Origin: Pseudomonadota bacterium | Lineage (GTDB): Bacteria; Desulfobacterota; RBG-13-43-22 | Assembly: GCA_043798385.1 (NCBI GenBank) | Contig: JAZDOU010000334.1 | Span: forward strand, 1 to 42,035 | Reading direction: 5' to 3' | Length of the DNA stretch: 42,035 bases | In this document: in pieces, positions 1 through 42,035 of the stretch | How positions within the stretch are numbered: position 1 is the stretch's first letter | Layout: the number at the start of each line of letters is the position of its first letter | Made by a program: the position numbers and the translations under genes | Notes under the pieces: generated by a model | What the model saw: the letters and a program-made list of their open reading frames with translations, nothing else | What the model was told of the DNA's origin: nothing | Database searches by the model: none

Positions 1-47
1 ATACATCTCTTGTTTCGATCAATCCCATTATTCCTCCATCAAGAATA

Positions 48-90
48 CCCCGTCTTCATACAGACAGACGGGGCCTCTTTTTATTTTTTA
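48..90. terminator. Probable bidirectional intrinsic terminator
   Basis: An 8-bp GC stem (CCCCGTCT 48-55 / AGACGGGG 66-73) is followed by CCTCTTTTTATTTTTT on the + strand. It lies just beyond the stop of the minus-strand CDS ending at 100. Confidence 0.6.
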
Positions 91-99
91 CATTTTTAA

Positions 100-555
100 C
101 TACCGCCGCCATCCGGCCCAGACCGGAACGCCATTGTTGTCGCGCAGTACCAGAACAGCCTCTCCTTTTTTAATTTCACCGGCAATGATAGCCGGTTTAT
201 CCTGAAAATTGACCCTGGCCCCCTTGACCTCGACCTTATCCCCTTTTATGATCTTGATATCCAATCGTTCCACATACCAAGCCGGTCCCAGATGGACAGG
301 GATAGTCTCTTTGTCTGTCTTTATCAGGAGCTGGACGCCGGAATTCATCCCTTTCAAGGGTACCACCTGTTCTACTCCGACCACTTCCCCGGTCAGCGTA
401 TCCGCCATGGCCGGGTTGTAAAGCCGGGCATAAGGCGTTCCCATCCCCCATCCGCCGCTGCCCTGCCAGCCTCTCCAGGACTTGGCAAAGGCCCAGGAAG
501 AAAGTAACACCAGAAACAATACTGCAACGATTACTATGCCTGCTTTGTCTTTCAT
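100..555 (-). CDS. Secreted/periplasmic protein with MamS/MamX-like beta-rich C-terminal domain
   Basis: ORF 100..705 trimmed to the ATG at 555, which has a GAGGAGG Shine-Dalgarno (SD, ribosome-binding site) sequence (complement of 561-567). It has a signal/anchor helix (IVIVAVLFLVLLSSWAFA), a Gly/Trp-rich linker, then GEVVGVE...VHLGPAWY...GDKVEVKG. The family call comes from motif memory only. Confidence 0.6.
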   Translation of the reverse strand: MKDKAGIVIVAVLFLVLLSSWAFAKSWRGWQGSGGWGMGTPYARLYNPAMADTLTGEVVGVEQVVPLKGMNSGVQLLIKTDKETIPVHLGPAWYVERLDIKIIKGDKVEVKGARVNFQDKPAIIAGEIKKGEAVLVLRDNNGVPVWAGWRR

Positions 556-664
556 ACGAACCTCCTCGATAATGTTTTTTTGATCCTCCCTCTGCTGAGG
601 GATCAGGTGATCCTTTTTATAAATCTTGTTCCTTCTGCTTTTTATTTTAATTTCACTCAAAAGA

Positions 665-967
665 TTATTGGGAACCCGCCCCCGGTTGTCCCAGGCTTCT
701 TCCACAACTGGGGCAGGTGTTCCGGTCTTTTTTCTCAGAAGAAGTCAGGGGTTCCTTGGATCTGAAAAAAAACATAACCACGGCACACACCAGGACAACC
801 AGAACCATTACCCAGAACAACGGATGTCCCGGCCAGATTCCGAAGTTATTAAAATAGGAAGACCTCCAACCCCAACCCGGACATAAGGCCCAGGAACGAA
901 ATCCGAAATAGGAAAGAAAATAGAGGCCACCCAGGATCGCCAGAGCCAACACCAATCCATTCTTCAT
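665..967 (-). CDS. Small integral membrane protein, C-terminal CPSCG motif
   Basis: 100-aa ORF with two or three hydrophobic helices. A G-rich SD precedes the ATG at 967. No family recognised. Confidence 0.45.
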   Translation of the reverse strand: MKNGLVLALAILGGLYFLSYFGFRSWALCPGWGWRSSYFNNFGIWPGHPLFWVMVLVVLVCAVVMFFFRSKEPLTSSEKKDRNTCPSCGRSLGQPGAGSQ

Positions 968-1037
968 TTTTTATCCCCCCTTGATCGAATATTTAGTTCT
1001 GCGAAAACGCTGGGGCAGTTCCCCGTTGTTATGTCTA

Positions 1038-1541
1038 TCATCGATCTCTCCAGCCCCTTCCGGAACCACGGCCCCGGCCAGGGCCAAAAGCCGAAACGGA
1101 ATCTCTTTGCTCAGGGCTCAGGAGATCCTGCCATCGGCATCGATAGTTAAAGTTCTTTTCCCGGATTTTTTCCTGGAGGTCCTGAATATCTTTTCTGAGG
1201 CTGTCGATCCGGGCCGCCTCTGTTTTTAAATTGGAGTCGAGCAGCCTTATCTCCGCCCTTTTAGCCCCAAGCTCCTGTTGAAAAGGAGCGATTTCTTTCC
1301 AATGATTTTGGCGGATCTTCTCCATTTTGGCCGATTGTTCAGGCGATAAATCCTCATTCACATAGGGCCGCTGCCCAAGCTTCAATCCCATCCCTCGGCC
1401 CCAGGGATCAGCCAGGGCCTTGCCGGCCGACATGAGCATGATAAGGGAAAAAATAATGGCCGCCATGAGAAACATAATAATCAAGGCCGATAATTTATCC
1501 ATCCTTTCCGCTTTCCTGACATCTTGGGGATTCTGAATCAT
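1038..1541 (-). CDS. Spy/CpxP/ZraP-family periplasmic stress or metal-binding protein
   Basis: AGGAGG SD upstream. Signal anchor, PWGRGMG Gly-rich segment, two L(S/T)xEQ motifs (LSPEQSAKM, LSPEQRDSV), coiled-coil composition and a Gly/Arg-rich C-terminus as in ZraP. Confidence 0.75.
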   Translation of the reverse strand: MIQNPQDVRKAERMDKLSALIIMFLMAAIIFSLIMLMSAGKALADPWGRGMGLKLGQRPYVNEDLSPEQSAKMEKIRQNHWKEIAPFQQELGAKRAEIRLLDSNLKTEAARIDSLRKDIQDLQEKIREKNFNYRCRWQDLLSPEQRDSVSAFGPGRGRGSGRGWRDR

Positions 1542-1671
1542 AAAATGGCCCCTCCTTTTTCATCCCACCTTTTTTGCGGGTTTCGGGGAAGGGGTCCTCT
1601 TTTCCCCTCCCCGGGCGAAGGTTGATGGTAAAATGCCGTGCCTTGTCAAGCGGGATCATTCCATGACCCGC

Positions 1672-2043
1672 TTAAGGACTCAGGACTTTTCGACACTCCA
1701 AATTATATTGGAGCCGGCTTTCCTGAACCTTTCCCCTGAGATCCGACAGATCCTTCTGTAAAACCGCTATTTTTTCGGTTTCCGGTTGAGTGGAAGTCCA
1801 GAGCCTTTGCATTTCCGAACGTTTGGCGAAAAGCGTGTTTTGCAGAGGGCCGATCTCTTTCAGGAAGGACTCTCTCAGGGTCTGCAATTTTGCGGCTTGA
1901 TCCGTTGTCAGATTGGCCGTTGCATAATAACCTGGCCCATAACCCGGGCCCATCCCCATGCCCCGGCCCCACGGACCGGCAAAGGCCGTTCCAGCCGGAA
2001 CCAGCAGGATTACTGCCAGGAGTAGCATTAAATATCGTTTCAT
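1672..2043 (-). CDS. Spy/CpxP/ZraP-family periplasmic protein (paralog of 1038..1541)
   Basis: ORF trimmed from its GTG to the ATG at 2043, which is preceded by AGGAGGTG. Signal peptide ...GTAFA, the same GPWGRGMG motif, LTTDQAAKL motif. Confidence 0.75.
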   Translation of the reverse strand: MKRYLMLLLAVILLVPAGTAFAGPWGRGMGMGPGYGPGYYATANLTTDQAAKLQTLRESFLKEIGPLQNTLFAKRSEMQRLWTSTQPETEKIAVLQKDLSDLRGKVQESRLQYNLECRKVLSP

Positions 2044-2159
2044 CAAATTCACCTCCTTTCGTATGGAAGTTGGAGTCCGTCGGATTTTCTAAATCTGAAG
2101 ATCGAGGACTGACACAAAAAAGATTGATCTTGAAAGCAAAAAGCGAGGTGCAGTGGAAA

Positions 2160-2462
2160 TTAACAGCGAAGAGAAAAGAGGGTTAAGACATCGAGAGAAA
2201 AGGCAAGAGTAACGTCGTCAACCTGACCACTTAGAAAAGCGGGTAGGGATGAAGATAGACACGCTAAAGGTAAATGCATTACGACCAGGTCACTGGGGTT
2301 TGCATTGGAATGGATAGCGGTTAGATTGCACCGATCAAGCTTTGGACCTTGGTTGAATGGACAACCAGCCCCCATTTTAACAGCTAAATTAATGACGGTT
2401 GCCCCTGCTAAGATCGGGACAAGAAGGAGTACAACCGTTAGAATGATGATTTTTGATTTCAT
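2160..2462 (-). CDS. Hypothetical secreted protein
   Basis: ORF trimmed to MKSKIIILTVVLLLVPILAGA (signal-like). No SD and no family match, so support is weak. Confidence 0.25.
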   Translation of the reverse strand: MKSKIIILTVVLLLVPILAGATVINLAVKMGAGCPFNQGPKLDRCNLTAIHSNANPSDLVVMHLPLACLSSSLPAFLSGQVDDVTLAFSLDVLTLFSLRC

Positions 2463-2724
2463 GATTTTTATTTTAATTTTGTTTATTCCTGCCATTAAAT
2501 AAAGCAACTCTTATGCCAGATCCTGAGTCATTTCAGAAAATAGCATATAATTAATTGGTTATATAGTTTCCTTCTTTGTTATATTCCCGGAAAGATCAAA
2601 CGACTTCGACAAATTTGTCGGAGGATAGCCCCCCATTTTTATTCTTTTCGACATAGTCGTCGTTTACGAGGGCCGTTAAAAATAAAAACCAGGGATCTTT
2701 TTTCCGGGTCACTAAACATTTTTC

Positions 2725-2771
2725 TTGACTTCTTGTTATTACTATATTACTAATCAATCATATAGTATAAT
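2725..2771 (+). promoter_or_regulatory. Candidate promoter/operator with TACTATAT inverted repeat
   Basis: TTTTCTTGACT (-35-like, 2725-2730), TACTATAT 2740-2747 and its reverse complement ATATAGTA 2760-2767, TATAAT 2766-2771. The same octamer recurs at 4891 and 4899, and 7 of 8 bases recur in reverse at 9532. Confidence 0.35.
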
Positions 2772-2782
2772 ATAAATTTTAA

Positions 2783-3229
2783 CGTGTCAAGAAATTTTTA
2801 GAAAGGCCGGGCGGAAACAAAGCCCTGAAACCGTGGTACCGGCTGGATCCTTTGTTATCGTTCTTTATTGTGATCTTCATCCTGAAGAACTCCAGGTCCA
2901 TTCTCAAGGAGGCGACCGGCATTCTTATGAACGCTACCCCGAGAAGCCTTGATCTTGAAGAGATCAAGAAAGCGTTACAGGGAATTTCGGGAGCATGTGG
3001 ACTTCATTACCTGCACGCCTGGAGCGTGAGTTCCTCCAGCATCGCCTTTTCCTGCCACGTCGAGGTGACGGATCAGCTTGCAAGCAAAACCGAACCCCTT
3101 TCTGAAAAAATTCACCATGAACTTTTTCATCGATTCAGAATTGATCACTCCATCCTGCAATTCGATACAGTCCAGTGCGGCAACGGGAGCATACTCTGCG
3201 AGTTGTCCAGCGGGAAACAAGACGGGTAG
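2783..3229 (+). pseudogene. 5'-truncated cation diffusion facilitator (CzcD/ZitB-type) relic, last TM helix plus cytoplasmic domain only
   Basis: The frame opens right after a TAA at 2780. It translates WYRLDPLLSFFIVIFILKNSRSILKEATGILMNATP...LHYLHAWSV...HVEV, which matches the CDF TM6 and C-terminal domain. TM1-4 are absent and replaced by AT-rich promoter-like DNA. Confidence 0.6.
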
Positions 3230-3247
3230 GAAGCAAAGGAGAATCTT

Positions 3248-4237
3248 ATGTTGCGGCAAATGCAAAAAATTTCAAAGGGGATCGAATCAAACTTGATTGT
3301 ACTTATCCTCGTATCCATCGCTACGGGAGTCGTCTTCGGCTGGAGGTTCCCCGATCAGGCCCATGGGCTGAAAAGCTACTCCAAGATGGCGCTTTTCATC
3401 ATGCTCTACCCGATGATGATCGGCCTACGCATTGAGGAGGTAGCCAAAGCCGCCGCCAATCTGAAATTGATCAGCTTTTCCATGTTCTTCAATTTCGTTT
3501 TCTCGCCACTCTTGGCGGCAGGGCTGGCTTATCTTTTTCTTCACAACCGCCCGGATTTCGCTGTCGGTCTGATCCTGACCGGCACAGTGCCCTGCGCGGG
3601 TATGGTCGCGGGGTGGACGGGCTACGCCAATGGCAATGTGGCGCTGGCCATGGTCCTTGTAGCGCTCAGCCTGCTGGTCAGCATCGTTATGATTCCGGTC
3701 TGGATGCCCATCCTGGCCGGCGTCTACGTTCAACTGGATGCCTGGGCCATGTTCAAGGACATCCTGATCACCGTGGTCGTGCCGCTTATTCTGGGGGATT
3801 TCACCCGACGTCTGATCATCCGATGGAAGAGCCCACAGACATTCCAGCAGGTCAAGCCGATCCTTCCGGGCATTTCCATGCTGGGCATGTACATCATCGT
3901 TTTTATATCCATGGCGCTGGAGGCCGAAAACGTGATCAAGCACCCGGAGTATTTCCTGATCGTGCTGACGCCACTGGCCGTCTTGTATGCGATTATGTTC
4001 AGCGGCTCGGTACTCTTCTCCAGGCTGGCAAAATTTCGTTATGAAGATATGATTGCCTTTTCTTATGGCGTAGCGGGCAAGAATATCGCCATTGCACTGG
4101 CCCTGGCGACCGTTTTCTTCAGCCCGATGACGGTCCTGGTGCTGGCCATCAAGCCGGTTATCCAAATCTCTTTCATGGTGGCCTTTTTGCGTTTGTCGCC
4201 CCGGCTGAAGCAGAGATATTTTGCGCGGCAAGGATAG
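3248..4237 (+). CDS. Bile acid:sodium symporter / ACR3-superfamily (BART) carrier, putative arsenical-resistance-type transporter
   Basis: AAGGAG SD. About 10 TM helices. Composition and length are typical of BASS/arsenical-resistance-3-like carriers. It is distinct from the canonical ACR3 at 10634. Confidence 0.7.
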   Translation: MLRQMQKISKGIESNLIVLILVSIATGVVFGWRFPDQAHGLKSYSKMALFIMLYPMMIGLRIEEVAKAAANLKLISFSMFFNFVFSPLLAAGLAYLFLHNRPDFAVGLILTGTVPCAGMVAGWTGYANGNVALAMVLVALSLLVSIVMIPVWMPILAGVYVQLDAWAMFKDILITVVVPLILGDFTRRLIIRWKSPQTFQQVKPILPGISMLGMYIIVFISMALEAENVIKHPEYFLIVLTPLAVLYAIMFSGSVLFSRLAKFRYEDMIAFSYGVAGKNIAIALALATVFFSPMTVLVLAIKPVIQISFMVAFLRLSPRLKQRYFARQG

Positions 4238-4290
4238 AAAACACTCAATTTTATAAAGATTAAAGGCCGACGGCGACGAGGTTATTTTCT

Positions 4291-4827
4291 ATGAAGGTCC
4301 TGTATATTTCCGGAAGCCCCAGAAAAAACAGTAACACCGATTACCTGCTCAAAGAAATCCTATCCGTAACAGGGGGAGAGCTTCTCAAAATCGCCGACTA
4401 TCATGTTGATCCCTGTCGCTCCTGTTGGACCTGCTTAAAATCGGGCAAATGCGCCATTGACGATGACATGAGCCGGAAGCTCATCCCCCTGATCCTGGCC
4501 GCCGATATCATGGTCCTGGGCACTCCGGTCTATTTCAACAATGTATCCGGGCAACTCAAGGTGTTGATGGATCGTACCTGGTGTCTCAAGGGAAAGCTGC
4601 GAAACAAGATCGGCGGCACCGTCGTGGTGGGCCGGAGAGATGGCATTGAAAGCGCCATAACGGCGATTCAGGCCTTTTTCCTCAAACACGAGATGATCCC
4701 GGCCAACCGAGGGGTCCATGGCCGAGCTTTTGCACTGGGAGAAATAGGGGATGATCCGGAGGCTATCGAATCGGCCAGGAAGTTGGGGGCACGGTTAATC
4801 GAGATGGCAAACTTGTTTGGTCTTTAA
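4291..4827 (+). CDS. Flavodoxin-like fold NADPH-dependent FMN reductase / iron-sulfur flavoprotein
   Basis: MKVLYISGSPRKNSNT N-terminus, Cys cluster CRSCWTCLKSGKC, GTPVYFNNVSG motif. Confidence 0.8.
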   Translation: MKVLYISGSPRKNSNTDYLLKEILSVTGGELLKIADYHVDPCRSCWTCLKSGKCAIDDDMSRKLIPLILAADIMVLGTPVYFNNVSGQLKVLMDRTWCLKGKLRNKIGGTVVVGRRDGIESAITAIQAFFLKHEMIPANRGVHGRAFALGEIGDDPEAIESARKLGARLIEMANLFGL

Positions 4828-4867
4828 CTGTTGCCAAGGAAAGAAAGGACCCCCTTTTATTTTTTTC

Positions 4868-4906
4868 TTGACACCACCAAAAGACCACTTTACTATATTA
4901 CTATAT
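4868..4906 (+). promoter_or_regulatory. Candidate sigma-70 promoter with tandem TACTATAT octamers
   Basis: TTGACA 4868-4873, a 17-bp spacer, TACTAT 4891-4896. TACTATAT is repeated in tandem at 4891-4898 and 4899-4906. It lies upstream of the CDS at 4987. Confidence 0.45.
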
Positions 4907-4986
4907 AATTATTTACTTTTATAAAAAAGGTCTCGATAAAAGTCAACTTCTTAATTTAAACCTTATAAGGAGGCGCAGGACAGCTT

Positions 4987-5355
4987 ATGGAAGGAAAAAA
5001 ACCAACTTTGGAAGAATTACTTAAAACCATGGAAAAGATGAGCGGGGGAGACCCCAGACCCATGCGGGTCTTGTCTCAAATCAACCCGGAGTTCGTTTTC
5101 GAACAGGCCCGGGGCCGAAAGTTCGTCATGGATCTGCCGCTCATCCCACCGAAATACAAACATCTGATCATGATCGCCGTAGCCGCGGCGGTGGAAAGCA
5201 CCCTTTGTACCACTACCTTTATGAAAGGGGCCAAGATCGTGGGGGTAAGCAAGGAAGAAATCGCCGAGGCCATCATGGTGGCCCGACAGGCCAAGGGGGC
5301 GACGATTTTCGCCGCTTCCGTTGACGGTTTCGAGGAACTTTTAAAAGACACCTGA
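4987..5355 (+). CDS. Carboxymuconolactone decarboxylase (AhpD-like) family protein
   Basis: AAGGAGG SD. The PKYKHLIMIAVAAAV...C...A helix pattern is typical of CMD/AhpD-like proteins. Confidence 0.7.
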   Translation: MEGKKPTLEELLKTMEKMSGGDPRPMRVLSQINPEFVFEQARGRKFVMDLPLIPPKYKHLIMIAVAAAVESTLCTTTFMKGAKIVGVSKEEIAEAIMVARQAKGATIFAASVDGFEELLKDT

Positions 5356-5363
5356 AAATTACC

Positions 5364-5567
5364 ATGAGATGCATTGACCAGGGAACCATAAAAATCTTTC
5401 TCATCAAAGATGATTTTAAGGGTCGTTATTGGATCATCCAGGAAAGGAGCACCATAACTTCTACCGTTTCTCTGGAAGAAGCCGTAAGACTGTTAAAGAG
5501 CGAAACGTTTGATCTTATTGTTTCGGAACCGCATAACCTTTTTATCTTAGATTCCCCTTATAAGTAA
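5364..5567 (+). CDS. Small half-receiver-like protein (paralog of 22239..22505)
   Basis: 67 aa. Shares (I/V)KI..I..D(F/Y)...Y.I(I/V)Q......ST..L..AV..LK...FDLI(V/I)SEP.N with the ORF at 22239. Confidence 0.5.
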   Translation: MRCIDQGTIKIFLIKDDFKGRYWIIQERSTITSTVSLEEAVRLLKSETFDLIVSEPHNLFILDSPYK

Positions 5568-5587
5568 TTAATTAAGGAATTTGCGTT

Positions 5588-6331
5588 ATGAAACCGATCG
5601 AAAAACATGCCGTACAAATTTCGGAAGCCGTCCAACTGACCCATCCTCCTGTTGGCTTGAAGTTTTTAGAGTCCCTTGAACCCTGGAAAGATACACCGGT
5701 GGCCCAGGGCCATCGATTTTGCCAATTGATCATGCGGGCGCGGCAAGGGGAAGAATTAATCCTGACCCCGGAATCCATTTCCTGTCCGGGGGCAGCGGCA
5801 GCCTTGGGTTTTAAGCCCCTGCCCCCAAATCTGGAAGCCGGGCAGATGTTGAAAGCCTTTGGTATTTTTAAAGATCCCGGGAAAGGGGCCTTGACCATCA
5901 GGGCCATGCCCCGACTGGAACTGGGAAAGTTCAAAGGGATTATAGCCGGTCCTATCGAGCGCCTTTCCTTTGATCCGGACGTGGTTATTGTGGAAGATGA
6001 AGTGGAAAAACTGATGTGAATGGCCCTGGCCTATTTAAACACCCGCGGAGGAAGATTGGATTTCACCACCGCAATCCTTCAAGCCATGTGTGTGGATACG
6101 GCCGTCATCCCTTATATGCAAAACCGGTTGAACATGACTTTCGGTTGTTACGGCTGCCGGGATGCAACCGATATCCAACCCGGCGAAGCGGCCCTGGGAT
6201 TTCCGGCGGGAGATCTGGCTGATTTAACTGAACATCTGACTCATTTAGCCCAAAAGGCCATCCCCAATTGCCGGGCAAAAGCCATTTATCATTCCTTGCG
6301 AACCAGGCTGGACATACCTGCTGAAAAATAA
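5588..6331 (+). CDS. DUF169-family protein interrupted by one in-frame TGA (6017-6019)
   Basis: ORFs 5588..6019 and 6020..6331 are in the same frame and together give the length expected for DUF169 (about 245 aa). The junction reads ...VEDEVEKLM-TGA-MALAYLNTRGG. Confidence 0.55.
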
Positions 6332-6367
6332 TTGACTGTAAAAAGAATTTTATAAACTGGAAAAATC

Positions 6368-6904
6368 ATGAAACCGTCAAAAATAATTTTCCGGATCTTA
6401 GGATTTACTTGTGTCTTGCTTTCCTTGATGGTCATCTTTGGCTGCACCCGGATAAATACTCAGGAACGAATTCCCGATCGTTCCTGGCTGACCGATTTTG
6501 CACAGGCTCAGGAAGCGGCCCGGTCCAAAAACCTTCCTATTTTAGCCGCCTTTGTCGGTTCCGACTGGTGCCCCTGGTGCGAAAAATTGGAGGAGGAAAT
6601 CTTTTCCCAAAGGAATTTTATGGATTATGCCCAATCCCATTTCATCCTTTTTCAGGCGGATTTTCCGCGGCACAAAGCGCAGCCCCTTCCATTAAAAAAC
6701 CAAAATGAGGCCTTGTCCAAGACCTATGCCGTTTCCCGATTCCCTACCGTATTGATTATCGAACCTCAGGGTAAAGAAAAGGCCAGGACCGGCTTTCGCT
6801 ACGGCGGGGTAAATGCCTATATCGAGTACCTGAACGAACGGCTTAAAGACAACGGTTTGCTGCCAAACCACAAGGATCCCTTGCCGGTGTCTATTTCCCC
6901 TTGA
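6368..6904 (+). CDS. Thioredoxin-fold lipoprotein (CPWC active site)
   Basis: Lipobox LMVIFGC, WCPWC redox motif, thioredoxin_7/DUF255-like context (ILAAFVGSDWCPWC). Confidence 0.75.
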   Translation: MKPSKIIFRILGFTCVLLSLMVIFGCTRINTQERIPDRSWLTDFAQAQEAARSKNLPILAAFVGSDWCPWCEKLEEEIFSQRNFMDYAQSHFILFQADFPRHKAQPLPLKNQNEALSKTYAVSRFPTVLIIEPQGKEKARTGFRYGGVNAYIEYLNERLKDNGLLPNHKDPLPVSISP

Positions 6905-6931
6905 ATTCTTAAGGAGAAAGAACATAACCCT

Positions 6932-7267
6932 ATGAAGGATAAAAAAGAAATAAAACAGAAAATTTATGAAGGCCAAGCCTTCATTCTGAAGGCCTTGGGT
7001 CAGCCGAACCGGTTGCAAATTGTGGATCTTCTCAAGGACGGCGAGCGCTGCGTCTGTGAAATATTTTCGCCCATCCATCAGGAGCAGGCCAATATCTCCA
7101 AGCACCTTTCGATCCTGAAACAAGCGGGGATCCTGGAATCCCGAAAAAAGGGACTGCACACCTACTATCGCCTCAAAGACCAGGGGGTCCTGGACCTGCT
7201 GAAGGGGGTTTCCAGGATACTGAAAGATCAGGGACAGGAACAAAGAAAATGGATGGCTCAACTGTAA
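6932..7267 (+). CDS. arsR: ArsR/SmtB-family metalloregulator
   Basis: Winged helix-turn-helix LGQPNRLQIVDLL, metal(loid)-site motif ERCVCEI, and ISKHLSILKQAGIL recognition helix. Confidence 0.85.
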   Translation: MKDKKEIKQKIYEGQAFILKALGQPNRLQIVDLLKDGERCVCEIFSPIHQEQANISKHLSILKQAGILESRKKGLHTYYRLKDQGVLDLLKGVSRILKDQGQEQRKWMAQL

Positions 7268-7273
7268 TTTTTT

Positions 7274-7308
7274 TATTGATTAGCAACTCATTAGTTATAT
7301 AATCAATA
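7274..7308 (+). promoter_or_regulatory. Sigma-70-type promoter overlapped by a perfect 9-bp inverted repeat (putative ArsR-type operator)
   Basis: TATTGATTA 7274-7282 and TAATCAATA 7300-7308. TTGATT 7276-7281, 16 bp, TATAAT 7298-7303. It sits between arsR and the permease gene. Confidence 0.55.
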
Positions 7309-7335
7309 GGTAATTATTTAGGAAAGGACTATCCC

Positions 7336-8502
7336 ATGAAAGAACGGTATTATTTATTGCTGCTTATTGCTGGTTTTTTGGCGGCTTATTATGTCCCCTG
7401 GGACAGCGTCCTGATCCGTCAGTCCGGATTGGAAGCCTTCCTGATGCTCCAGGAATATGCCCGGGAACATGTACTGACCTGTCTCATACCGGCCCTGTTT
7501 ATTGCCGGGGCCATATCCGTTTTTGTCTCTCAGGCGGCTATCCTTAAATATTTTGGGGCCGCGGCCAATAAATTCCTGGCCTACAGCGTGGCCTCGGTTT
7601 CCGGGACCATCCTGGCCGTCTGCTCCTGCACGGTATTGCCTTTATTTGCCGGCATCTATACCCGGGGAGGCGGCATCGGGCCGGCCACAGCGTTTCTTTA
7701 TTCCGGGCCGGCCATTAATGTCCTGGCCATTGTCCTGACCGCCCGTATTTTGGGCTGGAAACTGGGACTGGCCCGGGCTCTGGGAGCGGTATGCTTTGCC
7801 TTTATCGTCGGACTGGCCATGCACTTTATCTATCTCAAGGAAGAGAAGGCCAGAATCGCCGGAACCCTCTATCTGCCCGAAGAAGAGGCCAAAACCCGCC
7901 CGCTCTGGAAGGAAGTCGTTTACATGGCCACCCTGGTGGGCATTTTGATCTTTGCCGCCTGGGGGAAACCGGCCCATCCGGTCGGTTTCTGGATGGCGGT
8001 TTGGGCGGTTAAATGGTATATTACGATCGGCTTTCTGATTCTGCTGGGTCTGGAGTTGTGGTCCTGGTTTGGCAAAGAGGAGATCACCGGTTGGGGACAA
8101 GCCACCTGGGGTTTTGCCAAACAAATTTTGCCCCTTCTTTTTGGAGGGGTGTTGGTGGCCGGGTTCCTGCTGGGCCGTCCTGGTCATGAGGCCTTGATCC
8201 CGGAACGATGGATCCAGTCGCTCGTTGGCGGCAATTCCCTGTGGGCCAATCTTTTTGCCGCTGTTTCCGGGGCGTTGATGTATTTCGCCACCCTGACCGA
8301 AGTGCCTATCCTTCAAGGCCTGTTAGGAAGCGGCATGGGTCAGGGACCGGCCCTGGCCTTGCTGCTGGCCGGACCGGCCTTGAGCCTGCCGAGTATGCTG
8401 GTCATTAGAAGCATTATCGGAACCCGGAAAATGCTGGTCTATTCAGGATTGGTGGTGATCTTATCTACCATCGCCGGGTTGATTTATGGGGCCATGGTAT
8501 AG
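7336..8502 (+). CDS. COG0701/DUF318 permease (ArsP-like family)
   Basis: 388 aa and polytopic. Cys pair AVCSCTVLPLF. Typical partner of the small redox-active-disulfide protein encoded next. Confidence 0.75.
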   Translation: MKERYYLLLLIAGFLAAYYVPWDSVLIRQSGLEAFLMLQEYAREHVLTCLIPALFIAGAISVFVSQAAILKYFGAAANKFLAYSVASVSGTILAVCSCTVLPLFAGIYTRGGGIGPATAFLYSGPAINVLAIVLTARILGWKLGLARALGAVCFAFIVGLAMHFIYLKEEKARIAGTLYLPEEEAKTRPLWKEVVYMATLVGILIFAAWGKPAHPVGFWMAVWAVKWYITIGFLILLGLELWSWFGKEEITGWGQATWGFAKQILPLLFGGVLVAGFLLGRPGHEALIPERWIQSLVGGNSLWANLFAAVSGALMYFATLTEVPILQGLLGSGMGQGPALALLLAGPALSLPSMLVIRSIIGTRKMLVYSGLVVILSTIAGLIYGAMV

Positions 8503-8556
8503 GCTATTATTAGACAACGATGCATTTAGATTCAAACTTAAAGAGGAGAGTATTAC

Positions 8557-8790
8557 ATGGAAATTAAAATTCTGGGACCCGGGTGTCCCAAGTGCCTGCA
8601 AACTGAAAAAATCGTAAAAGAGGCCGTTGCCGAAAGCGGGCTCCCCGCCCAAGTTGAAAAGGTCACCAATATACTGGATATCGCCAAATATGGAGTATTC
8701 GGGACCCCGGCGGTCGTGGTGGACGGAGAGGTCAAGTCCGTGGGAAAAATCCCGGCTAAAGAAGATGTCAAGAAGTGGATCGAAAAATAA
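8557..8790 (+). CDS. Thioredoxin-like redox-active disulfide protein 2 family
   Basis: 77 aa. MEIKILGPGCPKC...FGTPAVVVDGE is the canonical pattern of this family. Confidence 0.85.
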   Translation: MEIKILGPGCPKCLQTEKIVKEAVAESGLPAQVEKVTNILDIAKYGVFGTPAVVVDGEVKSVGKIPAKEDVKKWIEK

Positions 8791-8794
8791 GCAG

Positions 8795-8914
8795 CCCAAC
8801 CCGGACCAGCCGGAACCAAGAGGTGGATATATAAACCATAATTGGTCCGGGTCCAGGGCGTGTTCTTTAATAAATTCTATCCATTTTGCGTAGATTTTTA
8901 TTCTTTAGTTACTA
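8795..8914 (+). repeat. 131-bp-family intergenic repeat, divergent short copy (copy D)
   Basis: Shares CCCAACCCGGACCAGCCGGAACCA...TGGTCCGGGT...GTTCTTTAATAAATTCT.TCCATTTTGCGTAGA.TTTTATTCTT.AGT.ACTA with the copies at 13611, 14650 and 24625. Confidence 0.85.
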
Positions 8915-8929
8915 AGGAGGAAATCGGTT

Positions 8930-9322
8930 ATGGCTAATGATTGTTGCGCCCCGTCAGGAAACATTATGCTCTTGCCCTGTTCCGGTGGTTCCAATGTCGG
9001 TCAACTGGCCAACCAGGCGGCCGTGGAACTGACTCAGGAAAGTTTTGGGAAAATGTACTGCCTTGCCGGCATCGGGGCCCATTTGGGCGGTTTTGTTCAG
9101 TCCGCTAAAGATGTCCCGGAGGTAATCGTTATTGATGGTTGTGAAGTCGGTTGTGGCAAAGAGATTATGGAACATGCCCAAGTCCCTCTTAAAAATTACC
9201 TGGTCCTGACCGGTCTGGGAATTGAAAAAAACAAAAATTTCAACCTACAGCGTCAGGACATTGACCAAGTTAAAAAGGCCGTAAAAGCCTCTCGTCAAAA
9301 AGCAGAAAAGGCCCCGGCATGA
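8930..9322 (+). CDS. DGC-domain putative zinc-binding protein
   Basis: AAGGAGG SD. LPCSGGSNVGQLAN ... VIDGCEVGCG matches the DGC-family signature. Confidence 0.7.
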   Translation: MANDCCAPSGNIMLLPCSGGSNVGQLANQAAVELTQESFGKMYCLAGIGAHLGGFVQSAKDVPEVIVIDGCEVGCGKEIMEHAQVPLKNYLVLTGLGIEKNKNFNLQRQDIDQVKKAVKASRQKAEKAPA

Positions 9323-9493
9323 CCGTGGCCGCTGTCTCTGGTGCAGGAGGTTATCCTGCCCTTTAAGGAAAAGCCTTCCGGAGCATCCTGTTGCGGATAG
9401 TTATTTTTTTAATTACGGTTCGGCCTATCCCCCTCCCGTTACCCGGGTTGCCGGGGTGCAAGGGATTGGCAGGCCGAGGGAGATATTTTTTTC

Positions 9494-9539
9494 TTGACAG
9501 AGGTTTTAATAAACTACATTATCATGAAGTAATATAGTC
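9494..9539 (+). promoter_or_regulatory. Candidate sigma-70 promoter plus AGTAATATAGT motif
   Basis: TTTTTTTCTTGACA (TTGACA at 9494-9499), CATTAT at 17-bp spacing. AGTAATATAGT 9529-9539 is the reverse complement of ACTATATTACT found at 2741 and 4892. It is preceded by a GC-rich hairpin and T-run (about 9422-9492) that probably terminates the upstream operon. Confidence 0.4.
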
Positions 9540-9559
9540 ATTTAAAGGGACAAAAAATA

Positions 9560-10057
9560 ATGGAATCCGAGGATATTACCCAAGTCAAAGTAGGCACTTT
9601 TCGGGTCGGGATTATGGGCCTCAAGGAAGTGATGGACGATCTGGCTTCCTCCCTGGCCCAGGCTACGGATGAAGAAATGGCCCGGGAATTAGTTTCCCGC
9701 CTCGCTAAGAAAAATTATATTTCAGAAAAGACCAGGGCCGAATACGGGCGGGCCTTTTTAAACGAGTTCAAGAAATATCTCGGCAGGCCGGTCACCGAAA
9801 GCGAACCGGCCGGGCTGACCATCCGGGTCCTGGGCCAGGGCTGTCCCAATTGTCATGCCCTTAGCCAAAGGATTATGGAGGTCCTAAGCGAATTAAACCT
9901 GCCTGCCGATTTCGAGCATGTTACGGATATTAAGGAAATCGCCCGGTACGGGGTTATGCAGAGCCCGGCCCTGGTTGTGAACAAAAAAATAGTGACCCGG
10001 GGGACGGTTCCCGGCAAGGCCCAACTGATCGAGTGGTTTAAAAAGGCCGCCGGATAA
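9560..10057 (+). CDS. Thioredoxin-like redox-active disulfide protein with N-terminal extension
   Basis: The C-terminal half (RVLGQGCPNCH...MQSPALVVN) resembles the 8557 protein. The roughly 85-aa N-terminal domain is unassigned. Confidence 0.7.
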   Translation: MESEDITQVKVGTFRVGIMGLKEVMDDLASSLAQATDEEMARELVSRLAKKNYISEKTRAEYGRAFLNEFKKYLGRPVTESEPAGLTIRVLGQGCPNCHALSQRIMEVLSELNLPADFEHVTDIKEIARYGVMQSPALVVNKKIVTRGTVPGKAQLIEWFKKAAG

Positions 10058-10059
10058 AA

Positions 10060-10305
10060 ATGGGCCAGCCGATTGTTTTGACCTTTACCGAGGAAGAAAT
10101 TCAGACCATCGTGCGCCTCGACCTGGATGCCGATCAGGCCGGGGCGTTACATTTCATTCGCGATACTATGGGCAGGAAATTAAAGGCCCTCAGCCGCCCC
10201 CATTGTGTCCCGGTCTTTGAGGTCACTTATAGCCCCAGGCAGAAAGAGGCCTTTCAGCCAACAGGAAGGAATAAGGAAAGATGCCGACCAAAGGACCAGT
10301 CATGA
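10060..10305 (+). CDS. Hypothetical protein
   Basis: 81-aa ORF, tightly packed between its neighbours (ATGA overlap with the next gene). No family recognised. Confidence 0.4.
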   Translation: MGQPIVLTFTEEEIQTIVRLDLDADQAGALHFIRDTMGRKLKALSRPHCVPVFEVTYSPRQKEAFQPTGRNKERCRPKDQS

Positions 10306-10568
10306 AGATTCCTCACTTACTTTTTTCGATTACTTTAATCCTTTTTTTGCTGTTGGGCGGCACCGTTTCTTTGGCCCAGGACAAGAAGGCCGTCTCCCCT
10401 GCTCCCACCGGACCTCAGCCGGGGACCCTCTCAGATCAAAATAAGCCGCCAGACCGGGATTGTGCCCAAGCTTCTACCCCGGTCCCCCCGGAAAAAAAGC
10501 AGACAGATCCTGAATCGTTAACACCCCCGCCGATAAAAATTCAGGAAGGCACCAATGCCGAGGGTTGA
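10302..10568 (+). CDS. Secreted proline-rich hypothetical protein
   Basis: ORF trimmed to MKIPHLLFSITLILFLLLGGTVSLA (signal peptide), followed by low-complexity Pro-rich sequence. Confidence 0.45.
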   Translation: MKIPHLLFSITLILFLLLGGTVSLAQDKKAVSPAPTGPQPGTLSDQNKPPDRDCAQASTPVPPEKKQTDPESLTPPPIKIQEGTNAEG

Positions 10569-10633
10569 TCCTGAAAAAAGGTCTCCGGGCGGAGACGATC
10601 GTTTAACAAAAGGAATAAAAGGAGGAAAACACT

Positions 10634-11725
10634 ATGTCCGAAGGGACTCCTAAAAAACTTTCCTTTCTGGACCGTTTCCTGACCCTGTGGATCTTTTTAG
10701 CCATGCTGATCGGTGTGGGCTCCGGCTATCTTTTTCCCAAGGTGGTCGGATTCTGGAATCTCTTCCAGGTTGACACCACCAATATCCCCATTGCCATCGG
10801 CCTGATCCTGATGATGTACCCTCCTCTGGCCAAGGTCAAATATGAAGAACTTGGAGAAGTCTTTAAAAATTACCGGGTCCTGACCCTCTCCCTGATCCAG
10901 AACTGGGTCATCGGCCCGATCCTGATGTTCTTCCTGGCCATCCTCTTTCTGGCCGGCTACCCCGAATACATGGTCGGCCTGATCATGATCGGCCTGGCCC
11001 GTTGCATCGCCATGGTCATCGTCTGGAACGAGCTGGCCTCCGGAGACACCGAATACTGTGCCGGTCTGGTGGCCTTCAATTCCATTTTCCAGGTCCTTTT
11101 CTTCTCCCTGTATGCCTATATTTTCATCACTATTCTGCCCGGCTGGTTCGGCCTGAAAGGCACAGTGGTGGATATTTCCATCGGTCAGATTGCCAAGAGT
11201 GTTTTTGTTTATCTGGGTATTCCTTTTATCGCCGGGGTCATTACCCGTTTCACCCTGATCAAGATCAAGGACAAGACCTGGTATCATGAAAAATTCATTC
11301 CCAAGATCAGCCCCATCACCCTGATCGCCCTGCTCTTCACCATCATCGTCATGTTTTCTCTGAAGGGGGAATTTATTGTTCAACTGCCATTGGATGTGAT
11401 ACGCATCGCCATCCCGCTGACCATTTATTTTGTCATCATGTTCTTTATCTCGTTTTATATGTCGATGAAAGTCAAGGCGACTTACGAACAATCCACCACC
11501 CTTTCCTTTACGGCCGCCTCCAATAATTTCGAACTGGCCATTGCCGTGGCGATAGCCGTCTTCGGCATCAACTCCGGGGCGGCCTTTGCGGCCGTCATCG
11601 GCCCTCTGGTCGAAGTTCCGGTCCTGATCAGCCTGGTCAATGTGGCCTTGTGGTTCAAACGAAAATACTTCCCTTTTGCTGTAGAGACGCCTACCGGCAT
11701 CTGTCATGTCACCTGTAAACCGTAA
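10634..11725 (+). CDS. acr3: ACR3-family arsenite efflux transporter
   Basis: [25 protein letters not shown]-terminus and the conserved [13 protein letters not shown] Cys motif are diagnostic of ACR3. Confidence 0.9.
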
Positions 11726-11729
11726 AAGA

Positions 11730-11771
11730 AAGGTTCAAGGTGTAAGGTATAAGGCTCAGGGTAAAGGAATT
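11730..11771 (+). repeat. Six tandem heptamers AAGGTNN
   Basis: AAGGTTC AAGGTGT AAGGTAT AAGGCTC AGGGTAA AGGAATT, located directly between acr3 and the next CDS. Confidence 0.7.
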
Positions 11772-11790
11772 AGAATGAAGAGAATGGCTC

Positions 11791-12315
11791 ATGTTACTAA
11801 ACAGCTACAGTAAAGAAATCTTTCGGCCCGAATGCAACCCCGGTTTTCAATCTCTGCACTGTATCGCCCGCTTGGATCAGGATATCAGGGAAGTCCTTCC
11901 TTATCTCAATACCGTTCTTGGTGGAGATGAGTACTATCAGGATCCCCCGGCAGTGACCTTCAGGCCTCAGGGCAAACTGATCACCGTTCATCCCGATAAG
12001 ATTGCCATTAATGCCCTCCGTGATGAGCAAGAGGCCGACCGGATCCTGGAGTGGCTCAAGAGAGAAATTAATGAGACCTGGGAAAAGAGGGCTATAATCA
12101 AACCGTCCTATGAAAGCCTGCCCCGTCCGCAGGTCTTTGAGGTCCTGAAGATGCTACCAAAAACCAACTGCCGTGAATGCGGTCAACCGACCTGTATGGT
12201 CTTTGCCGTGGCCGTTACCGAAGGGGTGAAAGGAGTGGAAGACTGCCCGCCGCTGAACAACGAGAGCAGGGAAAAACTACAGGGATATTTGAACCGCTTT
12301 CATTTGGATTTTTGA
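11791..12315 (+). CDS. Fe-S cluster domain protein (CdhE/Rnf-type N-terminal 4Fe-4S motif near the C-terminus)
   Basis: LPKTNCRECGQPTCMVFAVAV...CPP matches the putative Fe-S cluster (PF04060-like) signature. The rest is unassigned. Confidence 0.6.
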   Translation: MLLNSYSKEIFRPECNPGFQSLHCIARLDQDIREVLPYLNTVLGGDEYYQDPPAVTFRPQGKLITVHPDKIAINALRDEQEADRILEWLKREINETWEKRAIIKPSYESLPRPQVFEVLKMLPKTNCRECGQPTCMVFAVAVTEGVKGVEDCPPLNNESREKLQGYLNRFHLDF

Positions 12316-12319
12316 AGGA

Positions 12320-13534
12320 ATGGATAGAACCATAAACAAAAAAAGATGGCTCCTTTATTTGGTTTTAGCAACCATCTTAAGCGTCCTGTTGGTTTCTCCC
12401 TATCTTTTTGGGGAAGGGAAAAAAGAGGATATCCATTCTCTGAAGGAACTGATCGAACGCTATGATTCCGCCCGGTGCCAGGAGTGTCATCCGAAGCAAT
12501 ACGCCCAATGGGAGAAGTCCCATCATGCCCGTCCCTTAATGGGTATGGATGACTGGATCTTCATGTCTAAATACCTCAAGGAAGGGGTCCTGGCCGTGAA
12601 AGACCCTAAGAAGGCCACCAAGGCCAATTTCCCTTGTGCCAAATGCCATCTTCCTCAATTAAACCAAGCTACCGATGCAGTTGCTGCCGAACTGGCGGCA
12701 GCCGTCCTTCGTGATGATAAAAAACTCGTCAGACAATTAAACATCGGCTGCCTGGTCTGTCATCAGGATAAGGCCGTGATCCACCACAAACCGGAACCGG
12801 GCGTCTTATACGGGAAGAGGTTCCGGCGCCGCTTTGATGATCACAAAGGGGATGTAAAAAAGGTGCGGGAAAGCACTTTTATGAAATCGGCCCTCTTTTG
12901 CGGCCAATGCCACGGTTTAGGCCCCAATCTGGAATCTGAGATTCCGACCCAATGCGCCACCCTCTACGGCAGTTATCTCCATGCCTATATCCCATCGGGC
13001 GGATCTCAAACGTGTCAGGACTGCCACATGCCCAAGCGGGATCACACCTGCCTGCCCAATTTTAACAATCGAGAAGAAACAGCGGCCCGATTAAAAAATG
13101 CCCTGCCCATGGAAGTACAAACCCTGGGTTATATCTTTCAGATAGAAGAAGAAAAATACCAGCCTATGGCCGTTGTCAAGACCCGAATTACCAACAAAGC
13201 CGGGCATCGTATCCCTGATGGGTGACCGACCAGAACCCGGGTGGTCCTGGAAGTGACTGCATACCTAACGAACGGACAGAAGTTTTTTCAGACAGAAAAA
13301 ATTTACATGCCCCAGGCGACCGACAGCCGCAGCCCGCTCATGGCCCTTGGACCGGATAAAAAACTCGGCCTGATCCGGGATACCAGTATCCAGCCTTTTG
13401 CTCCCAAAGAAGAGACCTTTGAGATACCGGTGCCCAAGGGTGCCATCTGGTTGGATATAAACCTGAGTTACCAACCCCGGCCTGGAAATATTTATCCTAT
13501 CCATAGTATTAAGAAAAAAGTAACCATGAATTAA
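12320..13534 (+). CDS. Pentahaem c-type cytochrome, reading frame continued through an in-frame TGA (13223-13225)
   Basis: Signal anchor. Five CXXCH motifs (CQECH, CAKCH, CLVCH, CGQCH, CQDCH). ORFs 12320..13225 and 13241..13534 are in the same frame. The junction NKAGHRIPDG-TGA-PTRTRVVLEV lies inside what looks like one conserved GHxxPxG....R..LEV motif. Confidence 0.6.
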
Positions 13535-13610
13535 ATGGCTGAATGGCCCCGTTCCTAATATCGTCATGCCGTCAAAGCAGGAATTCAGGAATATTACCGG
13601 CTGGACTTTT

Positions 13611-13741
13611 TAGTGACTTAAGAATAAAATTCTACGCAAAATGGAAAGAATTTATTAAAAAACAAGCCGTTGACCCGGACCAACCAAGGGTTTTAACACA
13701 TTTTGTATATCCAATTTTGGTTCCGGCTGGTCCGGGTTGGG
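13611..13741 (-). repeat. 131-bp intergenic repeat, copy A (inverted relative to B, C and D)
   Basis: Its reverse complement matches copy B at 130 of 131 positions. Confidence 0.9.
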
Positions 13742-13779
13742 AAACCGTTAAATTCTATTGGTCAAAACAGCTCAAGAGG

Positions 13780-14640
13780 TTATGAAAGACTTTTAGCGAG
13801 GGTATCCAGTATCTTTTGGTTTAAACCGAGGGCCGCCCCGTCCAACCCCAGACTCAGACCCAGCAACTGGGGATAAAGGAGAGAAGGCACTCCCTGATTT
13901 TCGTCCGCTTCTTTTCCCATTATTTCCCCGACCCGGTCAAACTGCATTTGACAATGGGTACAGGCCACACAGAGCACATCAGCTCCGGATTCTTTGGCAC
14001 TTTCTATTTTCTTGGTGGTCAGTTCCAGGGACAAATCATTATTTTTACCCCACAAGGACTCCCCGCAACATTGGGTCCTGAGCGGATAATCCACACTGAC
14101 GGCACCAGTGACTTCAACCAGCCTCTCAAATTTACTCGGATTAAAGGGGTTATCAAATTGAACCACATCGCGGGGGCGTAAGATATGACAACCATAATGG
14201 GCGGCAACCTTGAGGTTCTGAAACGGCCGGACATTTTTCCCCAAGATACTTTCCGGAACGATATCCTCAGAAAGGACATTTAAAAGGTGCTTTATTTCCA
14301 CCTGCTCCGGATAGCGCAGACCTTCACCTTTTAACCATTCATTGACTTCCTTCAAAAGAAGCTCATTTTTTCTGAGTAAATGATCCGCATAGCGTAAGGT
14401 CCCGTAACAACACTGGCAAAGACATAACAAGGGCAATCCCTTTTCGCCGCTTATGGCAATATTTCGGGCCGAGGAGAAGATAAAGGCCCTGAAGTCCAGA
14501 AAACGGATCGGGTATCCACAACAATTAAATTCCAGATCCTCTAATTCAAGACCCAAGGTATTGAGCACCAGGCGGCTGGCCATTTCATACTGGGGGACGT
14601 AATAAGGGACCTTGCATCCTGGGAATAAGCTGTATTTCAT
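13780..14640 (-). CDS. HdrB-like CCG-domain protein (heterodisulfide reductase subunit B family)
   Basis: ORF trimmed to MKYSLFPGCK. Two CCG-type motifs (NCCGYP, TQCCGES) plus CxxC-rich segments. GGGAG SD supplied by the end of repeat copy B. Confidence 0.8.
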   Translation of the reverse strand: MKYSLFPGCKVPYYVPQYEMASRLVLNTLGLELEDLEFNCCGYPIRFLDFRAFIFSSARNIAISGEKGLPLLCLCQCCYGTLRYADHLLRKNELLLKEVNEWLKGEGLRYPEQVEIKHLLNVLSEDIVPESILGKNVRPFQNLKVAAHYGCHILRPRDVVQFDNPFNPSKFERLVEVTGAVSVDYPLRTQCCGESLWGKNNDLSLELTTKKIESAKESGADVLCVACTHCQMQFDRVGEIMGKEADENQGVPSLLYPQLLGLSLGLDGAALGLNQKILDTLAKSLS

Positions 14641-14649
14641 GATTTTTCT

Positions 14650-14780
14650 CCCAACCCGGACCAGCCGGAACCAAAATTGGATATACAAAATGTGTTAAAA
14701 CCCTTGGTTGGTCCGGGTCAACGGCTTGTTCTTTAATAAATTCTTTCCATTTTGCGTAGAATTTTATTCTTAAGTCACTA
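14650..14780 (+). repeat. 131-bp intergenic repeat, copy B
   Basis: See copy A. Its last 11 nt overlap the stop and the last three codons of the upstream minus-strand gene (14770..). Confidence 0.9.
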
Positions 14781-16464
14781 AATCCCCTTCGCCGGGAGTC
14801 CGGCTTTTCCCCTGCTGAAAAGCCGTATTTTTAAGTTCAAACAGGATATCGGTTACCCGGATCCCCTGGGGGCAGGATTCCTGACAATTATAACAACCCA
14901 GGCAGTCCCAGACCATCCTGGCTCCCAAGACGTTATCCTGAAGTCCGTATTTTAAACTTTGCATAATAAGATGCGGCAGCAATCCAAGTTTTTCCAGAGG
15001 ATTTTTATAATTAACCACCACCGGGCAGGCGTTGGTACAGGTCATACAGGTAAAACAGGCATAAAAAGTGCTGGCCTGTAAGGAAAGACCGACACTCTGG
15101 GTAAATTTTTTCCCGGAAGGCGGTAGTTGGATAACGGCATTTTTTCTATCCCAATCAAATTTCTCCACAAAGGCATCTCGTGTCCGGGTGAAAAGTTCAG
15201 GGCATCCCCGATGGCTCAAATCCTTATCCATAACAAACCACTGGTCCTGAAGAACGATCCCCACCGGACAGACGGTGCTGCAACGGTAACAATCGGTGCA
15301 GATGGATTCCCCTTCCCGGATCATCGGAAGAGTTGAGAGGGACGACCCGTTTTTATTGTTCAGGGTAGTTAAAGCCTTCAATTTTTCCGAAGGCAGGATT
15401 TGGATATTGGGAATGGATTGGTAAACAGGTCCCACGGAACAATGGATACTGCAGGTAGCGCAGTGGGTACAGGCATCCAGCTCAATAGCCTGAACCGTGG
15501 CTATATTGGCGGGAGAGGCCTTGGGTCGATCCATCACACCGTTGATCAGAAGCACCAGAGGGCTGGTCAGGATATGGAAAAATTTGGTAAACGGCAGCAA
15601 GGCCAGCCCGAGAAAACAGACCAGAAAATGGAAATAAAGAAGGGACTCCCGGATGGTTTTCTGACTCAAGATAAGGGCCGATGGGGTGATTGCCTTGGCC
15701 AGCCCGTAAGACACAAAAGCCGCCGTCGGCCTGGAATGACAGGAGGCACAATTGAGGACATGGACCTCCCGGCCTTTGGTCAAGACAGCGGCCTCCGTGG
15801 ATGGGGTCTTGGGGAAGACCACGGCAAAGTCTCTGGCCCAATAGGCCCTCAGGGCATCGGCTTCCTGTTCGTCGGATATGGAAGAATATTCGGAAACCAT
15901 TTCCTCATACCGCTGGTGGGAAACGATCTTGGTGGCCTCTAAAAAAAACCCGGAAAGGGCGATCAAGGCCAGAATCACCAGGGCATAGATATCCGCACTC
16001 CCCGTGGTCAGACGCATGATCCGGTTGGTGATCCGGCGATAGGCGGCGATGGCCAGGCCTAACAACATCATGGCCCCGAACAGATTCCTCAGAAAAAGAA
16101 AAGGATTGAGGGTCGAGAAGTATTCGGGAAAGAGCTTCTGGCTGACATAGCGATCCAGGGCATGCATAAGGAGCAGCAGGATAAACCCGTAGGCGATACA
16201 AAAATGCATGAACCAGCGGACAAACCCTTCCCGGGTTATCTGCTTCTGAAGGAAGACCTCCAAAAACCAGATCTTAATGAGATGAAACAGTTTTAGGCTG
16301 AAAAAGACGGAGAAAACTCCTTTGAGGGCCTCTAAAAATCGTTTAGGAGCGGATATTCTTTCGGAGGGATCACCGGTCCACCGTCGAAACCACCTTAAAA
16401 TCTTGACCCCTGTCCCGATTCCAAAAATAATCAAAGCGGCATATAAACTGATTTTAAAAAACAT
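14770..16464 (-). CDS. Membrane NarI/DsrM/HdrE-like domain fused to HdrC-like double 4Fe-4S ferredoxin domains
   Basis: The N-terminal ~300 aa have five or six TM helices with conserved His residues. The C-terminal half carries four CxxCxxCxxxCP-type motifs (CTHCATCSIHC, CTDCYRCSTVCP, CFTCMTCTNACP, CLGCYNCQESCP). Confidence 0.75.
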   Translation of the reverse strand: MFFKISLYAALIIFGIGTGVKILRWFRRWTGDPSERISAPKRFLEALKGVFSVFFSLKLFHLIKIWFLEVFLQKQITREGFVRWFMHFCIAYGFILLLLMHALDRYVSQKLFPEYFSTLNPFLFLRNLFGAMMLLGLAIAAYRRITNRIMRLTTGSADIYALVILALIALSGFFLEATKIVSHQRYEEMVSEYSSISDEQEADALRAYWARDFAVVFPKTPSTEAAVLTKGREVHVLNCASCHSRPTAAFVSYGLAKAITPSALILSQKTIRESLLYFHFLVCFLGLALLPFTKFFHILTSPLVLLINGVMDRPKASPANIATVQAIELDACTHCATCSIHCSVGPVYQSIPNIQILPSEKLKALTTLNNKNGSSLSTLPMIREGESICTDCYRCSTVCPVGIVLQDQWFVMDKDLSHRGCPELFTRTRDAFVEKFDWDRKNAVIQLPPSGKKFTQSVGLSLQASTFYACFTCMTCTNACPVVVNYKNPLEKLGLLPHLIMQSLKYGLQDNVLGARMVWDCLGCYNCQESCPQGIRVTDILFELKNTAFQQGKSRTPGEGDLVT

Positions 16465-16482
16465 GGTCCCTTTCCCTGAATA

Positions 16483-16680
16483 GTTCTCATCCGGAAACGA
16501 TCTTTTCGGATGAGAACATACATCTGCCGGCTATCCTCTTTGGCCAGAAATCCTTTAAAAAGGATTTCTGGCGAGAGCTTCATGCCGGTCCCCGAATGGG
16601 GACCTTAGCATAGGTCGATAAAATCGACCGGCCGAAATCGAGGTGTTTCCATCCGAAAATTCGAATTTCCGGATGGAAAC
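16483..16680 (+). repeat. Mosaic array of five hairpins (left copy)
   Basis: Hairpins at 16483-16517, 16542-16572, 16587-16604, 16613-16629 and 16645-16680. Hairpins 1, 2 and 5 recur in reverse order and orientation at 19757-19909. Confidence 0.85.
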
Positions 16681-16902
16681 TGAATACTATCTTTATAGCC
16701 TGCGCCCATTCCCTCTGACCCTTTAACGATTCACTACCGGCCGGGGAATTCAGTTTAATTTGGGAAATGTATCACAAGAATTTCTTGTAATCAAATAAAA
16801 AAATAATACGGGGATTAAAAGCGACTTTATCAATTATCTATCCATATCAGCCTATTTTTTTATCGCCGATCCGAATAAACCCGTTATTTTTTAAAGAAGG
16901 GC

Positions 16903-16930
16903 TTGAAAAAATTCCCAAAAATGATAATCT
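16903..16930 (+). promoter_or_regulatory. Candidate extended -10 sigma-70 promoter, probably giving a leaderless or near-leaderless mRNA
   Basis: TTGAAA 16903-16908, 16 bp, TGaTAATCT (-10 hexamer at 16925-16930). The ATG at 16938 is 8 nt downstream and has no SD. Confidence 0.4.
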
Positions 16931-16937
16931 TAGTTAA

Positions 16938-18260
16938 ATGAAGTCCACACCGGCCTTTTTAAAAATTATCCTGGATAGTATCACCGAGGGGGTCTTTACA
17001 ATCAATAAAGATTGGATGATTACCTCCTTCAATCAAGCGGCCGAAAAAATAACCGGATTTCCAAGAGAAAAGGCTATCGGCAAAAAATGTTTTGAGGTCT
17101 TTCAGGCCGATATCTGTCAGGAGGCCTGTGCCCTGGCCCGGACCTTGAAAACTGGAAAAAATGTGGTGGATCTGCCGGTCAATATTTTAGATGCCCATGG
17201 AAAGGTTATTCCCATCGGCGTAACGACTGCCGTCCTGAAAGACAGCCAGGGCCGGATGATGGGCGGGGTCGAGACCTTTAGGGATTTGAGCACTATCGAG
17301 GCCCTGCGCAAAGAAATCACCCAAAAGTATACCTTAAACGACATTATCAGCAAGAGTGATATCCTACAGAAAATTTTTAATAATCTTCCTGACATCGCCC
17401 AAAGCGACAGCACTGTTCTGATTCAGGGTCCCAGCGGTTCCGGCAAGGAACTGCTCGCCAAAGCCATTCACGAACTGAGTCCGAGGAAGGGAAAACCCTT
17501 TGTGGCCATCAATTGCAGCGCTTTGCCGGAGACCCTGCTTGAATCTGAGCTTTTCGGCTATGTCCGCGGGGCTTTTACGGATGCCAAAAAGGATAAACCC
17601 GGAAAATTTTCCCAAGCCGATTCGGGAACGTTGTTTTTAGACGAAATCGGGGATCTGCCCCTGAAGGTACAAGCCAAGTTATTACGAGTCCTTCAGGAAA
17701 AGACCTATGAACCTCTGGGTTCTAATGTCAGTAAACCGGTCAAGGCCCGATTGATCTCGGCCACCAATAAAAATCTCAAAGGTCTGGTCAAGGGCGGCCT
17801 ATTCAGAGATGACCTGTATTACCGGCTGAAAGTGATCCAAATCGATCTACCGTCCTTAAGAGAACGCCGCGAAGACATCCCTTTGTTGATCGAACATTTT
17901 CTGAACAAATTCAACCTTAGGACAGGCAAAAAAATCAATCAGTTATCTCCGAAGGCCCTCCATATTTTAATGAATTATGAGTACCCGGGAAATATCCGGG
18001 AGTTGGAAAATATCATTGAGCACGCCTTTGTTCTCTGCCATGGTTCGACCATCCAACTGGCCCATCTGCCGCCAGAACTGCCCAAGGAAACCAGGGAGAT
18101 AGACGATCTCCAACCTCCTTTTGAAAATAAATTAAAAGACCGGGAACGGGAGCTCATTCAACAGACCCTGGAAAAATATCACGGCAACCGCACCCTGACC
18201 GCCAAGGAATTGGGGATCCATCCCACCACCCTGTGGCGAAAACTAAAACACCCCGCTTAA
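16938..18260 (+). CDS. Sigma-54-dependent Fis-family transcriptional activator with N-terminal PAS domain
   Basis: PAS domain (ITEGVFTINKDW), AAA+ Walker A GPSGSGKE, ESELFGY...GAFTDA loop, C-terminal Fis helix-turn-helix (LTAKELGIHPTTLWRKL). Confidence 0.9.
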   Translation: MKSTPAFLKIILDSITEGVFTINKDWMITSFNQAAEKITGFPREKAIGKKCFEVFQADICQEACALARTLKTGKNVVDLPVNILDAHGKVIPIGVTTAVLKDSQGRMMGGVETFRDLSTIEALRKEITQKYTLNDIISKSDILQKIFNNLPDIAQSDSTVLIQGPSGSGKELLAKAIHELSPRKGKPFVAINCSALPETLLESELFGYVRGAFTDAKKDKPGKFSQADSGTLFLDEIGDLPLKVQAKLLRVLQEKTYEPLGSNVSKPVKARLISATNKNLKGLVKGGLFRDDLYYRLKVIQIDLPSLRERREDIPLLIEHFLNKFNLRTGKKINQLSPKALHILMNYEYPGNIRELENIIEHAFVLCHGSTIQLAHLPPELPKETREIDDLQPPFENKLKDRERELIQQTLEKYHGNRTLTAKELGIHPTTLWRKLKHPA

Positions 18261-18272
18261 ATTCCCGCACGA

Positions 18273-18314
18273 TTGCAATTTGCAATATTGCAATGAAAAT
18301 ATTGCAAATTGCAA
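18273..18314. promoter_or_regulatory. Putative enhancer (UAS): 17-bp perfect inverted repeat built from TTGCAA hexamers
   Basis: TTGCAATTTGCAATATT 18273-18289 and AATATTGCAAATTGCAA 18298-18314. There are five TTGCAA hexamers in 42 bp, about 80-120 bp upstream of the -24/-12 element. Confidence 0.6.
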
Positions 18315-18392
18315 CTTCCGGCTTGCCCTCCCACTGAGGCTGTCATCTCAAAACATATTAATATTATTATTATTTCTGTCTAATTAGACTCT

Positions 18393-18407
18393 TGGCATCC
18401 TTTTTGA
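18393..18407 (+). promoter_or_regulatory. Candidate sigma-54 (-24/-12) promoter
   Basis: TGGCAT-CCTTT-TTGA has the correct GG to -12 spacing. The -12 element is GA rather than GC. It lies 26 nt upstream of the ATG at 18433. Confidence 0.5.
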
Positions 18408-18432
18408 TATTAAATGGGGGTGAGGGCTAAAA

Positions 18433-18792
18433 ATGACAAGAGTGGCTATACCGGTTTTTTTAGATCGCGTTTCTCCACGGCTGGACTGTGCCCGGAGGCT
18501 GTTGGTCCTGCAAATCGAAAACAACCGTCTGGTGGAAAAAAGGGAATTGGACATCAGCCCCTGGCCCCCGAATGAAAAAATAATTCATCTGAGGCAACTG
18601 GGAATAGACCAGTTGATTTGCGGCGGAATTCGCAATCAGGACAGGATGGGATTACATCACTGGGGAATAGATGTAGCTTTTTCCGTCTTTGGAGAAGTGG
18701 ATCGGATTATCGGAGACTATTTGCAGGGAAATTTAAAAGTTCCCTGCTGTCGGGGTAGAAAGGGAAGAAGGAGGCAGAGAAAATGTTTGTAG
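18433..18792 (+). CDS. NifX/NifB-C-terminal-like (dinitrogenase FeMo-cofactor biosynthesis family) domain protein with basic Cys-containing tail
   Basis: The VAIPVFLDRVSPRLDCA ... LICGGI pattern fits the family. C-terminal tail CCRGRKGRRRQRKC. Confidence 0.6.
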   Translation: MTRVAIPVFLDRVSPRLDCARRLLVLQIENNRLVEKRELDISPWPPNEKIIHLRQLGIDQLICGGIRNQDRMGLHHWGIDVAFSVFGEVDRIIGDYLQGNLKVPCCRGRKGRRRQRKCL

Positions 18793-18968
18793 TGACGGTG
18801 GACACTGAAAAATGCGTCGGTGATGGAAATTGCGTCGATGTCTGTCCGGTGGGAGTCTATGAGTTACAAGATAATAAGGCAGTGGTGGTCAATGGAGATG
18901 AATGTCTCGGTTGTGAGAGTTGTATCGAAGTCTGTGAAACCGGTGCTATTACCGTTATCGAAGGATGA
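18783..18968 (+). CDS. 2x[4Fe-4S] ferredoxin
   Basis: 61 aa. CVGDGNCVDVCP and CLGCESCIEVC motifs. GGAGG SD. Confidence 0.85.
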   Translation: MFVVTVDTEKCVGDGNCVDVCPVGVYELQDNKAVVVNGDECLGCESCIEVCETGAITVIEG

Positions 18969-19020
18969 GTTTGCGGTGTTTTATTTGCCGACTCATTAAC
19001 CAGGAAGGAGTAAAAAAAAC

Positions 19021-19383
19021 ATGAAACTGGCCATTAGTTCTAAAGGAAAAAGTCTGGATAGCGAAATCGATCCCCGTTTCGGCCGAGCAGCCTTTTTTAT
19101 CCTGATCGATCCGGAAACAATGAATTTTGAGATTATAGAAAATAAACAGAACCTGCAATTACCCCAAGGCGCCGGTATCCAGACCGCCCAAACGGTTGTC
19201 GAACGTGGAGCTACAATAGTTCTAACCGGCAACTGCGGCCCCAAAGCGTTTCAGGTCTTGCAGGCCACCGGAATTAAAGTGGCGGTGGGGATATCCGGAA
19301 CGATTAAAGATGCCGTCATCCAGTTTAAACAAGGCAAAATTAATTATGTTCAGGCACCTAATGTTGAAGGCCATTGGGCTTGA
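19021..19383 (+). CDS. NifX/NifB-like FeMo-cofactor-biosynthesis-family domain protein
   Basis: MKLAISSKG...DPRFGRAAFFILID...GAGIQTAQTVVERGATIVLTGNCGPKA is the classical pattern of this family. Confidence 0.85.
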   Translation: MKLAISSKGKSLDSEIDPRFGRAAFFILIDPETMNFEIIENKQNLQLPQGAGIQTAQTVVERGATIVLTGNCGPKAFQVLQATGIKVAVGISGTIKDAVIQFKQGKINYVQAPNVEGHWA

Positions 19384-19503
19384 AAAATTTCGGATTTCGG
19401 CCTCCGGCCCGGAGGGGCCCACGCCCCGGGGGGATTTCGGATTTCGGAATTAAGGACACGGTAAAGCTAAAATTTTAAAGTTCAAAAAAAAACAGGAGGA
19501 ATT

Positions 19504-19746
19504 ATGCCAAGAAGAGATGGTACCGGCCCGGCCGGAAAAGGTTCTGGTGGAGGTTTTGGATCAGGAAGAGGCCTGGGCGGAGGGGGAGGACTTGGATCAG
19601 GAAGAGGCCTGGGCGGAGGGGCCGGCATGGGAGCCGGCGGGAATTGTCTCTGCCCTAAATGCGGCAATAAAAGCTCCCATGGCCGGGGAGTACCCTGCAA
19701 CACCCTGAAGTGTTCCAAATGCGGCACGACCATGGTTAGGGAATAG
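19504..19746 (+). CDS. DUF5320-family protein with Gly-rich repeat and C-terminal CxxC...CxxC zinc-ribbon-like motif
   Basis: AGGAGG SD. MPRRDGTGPAGKG N-terminus typical of DUF5320. CPKCG...CSKCG. Confidence 0.75.
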   Translation: MPRRDGTGPAGKGSGGGFGSGRGLGGGGGLGSGRGLGGGAGMGAGGNCLCPKCGNKSSHGRGVPCNTLKCSKCGTTMVRE

Positions 19747-19756
19747 AGATTAAATA

Positions 19757-19909
19757 GTTTCCATCCGGAAATTCAAATTTCCGGATGGAAATACCTGGAT
19801 TCTGACTCGAAGCTCTGGCCAGAAACCCCTTTTTCAAAGGGTTTCTGGCCATGGAGACAAATCGACCACGGTATGTTCTCATCCGGAAAGATCATTTCCG
19901 GATGAGAAC
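19757..19909 (-). repeat. Mosaic hairpin array (right copy, inverted relative to 16483-16680)
   Basis: Hairpins at 19758-19791, 19817-19850 and 19875-19909 correspond to hairpins 5, 2 and 1 of the left array. Confidence 0.85.
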
Positions 19910-20107
19910 TAAATAGAAAGGAATATCTTCCCGGCAAAAACCGGATGAGCCCCGCCCATTGGGGGGCCACCTCTCACTCCGCCATGGGTGGGGCTCAAAC
20001 TCCTTGCTCTCTGTGAACTCTGTGAGAGATAAAAGGGTTTTTGAGAAAAATGGTTTTTTTAAAGATAAATTTGAAAAAATAAAAAATTCTTGAAAGGAGG
20101 TTCAGTT

Positions 20108-21358
20108 ATGAACAGCAGTTGTGCACACGATTCCAATGCGGGGAAGGAACCCCAACGGGCGGAGGAGGATGCCGCCATCAATAGATCATTATCCCGTATA
20201 AAAAATAAATTATTGGTTATGAGCGGAAAGGGAGGGGTCGGGAAAAGCAGTCTGGCCGTAAACCTAGCCGCCGGATTATCATTAAAAGGCTACAAAGTTG
20301 GCCTTATGGATGTCGATCTCCACGGACCGAGCATCCCCCGCATGCTTGGTATCCACAACCAGACACCCCTTCAACACAAGGATGGGATTTACCCCATTCC
20401 CGTCAATGACCTCTTAAAGGTGATTTCTATTGAAGTGCTGATGCCTGACAAGGATTCACCGACTATCTGGCGCGGTCCTTTGAAGATCGGGGTCATTCGG
20501 CAATTTATAGCCGATGTGATCTGGGGAGACCTGGATTTCCTGATTATTGATTCCCCCCCGGGGACCGGAGATGAACCCCTGACCGTGGCCCAGACCATTC
20601 CCGGTGCCCAAGCGGTCATCGTCACCACACCTCAGGAAATCTCCTTGTCCGACGTGCGGAAGTCTATCAATTTTTGTCGACAGGTCGACATGCCCATTAT
20701 GGGATTGGTGGAAAACATGAGCGGCTACATCTGCCCCCATTGCGGTCAGGAATCGGCCATCTTTAAAAAAGACGGAGGAAAACGAACCGCCGTCTCCATG
20801 AAGGTCCCTTTCCTGGGAAGTATTCCTTTTGACATTCAACTCATGGAAAAAGGGGATGAAGGACAGGCCTATCTATTTAATAACCCGGCACCGGCGGTTA
20901 AAGAGGCCCTGGATGGGATTATTGAAAAAATAATAACCACCGCCGATCAAAATAAAAAAGAAATTATAAAACCGATAACGGAGGTCTTACCCATAATGAA
21001 CGCAATCAATGTAACGTCTGATAGTTTAAAGATCGCCATCCCCATGGCCGAGGGGATGCTTTGCAATCACTTCGGTCATTGCGAGCAATTCGCCTTGATT
21101 GACTTACAGGGAAAAAACATTATCCAAAAAGTGATGGTCACTCCACCTCCCCATGAACCCGGTCTCCTGCCCCGCTGGCTGGGTGAAAAAGGAGTCAATC
21201 TCATCATTGCCGGCGGCATGGGCCAAAGGGCTGTCAGCCTTTTTAATGAACGGGGGATCAAGGTCTTGACCGGGGCACCGCAACTGGCTCCGGAAGCATT
21301 GATCGCCCAGTATGTCAATCAAACCCTGATTACCGGAGACAATGTCTGTGATCATTAG
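20108..21358 (+). CDS. Mrp/NBP35 (ApbC-like) P-loop ATPase fused to a C-terminal NifX-like domain
   Basis: ORF trimmed to the ATG after AAAGGAGG. VMSGKGGVGKSS deviant Walker A, CPHCG motif. The C-terminal ~110 aa (IAIPMAEGMLCNHFGHCEQFALID...IIAGGMG) form a NifX/NifB-like domain. Confidence 0.85.
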   Translation: MNSSCAHDSNAGKEPQRAEEDAAINRSLSRIKNKLLVMSGKGGVGKSSLAVNLAAGLSLKGYKVGLMDVDLHGPSIPRMLGIHNQTPLQHKDGIYPIPVNDLLKVISIEVLMPDKDSPTIWRGPLKIGVIRQFIADVIWGDLDFLIIDSPPGTGDEPLTVAQTIPGAQAVIVTTPQEISLSDVRKSINFCRQVDMPIMGLVENMSGYICPHCGQESAIFKKDGGKRTAVSMKVPFLGSIPFDIQLMEKGDEGQAYLFNNPAPAVKEALDGIIEKIITTADQNKKEIIKPITEVLPIMNAINVTSDSLKIAIPMAEGMLCNHFGHCEQFALIDLQGKNIIQKVMVTPPPHEPGLLPRWLGEKGVNLIIAGGMGQRAVSLFNERGIKVLTGAPQLAPEALIAQYVNQTLITGDNVCDH

Positions 21359-22196
21359 TATTGCCAGCGGCAAAGGGGGAACCGGCAAGACCAGTGTGGC
21401 CGTAGCCTTGGCGCTATCTTTGAAAGAACCGGTGCAGCTCCTGGACTGTGATGTGGAAGCCCCTAATGGCCACATTTTTATGAATCCCCGCTGGGATAAT
21501 AAAGAGACCATTTATGCTCAAATCCCGGTGGTCGATGAAACCAAATGCACCTATTGCCGGGCCTGTTCCCAGTTGTGCCGGTTCAAGGCCATTTTGGTGC
21601 TCGGAGAAACGATCCTGACTTTTTCGGAAATGTGCCATGCCTGCGGGGGGTGCTTCCTGGTCTGCGAACCCAAGGCCCTGAACCCGGGGAAAAAAGAATT
21701 GGGAGAGATAGAAGAGGGTTGGTCCGGGGCCATTCGTTTTGTTCATGGCCGCTTGCGGGTTGGGGAGCCCATGTCCCCCCCCTTGATCCGGGAGGTCAAA
21801 AAGCGGATAAAGAATGATGCCCTGGCTATCCTGGATGCCCCACCGGGCACCTCCTGCCCGGTCATTCAGACCGTCAAAGGATCGGATTATACCATCCTGG
21901 TGACCGAACCGACCCCCTTCGGACTTTATGATTTGAAACTGGCCGTAGCGGCTTTGGGATCCTTGAATATTCCCTGCGGAGTGATCCTGAACCGAGCCGA
22001 CATTGGAAATAATGAAACCAAGGGCTATCTGCGATCCGAAGGGATCCCTTTACTAATGGAGATACCTTTTGAGCGCAGGATTGCCGAAGGGTATGCGAAA
22101 GGACAGTCACTGGTTGAAATACGGCCGGAATTGAAGGAAGAATTTCAAAAACTGCTTCTGGATATTAAGAAGCAAACAGAAAAAATCCGGGCATGA
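21342..22196 (+). CDS. MinD/ParA-type P-loop ATPase with inserted double 4Fe-4S ferredoxin motif
   Basis: ASGKGGTGKTS Walker A, CTYCRACSQLC and CHACGGCFLVC inserts. Confidence 0.85.
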   Translation: MSVIISIASGKGGTGKTSVAVALALSLKEPVQLLDCDVEAPNGHIFMNPRWDNKETIYAQIPVVDETKCTYCRACSQLCRFKAILVLGETILTFSEMCHACGGCFLVCEPKALNPGKKELGEIEEGWSGAIRFVHGRLRVGEPMSPPLIREVKKRIKNDALAILDAPPGTSCPVIQTVKGSDYTILVTEPTPFGLYDLKLAVAALGSLNIPCGVILNRADIGNNETKGYLRSEGIPLLMEIPFERRIAEGYAKGQSLVEIRPELKEEFQKLLLDIKKQTEKIRA

Positions 22197-22238
22197 CCTG
22201 AAACGAAGGCGGCTGATCCTTTTTAGAAAGAAGGGGCT

Positions 22239-22505
22239 ATGAAAAACCCGGTAAAAATTATGCACATTGACGCTGATTATCAGGTTCATTATATCATTGT
22301 TCAGAATGGATCATTAATCCATTCAACGATACCCTTACAGACAGCGGTCAAATTCCTTAAGACCATGGAGTTTGATTTAATTATATCCGAACCCCAAAAT
22401 AAAGCCTTAATGAAAAAAAATGAAAAAAATAGTACTCACCAAAAAACGCTTCCCAAACCTATCGTCTCATGTGAGAGCAATCCAGCTCCCATTCATCCGG
22501 AATAG
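22239..22505 (+). CDS. Small half-receiver-like protein (paralog of 5364..5567)
   Basis: 88 aa with an SD-like GAAGGGG. Conserved block ...AVKFLKTMEFDLIISEPQN shared with the 5364 ORF. Confidence 0.5.
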   Translation: MKNPVKIMHIDADYQVHYIIVQNGSLIHSTIPLQTAVKFLKTMEFDLIISEPQNKALMKKNEKNSTHQKTLPKPIVSCESNPAPIHPE

Positions 22506-22523
22506 GGTTTATGGGGTACGTTT

Positions 22524-23399
22524 ATGAATAAAAGAAAAGAATTATGCGTCTTAAGCGGGAAAGGCGGCACCGGCAAAACCAGCCTGGTGGGTGCCTTGGC
22601 CGCTTTAGTCCCGAATAAAATTCTGGTCGACTGTGATGTGGACGCTCCCGATCTGCACTTGCTGCTGGCGCCTGAGGTTAAAAGCCAGGAGGCCTTCATG
22701 GGAGGGCGCAAGGCGAAGATTATCCGGGAGTTATGCACGGATTGCGGACGATGCCGGGAAGTATGCCGTTTTGAAGCCATCAGCGAAGACTTTCAGGTGG
22801 ATCCGATCTCCTGTGAAGGCTGTGGCGTCTGTGTCCATTTCTGCTCCTTCGGGGCCATTGAATTTCCTTTAGCCCTATGCGGAGAATGGTTTATTTCCGA
22901 AACACGCTTTGGGCCGATGGTCCATGCCCAGTTGGGGGCAGGACAGGAGAATTCAGGCCTGCTGGTAGCCCTCATACGCGGCAAAGCACAGGATCTGGCT
23001 GAAGAGAAAGGTCTGTCTCTGATCTTAGTTGACGGCCCCCCGGGCATCGGCTGTCCGGTGATCTCTTCCCTGACCGGTGCTACCGGGGTTTTGATCGTCA
23101 CCGAGCCGACCCTTTCCGGTCTGCATGATTTGAATCGGGTCCTTGAGTTAGCCGGTCACTTCCAGATCCCGGGGATGGTTCTGATCAACAAATATGACCT
23201 GAACCAGGAAATGACCGACCGAATTGAAACCTATTGCCGGGAGAAAGGACTCGGATTGGCCGGGCGTCTCCCTTATGACCCGGTAGTCACTGAGGCCATG
23301 ATCCAGGGAAAAACACTCCCGGAATTGAGCCGTAACGGCCTGGGAAAAGAGATTAAAACAATCTGGGGAAGAATTCAGGAACACTTGCTTAAGGATTAG
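22524..23399 (+). CDS. MinD/ParA-type P-loop ATPase with inserted double 4Fe-4S ferredoxin motif (second copy)
   Basis: LSGKGGTGKTS Walker A, CTDCGRCREVC and CEGCGVCVHFC inserts. Confidence 0.85.
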   Translation: MNKRKELCVLSGKGGTGKTSLVGALAALVPNKILVDCDVDAPDLHLLLAPEVKSQEAFMGGRKAKIIRELCTDCGRCREVCRFEAISEDFQVDPISCEGCGVCVHFCSFGAIEFPLALCGEWFISETRFGPMVHAQLGAGQENSGLLVALIRGKAQDLAEEKGLSLILVDGPPGIGCPVISSLTGATGVLIVTEPTLSGLHDLNRVLELAGHFQIPGMVLINKYDLNQEMTDRIETYCREKGLGLAGRLPYDPVVTEAMIQGKTLPELSRNGLGKEIKTIWGRIQEHLLKD

Positions 23400-23417
23400 G
23401 GAGTTGATTAAAGAACA

Positions 23418-23882
23418 ATGTCATCAGATAGGGCCCATTTTTACACCATGCCGCTTTCTAAAGATAAAGACGAACCAGGTTCCATTCCCGGTCAGGCCGT
23501 TCAGCCCTGGCTGGGCCCTTATAACGAAGGAATCATCGACCAACCGGACGGGCTGGCCTACGTGACCGGACCTTGCGGCGACTCTATGGAGATCTCATTA
23601 AGAATCCGGGAGAATCGGATCACGGACAGCCGTTTCCGGGTCAAAGGATGTGTCGTCAGCCGGGCCTGCGCCTCGGCAGCCGCGGCCCTGGCCAAAGGGA
23701 AAGAGTTGGAAGAAGCCTGGGATATTGATGAAAAAGAGATTGCCAAAAGCCTGCCGGGGCTTCCGGTGGATCACCGGCATTGCGCCCTGCTGGCCCGGGA
23801 CACACTACGTCAGGCTATTGGAAGATATATTAAGCCGTCATGCCACGATAGCGGCGTGACACTACCAAATCATGAAAAGTAG
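23418..23882 (+). CDS. IscU/NifU-N-terminal-like Fe-S scaffold protein
   Basis: GPCGDSMEISL, KGCVVSRACASA and DHRHCALLARDTL give the three-Cys U-type scaffold pattern. The last ~16 codons derive from a repeat unit that recurs 83 bp downstream. Confidence 0.75.
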   Translation: MSSDRAHFYTMPLSKDKDEPGSIPGQAVQPWLGPYNEGIIDQPDGLAYVTGPCGDSMEISLRIRENRITDSRFRVKGCVVSRACASAAAALAKGKELEEAWDIDEKEIAKSLPGLPVDHRHCALLARDTLRQAIGRYIKPSCHDSGVTLPNHEK

Positions 23883-24232
23883 GCTCATTAGACTTTGAAC
23901 TCTATTTTCGAACTAAGCCGTCATGCCACGATAGTGGCGTGACACCACCAGCCGGTCGGGCCGCTCGACGCGGCTCCCGAATGGGAGCCTTTCTATAAGG
24001 TCGGCAAAGCCGACCGTCTGTCGAGCTTTCGAAGAGGCTCCCATCCGGGAGCCGATCTGCCGACCCTAAAAGGAGGCTTCCCTTCGGAAGCCGGGACATG
24101 AAAATAAGGCCGGTAGAAGATTGAACCTCGAACCTTATTTTCGAACTAGTCGGAAGGGAAAAGGGAGTTGGACTAATTTAGAAGCCGGGTTCCCTTTGGG
24201 GAACCAACTCCGGCTAAGAAGGAGGAAGGCAT
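23883..24232. repeat. REP/BIME-like mosaic of short GC-rich hairpins and direct repeats
   Basis: Hairpins include GGCTCCCgaatGGGAGCC, GGTCGGCaaaGCCGACC, GGCTCCCatccGGGAGCC, GGCTTCCcttcGGAAGCC and GGTTCCCtttgGGGAACC. The region is bounded by TATTTTCGAACTA at 23903 and 24136. Confidence 0.8.
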
Positions 24233-24568
24233 ATGCCAGGTTTTGATCGCACGGGTCCCATGGGAATGGGATCAAGGACAGGAGGAGGCCGAGGATTTTG
24301 TGGAACCGGCGCTCTCCGAAACCCAGCCGGTTCGGGCTGGTTCGGCAGAGGCCGTGGTATGGGCCGAGGCCTCATGGGGTTGGGTTTAGGTTTAGGGGGT
24401 TATTTTTTTAGGCCCTGGGCCGCCAGACGGGGATTCTTTCCGTCCTATAACCCAACCAGCGAAGAAGAGGCCTCTCAGCTTAAGGATGAAGCCTCTTCCC
24501 TGAGGGACATCCTCAGCTCTATTGAACAACGGCTGGGGGAATTAGAAAAACAAAAACCTAAAGAGTGA
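24233..24568 (+). CDS. DUF5320-family protein with C-terminal coiled coil
   Basis: AAGGAGG SD. MPGFDRTGPMGMGSRTGGGRGFC N-terminus. C-terminal SEEEASQLKDEASSLRDILSSIEQRLGELE. Confidence 0.8.
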   Translation: MPGFDRTGPMGMGSRTGGGRGFCGTGALRNPAGSGWFGRGRGMGRGLMGLGLGLGGYFFRPWAARRGFFPSYNPTSEEEASQLKDEASSLRDILSSIEQRLGELEKQKPKE

Positions 24569-24586
24569 CTATTCACCACCCCTGAA

Positions 24587-24613
24587 GAACCTCGTGCTTT
24601 TTCGGCGAGGTTC
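24587..24613 (+). terminator. Probable intrinsic terminator
   Basis: GAACCTCG / CGAGGTTC 8-bp stem followed by TTATTATTT. Confidence 0.5.
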
Positions 24614-24624
24614 TTATTATTTAA

Positions 24625-24755
24625 CCCAACCCGGACCAGCCGGAACCAAAATTGGATATTCGAAACGTTTTAAATACCTTGGTTGGTCCGGGTCAACGGC
24701 TTGTTCTGCAATAAATTCTTTCCATTTTGCGTAGAATTTTATTCTTAAGTCACTA
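24625..24755 (+). repeat. 131-bp intergenic repeat, copy C
   Basis: Same ends and stem as copies A and B, but a different loop sequence. It ends on the A of the ATG at 24755. Confidence 0.9.
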
Positions 24756-25453
24756 TGAAGATTACAGTTGTTTTTGATGGAACGACCTCGAAGTCCGGCT
24801 GTCTGACGGGCTGGGGGTTTTCCTGCTTCCTTCATGAACCCGAAATTTTGTTCGACACGGGAGAGGATCCGGACAAACTCCGAAATAATCTTAAGGTGTT
24901 GAATATCACTCGTCGGAGCATAAAAAAAATAATTCTATCCCACGGACATTTTGATCACACCAGGGGAATCACGGCCCTGCAAGGAACTTCCCCGGAAGTG
25001 TTGATTTTACCAGGATTGCTGGATTCGGTTCAAAGCCGCCGGCTTGTTGACCTCGGTTTTCAGCTATCGTTAAATCATAACCAAAAGGGTGAAATTTCCC
25101 CCGGGATTCAAAGGCTGGCTAACGGAACCGGCGACTTTGTTGAGCAGGCCCTTCTGATTAAAGGCCAACGAGGCTGGTCGATGCTATTCGGATGTGCCCA
25201 TGGGGGTGTGGATCATTGGCTGGAAAGGGCCAAATCTCAGATTGACGGGCCTATTGATATGGTGATGGGCGGGTTTCACTTGTTTGGGGCTCAACCCGCC
25301 AAAGTCCAAAGCATCATCGATCAATTTCTGAGGCTTGGAGTCCAACGGGTAGTCCCCTGCCATTGTACCGGCCCGGAGGCACAAAGGGTCTTTGAAAAGA
25401 CCTTTGGGAAAAACTGCCTTCAACTCAAGGTGGGAGATGAAGTAGAAATTTAG
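24755..25453 (+). CDS. MBL-fold metallo-hydrolase (COG1237-like)
   Basis: ILSHGHFDHTRG metal-binding motif and GWGFSCFL N-terminal pattern. Confidence 0.75.
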   Translation: MKITVVFDGTTSKSGCLTGWGFSCFLHEPEILFDTGEDPDKLRNNLKVLNITRRSIKKIILSHGHFDHTRGITALQGTSPEVLILPGLLDSVQSRRLVDLGFQLSLNHNQKGEISPGIQRLANGTGDFVEQALLIKGQRGWSMLFGCAHGGVDHWLERAKSQIDGPIDMVMGGFHLFGAQPAKVQSIIDQFLRLGVQRVVPCHCTGPEAQRVFEKTFGKNCLQLKVGDEVEI

Positions 25454-25512
25454 AAGAGCCGTGAGCCCGGCAGAATTTTTTAAGGACAACCCTTTGCCAG
25501 GAGGCAAATAAA

Positions 25513-26514
25513 ATGTGGACGGCCGCAAAATGCGATCTGTGTGGCGACTGTTTGAAGAAGTGTCTGGTGGTCGATTACGATCAGGACAAAGCCGTAGCGG
25601 AGATCAAGGCCCTTAGGGAGGGTAAAGAGGCTGAAATCTTACATAAGTGCATCACCTGTTGTGCCTGTCGGGAATATTGCCCTACCGGTGCCGACCCTTA
25701 TGACCTTATCGTCAAGGCCCAGGAGAAGTTCGCATCCTTCCCCGTACCCCTGAAGGGCGCAGACCGAATGGACCTGGCCTTCCAGATCCCGAGCGAGGTG
25801 ATGCCAGGGGATCCCGACAAACCCGTCCTGTCACTCTGCGTCATGGAAAGACAGATTCCCGAAGGGGCCCTCGAGGGACGGCTGTTTGAAGGCCTGACCG
25901 TGGTCAAAGGCGGGGATTATTTCTGCCTCATCGGCTACGTACATGTCGGCCAGGAGAGCCCTATTGAAAAAGGAGCCCGTAAATTCATCGACCAGTTGGC
26001 TGAGCTGGGCCGGGATATCATATTCCTCCACGATGACTGTTATGCCATGGTGCACGCCAAAGTCAAGGATTACGGCATTACGGTCCCCTTCCGGTACATG
26101 CACCTCTTTGAATATTTGCGCAACACCCTTAGAGATCACCAAAGCAGTATTACCAAATTAGGCAAAAAAGTGGCCTACCAGCGTCCTTGCGCCTCCCGGT
26201 ATACCCCTGAAAAGGACATCTTCCTTGATGAGATATTCGAACTCATCGGTGTGGAGAGGCCACCGCGACAATACGAGCGGGATAGGGCTTTATGTTGTAC
26301 GGCCCCGATCATCCGGATCTCCCCGGAGTTGGCTCAGGAGATACAGGCCAAAAATATCGACGATGCCCTTGCCTGCGGGGCCGAGGCCCTGATAACGCTT
26401 TGCCCCGTATGCGACCGGATTTTACGACGTCCTACCACCGCCCGGGGCCTGAACAAAATTTTCGTTACCGATCTTTGCCGTATGGCCTTGGGGGAAAAAC
26501 CCTTTCCGGAATAA
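25513..26514 (+). CDS. (Fe-S)-binding protein, HdrD/GlpC-like (ferredoxin motifs plus CCG-type domain)
   Basis: [36 protein letters not shown]. Confidence 0.75.
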
Positions 26515-26530
26515 TCAAAAGGGGGGCAAC

Positions 26531-27121
26531 ATGCCCTATAAACCAAAGCACGGGAGGGAATCAGGCCGGTTGGATAAGGTCTGGCTGGTTCCCCAAAAAG
26601 TCTTCTTTACCAAAGGAATTGGCCGACATAAAGCCAAATTGCAGTCTTTTGAACTGGCCTTGAGAGATGCCGGGATCGAGAAATGCAATCTGGTCTATGT
26701 GTCGTCGATTTTTCCTCCCAATGGTAAGCTCATTCCTTTTGATGATGGGATTAAAGAACTTTTACCGGGTCAAATCACCTACTGTGTTCTGGCCAAGATC
26801 AGTTCCAATGAACCCGAAAGACTAATGGGGGCCTCTATCGGGTTGGCGGTCCCGGCGGACGAATGTCATTATGGGTATCTATCCGAACATTCGGCCTTTG
26901 GCGAGAGCGAGAAAGTCATGAGCGACTTTGCCGAAGATCTGGCCTCCACTATGCTGGCCACAACCCTGGGGATCGATTTTGATCCGCAAAAGGATTATGA
27001 CGAAAGACGAGAAATTTATCGGATGAGTGGAAAGATCGTGGATACCTTTTCCACCACTTGCGTTACCAGGGGGAATGGTCTCTGGACCACAGTGATAGCA
27101 GCGGCCATTTTTTTACTCTGA
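26531..27121 (+). CDS. pdaD: Pyruvoyl-dependent arginine decarboxylase
   Basis: [44 protein letters not shown] includes the self-processing Ser-Ser site. Typical length. Confidence 0.85.
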
Positions 27122-27311
27122 TCGAACATGGATAGCGAGCGCATTCCCCGTAGCTTGCTGCGGGGTTAGCAAGCGAACTACAATAATAGACATTTTCCTT
27201 GCATGGAAGATTCCCCGCACCACGGTGCGGGAAGTCTCCCACATACTTTGGTGCGGGGAGCTTCAATCCAACCGATGGAGGAAAAGGGTAAAAGAACAAA
27301 ATTAAAAACAG

Positions 27312-28085
27312 ATGAATACAAAATTTGAATATATCTACGGACCGGTTCCTTCGTGGAGGCTGGGGCGTTCCCTGGGGGTGGACCTGCTTTCACAAAAGGA
27401 TAAAATATGTAGTTTCGATTGCCTCTATTGCCAATTGGGAAAAACCGGTTCCCTTACGGCAACACGTAAGCTGTACGTTTCCCAAGAAGATATTTTGAAA
27501 GAAATTAAGAAGCTCCCCCATATACCCCTTGATTATATTACCTTCTCGGGAAGGGGCGAACCGACCCTGGCAAAAAATTTAGGGCAGACGATTGCTGCCG
27601 TCAAGACAATCCGGCCGGAGCCTATTGCCGTGATTACCAACTCCTCTTTGATGGGCAGACCGGATGTCAGGGAAGAGTTGTCAGGTGCTGATTTCGTTAT
27701 CTGCAAACTGGATACCTTTTCACAGGAATCTCTTGAAATGATAAATCAACCCCTTAAAGGCATAAAATTTGATACAATCCTGGAAGGGATAAAGGCATTC
27801 AAAAGACATTTTCAGGGAAGGCTTGCCTTGCAACTTATGTTCTTAAAAGAAAACCTAGAACAGGCCCAAGAGATTGCTGGGATAACAAAACAAATCCTTC
27901 CCGACGAGATACAACTCAATACCCCCCTGAGACCTTGCAGAGTTGATCCGGTCGGAAGGGAAGAGCTGCTTAAAGTCAAGGGACTCTTAAACGGACTCCC
28001 GGTCATTTCCGTCTATGAGAGTCAGAAGAGATTCGCCAAAACGATCAGTGACGAGGACACATTGAGAAGAAGGGGAAAAATATAA
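27312..28085 (+). CDS. Radical SAM protein
   Basis: CSFDCLYCQLG CX4CX2C-type cluster motif after GPVPSWRLGRSLGV. GRGEPTL glycine-rich SAM motif. Confidence 0.8.
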   Translation: MNTKFEYIYGPVPSWRLGRSLGVDLLSQKDKICSFDCLYCQLGKTGSLTATRKLYVSQEDILKEIKKLPHIPLDYITFSGRGEPTLAKNLGQTIAAVKTIRPEPIAVITNSSLMGRPDVREELSGADFVICKLDTFSQESLEMINQPLKGIKFDTILEGIKAFKRHFQGRLALQLMFLKENLEQAQEIAGITKQILPDEIQLNTPLRPCRVDPVGREELLKVKGLLNGLPVISVYESQKRFAKTISDEDTLRRRGKI

Positions 28086-28145
28086 AAAATGATAGTCGAA
28101 AGGAGAACAATAGGCCAGAACCCAAGGATTAATGTCTAAAACCGT

Positions 28146-28190
28146 CCAAGGATCCGATCGGATTACCCCGAACAGAAGTGCTGGAACCAA
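28146..28190 (+). promoter_or_regulatory. Conserved upstream element (copy 1) containing palindrome ATCCGATCGGAT
   Basis: CCAAGGaTCCGATCGGatTACCCCGAACaGAA...GGAACcA matches 30606-30660. It lies about 70 nt upstream of the NMO-like CDS. Confidence 0.5.
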
Positions 28191-28260
28191 AAAAATATAA
28201 TTTTTTCAAGGAAAAGGAGAATTGCTTGGGAGGTGAGACATTCAAACCTCAATAACCCGC

Positions 28261-29205
28261 TTGCTTAAAATCCATTATCCTCTTCTCCAGGGGGCCATGG
28301 CCTGGATAACCGGAGCTGAAATGGCCGCTGCGGTCTGTGAGGCCGGAGGGCTGGGAACGATTGCAGCGGCCACTTTTACTCCTGATGAGTTACGGCAAGA
28401 AATTGGCCGGCTTCGTCAAAAAACGTCCCAGCCCTTTGCCGTCAACATCCCCCTGCGCCTGACCTCGGCAACGGGTGCCATCGAAGTGGTTCTCGAGGAA
28501 GAGGTGCCCATTATTGTTTTCTCTGCCGGGGATCCTCTGCCCTGGGTGCAGCGATTCAAGGAGGCCGGACGGATCGTTTTGCAGGTGGTCTTCAACCGTG
28601 AGATGGCTGAACGGGCCAATCAGGCCGGGGTGGATGCCTTGATCGCCATGGGGGCCGAGGCCGGCGGCAACCTCTGTCCCGATGAAATAAGTACCCTGGT
28701 CTTGGTTCCGCTGGTCAGGGATATAACCGGATTGCCGGTGATAGCGGCCGGGGGGATCGCCGATGGTCGGGGCTTGGCTGCGGCCTTGGCCCTGGGGGCG
28801 GAGGCGGTTCAGATGGGCACCCGGCTTCTGGCTACCCGCGAAGCCACGCTGCATCCCCTTTATAAGCAAGCGGTGTTAACAGCCGGGGACAGGGATACCA
28901 CGGTTATCGGTCGTTTTACCGGGTTGGAATTTCGAGTCCTCAAAAATAATCAGGCCCGAGAAATCATGGCCTTGGAACGACAGGGGGAAGATCAAAAAAT
29001 GATCGATGATCTGACGATAGCCTCACTTCGACGGGCGGTGGTCGAGGGGGACCCGGAAAAAGGGGCCTTTATGATGGGGCAGTCCGTGGCCCTGATCAGG
29101 GAGGAGATGACTATAGCCACACTTTTCAGGCAGATGACCCAAGAGGCGGAAGAACGTCTTCAGAATTTGACTTCAATTATGGAAAAAAAAGCAGAAAATA
29201 AATGA
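28261..29205 (+). CDS. Nitronate monooxygenase / FabK-like FMN oxidoreductase (NPD family)
   Basis: YPLLQGAMAWITGAEMAAAVCEAGGLGTI and GGIADGRGLAAALALGAEAVQMGT. The start codon is uncertain: the TTG at 28261 has no SD. Confidence 0.8.
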   Translation: MLKIHYPLLQGAMAWITGAEMAAAVCEAGGLGTIAAATFTPDELRQEIGRLRQKTSQPFAVNIPLRLTSATGAIEVVLEEEVPIIVFSAGDPLPWVQRFKEAGRIVLQVVFNREMAERANQAGVDALIAMGAEAGGNLCPDEISTLVLVPLVRDITGLPVIAAGGIADGRGLAAALALGAEAVQMGTRLLATREATLHPLYKQAVLTAGDRDTTVIGRFTGLEFRVLKNNQAREIMALERQGEDQKMIDDLTIASLRRAVVEGDPEKGAFMMGQSVALIREEMTIATLFRQMTQEAEERLQNLTSIMEKKAENK

Positions 29206-29693
29206 ATGAAATAATTTACAGACCCATAGGCGTTATTCATTCCCCTTTTAAGGGGATTGAGGGGACGCCGATTCAACCGACTGGGGCGAAAGGGGTTAAA
29301 GGGACGATAGAGATGGATCCTGCTTATGCGGTGGGCTTGGAAGATCTGGAAGGTTTTTCTCACCTCATCGTGCTCTACCATTTCCATCTATCCAAAGGAT
29401 TTACCCTGAGAGTGCTTCCTTTTCTTGACACCCATTACCGGGGTGTATTTGCCACCCGGGCGCCCAACCGGCCCAACCCGATCGGATTATCCGTTGTCAA
29501 ACTGGTCCGGATTAAAGGCCCCGTCCTCACCATTGAAAATGTCGACCTGGTCGACGGCACCCCCTTGCTGGATATCAAGCCCTATGTGCCGGAATTTAAT
29601 GCCGCCAAGGCGGTTAAAATCGGATGGCTTTCCAAAAAGATCAAAAAAACGGATCGGATCAAGGCAGACGGAAGATTTAAAAAACAGGAATAA
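29202..29693 (+). CDS. trmO: TrmO/TsaA (YaeB)-family tRNA methyltransferase
   Basis: IGVIHSPF...FATRAPNRPNPIGLSVVKL...VDLVDGTPLLDIKPY. Confidence 0.8.
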   Translation: MNEIIYRPIGVIHSPFKGIEGTPIQPTGAKGVKGTIEMDPAYAVGLEDLEGFSHLIVLYHFHLSKGFTLRVLPFLDTHYRGVFATRAPNRPNPIGLSVVKLVRIKGPVLTIENVDLVDGTPLLDIKPYVPEFNAAKAVKIGWLSKKIKKTDRIKADGRFKKQE

Positions 29694-29750
29694 CCCCTTT
29701 AAAATTCGCCCGAGTGAAGGGCTTTCAGAGAGGTCGAAACCTTCCTCCCC

Positions 29751-30506
29751 ATGGGAAACATCCAGGAAAAAATCATCCAAGTCCTGCGAGAGAGAGACAA
29801 AGAAGAACGGGTTAAGGATGTGCGCCTCGGCTTAGGATATACGGCCGTGCAGCTCGAGTCCGGCCACACCGGCCTGGCCTTTACCTTCCGGCAGAATTTG
29901 CCCGGCGGCTGTTCCGTATTTCATGGCCTGCGTCCCCTGGCCGGCAGGCCTGCAGTCGCGCTTTTGCCCTTTCTCGATTCAGGAGAAAAAATTGAAGCCA
30001 CCGTGGGGTTGGCTGCGGCTAATGCCCTGACCAATCATCACATCAATGGGGCACAGGAAGGAGATATCTTAAAAGTCTTGGATATCCACCCCCAGGATGA
30101 GGTGGGTATGGTGGGATACTTTGCCCCGATGGTTCCCGAGCTGAAAAAAAGGGTAAAACACCTGACCATTTTTGAGAAATGGGAACAGCCCGGATTAATC
30201 CTGCCGGAAGAGGCCGCCTTTGAGTGGCTGCCTAAATGCCAGATTGCCCTGATCACTTCAACGACACTCCTCAATAATACCATAGATCCTTTGCTCAAGG
30301 CTGCGGCCTCCTGCCGGGAGGTGGTCCTCTTGGGGACTTCCACCCCTCTTTTGAGAGAGGCCTTTAAAGATACCCCGGTCACCATGCTTTCCGGGATAGA
30401 GGTTATTGATCCGAAAGAAATTTTACAAATTGTAAGCGAAGGAGGTGGTACACGGAATTTCAAACATTTTGTCCGGAAGCTGAATCTACCGGTTTATAAG
30501 TCTTGA
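29751..30506 (+). CDS. DUF364/DUF4213 putative metal-chelation domain protein
   Basis: GLGYTAV...G.TGLAFT N-terminal domain and VGYF...IFE...ALITSTTLLNNT Rossmann-like C-terminal domain. Confidence 0.7.
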   Translation: MGNIQEKIIQVLRERDKEERVKDVRLGLGYTAVQLESGHTGLAFTFRQNLPGGCSVFHGLRPLAGRPAVALLPFLDSGEKIEATVGLAAANALTNHHINGAQEGDILKVLDIHPQDEVGMVGYFAPMVPELKKRVKHLTIFEKWEQPGLILPEEAAFEWLPKCQIALITSTTLLNNTIDPLLKAAASCREVVLLGTSTPLLREAFKDTPVTMLSGIEVIDPKEILQIVSEGGGTRNFKHFVRKLNLPVYKS

Positions 30507-30605
30507 AGGGAAATCGTTGTTAATTGGACGGGTAATTCCACTTGTTCCACCCAAAAATTAAGGAGGAGATTATGGCTGCAGCCAAAGATTCTTGTGTAAA
30601 GCCGG

Positions 30606-30660
30606 CCAAGGGTCCGATCGGGATACCCCGAACGGAATCGGTCGAATCGGGAACAACCAA
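30606..30660 (+). promoter_or_regulatory. Conserved upstream element (copy 2) containing CCGATCGG palindrome
   Basis: See 28146-28190. It ends 20 nt upstream of the peroxiredoxin ATG. Confidence 0.5.
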
Positions 30661-30679
30661 TTTACCAAAGGAGGGTATC

Positions 30680-31285
30680 ATGACGGCAAAAGTCGGTAAA
30701 CCCGCACCGGACTTTGAAGTGAACGCCTTTATCGACGGTGGTTTCGAGAATATCAGCCTTTCCAAATTTAAGGGACAGTGGGTGGTGCTCTGTTTTTATC
30801 CCGGTGATTTCACCTTTGTCTGACCGACCGAGTTATCGGCGGTCGCCGTAAAATACGATGAATTTAAGGCCCTCGGAGTCCAGGTCCTTTCGCTGAGTAC
30901 GGACAGCCGTTTTATACACAAGATTTGGAATGAAGAAGAACTTTCCAAGATGGTCAAGGGCGGCATTCCCTTCCCCATGCTCTCCGATGCCGGAGGACTG
31001 GTGGGAAAGGTCTATGGGGTTTATGATGATGAGGCCGGGGTTGACATCAGGGGGCGTTTCCTGATAGACCCGGATGGAATCATTCAGGCCATGGAAATTG
31101 TCACTCCCCCCGTCGGCCGGAACATCTCGGAACTCCTTAGGCAGGTCAAGGCCTTCCAGCATGTTCGGGCCACCGGTGAAGCCACACCTTCAGGATGGCA
31201 ACCGGGAAAAACGACCCTCACACCCGGACCGGATTTAGTGGGCAAGGTCTGGAAGGTTTGGAAACCGGAAATGGCCTTTGAATGA
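30680..31285 (+). CDS. Peroxiredoxin (AhpC/Prx family) with TGA (30821-30823) at the peroxidatic Cys position: selenocysteine-containing Prx
   Basis: AAGGAGG SD and ATG at 30680. GDFTFV-TGA-PTE corresponds to the universal FTFVCPTE motif. The frame stays open to 31285 (ORFs 30542..30823 and 30950..31285 are in the same frame). A hairpin at 30822-30844 sits immediately 3' of the TGA. Confidence 0.85.
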
Positions 31286-31345
31286 AAAGGGCAACTTAAA
31301 GAACCACCCACTTTTTTTTATTTTGGGAAATCGAAATAGCTTGAC

Positions 31346-31786
31346 ATGAAAAAAACCGGCCGAGTGCTTGCGGTCTGCCTCAGTCTTAAACGGACCGATC
31401 CCAAAAAAAATGTCGGGTCCGGCCTGCTCCGAGTGGGTTGGGGCCTGGCGGGGGATTCCCATGCCGGAACCGAAAAGGAGGTCAGTCTCCTGGCCGAAGA
31501 GGATGTTCAAACTCTTTGCATAGAAACCGGTATTTCAATGGACCCCGGATGTTTTGCCGAAAATATCAGAACCGAAGGAATCGATATCCCTTCACTGCCC
31601 TGCGGGTCAATACTGCAGTGCGGGAAAGCCAGGATAAAGATCATTCAAATTGGAAAAGACCTTGCTCTGTCCCACACCTACAGCTATAGAGGATATTCCC
31701 TTTTACCGACCAAAGGCGTTTTTTGCCAAGTCATTGAAAGCGGGGAGGTGAAAATAGGAGATCCGGTGACACCAATAGGCGATTAA
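31346..31786 (+). CDS. MOSC domain protein
   Basis: GLAGDSHAG...EVSLL...ENIRTEG pattern. 146 aa. Confidence 0.7.
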   Translation: MKKTGRVLAVCLSLKRTDPKKNVGSGLLRVGWGLAGDSHAGTEKEVSLLAEEDVQTLCIETGISMDPGCFAENIRTEGIDIPSLPCGSILQCGKARIKIIQIGKDLALSHTYSYRGYSLLPTKGVFCQVIESGEVKIGDPVTPIGD

Positions 31787-31807
31787 TCGTTTAACCAGGA
31801 GGTAACG

Positions 31808-32158
31808 ATGGCCAATTTTTTATTTGTCTTAAGCAAAGATGATGGGGATAAAGCGACCCGCTGTTTCCAGTTCGCTAAAATTGCCCATTCCAAAGGACAT
31901 AAGGTCAATCTGTTTTTGATTGATGATGGGGTATTCTGGGCCGACTCCAGCCGGGACATGACCGTTAAAATCCCAACAGGGGATTGCCCGAAGGACTATC
32001 TGCCTTATCTGGTGGAAAACGAGATCCCTATCGGGGTCTGAATCCCCTGTGCCAAGGCCCGTCAGGTGGACGAGGCCAAATTCTTTTCCAATATGGTCCT
32101 GGATGGGGGACCGCATTTGATAGACCTGGCCGCAGAGGCCAAAGTTTTTAATTTTTAA
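31808..32158 (+). CDS. DsrE/DsrF-like family protein with in-frame TGA (32039-32041): probable selenoprotein
   Basis: AGGAGG SD. ...IPIGV-TGA-IPCAKARQV places the TGA at the first position of a UxxC redox motif. The frame continues 38 codons to the TAA at 32156-32158. Hairpin at 32056-32077. Confidence 0.75.
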
Positions 32159-32183
32159 GGGAATAAAAACTCAAAAGAAGGGC

Positions 32184-32212
32184 TTGAAAAAGCCCCAGGC
32201 AACCAGGATAAT
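32184..32212 (+). promoter_or_regulatory. Candidate sigma-70 promoter
   Basis: TTGAAA 32184-32189, 17 bp, GATAAT 32207-32212. The 18 nt AAAGAAGGGCTTGAAAAA (32174-32191) are identical to 16893-16910. Confidence 0.45.
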
Positions 32213-32717
32213 TATGTATTGGATAGCGTTTTTAGCCTTTTGGAGTGGAACGGGCGGTTCTCCTTTCCGGCTAAACGATAACTCTCTGGTTTCGTTAGCC
32301 TATCAAAGGACGACTGTCCGTGCTTATTTATCTAAAAAATGTGCCTGAGATTCGTTATCATTATTCAATTTTTTCATTGCTATTTTAGAAATAGTTAGAT
32401 AAAATTAAATATTAAATTCTTGATCATATTTCAGGAATTACCGTTACTGATCATGAATACGATCCAAGCGGATTTGAACGGATAAAGACCAGGGTAATGT
32501 CTCAAAAACGATTTTGTACTGGATGTCATTCCGGGCCTGATTGTTCCCGCCATCTGCTTAATACCAAATAATCCGGTTCTTAATTCTGGATGCCTGCTTT
32601 AATCAGATTTATGATTTAATGGACCATTTTGAAGGAAATAAGTTTCCGTTAACAACCGATAAAATTTTTTAATTGCGGAGCTTTCTTGCTCGCCACTCTT
32701 TTTAAGGAAGGAAATCC

Positions 32718-33590
32718 ATGAGTATTCAAAAACGATTACAAAACGGAGAGTTCGTCGTTCTCGCAGAAATGAATACACCGAAGGGGGTGGACATTTCCCG
32801 GTTTATGACCAACCTCCGACACATCAAGGAACGCATTGATGGAATTGTCGTCCCGGACATGGATAACGGCATCATGAGGATGAGCGCACTGGCCGGAGGT
32901 CTTCTGGTGCAGCAGCAGGGGATTGAGTCCATTATTACGGTCTATGGGCGGGACCGCAACCGAATGGCCCTGCAAGGCGATTTACTCGCTGCCCATGTGC
33001 TCGGTATTCAGACGCTGATTGTTGTTCAAGGGGAATCAATGGTCAAGAGCGACGACCGAAACACCCTTCCGGTCGATGATCTGGATGAATTGGGCCTGCT
33101 GGCTGCAATCCGGTCCCTTCAGGAGGGGAAGGATTTGGCCGGCTTTGATCTGGAAGGAAGGCCCAGATTTCATGTCGGATGCTGTATCGCGCCTTTTGCA
33201 AATGATGCCGGCTTGAATACCCAACTGGATCTGGCCAAAAAAAAGATTGCCGCCGGCGCCGGCTTCCTTATTACACCACCGGTATTCGACATCAACCGAT
33301 TTGAGAGTTTCATGCAGAAGGCCTCGACGCTCAAGGTGCCCATCATTCCTTCGGTCTTTCTGATAAAATCGGTCGCTGTCGCCCGATATATTGCGACCAA
33401 TGAACCGGGTGCTTCAATGTCCGAAGAACTGATCCGACGTATCCGAAAGTCCTCCGATCGTGAATTGGAGGGGGTTAAAATCGCCGGAGAGACCGTCGCT
33501 TCGCTCCGCAAAATGGCCCAGGGCGTCCTGATTCAGACTATGGGCTGGGAACATCGCTTACCGGATATTCTGGATGGTGCCGGCTCTTGA
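32718..33590 (+). CDS. Methylenetetrahydrofolate reductase-like protein (MetF family, paralog 1)
   Basis: AAGGAAGG SD. VVLAEMNTPKG...RDRNRMALQGDLLAAHVLGIQTLIVVQGE resembles the MetF at 37806. Confidence 0.75.
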   Translation: MSIQKRLQNGEFVVLAEMNTPKGVDISRFMTNLRHIKERIDGIVVPDMDNGIMRMSALAGGLLVQQQGIESIITVYGRDRNRMALQGDLLAAHVLGIQTLIVVQGESMVKSDDRNTLPVDDLDELGLLAAIRSLQEGKDLAGFDLEGRPRFHVGCCIAPFANDAGLNTQLDLAKKKIAAGAGFLITPPVFDINRFESFMQKASTLKVPIIPSVFLIKSVAVARYIATNEPGASMSEELIRRIRKSSDRELEGVKIAGETVASLRKMAQGVLIQTMGWEHRLPDILDGAGS

Positions 33591-33633
33591 CGAAAAACCT
33601 TCACACTTCAAATATGAGAATGAAAAAAAAACT

Positions 33634-36600
33634 ATGAAAATACAAGATCAATTCCAAACCTGCGACAGGGTTTTGGTGGTCGGAGGCGGCATCGGAGGAA
33701 TTCGAACCGCGCTGGATCTGGCCGAGGCACAAAAACACGTTGTGCTTATCGATAAGGCCAATGCGATCGGCGGATTATTAACCCTTCTGGATCGGACCTT
33801 TCCGACCAACAACTGCGACCTTTGCACCATCTCCTCAACCCTGTCGGAGAGTAACCGTAACCAGTACATTCAATTAATGCCCCTGACCCGCCTCACCCAA
33901 CTGACCGGCGAGGCCGGGGAATTTTCCGCAGTTTTGTCTACCGCACCCCGTTACATCGATCTAACACTATGTACGGCCTGCGGAGAATGTCATAGACAGT
34001 TTCCAGAATGTGTCAACTTTAACCCCGGATTGGATCATCGGGCACCCACCTGTATGCGCTATCCACAGATGACACCCCAGGCCTTCTCCATCGACCTGAG
34101 TCGCTGTCAGGATCCCCGGGCACTAGCTGCCTGCTGTCCGGCCGGCGCCATTGTTGTGGATGACCAAGAACATCGGATCAAGATGCCGGTGGCGTCAGTG
34201 GTCCTGGCCCCGGGTGCTGCTATTTTTGACCCCTCCGGTCAAGACCAATTAAGCTACCATGATCCGGATGTACTTACCGGTCTGGAATACGAACGTCTTT
34301 TGTCGGCTTCCGGACCCACGCAGGGGAAATTAGTCTGTCCCTCAGACGGCCGCATTCCAACCAAGATTGCCTGGATTCAGTGTGTGGGATCCCGCTCCAC
34401 GCAAAAAGACGCGTCGTCTTATTGCTCAAGCGTCTGTTGTATGTTCGCACTTAAAGAAGCCATAGTTACCAAAGAACGATTTCAAAACAGCATTGAAACC
34501 ACAGTGTTTTATATGGACATGAGGACTTTCGGCAAAGGCTATGAACAGTACTATGAACGCAGCCGTAAGGAATACGGCGTACGTTTTGTCTGCAGCCGGC
34601 CGCACACCGTACTCCGAAATCATGACCAGAATCGTTTGACCGTCAGTTTTGTTTCTGATAAAGGAGGCCCTTCAGCCGAAGAGTCATTTGATCTGGTGGT
34701 CCTTTCCACCGGATTTCGGATCGACGAAGATCTCCGGCAAACAGCCGATCGTCTGGACGTAAAGCTAAATGCCCATGGGTTTGCACAGACCGACTATTTT
34801 AATCCGGTGGCGACATCCCGGCCTGGAATTTATGTCTGCGGTATGTTTGAAAGCCCTAAAGATATCCCTGAAACCATAGTCCAGGCCAGCGCAGCGGCCT
34901 GTCGGGCAGCGGCGCATGTATCCCGTCAGAAGACTATAACCGAAACCGAAGACGAATTCATTCCGGAACGGGATGTGACCAGCGAAGAACCCCGAATTGG
35001 GGTTTTTATCTGTGACTGCGGGGAAAATATCGGAGGGGTTATCCCTGTGCCGGAACTGGCGGCCTTTGCGAAGACCCTGCCCGGGGTAATCCTGGCCGAA
35101 GGGGTGGGGCACGGCTGCAGCCGTAAATCCATGGACCATATCGAGGAAACGATTGGGTGTCACAAGCTCAATCGGGTGGTAATCGGGGGATGTTCCCCCC
35201 GAACGCATGAAACCCGATTTCAGGATCTCCTCCGTCGCGTCGGGCTGAACAAATACCTGCTCGAAATCGCCAATCTTCGGGATCAGGACACCTGGGTCCA
35301 TAGGGATCGCCCGTTAGACGCCGATGTTAAGGCGCGGCAGTTGATCTGGGCGGCAGTCCTGGCCGTGAAAAAGGCCCGCCCCCTGCCGGACAACCTTTTG
35401 CCCATCAATCACGATGTCCTTATCGTGGGCGGTGGCGTAGCCGGCATGACTGCTGCACTTCGGCTGGCCGATCAGGGCTTCAAGGTCTTTCTGGCTGAAC
35501 GGCAATCCATTCTGGGCGGCGTGGCTAACCTGGTCCGCCGAACCCTGGCCGGAGAAGACGTCCAGACGTTTATCCGGGATTTGATCCGACGGACGATGGC
35601 ACACCCCAATATTCAGGCCATTACTAATGCCTTTATTGTCGATCATAGCGGGATGCCGGGTTTGTTTAGAACCGGGATGCAAGTTGGGCCTCAGATGTTT
35701 TACCGACAAATCAACCACGGCGTCACAATCCTGGCATCCGGCGCCCTGCCTAATCGCCCGTCCGATTTTCTACTCGACCGGCATGCGGCGGTCATGACCC
35801 AGTTGGATGCGGATAGTTGGCTCGAAGACCATCCGGGAAAGATTGCCGAATGGAACAACGTGGTTATGATTCAATGCGTAGGCTCCCGGCAGCCGGATAA
35901 TCCCAACTGCTCACGGGTCTGCTGTCAGACGGCCATCAAAAACGCCTTGAGAATTTTAGAGAAAAATCCCGAGGCCCAGGTTTGGATTCTTTATCGGGAT
36001 ATGCGAACCTACGGCTTTCAGGAAGATTATTTTAAGCTTGCCCGGGAGAAAGGGGTAATCTTTATCCGCTATGAACCGGATCATCCCCCGAAAGTCCAAC
36101 CCGCAGGCAAGCAGGTGGAGGTGTCTTTCACTGATCATATTCTGGGCCGATCCATAACCGTTTCAGCGGATGCCCTGCTCCTGAGTACCGGCTTTATCAG
36201 TGACGATGAATCCGCTGAAGATCTGGCTGCGATCTTTAAAGTACCCAGGACATCGGATGGCTATTTTCTGGAGGACCACATCAAACTGCGGCCCGTAGAT
36301 CTTTCTACACCAGGATTTTTCATGGCCGGAACCGCCAACGCCCCCCTGTCCATCCGGGAGACGATTGCCCAGGCCGAGGCCGCGGCTGCCAGAGCACAAA
36401 CCTTACTCAGTCGCGACGGCATCAATCTGGGCGCAGCGGTTGCCCGGGTCGATGCAAAAAAATGTGCCGCTTGCCTGATCTGTGTCCGGGCCTGTCCCTT
36501 TGGCGTTCCTTTTATCAATGCCGATGGTTACTCGGAAATCGACCCGGCCAAGTGCCACGGCTGCGGTGTCTGCGCATCCGAGTGCCCGGCCAAGGCCATA

Positions 36601-36672
36601 CAACTGATGCAGTTTGAAGACGACCAGATTCTGGCCAAGCTCGACGGATTGCTGGAAAGGATGTTGAAATAA
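33634..36672 (+). CDS. hdrA: Tandem (double) HdrA-like FAD/FeS oxidoreductase
   Basis: Two GGGxxG dinucleotide folds (VVGGGIGGIRTA, IVGGGVAGMTAA), two CVGSR motifs, LDRTFPTNNCDLC, and a C-terminal 2x[4Fe-4S] region (CAACLICVRACP, CHGCGVCASECP). The start is ambiguous (33574 or 33634). Confidence 0.8.
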   Translation: MKIQDQFQTCDRVLVVGGGIGGIRTALDLAEAQKHVVLIDKANAIGGLLTLLDRTFPTNNCDLCTISSTLSESNRNQYIQLMPLTRLTQLTGEAGEFSAVLSTAPRYIDLTLCTACGECHRQFPECVNFNPGLDHRAPTCMRYPQMTPQAFSIDLSRCQDPRALAACCPAGAIVVDDQEHRIKMPVASVVLAPGAAIFDPSGQDQLSYHDPDVLTGLEYERLLSASGPTQGKLVCPSDGRIPTKIAWIQCVGSRSTQKDASSYCSSVCCMFALKEAIVTKERFQNSIETTVFYMDMRTFGKGYEQYYERSRKEYGVRFVCSRPHTVLRNHDQNRLTVSFVSDKGGPSAEESFDLVVLSTGFRIDEDLRQTADRLDVKLNAHGFAQTDYFNPVATSRPGIYVCGMFESPKDIPETIVQASAAACRAAAHVSRQKTITETEDEFIPERDVTSEEPRIGVFICDCGENIGGVIPVPELAAFAKTLPGVILAEGVGHGCSRKSMDHIEETIGCHKLNRVVIGGCSPRTHETRFQDLLRRVGLNKYLLEIANLRDQDTWVHRDRPLDADVKARQLIWAAVLAVKKARPLPDNLLPINHDVLIVGGGVAGMTAALRLADQGFKVFLAERQSILGGVANLVRRTLAGEDVQTFIRDLIRRTMAHPNIQAITNAFIVDHSGMPGLFRTGMQVGPQMFYRQINHGVTILASGALPNRPSDFLLDRHAAVMTQLDADSWLEDHPGKIAEWNNVVMIQCVGSRQPDNPNCSRVCCQTAIKNALRILEKNPEAQVWILYRDMRTYGFQEDYFKLAREKGVIFIRYEPDHPPKVQPAGKQVEVSFTDHILGRSITVSADALLLSTGFISDDESAEDLAAIFKVPRTSDGYFLEDHIKLRPVDLSTPGFFMAGTANAPLSIRETIAQAEAAAARAQTLLSRDGINLGAAVARVDAKKCAACLICVRACPFGVPFINADGYSEIDPAKCHGCGVCASECPAKAIQLMQFEDDQILAKLDGLLERMLK

Positions 36673-37100
36673 TGGAAGATTTTGAACCGATTCTTATCGC
36701 CTTTTGCTGTCACTACTGCGCCTATACCGCTGCGGACATGGCAGGCAGCCAACGGATCTCCTATCCACCCAACGTAAAAATTATCCGCGTTCCCTGTTCC
36801 GGAAAGGTTGATACGATTCATATTCTGAAGGCCTTTGAAAACGGCGCCGATGGTGTCTATGTGGCCGGCTGTTTGGAAGGAGACTGCCATTTTAAAAATG
36901 GGAATGTTCGGGCCGCCAAACGGGTGATCCGGACGCGAAAGCTGTTGGACAGCATCGGCATCGACGGGGAAAGATTGGAAATGATCAATCTGTCTGCCGG
37001 CATGGGGGAAGGCTTTGCTGAGACGGCCCGACTGCTCACCGAAAAAATCCGGAATCTGGGACCCAACCCAATCCGAAAAATAAGCCGTCTGGCGAGTTGA
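36672..37100 (+). CDS. mvhD: MvhD-like (methyl-viologen-reducing hydrogenase delta subunit) protein
   Basis: IAFCCHYCAYTAADMAG...IRVPCSGKVD...GADGVYVAGCLEGDCHF. Confidence 0.9.
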   Translation: MEDFEPILIAFCCHYCAYTAADMAGSQRISYPPNVKIIRVPCSGKVDTIHILKAFENGADGVYVAGCLEGDCHFKNGNVRAAKRVIRTRKLLDSIGIDGERLEMINLSAGMGEGFAETARLLTEKIRNLGPNPIRKISRLAS

Positions 37101-37140
37101 TCGTAATCCGTAGTCAGACAACGAAGGAGAACTAATTGCA

Positions 37141-37809
37141 ATGATAACAGCGGAACAAAAACCCCTGGAAGAAATTATTGAATATGTCCGACCGTTTCAA
37201 AGGATTCTGCTGGTCGGATGCAACGAGTGTGTGACGGTCTGTGCGGCCGGCGGCCGAAAAGAGGTCGGCATCTTGTCCTCATTACTGCAAATGTCATTTC
37301 TTAAACAGGGGAAAAATTTGCAGATCAGGGAACATACCCTCGAACGTCAATGCGATCCGGAATACGTTGAAGAACTGACATCGATGGTTGACGGTGTTGA
37401 TGCCATCCTTTCTATGGCCTGCGGGTGCGGCGTACAGGAGATGAGCCGCCGATTTAAAAATAAACCCGTCTTCCCGGCGGTCAATACCAAATTCATGGGG
37501 GCATCAGAACGACAGGGCGTTTGGGCCGAACGATGTCAAGGATGCGGCGACTGCCTGCTGGGAATCACCGGAGGGATTTGCCCCATTGCCCGGTGCTCCA
37601 AACAAATCATGAACGGCCCTTGCGGCGGTTCCACCTCCGGTAAATGTGAGATCAGCCCTGATGTAGACTGTGCCTGGCAGTTGATTTGGGATCGGCTCAA
37701 GGCCCTGGGTATGGAAAACCGGTTTGAAGAAATCCTACCGGCCAAAGACTGGAGACCCGGCCGGGGCGCCGGCCCCCGAAAAATTATCAGAGAGGATTTG
37801 GCAGAATGA
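37141..37809 (+). CDS. metV: MetV-type methylenetetrahydrofolate reductase C-terminal-domain (zinc/FeS) protein
   Basis: GCNECVTVCAAGG, GICPIARCSKQIMNGPCGGS. Confidence 0.85.
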   Translation: MITAEQKPLEEIIEYVRPFQRILLVGCNECVTVCAAGGRKEVGILSSLLQMSFLKQGKNLQIREHTLERQCDPEYVEELTSMVDGVDAILSMACGCGVQEMSRRFKNKPVFPAVNTKFMGASERQGVWAERCQGCGDCLLGITGGICPIARCSKQIMNGPCGGSTSGKCEISPDVDCAWQLIWDRLKALGMENRFEEILPAKDWRPGRGAGPRKIIREDLAE

Positions 37810-38732
37810 AAACCGACAGCGTACTGGAAAAAGTGTTGAAGACCGGAGGGTTGGCAGTAACCTCGGAATGCGGTCCGCCGAGGGGTGCTGTGCCCGAAAA
37901 AATAAAACAGAAGGCCGGACAGTTGAAAGGCTATGTGGATGCCATCAATGTCACCGACAACCAGACCGCCATGGTCCGCATGTCCAGTTTTGGCGCCGGG
38001 GTTTTTATACGGCAAATGGGCCTCCATCCGATTTTACAAATGGTGACCAGGGACCGCAATCGCCTGGCCATGCAAGCCGATATTCTCGGGGCCTATGCTC
38101 ATGGCATCAATACCATGCTTTGCCTTTCAGGGGATCATCCCTATTTTGGGGACCATCCCATGGCTTCCAGCGTCCATGACATTGATTCGATTCAATTTTT
38201 ACAGATGGTCAAAAAAATGAGGGAAGAGGGTAAATTTCAGGGTGGTTCGGTTATCGAAAATCCACCGAGGATGTTTATCGGTGCAGCCGCCAACCCCTTT
38301 GCCGATCCCTTCGAACTCCGGGTAGCCCGTCTGGCCAAGAAGGTGGCCGCCGGCGCCGATTTTATTCAAACGCAGTGCATCTACAACCTGGAAAAATTTG
38401 AAAAATGGATGGAAGGGGTTCGCAACCGGGGTTTAGACGAAAAATGTTATATCCTGGCCGGAGTCACCCCCATGAAATCGGTCGGTATGGCCCGATATAT
38501 GAAAAATAAAGTTCCGGGGATGGATGTTCCCCAGGAGTTAGTAGACCGCATGGCCGGTGTGGCCAAAGAAAAACAACCTGAAGAAGGGCTCCGAATCTGC
38601 GTGGAAACCATTGAACGTCTTAAACAGATAAAAGGCGTCGCCGGGTTTCATATTATGGCAATCGAATGGGAAGAGAAAGTGCCCGAGATTGTGGAGCGGG
38701 CCGGGCTTTATCCCCGCCCGACGGTGGATTAA
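37806..38732 (+). CDS. metF: Methylenetetrahydrofolate reductase
   Basis: ATGA overlap with metV. VTSECGPPRG...INVTDNQTAMVRMSS...TRDRNRLAMQADILGA...FIQTQ. Confidence 0.85.
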   Translation: MKTDSVLEKVLKTGGLAVTSECGPPRGAVPEKIKQKAGQLKGYVDAINVTDNQTAMVRMSSFGAGVFIRQMGLHPILQMVTRDRNRLAMQADILGAYAHGINTMLCLSGDHPYFGDHPMASSVHDIDSIQFLQMVKKMREEGKFQGGSVIENPPRMFIGAAANPFADPFELRVARLAKKVAAGADFIQTQCIYNLEKFEKWMEGVRNRGLDEKCYILAGVTPMKSVGMARYMKNKVPGMDVPQELVDRMAGVAKEKQPEEGLRICVETIERLKQIKGVAGFHIMAIEWEEKVPEIVERAGLYPRPTVD

Positions 38733-38821
38733 AGGTTAGGCAATGGGTCAAAAAAAATCGTTTTAAAGATCTTTTCCAAAATTTCAGAATTGAAATCTGA
38801 AGTTATCAAGAAGGAGGAAAA

Positions 38822-39208
38822 ATGAACAACCCAAAACTGATTCTGGTGGTGGACGATGATCCGGATTTGGTCGAAGCGGTTTCCGTAAAATTGGAAAGTG
38901 AAACTTTTCGGGTAAACAAGGCTTATGACGGCGTGGAAGCCATGGACCAGATTAAAAAAGAGCGACCGGATTTGATTATTCTTGACGTGATGATGCCGCG
39001 CAAAAACGGCTACCAATTGTGCGAGGAGCTGAAAAAGTCCGATGAGTATAAAAGTATTGTGGTGCTCCTCCTGACCGCAGTAGGGGATGCCGTTACTTCG
39101 ACCAATTATACCCATTGGGACGGCAAGAATACTTTGGCTGACGACTATATACCGAAACCGATCGATCTGGAAAAGCTGATGGGCATTGTTAAGGATTATT
39201 TGGGATAG
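38822..39208 (+). CDS. Single-domain response regulator (CheY-like receiver)
   Basis: GAAGGAGG SD. LVVDDDPD, DLIILDVMMP, KP motifs. Confidence 0.85.
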   Translation: MNNPKLILVVDDDPDLVEAVSVKLESETFRVNKAYDGVEAMDQIKKERPDLIILDVMMPRKNGYQLCEELKKSDEYKSIVVLLLTAVGDAVTSTNYTHWDGKNTLADDYIPKPIDLEKLMGIVKDYLG

Positions 39209-39236
39209 GCTCCCGGACAAGAGTGTACGTTACGTC

Positions 39237-39737
39237 ATGGAAATCCCACCCCGGAAATTTTCCATCGGCGGTCTCAAATTGAGTTTGGAACTCATCCAGA
39301 TCCGTCTGCTCCCGAAGGCCGGTATGACCGTAAACGAAATGTTGAGCCGACTGACGGATAACCAGATCAATCTGTTTGGTGTAGCGCTGGATGCTGCTGA
39401 TGGCCGACTTGCCGGCATCTGCTGCCTTTCCGCAGAGGATCGTACCACCGCGGTATGGGCCCTACAGCCCTTTGAAGGATCCTACGAAATTTTGTCTCCG
39501 GTCGGCGCGCTAACTATTTTTCCGATTCAGTCACGTTTGGCCCTCATGTCCCGATTAGTATCGGTTTTGGGAACTGCCGGACTGCCCATATACGGTATGG
39601 TCTCCTCGCCATCATCCTTTACCATCACCACCGACTACGAACGACTGGATGAGGCAGTCTCGGCGGTCTGTCAAGTGGTTACGCTACCGGATAATCACGC
39701 CCCGTTTCGGCCTGAATTCCACGTCAGACAACTCTAA
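39237..39737 (+). CDS. ACT-like domain hypothetical protein
   Basis: ORF trimmed to MEIPPRKF. The repeated beta-alpha-beta-like modules resemble aspartokinase-type ACT domains, but the assignment is weak. Confidence 0.45.
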   Translation: MEIPPRKFSIGGLKLSLELIQIRLLPKAGMTVNEMLSRLTDNQINLFGVALDAADGRLAGICCLSAEDRTTAVWALQPFEGSYEILSPVGALTIFPIQSRLALMSRLVSVLGTAGLPIYGMVSSPSSFTITTDYERLDEAVSAVCQVVTLPDNHAPFRPEFHVRQL

Positions 39738-40255
39738 TGGAAACCATTGCCTTTTATCGGGAACCAATCATTAAGACCTATGGGTTCCTCGAAAAGACCG
39801 GATTGTGTCTGGTCACTGTTGAATTTCCCTATACCCAATTAAGCGATTGGGGAGACGATTGTTTGGATTTACCGTCCCGATTGGGCGTTTCTTTACTCTT
39901 ATTGATTGCCCGTCCCGTATCCGAGAATACCATGCGTCTCCATCTGCTTTTGGATAAAACCCTGGCCGAGATGATGCAGGAGAACACCTTTCAGGCTTTT
40001 CCCGCCGAACTACAAGGTCGCTGGGGGATTGAACAGCCGGTTGAATTAATTTATTTTCACGGACCTCATTTTGGCGATCGTTACGGAATTGCCAGTGCGG
40101 CCCTAACCGCACTGACCTCCAATGAAATACCGATTCTAGCCGTGGCCTGCACCGGTTCATCCGTTTACCTGATTGTACCGGGAGGAAAAGCCTTCCCGGC
40201 CCGGGAGGCATTGGGACAGGCCTTTATGACTCCTGAAAGAGACCAACGGGAATAG
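39737..40255 (+). CDS. ACT-like domain hypothetical protein
   Basis: The start overlaps the previous stop (TAATG). FHGPHFGDRYGIA motif as seen in ACT-domain proteins. Weak assignment. Confidence 0.45.
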   Translation: METIAFYREPIIKTYGFLEKTGLCLVTVEFPYTQLSDWGDDCLDLPSRLGVSLLLLIARPVSENTMRLHLLLDKTLAEMMQENTFQAFPAELQGRWGIEQPVELIYFHGPHFGDRYGIASAALTALTSNEIPILAVACTGSSVYLIVPGGKAFPAREALGQAFMTPERDQRE

Positions 40256-40260
40256 ATGAC

Positions 40261-41787
40261 ATGAAGGCACACCGACCGAATGATATTGACTGGCGACTGG
40301 CGGTTTTTGACTCATTATCCTTCCCGACTCTGATTCTTAAACCGAATCGCACCATTGTAGCCTGCAACCAGAAACTATTGGAAACATTTGGTCTGGTTCA
40401 GAAAGATATCGTCGGGAAGACCTGTCGGGAATTTTTTCAAGCCTTTCGAGAGGACGCGGGTCTCCCCTGTACCAAAAATGCCTGCCCCTTGGATGAAACC
40501 CTTAAGAACGGTCTGGGGCATTCCATGTTACGTCAGATTCCAGAAAAGGACGGAAGCGAACATTGGGAGGATCGCGTCTTTTCACCCATTCTGGATGATG
40601 AAGGACGGGTCATGTATGTCATTGAGTCCATCCGTGATGTGACCAAATCAAAGACCCTTGAAAAAAATCTGCATGACGTTCGGGCGTTCCTCAACCGGGT
40701 CCTCCAAAGCTCCGCCAGTGCCATTATGGCTGCTGATCGGGAGGGCCGTATTCTCTTAATGAACCAGGCTGCCGAGGAACTGTTCGGCTACAGTTTCCAA
40801 CAGGCCAAGCAACTTGACGTCAGCCAGATGTATCCTCCCGGCGTAGCGCGGGAAATCATGAAGCAACTCAGAGATGAAGGCTATGGAGGGAGCGGGAAAC
40901 TCCCGGTAACCCGGGTCGATATCCTTACGGCGCATAATGAGCAAATTCCGGTGGAAATGACCGCCGCCATCATTTATGAGGACGGGATTGAAGCTGCAAC
41001 GATGGGTATTTATAATGATCTCCGCGAAAAGCTGGCTGTCGAGAAAAAATTGCAGGAGGCCCAATCCCAATTAGTCCAGACCGAAAAAATGGCCTCTCTT
41101 GGACGGTTGGCCGCCGGCGTTGCCCATGAGATCAATAACCCCCTGACCGGGATACTGCTATATGCCAACATGATGAAGGAAAAATGGGAGGGGACCAACC
41201 CCCTCCAGTCCAATCTAAATTATATCCTGGAGGATGCGGAACGATGCCGGGATATTGTGAAAAATCTTTTGGCTTACAGCCGCCAATCCAGCAAAGCCCG
41301 GGAACGCTTTTCCTTTAACACCTTTGTCATAGAAAGTTTCCACCTGGTTCGGGATCAAAAACTGTTTATAAATATGACGGTCATTAAGGAACTGTCAAGC
41401 GCCCGGATGATGGTAAAGGCGGACCGGAACAATATGAGCCAGGTGGTCATTAATCTGATTCTGAACTCTTTGGATGCCATGAATAAAAAAGGGACCCTGA
41501 CCCTGCGGACCTATAGAGATGACATTAAAAAAAAGGCCTGCCTAGAAATATCGGACACCGGAATCGGGATTCCGGAAGAAAATCTTTCCAAGATATTTGA
41601 TCCTTTTTTTACTACCAAGGCCCTGGGTAAGGGAACCGGTCTGGGTTTGAGCACCACCTATGGCATTGTTAAAGATAATCATGGTGATATTTCCGTCAAA
41701 GAAACCGGACCGAAGGGAACAACTTTTCTGGTAACGCTTCCCTTGGACCTTGATTCCCCGGAGGATGACGGGAATATGATCGGATAG
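40261..41787 (+). CDS. PAS-domain sensor histidine kinase
   Basis: Two PAS-like modules, H-box [12 protein letters not shown]1/G2 boxes ([21 protein letters not shown]). Confidence 0.9.
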
Positions 41788-42035
41788 CCCTAAGGAAGAC
41801 ACCGGAAAAGAACGGAGAGACGAAAAATGGCGTTTGGCGGCTTTTGACGATGTCGTCATCCGTAATTTATTAGTAACGTTCAAAAGTTGAGGCAATTCAT
41901 CAGCCCGAATTGGAAATGGCAGCCAGGTCATAAATGGGGTTAGGGGGGTCTTATTTTCAGGGTTGTCCACCTAAAAGCCCCAAGCTTCTTTGCCGGGCCA
42001 AATAAGAAATGACTTCAAAAGCAGGCCGTCACCAA

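Follow-up and report, generated by a model that had tools for sequence, protein, structure and literature searches.

Four copies of a short repeat with two unlike conserved ends in a Desulfobacterota contig, probably a small non-autonomous mobile element

Few families of small, non-coding mobile repeats are understood mechanistically, yet such repeats shape operon structure, break metagenome assemblies and seed rearrangements. REP, BIME and REPIN sequences, which are linked to the Y1 HUH transposase RAYT, are species-specific and built on a palindromic unit, and terminal inverted repeats (TIRs) together with target-site duplications (TSDs) are the defining features of the classical bacterial MITEs (Correia, ERIC, RUP, Nezha, Chunjie and others). 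Helitrons end in 5′-TC..CTRR-3′ and insert in A^T, and for IS91 the corresponding sequences are GTTC/CTTG. IS200/IS605 elements have a target only 5′ of the left end, which is unchanged on excision, and the DEDD elements of the IS110/IS1111 group, guided by bridge or seeker RNA, have targets of ~14 nt. Here we analyzed a repeat whose copies are likely to be those of a small non-autonomous mobile DNA element, and not of a regulatory RNA.

The window is a stretch of 42,035 nucleotides (contig JAZDOU010000334.1 of assembly GCA_043798385.1, from a bacterium placed by GTDB in Desulfobacterota, RBG-13-43-22). A sequence-only reading had pointed out a repeat family with four copies in it, and all four were confirmed at the following positions:

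Copy A, 8795 to 8915, plus strand: 121 nt, divergent, with a loop 14 nt shorter
Copy B, 13610 to 13741, minus strand: 132 nt, downstream of an HdrB-like gene
Copy C, 14650 to 14781, plus strand: 132 nt, antisense to both neighbouring genes
Copy D, 24625 to 24756, plus strand: 132 nt, touching the ATG (24755) of an MBL-fold gene

The left-end 20-mer ACCCGGACCAGCCGGAACCA had exactly four perfect matches and the right-end 23-mer had four at ≤1 mismatch, with 0 in 100 shuffles for each; the four-copy repeat is beyond chance expectation. Copy A has a Thioredoxin_3 gene (8557-8790) on one side and a DGC-domain gene (8930-9322) on the other, and copy C is flanked by an HdrC/NarI-like Fe-S gene (14770-16464, minus strand) and the HdrB-like gene (13783-14640, minus strand). 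Around the latter, a CCG-domain gene, B and C form inverted repeats of 134 nt that are 99% complementary. B and D are 92% alike. The observation that substitutions fall mostly in the loop held for C against D (about 8 of 10); B and C differ by a single base.

The element is typically 120-135 bp long and, as had been noticed from the sequence, non-coding, intergenic and hairpin-bearing. In each copy a short, lineage-variable core lies between two terminal modules that are unlike each other and strongly conserved. The parts of copy C are as follows:

14650 to 14676, plus strand: left-end module (LE), CCCAACCCGGACCAGCCGGAACCAAAA, 27 nt
14656 to 14668, plus strand: LE hairpin CCGG-ACCAG-CCGG, the same in A, B and D
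14654 to 14718, plus strand: long hairpin, in which ACCCGGACC (14654-14662) pairs with GGTCCGGGT (14710-14718)
14735 to 14781, plus strand: right-end module (RE), ..AATAAATTCTTTCCATTTTGCGTAGAATTTTATTCTTAAGTCACTAA
14758 to 14770, plus strand: RE hairpin AGAAT-TTT-ATTCT, 11 nt before the end

LE, which reads CCCAACCCGGACCAGCCGGAACCAAA and has a 4-bp hairpin at its very tip, was invariant in the window copies (4/4) and identical in 25 of 44 copies picked by the right end alone. Its 5′ boundary is sharp, and its hairpin showed one compensatory variant, CCGA..TCGG, in locus L128. RE is ~45 nt long and ends in ..TTTGCGTAGAATTTTATTCTTAAGTCACTAA; its 5-bp hairpin stands 11 nt from the tip. In copy C, RE contains stops in three frames (TAG 14757, TAA 14771, TAA 14779), and the upstream ORF has a new end, L-V-T-stop, within it. 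In the window, the element rewrote the C-terminus of one protein. The two termini, CAACCCGGACC.. and ..TTAAGTCAC, lack complementarity, and TIRs are absent. The core between LE and RE depends on the lineage: six loci on other metagenome contigs (L086, L106, L107, L128, L151 and L154) had the same LE and RE around unrelated low-complexity hairpin cores, and truncated LE-only and RE-only forms were seen.

The 3′ arm of the long hairpin is a partial inverted copy of LE, the length of which varies among subfamilies. This copy makes up most of the core in this lineage and gives rise to the hairpin noticed in the sequence-only reading. The stem ACCCGGACC/GGTCCGGGT was present in 4/4 copies, with the AACCAA/TTGGTT extension in B, C and D; the stem described as 10 bp is real, at 9 bp, but it showed no covariation, with 0 of 9 pairs compensatory and a covariation term of 0.05 in 46 diverse copies. 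Conservation resides instead in sequence blocks at both ends, and the 5′ block has no 3′ pairing partner in many other lineages, so the earlier explanation of the conservation pattern by a conserved RNA or DNA structure was not upheld.

These results bear on whether the element is a cis-acting structured RNA or sRNA, with the hairpin and its flanks serving as stabilizer, processing site or terminator/attenuator, and RE giving promoter or translation signals to the next gene, which we consider improbable. The plus strand of B, C and D did fold better than shuffles (z about -3.2 to -3.5), into one uninterrupted 15-bp helix that includes three G-U pairs, whereas copy A and the reverse strands folded no better than shuffles. 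RE holds a weak sigma-70-like match, TTAATA-18-TAGAAT (9/12), and the MBL-fold gene, which has no Shine-Dalgarno sequence, begins in the last bases of copy D; the -35 match, however, is poor and missing from other subfamilies, and the same operon junctions work without the element in relatives. The element was also found in metatranscriptome contigs, and RE depth exceeded LE depth in two RNA runs. Those contigs contain flanks on both sides, which indicates read-through transcription, and no element-internal transcript ends were found in them, the contigs carrying no strand information. Orientation relative to flanking genes was random (15 ++, 17 --, 11 divergent and 7 convergent), which argues against a strand-specific cis-regulatory RNA, and the neighbouring genes are functionally unrelated. 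An Rfam scan, as had been proposed, gave no hit in the window at the gathering score; at E≤10 the element stayed free of matches, as it did in 12 related loci. The sequence-only reading had listed a known match, or random placement together with a lack of structural conservation, as findings against it: there was no known match, orientation was random, and covariation was unsupportive.

Other roles for LE were rejected as well. As a riboswitch or leader in reverse orientation, it would precede unrelated genes (purF, RND adaptor, SDR, ECF sigma, P-type ATPase, xerD, thiolase and others); as a sigma-54, ECF or sigma-70 promoter it has, on inspection, a misfitting spacing; and as a coding sequence it has no consistent frame or stop. 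To our knowledge, judging by inspection, the element bears no resemblance to a tRNA, tmRNA, SRP or RNase P fragment that might be an att-site remnant.

The limits of the element, set from many metagenome copies and from empty sites, are CC|CAACCCGG...GTCAC|TAA, with 1-nt ambiguity. In 78 full copies the boundaries were sharp, with CCCAA on the left and ..ACTAA on the right; the two differ consistently and are therefore not a TSD, and filled and empty sites have 1 nt in common. The earlier statements that TIRs and target duplications are absent were thus borne out, and with them the view that this is not a classic MITE, although the evidence still points to a mobile element. Empty sites were read from groundwater-metagenome contigs of relatives, 90-97% identical and otherwise collinear. 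At copy A, three of them (X1, X2 and X5) skip 8796-8911 exactly, with the joint 8795->8912, giving GCAGCCTAAGGAGG or, read across the junction, GCAGCC|TAAGGAGG. At copy C, the joint is 14651->14781 with TT between in X2 and 14651->14784 with TCAAG in X1, and the empty site TTTTTCTCC-TT-AATCCCC reads GGGGATTAA|GGAGAAAAATCATG on the gene strand, that is, stop codon plus Shine-Dalgarno sequence. These are the only two precise empty sites seen, and both carry T where the filled left junction has C. At copy D, relatives are missing 24572-25425, the element together with almost all of the gene, a larger deletion rather than a precise excision, and around copy B their contigs diverge at ~13521 and ~13832. 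In a second population (L140) no insertion polymorphism was seen, and Logan contigs stop at 2 of 3 copies there in the runs examined. Precise loss could in principle be explained as deletion between CCYAA and CTAA microhomologies instead of excision.

The target deduced from these junctions is a CCTAA-like pentanucleotide, of which relatives have a single one in place of copies A and C, with insertion of the whole unit between CC and TAA (+/-1 nt), and in L106 a head-to-tail pair of elements has CCTAA in common. CCTAA is part of TAAGGAGG or of its complement, and the target belongs to a stop codon plus Shine-Dalgarno sequence (TAAGGAGG, or TTAGG on the other strand). This accounts for the contact of copies with ribosome-binding sites and start codons better than the translation or transcription signals suggested by the sequence-only reading. 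Copies would land at operon junctions and leave the downstream ribosome-binding site intact, and for this reason they would be tolerated.

The same junctions speak to an integron- or Xer-like site, with the hairpin as an attC-type site or RE as a dif-like one, and the copies as ORF-less cassettes moved by a tyrosine recombinase. The left boundary RYYYAAC (GTTRGG on the other strand) resembles an integron core site, the hairpin is bulged, LE and RE bracket one gene (ecfT, pointing to LE) in L008, and the RE segment TTTGCGTAGAA resembles a XerC arm at 7-8 of 11 positions. However, the XerD-arm equivalent does not match and the RE palindrome lies 14 nt from the junction. There is no R′/R″ pairing, as the 3′ arm ends in ..GGGTCAAC and not GTTGGG; the crossover from the two empty sites falls after TTA instead of at G|TT; and at both sites the base that the target should have contributed is a different one. 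Copies are also dispersed, not arrayed, and no integrase was seen nearby in the loci examined. This explanation is largely refuted by the junction analysis, and we give it very little credence.

The mobile-element explanation is further supported by the abundance of the repeat. Metagenome depth over the element was ~100-250 times that of the flanks (53-176x, 350-790x and 880-1630x compared to ~5-16x), and at copy B, where similarity stops at 13609/13610 and 13741/13742, depth reached up to ~1600x against ~6x. At least 32 loci were found in MAG172 and at least 9 in CAZVHO01, with dozens of copies per genome, in either orientation, among housekeeping genes. Genes bracketed by two copies included an hdrB-like gene, an oxidoreductase, a transporter and a monooxygenase. 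The 99% identity of B and C, the lack of C in relatives and the divergence of relatives' contigs around B suggest that the element has been active recently.

LE was identical in MAGs labelled as ~ten phyla, the taxon labels being those of the record titles. LE alone, with a sharp 5′ boundary, was found in MAGs labelled Clostridia, Anaerolineae, Aminicenantes, KSB1, Planctomycetota, FCPU426, Calditrichaceae and others, with GC contents from 39 to 63%. In the named MAGs outside Desulfobacterota, nhmmer gave nothing significant for RE; by eye, some RE likeness can be seen there, as TTCTTGCC.. and ..GTAAG..CTRA.

No transposase, recombinase or autonomous copy was found in 157 loci (~1 Mb), and none of these loci showed ends in common with an autonomous IS. 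All-against-all clustering of ORFs within 3.5 kb yielded housekeeping genes only, as did Pfam on 65 ORFs inside solo LEs and the set of genes bracketed by two copies, and the genes adjoining solo LEs are likewise housekeeping. The sole candidate for a cargo-carrying or autonomous copy, LE..ecfT..RE over 934 nt in L008, is probably two partial copies. Comparison with annotated plasmids and phages (blastn) and a viral-contig scan gave chance hits or none, and searches of the literature with the sequence string, Deltaproteobacteria MITEs and the CCTAA target found no description of the element.

A REP/BIME-like mosaic repeat associated with the host, which a domesticated HUH enzyme present in single copy (a RAYT-like Y1 transposase) would keep and spread and which might have host roles such as mRNA stabilization or protein binding sites, would agree with the missing autonomous copy, the mosaic structure with its LE-only and RE-only forms, the dozens of copies per genome and the REPIN-like hairpin formed by inverted LE duplication. 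GTAG also stands just 5′ of the RE hairpin, a 5′ feature that REPs reportedly have, but it is lost in Clostridia-type variants. REPs evolve together with their RAYT and are species-specific, whereas the ends here are identical across lineages; two unlike ends contrast with the symmetric REP doublet; and no RAYT-like gene was seen between copies in the loci examined. We consider this explanation unlikely, if somewhat less so than the RNA.

We return to a non-autonomous mobile element. That no transposase is linked to it in the 157 loci counts against this explanation. The element would be mobilized in trans, by an enzyme whose gene lies elsewhere and which recognizes each end by its sequence. 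Asymmetric ends, a subterminal 3′ hairpin, a two-sided short target, no TSD and heterogeneous interiors would place its architecture nearest to elements of single-strand or site-specific enzymes, namely HUH rolling-circle (IS91/Helitron-like), IS200/IS605-like, IS110-like DEDD and serine or tyrosine recombinases. Within this explanation, our leading guess, a tentative one, is that the mover may be an HUH-type peel-and-paste or rolling-circle enzyme. It is also conceivable, at similarly modest odds, that the repeats represent an unrecognized class of prokaryotic non-autonomous transposons with Helitron-like architecture, a CC^TAA target, and the 27-nt LE across ~ten phyla of anaerobic environmental bacteria, moved by an enzyme as yet linked to no IS family. 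The mover of such a class might be a broadly conserved host enzyme, which, if true, would explain identical ends in genomes of such different GC content.

In the groundwater and lake metagenomes examined, few sequences are more abundant than this family, and it sits in arsenic-resistance and heterodisulfide-reductase-type operons. The conservation of its ends reaches well past that normally seen in REPs or MITEs, and the enzyme, once identified, could thus prove to belong to a transposition system that is new or unexpectedly broad and has a compact target of 5 nt. In annotation, knowing the family avoids mis-called "sRNAs" over copies and spurious ORFs, such as the TTG-start extension of the hdrB-like ORF (13780-14688) and a 72-aa ORF (24617-24835), both of which run through a copy.

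Compared to known systems, the element is like classical MITEs in size, copy number, intergenic position, insertion polymorphism among strains and co-transcription with neighbours, and differs in the two features that define them. With IS110/IS1111 it has in common the lack of TIRs, site-specific insertion, precise excision and little or no duplication, and detached small non-coding modules of that group occur alone, as a preprint indicates for ssr9 of ISPpu9 (bioRxiv 10.1101/2025.01.17.633520). However, only 5 nt of target are conserved here, no DEDD gene was seen, and the 1 nt common at the junction falls short of the core that IS110 or tyrosine recombinases would be expected to have. IS200/IS605 and PATEs also lack TIRs and TSDs, bear subterminal hairpins, use a short and specific target flanking the left end, and include short derivatives with LE and RE only; their two hairpins are alike, in contrast to CCGG-ACCAG-CCGG and AGAAT-TTT-ATTCT here, and the element has conserved CC on the left and TAA on the right, shows no strand or orientation bias, and has no tnpA or tnpB present. 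This two-sided target fits neither IS200/IS605 nor IS91. REP/BIME/REPIN sequences are likewise short, non-coding, hairpin-forming and intergenic, in tens to hundreds of copies, with mosaic or truncated forms, no internal transposase, and positions within operons and between genes in both orientations. RE even presents GTAG followed by AGAAT/ATTCT, and LE with its inverted partial copy a doublet-like hairpin, but the element has two unlike termini conserved across phyla and a defined pentanucleotide target, GTAG is lost elsewhere, and no RAYT was seen. We know of no miniature IS91 derivatives, and no Y2 HUH gene was found in the loci examined. With C(C)AA at its 5′ end and CC^TAA as target, the element departs from the termini and targets of Helitrons and IS91, and the 3′ ..CTAA would fit the Helitron CTRR if TAA were counted as element, which the junction analysis disfavours. 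In architecture, the element agrees with non-autonomous Helitrons of eukaryotes and with bacterial IS91/ISCR in its asymmetric ends without TIR or TSD, its hairpin, which stops 11 nt short of the terminal ..CTAA (those systems have theirs ~10-12 nt from the 3′ end), families defined by ~30 nt per end, heterogeneous interiors and a short fixed target; this resemblance is architectural only.

The four copies of the element were found where the sequence-only reading had placed them, and its 5′ 20-mer and 3′ 23-mer each occurred 4 times in the window, compared to 0 times in 100 shuffles.

Copies of the element in the window
Copy A, 8795-8915, plus strand: flanked by Thioredoxin_3 and DGC-domain genes belonging to an ArsR/permease/Acr3 cluster
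Copy B, 13610-13741, minus strand: flanked by a CCG-domain (HdrB-like) gene, and for the B/C pair by a gene for a NarI-like plus 4Fe-4S (HdrC/DsrK-like) protein
Copy C, 14650-14781, plus strand: flanked by the CCG-domain (HdrB-like) and NarI-like plus 4Fe-4S (HdrC/DsrK-like) genes
Copy D, 24625-24756, plus strand: flanked by DUF5320 and MBL-fold genes

Copies B and C form 134-nt inverted repeats, 906 nt apart and 99% complementary, copies B and D are 92% alike, and copy A is the most divergent, with 14 nt of the loop missing. The stem ACCCGGACC/GGTCCGGGT is common to all four. Copies B, C and D fold as RNA into a 15-bp helix that includes three G-U pairs (z about -3.3 against shuffles), while copy A and the reverse strands folded no better than shuffles.

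Contigs of 90-97% identical relatives from four groundwater metagenomes were aligned to the window, and sites with and without the element were compared. The relatives skipped 8796-8911 (copy A) exactly in three runs, and copy C from 14651 to 14781 or 14784, where 2-5 bases had no match, giving the empty sites GCAGCCTAAGGAGG (A) and TTTTTCTCC-TT-AATCCCC (C). Contigs of the relatives diverge around copy B, and similarity of many community copies ends at its edges, 13609/10 and 13741/2. Metagenome depth was 50-1600x over the element, compared to 5-16x over its flanks. The element is thus mobile, a discrete unit that is precisely present or absent. At copy D the relatives have ACCACCTA in place of 854 nt (24572-25425), which include the copy and nearly all of the MBL-fold gene. 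Since the last 28 nt of that gene remain, the relatives appear to have undergone a deletion, as opposed to an insertion here.

Logos of 78 full copies showed an invariant CCCAA on the left and ..TAAGTNACTAA on the right, with random sequence outside, and neither terminal inverted repeats nor target-site duplications were found at the ends. The left pentamer CCCAA differs consistently from the right pentamer ACTAA, the C of the filled left junction is T in both empty sites, and only 1 nt is common to filled and empty sites. These observations are most simply read as CAACCCGG...GTCAC inserting into a CCTAA-like target, between its CC and its TAA, with no duplication of the target. At L106, a related locus outside the window, two elements stand head to tail across one CCTAA.

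The target, CCTAA on one strand and TTAGG on its complement, belongs to a "stop codon + Shine-Dalgarno" sequence, and because of this overlap the ends of the element touch ribosome-binding sites (RBSs) and start codons. Copy A lies immediately 5′ of the AGGAGG of the DGC gene, while copy C, read on the gene strand, separates GAT-TAA, which includes the hdrC-like gene's stop codon, from GGAG, the hdrB-like gene's RBS, which is kept. In relatives the HdrC/NarI-like protein ends in ..GEGD and its TAA overlaps with the next gene's RBS; here the ORF (14770-16464, minus strand) takes its last three codons and stop (L-V-T-stop) from the right-end module (RE, ~45 nt) of copy C (14770-14781), and the protein now ends in ..GEGDLVT. 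RE has a stop codon in each of the three reading frames. Copy D directly adjoins the MBL-fold gene's ATG at 24755, and that gene lacks a Shine-Dalgarno sequence. A promoter-like match in RE (TTAATA-18-TAGAAT) is weak. Metatranscriptome contigs, from strand-blind data, include the element plus sequence from either flank, indicating that transcription reads through it.

The sequence-only reading had favoured a conserved RNA or DNA structure over a coding sequence. Its repeat family is real and extends beyond what it described, being widespread and mobile with ends shared across phyla, but a structured RNA was not demonstrated: the 9-bp stem had no covariation in 46 diverse copies, indicating conservation of sequence and not of pairing, and orientation relative to neighbouring genes was random (15 ++, 17 --, 11 divergent, 7 convergent). 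No Rfam family matched the element, and the genes adjoining its copies are unrelated to each other. An attC site was also considered and rejected, there being no R box, a wrong crossover point and dispersed copies.

One genome per species was scanned for exact matches to the 5′ 20-mer of the 27-nt left-end module (LE), which gave at least 78 loci, where about 1 was expected by chance, with at least 32 in the Thermodesulfobacteriota MAG JBFMBU01 and at least 9 in a second Thermodesulfobacteriota MAG, CAZVHO01. Desulfobacterota MAGs carry the entire 120-135-nt unit, in several subfamilies differing in the middle. MAGs labelled Clostridia, Anaerolineae, Chloroflexi, Aminicenantes, KSB1, Planctomycetota, FCPU426, Calditrichaceae and others (locus GC 39-63%) carry CCYAACCCGGACCAGCCGGAACCAAA, with a sharp 5′ boundary, followed by unrelated sequence, most often a long hairpin of low complexity that contains T-runs and is repeated within each genome. 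These hairpins are lineage-specific (L015, L026, L036, L049, L051, L054, L078 and others; e.g. GCCACAAAGGCACAAAGACAC.., CGAAGCACGAAGCACGAAAC.., GCGCAGAGCACGCAGAG.., with T-runs on either side), and they look like bidirectional intrinsic terminators. Scanning metagenomes with the RE core recovered ~50 real elements, mostly from one lake population (Ga0233425). LE was identical in 25 of 44 copies selected by RE, a sample thus unbiased for LE, and most of the others differed at 1-3 positions; at L128 the small LE hairpin has a compensatory change, with CCGA..TCGG instead of CCGG..CCGG. That LE is identical in very different genomes suggests either an enzyme spreading very recently and widely or a conserved host function.

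In six of the elements recovered with the RE core (L086, L106, L107, L128, L151 and L154), both ends surround quite different cores. Element lengths cluster at 110-135 nt, and the few that reach 370 nt have nested insertions inside. At four loci of MAG JBFMBU01 (L009, L029:1960-2010, L040 and L058), copies are interrupted or cut short by a different repeat (..TAAATGGTCTCAAAATAATATAGAC / GGTCTCGCAAAAAGT..), in nested insertions from a second family. At L008, LE and RE lie 934 nt apart with ecfT between them, most likely as two partial copies.

Other repeats were observed in the window. Two inverted copies of ~200 nt each (16481-16692 and 19745-19911) both contain two long palindromes, GTTCTCATCCGGAAA..TTTCCGGATGAGAAC and GTTTCCATCCGGAAATT..AATTTCCGGATGGAAAC, bracket sigma-54 activator (16938-18260) and NifX-like genes, and have a metagenome depth of 80-160x compared to ~8x in the flanks; the pair perhaps represents a further multicopy element or, alternatively, a shared enhancer-binding site. 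In region 23831-24160, two direct copies of a 37-nt repeat precede several GC-rich hairpins; the region reaches a depth of 357x, is missing from relatives (joint 23833 to 24159) and has a sub-threshold Rfam match to the Bp1_781 sRNA (29 bits, E 4e-4). This region probably represents another mobile or structured element, one unrelated to the four-copy family. Two glycine-rich ORFs, one at 24233-24568 assigned by Pfam to DUF5320 and one at 19504-19746, whose 36-nt tandem repeat (19546-19617) encodes GGGxGSGRGLGG repeats, belong to a NifX-like, Mrp/NBP35, CooC-like P-loop and NifU-like cluster under the sigma-54 activator.

The element occurs in many copies, has no gene inside, and combines a pentanucleotide target read on both sides with a heterogeneous interior and asymmetric conserved termini, each bearing a small hairpin. 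It is filed among small non-coding mobile repeats, and is less likely than not to represent a transposition system that is genuinely new. No transposase or recombinase gene was found beside or inside LE-only copies or between paired copies, and mobilisation would occur in trans, by an enzyme reading the two ends by sequence. A RAYT-like enzyme, encoded in single copy, is a serious rival as the driver, and an IS110-like, tyrosine or serine recombinase could also move the element. By architecture, single-stranded or site-specific chemistry would be the closest kind, and a circular intermediate would carry an excision junction joining ..TTAAGTCAC directly to CAACCCGGACC... The best architectural match appears to be a non-autonomous rolling-circle (Helitron/IS91-like) element: although Helitron/IS91-like elements have termini and a target of their own that differ from those seen here, and no HUH gene was found with the element, their families are likewise defined by ~30 nt per end with a hairpin ~11 nt before the 3′ end. 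In IS200/IS605 elements the hairpins of the two ends resemble each other, the target is on one side only and there is strand bias, so they fit less well than rolling-circle elements.

Follow-up and report, generated by a model that had tools for sequence, protein, structure and literature searches.

The stretch of DNA that we analysed (the window, 42,035 nucleotides) carries on its forward strand a gene for a c-type cytochrome whose reading frame is broken by one in-frame TGA. The sequence-only reading had proposed that two predicted open reading frames, 12320..13225 and 13241..13534, belong to a single gene. The two do lie in one frame (13241-12320 = 921 = 3 x 307), and the TGA at 13223-13225 is the sole break between them, with the junction AGHRIPDG-*-PTRTRVVLEV reading as had been described. 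The coding sequence runs from an ATG at 12320 to a TAA at 13532-13534, a total of 404 codons in which the candidate selenocysteine (Sec) codon is codon 302. Downstream of the TGA, 102 codons remain open to the TAA, close to the 100 estimated earlier, and the calculated masses of the read-through and truncated products (46.0 and 34.3 kDa) match the earlier estimates of ~45 and ~34 kDa. The prediction of a pentahaem protein was borne out by five CXXCH motifs (C53, C106, C144, C194 and C232). The features of the gene are as follows:

12320..13534, + strand: complete coding sequence of an MccSep/ExtKL-family pentahaem cytochrome c selenoprotein (read-through translation, NF040886, PDB 9WT8/9WT9)
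12320..12412, + strand: probable Sec-type signal peptide, residues 1-31 (from hydropathy and the periplasmic Geobacter homolog)
12476..12490, + strand: haem 1 motif CQECH, C53-H57 (invariant in alignment A3)
12635..12649, + strand: haem 2 motif CAKCH, C106-H110 (H110 is the counterpart of H122)
12749..12763, + strand: haem 3 motif CLVCH, C144-H148 (translation, alignment)
12899..12913, + strand: haem 4 motif CGQCH, C194-H198 (translation, alignment)
12953..12955, + strand: Cys212 codon, counterpart of C239 (PTQCATLYG aligned with PTQCCTSYA)
13013..13027, + strand: haem 5 motif CQDCH, C232-H236 (translation, alignment)
13223..13225, + strand: UGA Sec codon, residue 302, in GHRIPDG-U-PT (counterpart of catalytic U325)
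13361..13363, + strand: Lys348 codon, counterpart of K372 (GPDKKLG aligned with GPYEKSG)

At the N-terminus, LFG/EG follows a hydrophobic core (about residues 9-25), which is itself preceded by a basic n-region (KKR); the 15-residue Kyte-Doolittle mean reaches its maximum of 2.85 at residues 11-25. MccSep of G. sulfurreducens is a periplasmic protein that loses residues 1-25 by cleavage (preprint 10.1101/2025.11.18.688581), and the read-through protein would presumably also be located in the periplasm.

Family membership

The read-through protein matched NF040886, a curated NCBIfam equivalog named 'multiheme c-type cytochrome (seleno)protein ExtKL', at 431.7 bits (cut-off 250 bits; E 2.4e-129), with residues 16-403 covering model positions 7-422 of 423. 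A further match was to MccSep of G. sulfurreducens (PDB 9WT8/9WT9; E 1.7e-63, residues 39-373), the alignment continuing through the C-terminal domain up to residue 373; the two proteins are only 37.8% identical over 360 columns. The exact sequence of the 301-aa product had no record in the protein collection, where the closest entry (P0001) is 90% identical and two relatives with 57-65% identity (P0017 and P0116) already bear the NCBI name ExtKL. We saw no difference from NF040886 at the family level, and these matches make the gene an ordinary representative of the known MccSep/ExtKL selenoprotein family.

MccSep, also called ExtKL (GSU2937-2936), is a polysulfide reductase of G. sulfurreducens PCA with structures in PDB entries 9WT8, 9WT9, 9WTA, 9WTB and 9WTC (Mihara et al., 10.1101/2025.11.18.688581). 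Sec in this family was predicted in silico before 2018 (PMC5877670), was proven biochemically, genetically and structurally in 2025 (10.1101/2025.11.18.688581), and the family is listed among the prokaryotic selenoproteins in a review from 2026 (PMC13188914). The suggestion that the cytochrome might be a new selenoprotein is therefore not upheld, as NF040886, the five PDB entries, the 2025 preprint, PMC13188914 and PMC5877670 already cover the family. Biologically, the gene brings little that is new: the structure and chemistry of the family, and its Sec, have already been described. Two small additions, which may interest specialists, concern a hairpin after the UGA and the gene neighbourhood, both considered below.

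Decoding of the UGA at 13223-13225

We compared the interrupted position across homologs, where, according to the sequence-only reading, Cys would favour Sec. The codon is TGA in 78/78 orthologous loci from other species, which are 47-74% identical and belong to Desulfobacterota, to Nitrospirota and to a bin labelled Candidatus Brocadiia; in each case 80-146 open codons follow. Among the 120 closest database proteins, 118 stop exactly at ...AGHR[IFL]PDG. One homolog, P0003, has Cys at the Sec site (GHRIPDGCP) and is one continuous protein, 61% identical throughout. Many other genes in the window end in TGA as a normal stop. Recurring at the same codon in all 78 loci, the in-frame TGA at 13223 is far beyond chance. 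When aligned with 9WT8/9WT9, it falls on U325 and on the U325A mutant. Each subunit of the G. sulfurreducens protein contains one Se together with five Fe, and mass spectrometry recovered its Sec peptide, VEMTNHAGHSIPDGUPTPNR (10.1101/2025.11.18.688581).

From these comparisons, the locus very probably encodes one ~46-kDa periplasmic pentahaem cytochrome c of the MccSep/ExtKL family, in which UGA 13223-13225 specifies Sec302. Two readings had been offered beforehand, a selenoprotein and a very recent pseudogene; the conserved TGA and the alignment with U325 speak for the first, and the second does not survive the 78/78 and 118/120 counts.

The window yielded no identifiable selA, selB, selC or selD gene and no tRNA gene of any kind, so the argument that the host decodes Sec depends on a Sec-peroxiredoxin gene with a TGA at 30821-30823 (FTFV-U-PTE). 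This gene indicates Sec machinery, in agreement with the earlier view that the host decodes UGA as Sec, and Sec would on this analysis actually be inserted in the source organism. Nine nucleotides, TGACCGACC, are identical at 13223 and 30821, as had been noticed; this identity arises because both sites have the same three codons, Sec-Pro-Thr, and is not a shared signal.

The window had been credited with two much clearer Sec genes. The peroxiredoxin gene stands, but a scan of all in-frame TGAs found that it alone qualifies. A DUF169 gene split by a TGA at 6017-6019 was considered as the second and rejected, since the TGA replaces an invariant Trp, present at that position in 119/120 homologs; judged by these homologs, the interruption is a TGG-to-TGA lesion, not a Sec codon. 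A reader without tools rightly recognised the true Sec codon of the cytochrome gene, which can thus serve as a positive control, with DUF169 (TGA for an invariant Trp) as the matched negative control.

The locus could instead hold two genes, as first annotated in Geobacter (extK and extL), with translation stopping at TGA 13223-13225 and restarting at GTG 13241. Automatic gene calling and database entries give exactly this split, and some truncated 34-kDa product is likely, given that Sec insertion is never fully efficient. However, both parts always occupy one frame in the 78 orthologous loci, with the TGA alone between them, and the Cys-type homolog P0003 is a single protein. In G. sulfurreducens, moreover, an antibody against the downstream part revealed one ~49 kDa band and the Sec peptide found by mass spectrometry crosses the junction (preprint 10.1101/2025.11.18.688581). 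Two separate genes are thus very unlikely. A recent pseudogene or sequencing error, in which TGG (Trp) or TGC/TGT (Cys) became TGA and left the gene dead or truncated, has a negligible chance of being correct: a lone in-frame stop is typical of a fresh lesion, and the window has one in DUF169, but here the TGA recurs at the same codon in different species with a long open frame after it each time, gene callers end at the same residue in nearly all of the closest proteins, the position is that of the proven Sec of the crystallised homolog, and the downstream 102 codons are conserved as protein (61% identity with P0003).

Hairpins after the UGA

With UGA 13223-13225 read as Sec302, the RNA that follows it becomes a place to look for a Sec insertion (SECIS) element. 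Two overlapping hairpins lie there:

13241..13260, + strand: conserved hairpin, probable SECIS (covariation, RNAalifold, synonymous-site entropy)
13230..13250, + strand: earlier-proposed hairpin, present but not conserved, which competes with the conserved hairpin for 13241-13250

The conserved hairpin has a 6-bp stem formed by GUGGUC (13241-13246) and GACUGC (13255-13260) and a loop, CUGGAAGU (13247-13254), that contains an invariant G13249. It starts 15 nt after the UGA and spans 18-37 nt after the U of UGA. Across 75 distinct orthologs, 99.1% of 450 cells were paired, with ten compensatory cells at 13243/13258 and 13246/13255, two pairs that both join synonymous third-codon positions. None of 500 shuffles reached the score of this hairpin, and RNAalifold recovered it independently. 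At third positions, entropy dropped from 1.3-1.9 outside to 0.35-0.65 bit within the stem and to 0.0 at G13249, so that synonymous variation is suppressed in the stem. This hairpin is a probable SECIS, to which SelB would presumably bind.

The hairpin that the sequence-only reading had proposed as SECIS (CCAG-a-ACC-cgggt-GGT-c-CTGG, 13230-13250) does exist and, evaluated alone, has an energy of -8.0 kcal/mol; at -5.6 kcal/mol in the window sequence, the conserved hairpin is 2.4 kcal/mol less stable. The proposed SECIS role did not hold up, however, because only 73.7% of its cells were paired across orthologs, no better than in shuffles, and because the overlapping 13241-13260 is the conserved one. 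Its pair 13233/13247 is broken in 60/75 sequences. Folding of the single sequence after the UGA was uninformative, with z = +0.84 and +0.65 and a minimum-energy fold that is neither hairpin; the 53 nt after the TGA folded no better than shuffled sequence (z = +0.84). Rfam returned no match for the whole window at gathering thresholds or for 13180-13320 at E <= 10, a result that carries no weight either way because no general bacterial SECIS model matched.

A third helix, in which GACC of UGACC would pair with GGUC (13224-13227/13243-13246), resembles the SECIS of the window's peroxiredoxin gene and is 97% paired. We ranked it below the conserved hairpin: with its 5' side fixed by the UGA and Pro codons it cannot covary, and its pairing is lost at the very positions at which the conserved hairpin shows compensation.

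The hairpin at 13241-13260 resembles the E. coli fdhF SECIS in being a short stem-loop within the coding sequence, at a fixed distance 3' of the UGA, with G/U conserved in the apical loop. In the window this takes the form of a 6-bp stem and a loop CUGGAnGU, whose invariant G follows the U of UGA by 26 nt. The minimal fdhF element, of the enterobacterial type of bacterial SECIS, has a spacer of about 11 nt; the window hairpin differs in its spacer of 15 nt and has no evident bulged U. For G. sulfurreducens, the preprint folded the UGA plus 30 nt; the 3' arm of the conserved hairpin, which runs to 37 nt after the U, lies beyond that stretch. A covariation-supported hairpin in about 75 orthologs, with a 3' arm past the 30-nt fold of the preprint, is the first of our two additions.

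Catalytic residues, gene neighbourhood and possible role

All five CXXCH motifs were invariant in 68 aligned sequences, as were C212 and H110, whose axial ligation is putative. In G. sulfurreducens MccSep, the catalytic haem 2 has H122 as its proximal and the Cys C239 as its distal ligand, and K372 supports catalysis by Sec (10.1101/2025.11.18.688581). By alignment, C239 corresponds to C212 in the window protein, H122 to H110 and K372 to K348. The polysulfide and selenite reductase activities of the G. sulfurreducens enzyme are lost in U325A/C and C239H; the enzyme is a homotetramer with a C-terminal Ig-like beta-sandwich domain that bears the Sec loop (10.1101/2025.11.18.688581). The two proteins have in common the five CXXCH motifs, Sec at the identical position in a GHxIPDG-U-PT loop, the His/Cys ligands of haem 2, the catalytic Lys, the domain after Sec and an N-terminal signal-like segment, and automatic annotation splits both genes into two ORFs.

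They also differ. The non-conserved C240 beside C239 is Ala in the window protein, and three indels separate the two proteins between haems 1 and 2. R83 of the G. sulfurreducens enzyme belongs to an insertion of two residues missing here (GTG-RT-AATF vs GMD--DWIF), and no Arg aligns with it; the preprint does not describe R83 as a feature of the whole family. Because this substrate-orienting Arg83 has no counterpart, the anion-binding site may differ from that of the Geobacter enzyme.

Homology with the crystallised enzyme suggests a mechanism, and for the window protein both the mechanism and the substrate are proposed on that basis. SelB acting on the conserved hairpin 13241-13260 would most likely drive decoding of the UGA as Sec302. 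Electrons would enter at haem 1 and run along the haem chain to haem 2, whose axial ligands would be His110 and Cys212. In the C-terminal immunoglobulin-like domain, a loop would bring Sec302 to haem 2; there Sec302 would attack the S-S or Se-O bond of a substrate such as polysulfide or selenite and hand the adduct to Cys212, and the haem would finally reduce the resulting Se-S(e)-S intermediate.

The cytochrome gene is the last of a same-strand cluster that is headed by ArsR and contains ACR3, and it is followed by convergent HdrB/HdrC-like genes. The genes upstream of it are as follows:

6932..11725, + strand: ars-type genes (NCBIfam, Pfam matches), namely the next six
6932-7267, + strand: ArsR (Pfam)
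7336-8502, + strand: ArsP_1 permease (Pfam)
8930-9322, + strand: DGC-domain protein (Pfam)
9560-10057, + strand: MTH895/ArsE thioredoxin-like protein (Pfam)
10281-10568, + strand: ORF
10634-11725, + strand: ACR3 arsenite efflux pump (462 bits vs cut-off 282.8)
11791..12315, + strand: 174-aa cytoplasmic protein with a C-terminal PF04060 'putative Fe-S cluster' domain (Pfam, NCBIfam matches)

The stop of the Fe-S protein gene (11791..12315) lies 4 nt before the cytochrome start, and because of this distance the two genes are likely to be translationally coupled. The Fe-S protein gene is also the most often conserved neighbour of this MccSep clade; it is present in 42/81 loci and directly adjoins the cytochrome gene, upstream or downstream. 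At least one gene of the window's ars cluster occurred within 6 kb in 55/78 related loci; over the 78 loci we counted ACR3 in 30-33, ArsR in 22, ArsC in 13-14, the ArsE-like thioredoxin in 24-26 and DGC in 20; gene order is shuffled among these loci while ars linkage is retained. A periplasmic thioredoxin/CcdA pair is linked in many relatives. Rhodanese genes lie beside 11-12 related loci; rhodanese had no match in the window. Four Nitrospirota relatives (L077-L080) have none of the window's six ars-type genes, although L080 adjoins a match to the low-molecular-weight phosphatase-type ArsC. The ext cluster of Geobacter, extHIJKLMNOPQS, encodes a porin (ExtI), a rhodanese (ExtH), cytochromes (ExtM/N/S) and, as ExtO/P, a Rieske protein and cytochrome b (PMC5877670). 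It is not the context in the window, which is ars-type. We found nothing relevant in the searchable literature on a link between MccSep/ExtKL cytochromes and ars operons. The consistent linkage of this clade to ars genes and a thioredoxin/CcdA pair, unreported in the literature searched, is our second addition, and leads to testable hypotheses on the substrate and on the reductant of MccSep-type enzymes.

Because the gene closes an ArsR-headed, ACR3-containing cluster, the physiological substrate may differ from that of the Geobacter enzyme. The same fold could have another job, in arsenic or metalloid resistance and not in sulfur respiration, with periplasmic reduction of selenite, of As-S species (thioarsenates) or of arsenate. 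The position of the gene at the end of a one-strand cluster of ArsR, ArsP_1 permease, DGC, ArsE-like thioredoxin, ACR3 and Fe-S protein genes points this way, as do genes of this cluster near 55 of the 78 related loci and the non-conserved Arg83. The Geobacter enzyme also reduces selenite; it is inactive on arsenite, and arsenate is absent from the compounds tested with it. The argument is, however, purely one of guilt by association, and the window protein shares the entire catalytic set of Sec, Cys, His and Lys with the polysulfide reductase. In addition, rhodanese genes, which denote sulfur transfer, lie beside some related loci as they do in Geobacter, the Nitrospirota relatives lack the window's six ars-type genes, and the co-occurrence of arsenic and sulfide chemistry could by itself place a polysulfide reductase in ars islands. 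Weighing both sides, we think a metalloid role possible but unlikely.

Still less probable, though suggested by the same gene linkage, would be a stronger version in which the Sec-haem enzyme of this Desulfobacterota clade is a dedicated, ArsR-regulated component of an ars/metalloid resistance operon that acts on thioarsenate, arsenate or selenite and has no part in sulfur respiration. If true, it would give the ars system a new periplasmic arm and the MccSep fold a second physiological role. The partners of such a component would be ACR3, ArsC, the ArsE-like thioredoxin, the small Fe-S protein and often the periplasmic thioredoxin/CcdA pair.

Beyond the MccSep/ExtKL family, the pentahaem cytochrome c552 of Thermochromatium tepidum (PDB 5ZE8) gave a weak C-terminal match (E 9.4e-08, residues 223-371) in which no equivalent Sec/Cys site was seen; it is a distant relative with a different function. 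Small pentahaem cytochromes of cable bacteria, for which a 'PHC' family has been proposed, are structurally like both ExtKL and cytochrome c552 (PMC11976967).

The in-frame TGA of the cytochrome gene

The cytochrome gene (12320-13534, + strand) begins with an ORF of 301 residues (12320-13225) terminated by TGA at 13223-13225, beyond which 102 codons continue in the same frame up to a TAA at 13532-13534, as the sequence-only reading of this DNA had described. At its N-terminus the product has the basic stretch and hydrophobic core that typify an export signal, and it carries five CXXCH motifs (C53, C106, C144, C194, and C232). Its calculated mass is 46.0 kDa when read through and 34.3 kDa when truncated.

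The earlier reading had left open a new selenoprotein or a very recent pseudogene, and had proposed asking whether orthologs carry Cys or Trp/other at the TGA within AGHRIPDG-(TGA)-PTRTRVVLEV. This test gave a clear result. Among the best 120 database homologs, 118 end at AGHR[I/F/L]PDG, indicating that gene callers stop at the same codon across organisms. P0003, a homolog of 406 aa that is 61% identical over its full length, is continuous and has Cys at the site (GHRIPDGCP). We also examined 80 genomic loci retrieved from different species, all MAGs at 47-74% identity, from Desulfobacterota (including bins labelled Desulfomonile/Desulfomonilaceae, Syntrophobacteraceae, Desulfarculaceae, and Desulfatiglandaceae), Nitrospirota, and one bin labelled Candidatus Brocadiia. 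The codon is TGA in 78/78 loci with a locatable motif, followed by 80-146 open in-frame codons. The pseudogene reading is thus refuted. TGA is the ordinary stop of about a dozen window genes, with no open continuation after them, so the code is not reassigned.

Two other genes in the window contain an in-frame TGA:

30680-31285, + strand: Sec-type peroxiredoxin (AhpC/TSA + 1-cysPrx_C), TGA 30821-30823 at the peroxidatic position (FTFV-U-PTE)
5588-6331, + strand: DUF169 (PF02596) gene, split by TGA 6017-6019

In the peroxiredoxin, the AhpC/TSA domain is continuous through the TGA, and a strong hairpin (~30822-30844, loop GUUA, -16.6 kcal/mol, z = -3.1) begins inside the UGA; this gene is where the host decodes Sec elsewhere. 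The nonamer TGACCGACC of the cytochrome TGA site indeed recurs at 30821, as had been noticed, and encodes Sec-Pro-Thr in both genes. The window had been said to hold two much clearer Sec genes; the peroxiredoxin was verified, and no second one was. We rejected DUF169 because its TGA position is Trp in 119/120 homologs (EKLM-W-[MIV]ALAY), which are continuous proteins. Positions 2-136 and 139-208 of the Pfam model are matched by its two halves. Unlike the TGA of the cytochrome, that of DUF169 is either a nonsense lesion (TGG to TGA) or an error of assembly. The split gene thus serves as a negative control in the same window.

Membership of the MccSep/ExtKL family

The cytochrome gene is a true selenoprotein gene of an already known family. 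Once the stop is replaced, the full-length product reaches 431.7 bits, nearly end to end, on the NCBIfam equivalog model NF040886 (cut-off 250 bits), named 'multiheme c-type cytochrome (seleno)protein ExtKL', and relatives at 57-65% identity already bear the ExtKL name at NCBI. A Protein Data Bank search returned the 'multiheme cytochrome c selenoprotein (MccSep)' structures 9WT8/9WTA/9WTB and the 'U325A' mutant 9WT9/9WTC (E 1.7e-63). Identity to MccSep of Geobacter sulfurreducens (ExtKL, GSU2937-2936) is 37.8% over 360 columns, and the window TGA falls exactly on MccSep residue 325 (GHSIPDG-U-PT vs GHRIPDG-(TGA)-PT). The sequence-only reading was therefore right to recognize a Sec codon in a multihaem cytochrome; it knew of no described case, but such cytochromes were already on record. 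The gsu2937-2936 product was predicted as a Sec-containing multihaem cytochrome before 2018 (PMC5877670), a 2026 review lists the family among prokaryotic selenoproteins (PMC13188914), NCBI curates NF040886 as a '(seleno)protein' model, and a 2025 preprint reports 637 homologs, 394 of them recovered via UGA read-through, with crystal structures, kinetics, and genetics of MccSep (10.1101/2025.11.18.688581). The window cytochrome is not a new selenoprotein family.

In the periplasm, MccSep of G. sulfurreducens forms a homotetramer whose subunits each contain five c-haems and one Se; the peptide VEMTNHAGHSIPDGUPTPNR was detected by mass spectrometry. His122 and Cys239 ligate haem 2; polysulfide (or selenite) is attacked by the Sec, and the resulting adduct moves on to Cys239, to be reduced via the haem chain. 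Activity is almost lost in U325A, U325C, and C239H and impaired in R83A and K372A, and the organism needs MccSep for growth on elemental sulfur. The enzyme has no activity with arsenite, arsenate is absent from the tested compounds, and the electron donor is termed unidentified (all 10.1101/2025.11.18.688581).

H110, C212, U302, and K348 of the window protein correspond to MccSep H122, C239, U325, and K372 and are invariant among 68 relatives; the protein belongs to the family and retains its catalytic set. The non-conserved C240 of Geobacter is Ala here. Arg83, which orients the substrate in the Geobacter enzyme, has no counterpart, the two-residue insertion that holds it being absent; in place of Geobacter GTGRTAATF, the window clade reads HHARPLMG[LM]DDWIF (12530-12560, residues ~71-81), with two acidic residues. 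This may reflect a different anion-binding site or merely uncertain alignment in an indel-rich segment. All sequence-level tests of membership but Arg83 place the gene in the family. By analogy with the characterised enzyme, Sec302 would act as U325 and C212 as C239; Sec insertion, location, and substrate in the window organism we infer likewise.

A candidate SECIS element

A hairpin at 13230-13250 had been proposed as the SECIS. It is present in the window sequence and is the more stable there (-8.0 vs -5.6 kcal/mol for the hairpin at 13241-13260). We tested three helices in an ungapped alignment (A2) that spans 6 nt upstream to 48 nt downstream of the TGA in 75 distinct orthologous sequences. 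The proposed hairpin is not conserved: 73.7% of cells are paired, the same as in shuffled controls, and one pair is broken in 60/75 sequences. A third helix, GACC of UGACC with GGUC, is 97% paired but unable to covary, and is broken where 13241-13260 compensates.

In the remaining hairpin, 13241-13246 pairs with 13255-13260 around an 8-nt loop, CUGGAnGU; of 450 cells, 99.1% are paired. Third-codon positions (Val/Thr and Val/Val codons) are joined in two of the six stem pairs, and both wobble pairs show compensatory changes (10 cells, several lineages; G-C to U-A or C-G, and C-G to U-A or G-C). None of 500 shuffles matched the observed values, sliding the partner abolished the signal, and RNAalifold recovered the helix unaided. 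Entropy at third positions falls from 1.3-1.9 bit in the flanks to 0.35-0.65 bit within the stem and 0.0 for loop G13249, a drop indicating RNA-level selection added to protein-level selection. Because of these tests of pairing, covariation, and entropy, we place the candidate SECIS at 13241-13260, refining its position. There was no thermodynamic signal after the cytochrome UGA (z = +0.84), and no Rfam family matched. Folding in 10.1101/2025.11.18.688581 was limited to the UGA plus 30 nt, so the 3' arm of 13241-13260 would be lost.

Gene neighbourhood and ars linkage

The surrounding genes in the window are:

3248-4237, +: SBF-family transporter, distantly related to ACR3
4291-4827, +: FMN reductase
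4987-5355, +: CMD/AhpD-like protein
6368-6904, +: exported DsbH-like thioredoxin
6932-7267, +: ArsR
7336-8502, +: ArsP_1-type permease
8930-9322, +: DGC-domain protein
9560-10057, +: MTH895/ArsE thioredoxin-like protein
10281-10568, +: small ORF
10634-11725, +: ACR3 arsenite efflux pump (462 bits, cut-off 283)
11791-12315, +: 174-aa protein with C-terminal PF04060 Fe-S domain and an N-terminal part of no assigned domain, without signal peptide
13780-14688, -: HdrB-like CCG-domain protein, convergent with the cytochrome gene
14770-16464, -: 564-aa membrane protein with NarI-like and HdrC/QmoC-like Fe-S parts, likewise convergent
16938-18260, +: sigma-54 activator
19021-23882, +: Nitro_FeMo-Co-domain proteins, three ParA/MinD-type Fe-S P-loop NTPases, NifU-like protein
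32718-38732, +: two MTHFR-like genes flanking a 1032-aa HdrA-like flavoprotein, and an MTHFR C-terminal-domain protein

The same-strand series that begins with ArsR ends with the cytochrome gene, whose ATG lies 4 nt after the stop of the Fe-S protein gene. The PF04060 part of that protein resembles the N-terminal regions of RnfB and of the CODH/ACS gamma subunit. Taken together, the genes at 3248-6904 (the broken DUF169 included) and the ars genes resemble an island for metalloid or redox stress. We take 32718-38732 to be the MetFV-Hdr arrangement typical of anaerobes using the Wood-Ljungdahl pathway. This context is not that of the Geobacter extHIJKLMNOPQS cluster (porin, rhodanese, further cytochromes; PMC5877670), which does not define the family.

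At least one of the window's ars-cluster genes lies within 6 kb in 55/78 related loci, in other species and in shuffled order, and the Hdr-like pair adjoins the cytochrome gene in 0/80. Unbiased clustering of all flanking ORFs in 81 loci (80 fetched plus the window) gave these neighbours:

Fe-S protein (174 aa), directly upstream or downstream, the most constant neighbour of this MccSep clade: 42/81
DsbD_TM/CcdA-like membrane protein: 34-36/81
Exported thioredoxin: 34-36/81
ACR3: 33/81
ArsE-like thioredoxin: 26/81
DGC-domain protein: 20/81
Low-molecular-weight-phosphatase-type ArsC: 13-14/81
ArsP_1 permease: 13/81
Rhodanese: 11-12/81

The ars association of the cytochrome clade is real as a genomic pattern; we found no paper in the searchable literature linking the ExtKL/MccSep family to ars operons. 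The thioredoxin/CcdA, ArsC, and rhodanese neighbours have no match within the window. The exported thioredoxin is often accompanied by the CcdA-like protein, with the gene order thioredoxin-CcdA-cytochrome and the pair often directly upstream of the cytochrome (for example loci L029 4913-5981, L031 4925-5948, L056/L057/L059 ~4820-5950, and L073 4940-5972); the two could provide thiol reductant in the periplasm, serving either the Sec/Cys site or haem attachment. In several related loci (L063 7337-7714, L068-L072 ~7200-7720, and L041 9498-9989) a membrane-anchored single-domain rhodanese is encoded immediately downstream of the cytochrome, reminiscent of the Geobacter cluster with its ExtH rhodanese.

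Follow-up and report, generated by a model that had tools for sequence, protein, structure and literature searches.

An hdrB-like gene between inverted copies of a dispersed 131-nucleotide repeat, most probably a small non-autonomous mobile element

When a redox gene lies inside a near-perfect inverted repeat, a switch comes to mind, yet the inverted repeat that encloses an hdrB-like gene on a 42,035-nt contig (the whole stretch of DNA that was analysed, hereafter the window) can be explained by a high-copy repeat. The two arms very probably arose by separate, recent insertion of a single repeat of about 131 nt that is non-coding and non-autonomous, and their inverted arrangement is then incidental rather than a programmed switch. 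Dozens of copies of this repeat are spread across this genome and those of related anaerobes, so that the pair is, in all likelihood, a side effect of a small mobile element rather than a dedicated gene switch.

The inverted arms and their neighbourhood

A repeat search of the window delimits two arms, at 13609-13742 and 14649-14782, which are reverse complements of each other over 134 nt, are identical at 133 of these positions, and lie 906 nt apart. Direct comparison places the sole mismatch at 13660, where copy A carries a derived A, against G in the reverse complement of copy B at 14731. The original prediction of near-identical inverted repeats with one mismatch is thus borne out, down to the position of the AAAAAAC/AAAGAAC difference, and the exact alignment that it asked for gives an identity no lower than the hand alignment. 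A 31-nt core of the repeat had 0 expected matches in 100 shuffles, and the 134-nt match is therefore far beyond chance. The match breaks off sharply at its edges, with agreement at none of the next four bases outward and at one of six inward, and the limits of A/B identity are also the limits of the element in the family profile (13611-13741 and 14650-14780). The element proper is exactly 131 nt by this profile, the arm size first proposed, and the A/B match stretches to 134 nt.

Exactly four copies of the element are found in the window, by whole-window repeat search and family profile (Table 1), among 47 ORFs in which a Pfam scan recognises redox, metal-resistance and regulatory genes. As had been described, the HdrB-like coding sequence is the sole long ORF between the arms, and copy B covers the last three codons and the stop (L-V-T-TAA) of the upstream HdrE/C-like gene. 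The 3' end of copy B constitutes this new L-V-T-stop, and its 5' end abuts the native GGAG ribosome-binding site (RBS) of hdrB. Copy A starts 38 nt past the hdrB stop, in the convergent gap before a multihaem cytochrome gene that ends at 13534. Copy C sits between a DUF5320 gene and an MBL-fold gene, the final base of the element being the A of the MBL start codon ATG, and copy D starts 4 nt past the stop of a thioredoxin-like gene and ends at the RBS of a DGC-domain gene. A second window protein has the accession MFH0788599.1 and belongs to the same MAG contig as the HdrB-like protein. Within the collections searched, this contig is the sole instance of its sequence. HdrB relatives at ≥90% (P0242, P0243 and P0244) come from Logan contigs of 2,827, 2,705 and 1,053 nt, respectively.

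Table 1. Copies of the element in the window and the hdr genes next to the inverted pair
Feature	Coordinates	Strand	Evidence and remarks
Copy A	13611..13741	-	nhmmer E=3.5e-38, full length; element 5' CCCAACCC at 13741, ACTAA-3' at 13611
Copy B	14650..14780	+	hdrE/C-hdrB junction, antisense to operon; family profile and empty sites
Copy C	24625..24755	+	94% identical to B; 31-nt core search and profile
Copy D	8795..8914	+	diverged subfamily, ~80-87% identical to B, shorter loop
HdrB-like gene, two CCG domains	13780..14640	-	MFH0788607.1; native position, sole gene between copies A and B
HdrE/HdrC-like fusion, 564 aa, NarI-like membrane and 4Fe-4S dicluster domains	14770..16464	-	ORF and Pfam

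Empty sites at the hdr junction and elsewhere

The original prediction had named the footprint of a recent element insertion or gene conversion as one possible source of the arms, and this suggestion is supported: copy B is missing in five orthologous loci, and its excision restores the overlap of the two hdr genes. With the site empty in five loci, copy B is new whatever its source. At the P0002 and P0003 loci, where HdrB is 82% identical, hdrE/C and hdrB overlap by 4 nt (ATGA), and the P0002 locus is syntenic with the window, divergent sigma-54 activator included. The junction is likewise unbroken in a Desulfobacca sp. (L056, ...GGAGATCCAGGAGAAAAATCATGA...) and in L102 and L103 (...GGGAATTTAGGAGGCAACTCATGA...); the proposed check of related genomes for an hdrB without flanking elements thus finds an empty copy B site in these three. 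In-silico removal of 14650-14782 (133 nt) gives a 564-aa upstream protein that ends in ...EEKS* and a TCATGA overlap. At base level the filled site differs from the empty one by a net gain of 127 nt, with no duplication made. The exact breakpoints are ambiguous, since the native CCTAA (in element orientation) coincides with the first two and the last three or four bases of the element.

Through copy B, hdrE/C and hdrB are now separated by 129 nt at their former 4-nt stop/start overlap, and the HdrE/C-like protein, which ends in ...GDPGEKS* and ...GNLGGNS* in orthologues, ends in ...GDLVT* in the window. The insertion would thereby have broken the translational coupling of the two genes and rewritten the upstream C-terminus, and copy A would lie in the 3' untranslated region of the hdr operon. 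The idea that copy B supplies the RBS of hdrB did not survive the comparison. In the window GGAG stands 7 nt ahead of the ATG, and orthologues that lack the element have it too (L056 CCAGGAGAAAAATCATG, L102 TTAGGAGGCAACTCATG), so that copy B abuts or reconstitutes the native RBS and adds no new one. A composite transposon carrying hdrB was considered and ruled out, as hdrB is native beside hdrE/C in all orthologues.

In another MAG (L057:7808-7976, likewise L058 and L059) the same junction contains a 169-nt element that bears no relation to the repeat. Its terminal inverted repeats are 30 nt long and consist of GCTCAARG units, and in L057 it codes for a new C-terminus of the upstream protein (...KLKAQGSKLKG). 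Two different small elements have therefore hit this operon junction independently.

Other copies are polymorphic too. The site of copy D is empty in L104, where 23 nt separate the thioredoxin-like and DGC genes; the window itself is the empty site, at 38.71-38.81 kb, for an element copy of L024; and in the DUF5320-MBL spacer, L020 and the window hold insertions at different points, L020 being without the element at the point of copy C. Some element copies have other small repeats nested inside them.

Anatomy of the element

The alignment comprises 76 full-length copies, 120-134 nt in length, that come from metagenomes and several MAGs of Thermodesulfobacteriota. The ends of the element are sharp (5' CCCAACCCGGACCAGCCGGAACCAAAA, 3' ...GCGTAGAATTNTATTCTTAAGTNACTAA) and the flanks are unrelated among copies. 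The architecture is asymmetric: a near-invariant 5' end of 27 nt is followed by a stem-loop, a variable linker of about 20 nt, and a conserved 3' module of about 45 nt (AAATTCTATCCAWTTTGCGTAGAATTYTATTCTTAAGTNACTAA), which includes a conserved GTAG tetranucleotide and ends in ACTAA. Near-invariance of the 5' 27 nt holds also in copies recovered via the 3' module alone. A 9-bp inverted pair, ACCCGGACC/GGTCCGGGT, closes a loop that varies between subfamilies, GGTCCGGGT being invariant. The GC content of the element is 38%, against 50% in the genome.

There are no terminal inverted repeats (TIRs), as the ends CCCAACCCGG... and ...AAGTNACTAA are not complementary and the inverted 9-mers are internal, and no matching flank bases that would indicate a target-site duplication (TSD) were found over the 76 copies. 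The element is therefore a misfit among classical cut-and-paste MITEs, and we infer its mobility from presence and absence of copies only. The 5' flank is AT-rich and nothing more specific (position -1 is A in 30 copies, T in 21, C in 17 and G in 6; TAA precedes 15 of 74). A TSD or a fixed target (TAA, TA, CTA or CCTAA) fits single copies and was rejected for the whole set. An enzyme encoded elsewhere in the genome may recognise the two different conserved ends and move the element without target duplication. Among approximately 100 loci, in fragments of 8-14 kb around copies, neither a kb-scale version of the element nor a recurrent protein that would mark an autonomous parent was seen, and viral contigs and PLSDB plasmids gave no matches to the element.

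Could the element have been domesticated as a regulatory module, a kind of intergenic 'punctuation', its hairpin acting as a terminator or 3' stabiliser of mRNA and its 3' module as a promoter or leader directed outward, with copy A terminating or stabilising the hdr transcript? The strand of the element (+ of B) folds significantly better than shuffled sequence (z=-3.3), unlike its complement (z=-0.85); copy A stands behind hdrB in the hairpin orientation, with a T6 run past the stem; in many copies the start is 1-4 nt past a stop codon, and in several the end falls right at an RBS (ACTAAGGAGG); copies A and B have a weak sigma-70-like TTAATA-N18-TAGAAT pointing out of the 3' end; and the 27-mer and the 3' module are far more conserved than the interior. 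However, the stem is simply invariant, with zero compensatory base pairs by RNAalifold over 38 non-redundant copies; promoter and terminator matches in copies do not exceed shuffle expectation and are missing from copy C; copy B lies antisense inside an operon; and Rfam has no match in the window or at the loci with solo 5' motifs (see below) at gathering thresholds, with nothing but noise at E<=10. Between co-directional genes the copies show no bias of orientation (11 vs 8), which favours a selfish element over a punctuation role. We consider domestication improbable.

Three narrower candidates were also rejected. A conserved structured RNA finds no covariation in the same alignment of 38 copies. 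The promoter of one regulon is at odds with the unbiased orientation, and a scan for TGGCAC-N5-TTGC found 2 sites where 2.1 would be expected, neither of which coincides with a copy. As for an integron attC-like site, the terminal CCCAAC has, by eye, no GTTRRRY partner, and the copies are dispersed and not arrayed.

Distribution of the family

In GTDB genomes, 54 stretches contain the invariant 25-mer CCCAACCCGGACCAGCCGGAACCAA, and some 30 of them are contigs of one Thermodesulfobacteriota MAG (JBFMBU01); the remaining matches include assemblies CAZVHO01, CAZSTT01, CAZDYX01 and JACQYK01. With the 3' module alone as query, 42 additional loci were retrieved from metagenomes, a single sample accounting for about 28, and the subfamily of the window itself had 0 matches in JGI metagenomes. 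In 760 kb of fetched DNA the family profile has 115 matches. Gene context was checked for 44 copies, every one of which lies between genes or cuts no further into a gene than its last codons. A text search of the literature for the repeat family gave no matches, and the family appears to be an undescribed one within the wide class of small dispersed repeats of bacteria.

The NCBI label of the window is 'Pseudomonadota bacterium', and this stands against the gene content (Hdr-like genes, the DUF5320/NifX/ParA-Fe-S cluster and MetF-MvhD-HdrA-like genes) and against all close homologues, which are from Thermodesulfobacteriota or Desulfobacca-like organisms. In the genome MAG172 a second repeat family (GGTCTCGCAAAAAGT...GTCATTTCGA...) is nested in or beside element copies (L022:~5560-5760(-), L032:~4310-4470(-) and L047:~400-470), and several small repeat families occur in these genomes.

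The invariant 5' 27-mer (CCCAACCCGGACCAGCCGGAACCAAA) also stands alone, between genes, in MAGs of other phyla (L002:2850-2876, L028:6707-6733, L008:2237-2264 and L038:3341-3367), the hosts being Clostridia (between rpoZ and coaBC), KSB1 and another delta-type MAG. These solo copies have neither the rest of the element nor a downstream pairing partner, and about 0.001 matches would be expected by chance. Searches with Rfam, at gathering and at permissive thresholds, and a tRNA/tmRNA scan gave no explanation for these loci.

A bolder interpretation can be put forward, which we hold to be doubtful: the repeat would represent an undescribed class of non-autonomous element with near-invariant unlike ends, served by an enzyme that inserts without TIRs or TSD at CC^TAA-like sites, and the solo 27-mers of Clostridia, KSB1 and delta-type MAGs would be landing pads or relics. 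Its weaker variant would have the hdrB pair act as a recombinational switch.

The closest hdrB homologue is on L055, a complete contig of 1,024 nt that starts exactly at an element boundary (GGAGAAAAATCATG), and the closest DGC homologue, P0122, is on a contig of 752 nt. Such very short contigs suggest that the repeat routinely fragments short-read assemblies of these organisms. A repeat that breaks assemblies might also cause a chimeric join or a foldback in a MAG contig, and the inverted pair would then be an artefact. This is extremely unlikely: the order and orientation of the sigma-54 activator, hdrE/C and hdrB are those of the orthologous loci, both arms are in the middle of the contig with unique flanks, and the reading frames of both genes are intact over the junctions.

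Similarity of the two arms

Pairs of copies that bracket a single ORF are also seen elsewhere in approximately 760 kb of fetched loci, inverted in L039, L051, L101 and L085 and direct in L045. The arms of these other pairs are 60-92% identical, which indicates that nothing keeps flanking copies matched; A and B, at 99.2%, are the most similar inverted bracketing pair seen, and one direct neighbouring pair, in L091, reaches the same value. Such identity is found without linkage as well. At least 99% identity is shared by 8 of 28 pairs of unlinked copies in the CAZVHO MAG and by 16 of 378 in Ga0233425, copies identical at 100% are present at unlinked loci, and values of 99-100% are usual within young subfamilies of this element.

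Local gene conversion or copying between nearby copies, for example with an old copy A as the template of B, or homogenisation of the two, is a rather unlikely alternative, although the least improbable of those considered. It would account for A and B being much closer to each other than to copy C of the same contig, and for the L091 pair. The loci L057-59 have a partial 5' motif about 40 nt past the hdrB stop, a place similar to that of copy A and possibly orthologous to it, and the copy A site may thus be old. Against this, the arms of the motif differ and it may belong to another element; copy A is missing downstream of hdrB in L055, L056, L102 and L103; the B site is empty in the five loci discussed above, and B is new in any case; other neighbouring pairs have not been homogenised; and nearly identical unlinked pairs are common. 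With only four copies of the genome visible, local gene conversion and recent transposition are not separable. Two insertions from one master or a local hop fit better than segmental duplication, as A/B identity stops at the ends defined by the family. In the preferred scenario of recent transposition, A and B may share a single master copy as their source, or one may have hopped locally from the other, and their inverted placement around one gene would be incidental, a result of high copy density (four in 42 kb).

Inversion of the hdrB segment

The possibility that attracted attention to this locus was a genuine on/off cassette, in which recombination of the arms flips hdrB off the promoter of the hdr operon and produces phase-variable subpopulations. 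RecA-dependent recombination needs roughly 25-30 bp, and the inverted arms, nearly identical and less than 1 kb apart, are well over this length. MITE-type repeats are recombination hotspots, and inversion at Correia elements has been reported (PMC10969869). However, we found no positive evidence for a cassette. A Pfam scan of the 47 ORFs of the 42-kb contig detected no recombinase, resolvase, integrase, invertase or transposase; the arms are generic members of a dispersed family and not locus-specific sites; hdrB has the same orientation relative to hdrE/C in every orthologue as in the window; the decay of similar bracketing pairs speaks against selection for matched arms; and the segment is the whole coding sequence of an essential-looking complex subunit, not a promoter. 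A programmed switch is accordingly very unlikely.

General homologous inversion, mediated by RecA, across 131-134 bp is physically possible, and the A/B pair may be a passive substrate for it. It is plausible that recombination of the arms would invert hdrB away from its promoter, probably as a rare and deleterious event of the kind known for MITE-like repeats in general (PMC10969869).

Consequences for genome annotation

The family has several effects on what is read from these genomes: it breaks short-read assemblies, rewrites gene ends (as with L-V-T-stop), and splits translationally coupled genes. It also provides homology for rearrangements in Thermodesulfobacteriota MAGs. A family profile would improve the annotation of such MAGs, and the odd anatomy of the element, together with the unexplained occurrence of the 27-mer across phyla, is a modest lead to a new mobilising enzyme.

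Other features of the window

Three genes have an in-frame TGA. In a peroxiredoxin gene (30680-31285) the TGA at 30821-30823 falls exactly at the catalytic position (FTFV-TGA-PTE) and is directly followed, on its 3' side, by a hairpin of -18.6 kcal/mol over 60 nt; judging by the sequence, this is likely a selenocysteine peroxiredoxin called as a truncated gene. A multihaem cytochrome c gene (12320-13534) and a gene for a DUF169 protein (5588-6331) are each split into two ORFs by a TGA (13223-13225 and 6017-6019, respectively) with a hairpin directly downstream, and the cytochrome hairpin, UGACCGACC...GGUGGUC, resembles that of the peroxiredoxin. These two are candidate selenoproteins rather than pseudogenes.

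The regions 16481-16692, upstream of the hdr operon, and 19745-19911, upstream of a ParA/NifX-like operon that starts at 20090, have three long palindromes in common, in mirror arrangement. The palindromes, which include GTTTCCATCCGGAAATTCGAATTTCCGGATGGAAAC and GTTCTCATCCGGAAAGATCGTTTCCGGATGAGAAC, lie on either side of a PAS/sigma-54 activator gene (16938-18260) and probably serve as its enhancer-binding sites; near them, no canonical -24/-12 promoter with at most one mismatch was found. Two further repeats are a tandem 36-nt repeat at 19546-19617 (GGTGGAGGTTTTGGATCAGGAAGAGGCCTGGGCGGA twice), glycine-rich if translated, and a 37-nt direct repeat at 23831-23950 with a spacing of 83 nt.

Comparison with known systems

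Invertons (fimS, hin, promoter inversions of Bacteroides) resemble the A/B pair in that a short segment lies between inverted repeats and expression would depend on which way it points. Their repeats, however, are short (~10-35 bp) and locus-specific, they are served by a dedicated and usually adjacent tyrosine or serine recombinase, and they flip a promoter or alternative gene ends, whereas A and B are 131-nt copies of a dispersed element on a contig without a recombinase, around a complete native coding sequence.

REP and REPIN sequences, mobilised by RAYT (TnpA-REP, an HUH Y1 enzyme), are similar to the element in being extragenic and hairpin-forming, in making no TSDs, and in having subfamilies that are homogeneous per genome. 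The conserved GTAG of the 3' module is a further resemblance, and the subfamily of the window keeps traces of a longer palindrome, TTGGTT..GGTCCGGGT, which corresponds to the 5' arm in reverse complement, less 6 deleted nt. A REPIN is, however, a symmetric doublet of short REPs, and the element has an asymmetric, non-palindromic 3' half of about 60 nt and a conserved stem of 7-9 bp only; no recurrent ORF like a Y1 transposase was found in the 8-14 kb fragments around copies. PATEs, which derive from IS200/IS605, share with the element the lack of TIRs and TSDs, the unlike left and right ends, and the terminal or subterminal hairpins. They insert 3' of a fixed tetra- or pentanucleotide, whereas the 5' flank of the element is variable and only AT-rich, and the element further lacks a second subterminal hairpin that is GC-rich and conserved; among the loci there was no relative that bears TnpA/TnpB.

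Like the element, MITE-like repeats lie almost wholly between genes or at the very ends of genes, are polymorphic among lineages, form internal hairpins, may add codons or stops to adjacent genes, may carry promoter-like sequences, and serve as recombination substrates (PMC10969869, PMC3184786). The element departs from them in having neither TIRs nor TSDs, in that its two ends are different conserved modules, and in that no parent IS with matching ends was found. At 120-134 nt, non-coding and multicopy, it falls within the classical size definition of a MITE (less than about 600 bp), and it is like Correia/CREE of Neisseria, ERIC/RU-1 of enterobacteria, RPE of Rickettsia and Chunjie of Geobacter, all of which are about 100-200 nt long, non-coding, multicopy, and richer in AT than the genome.
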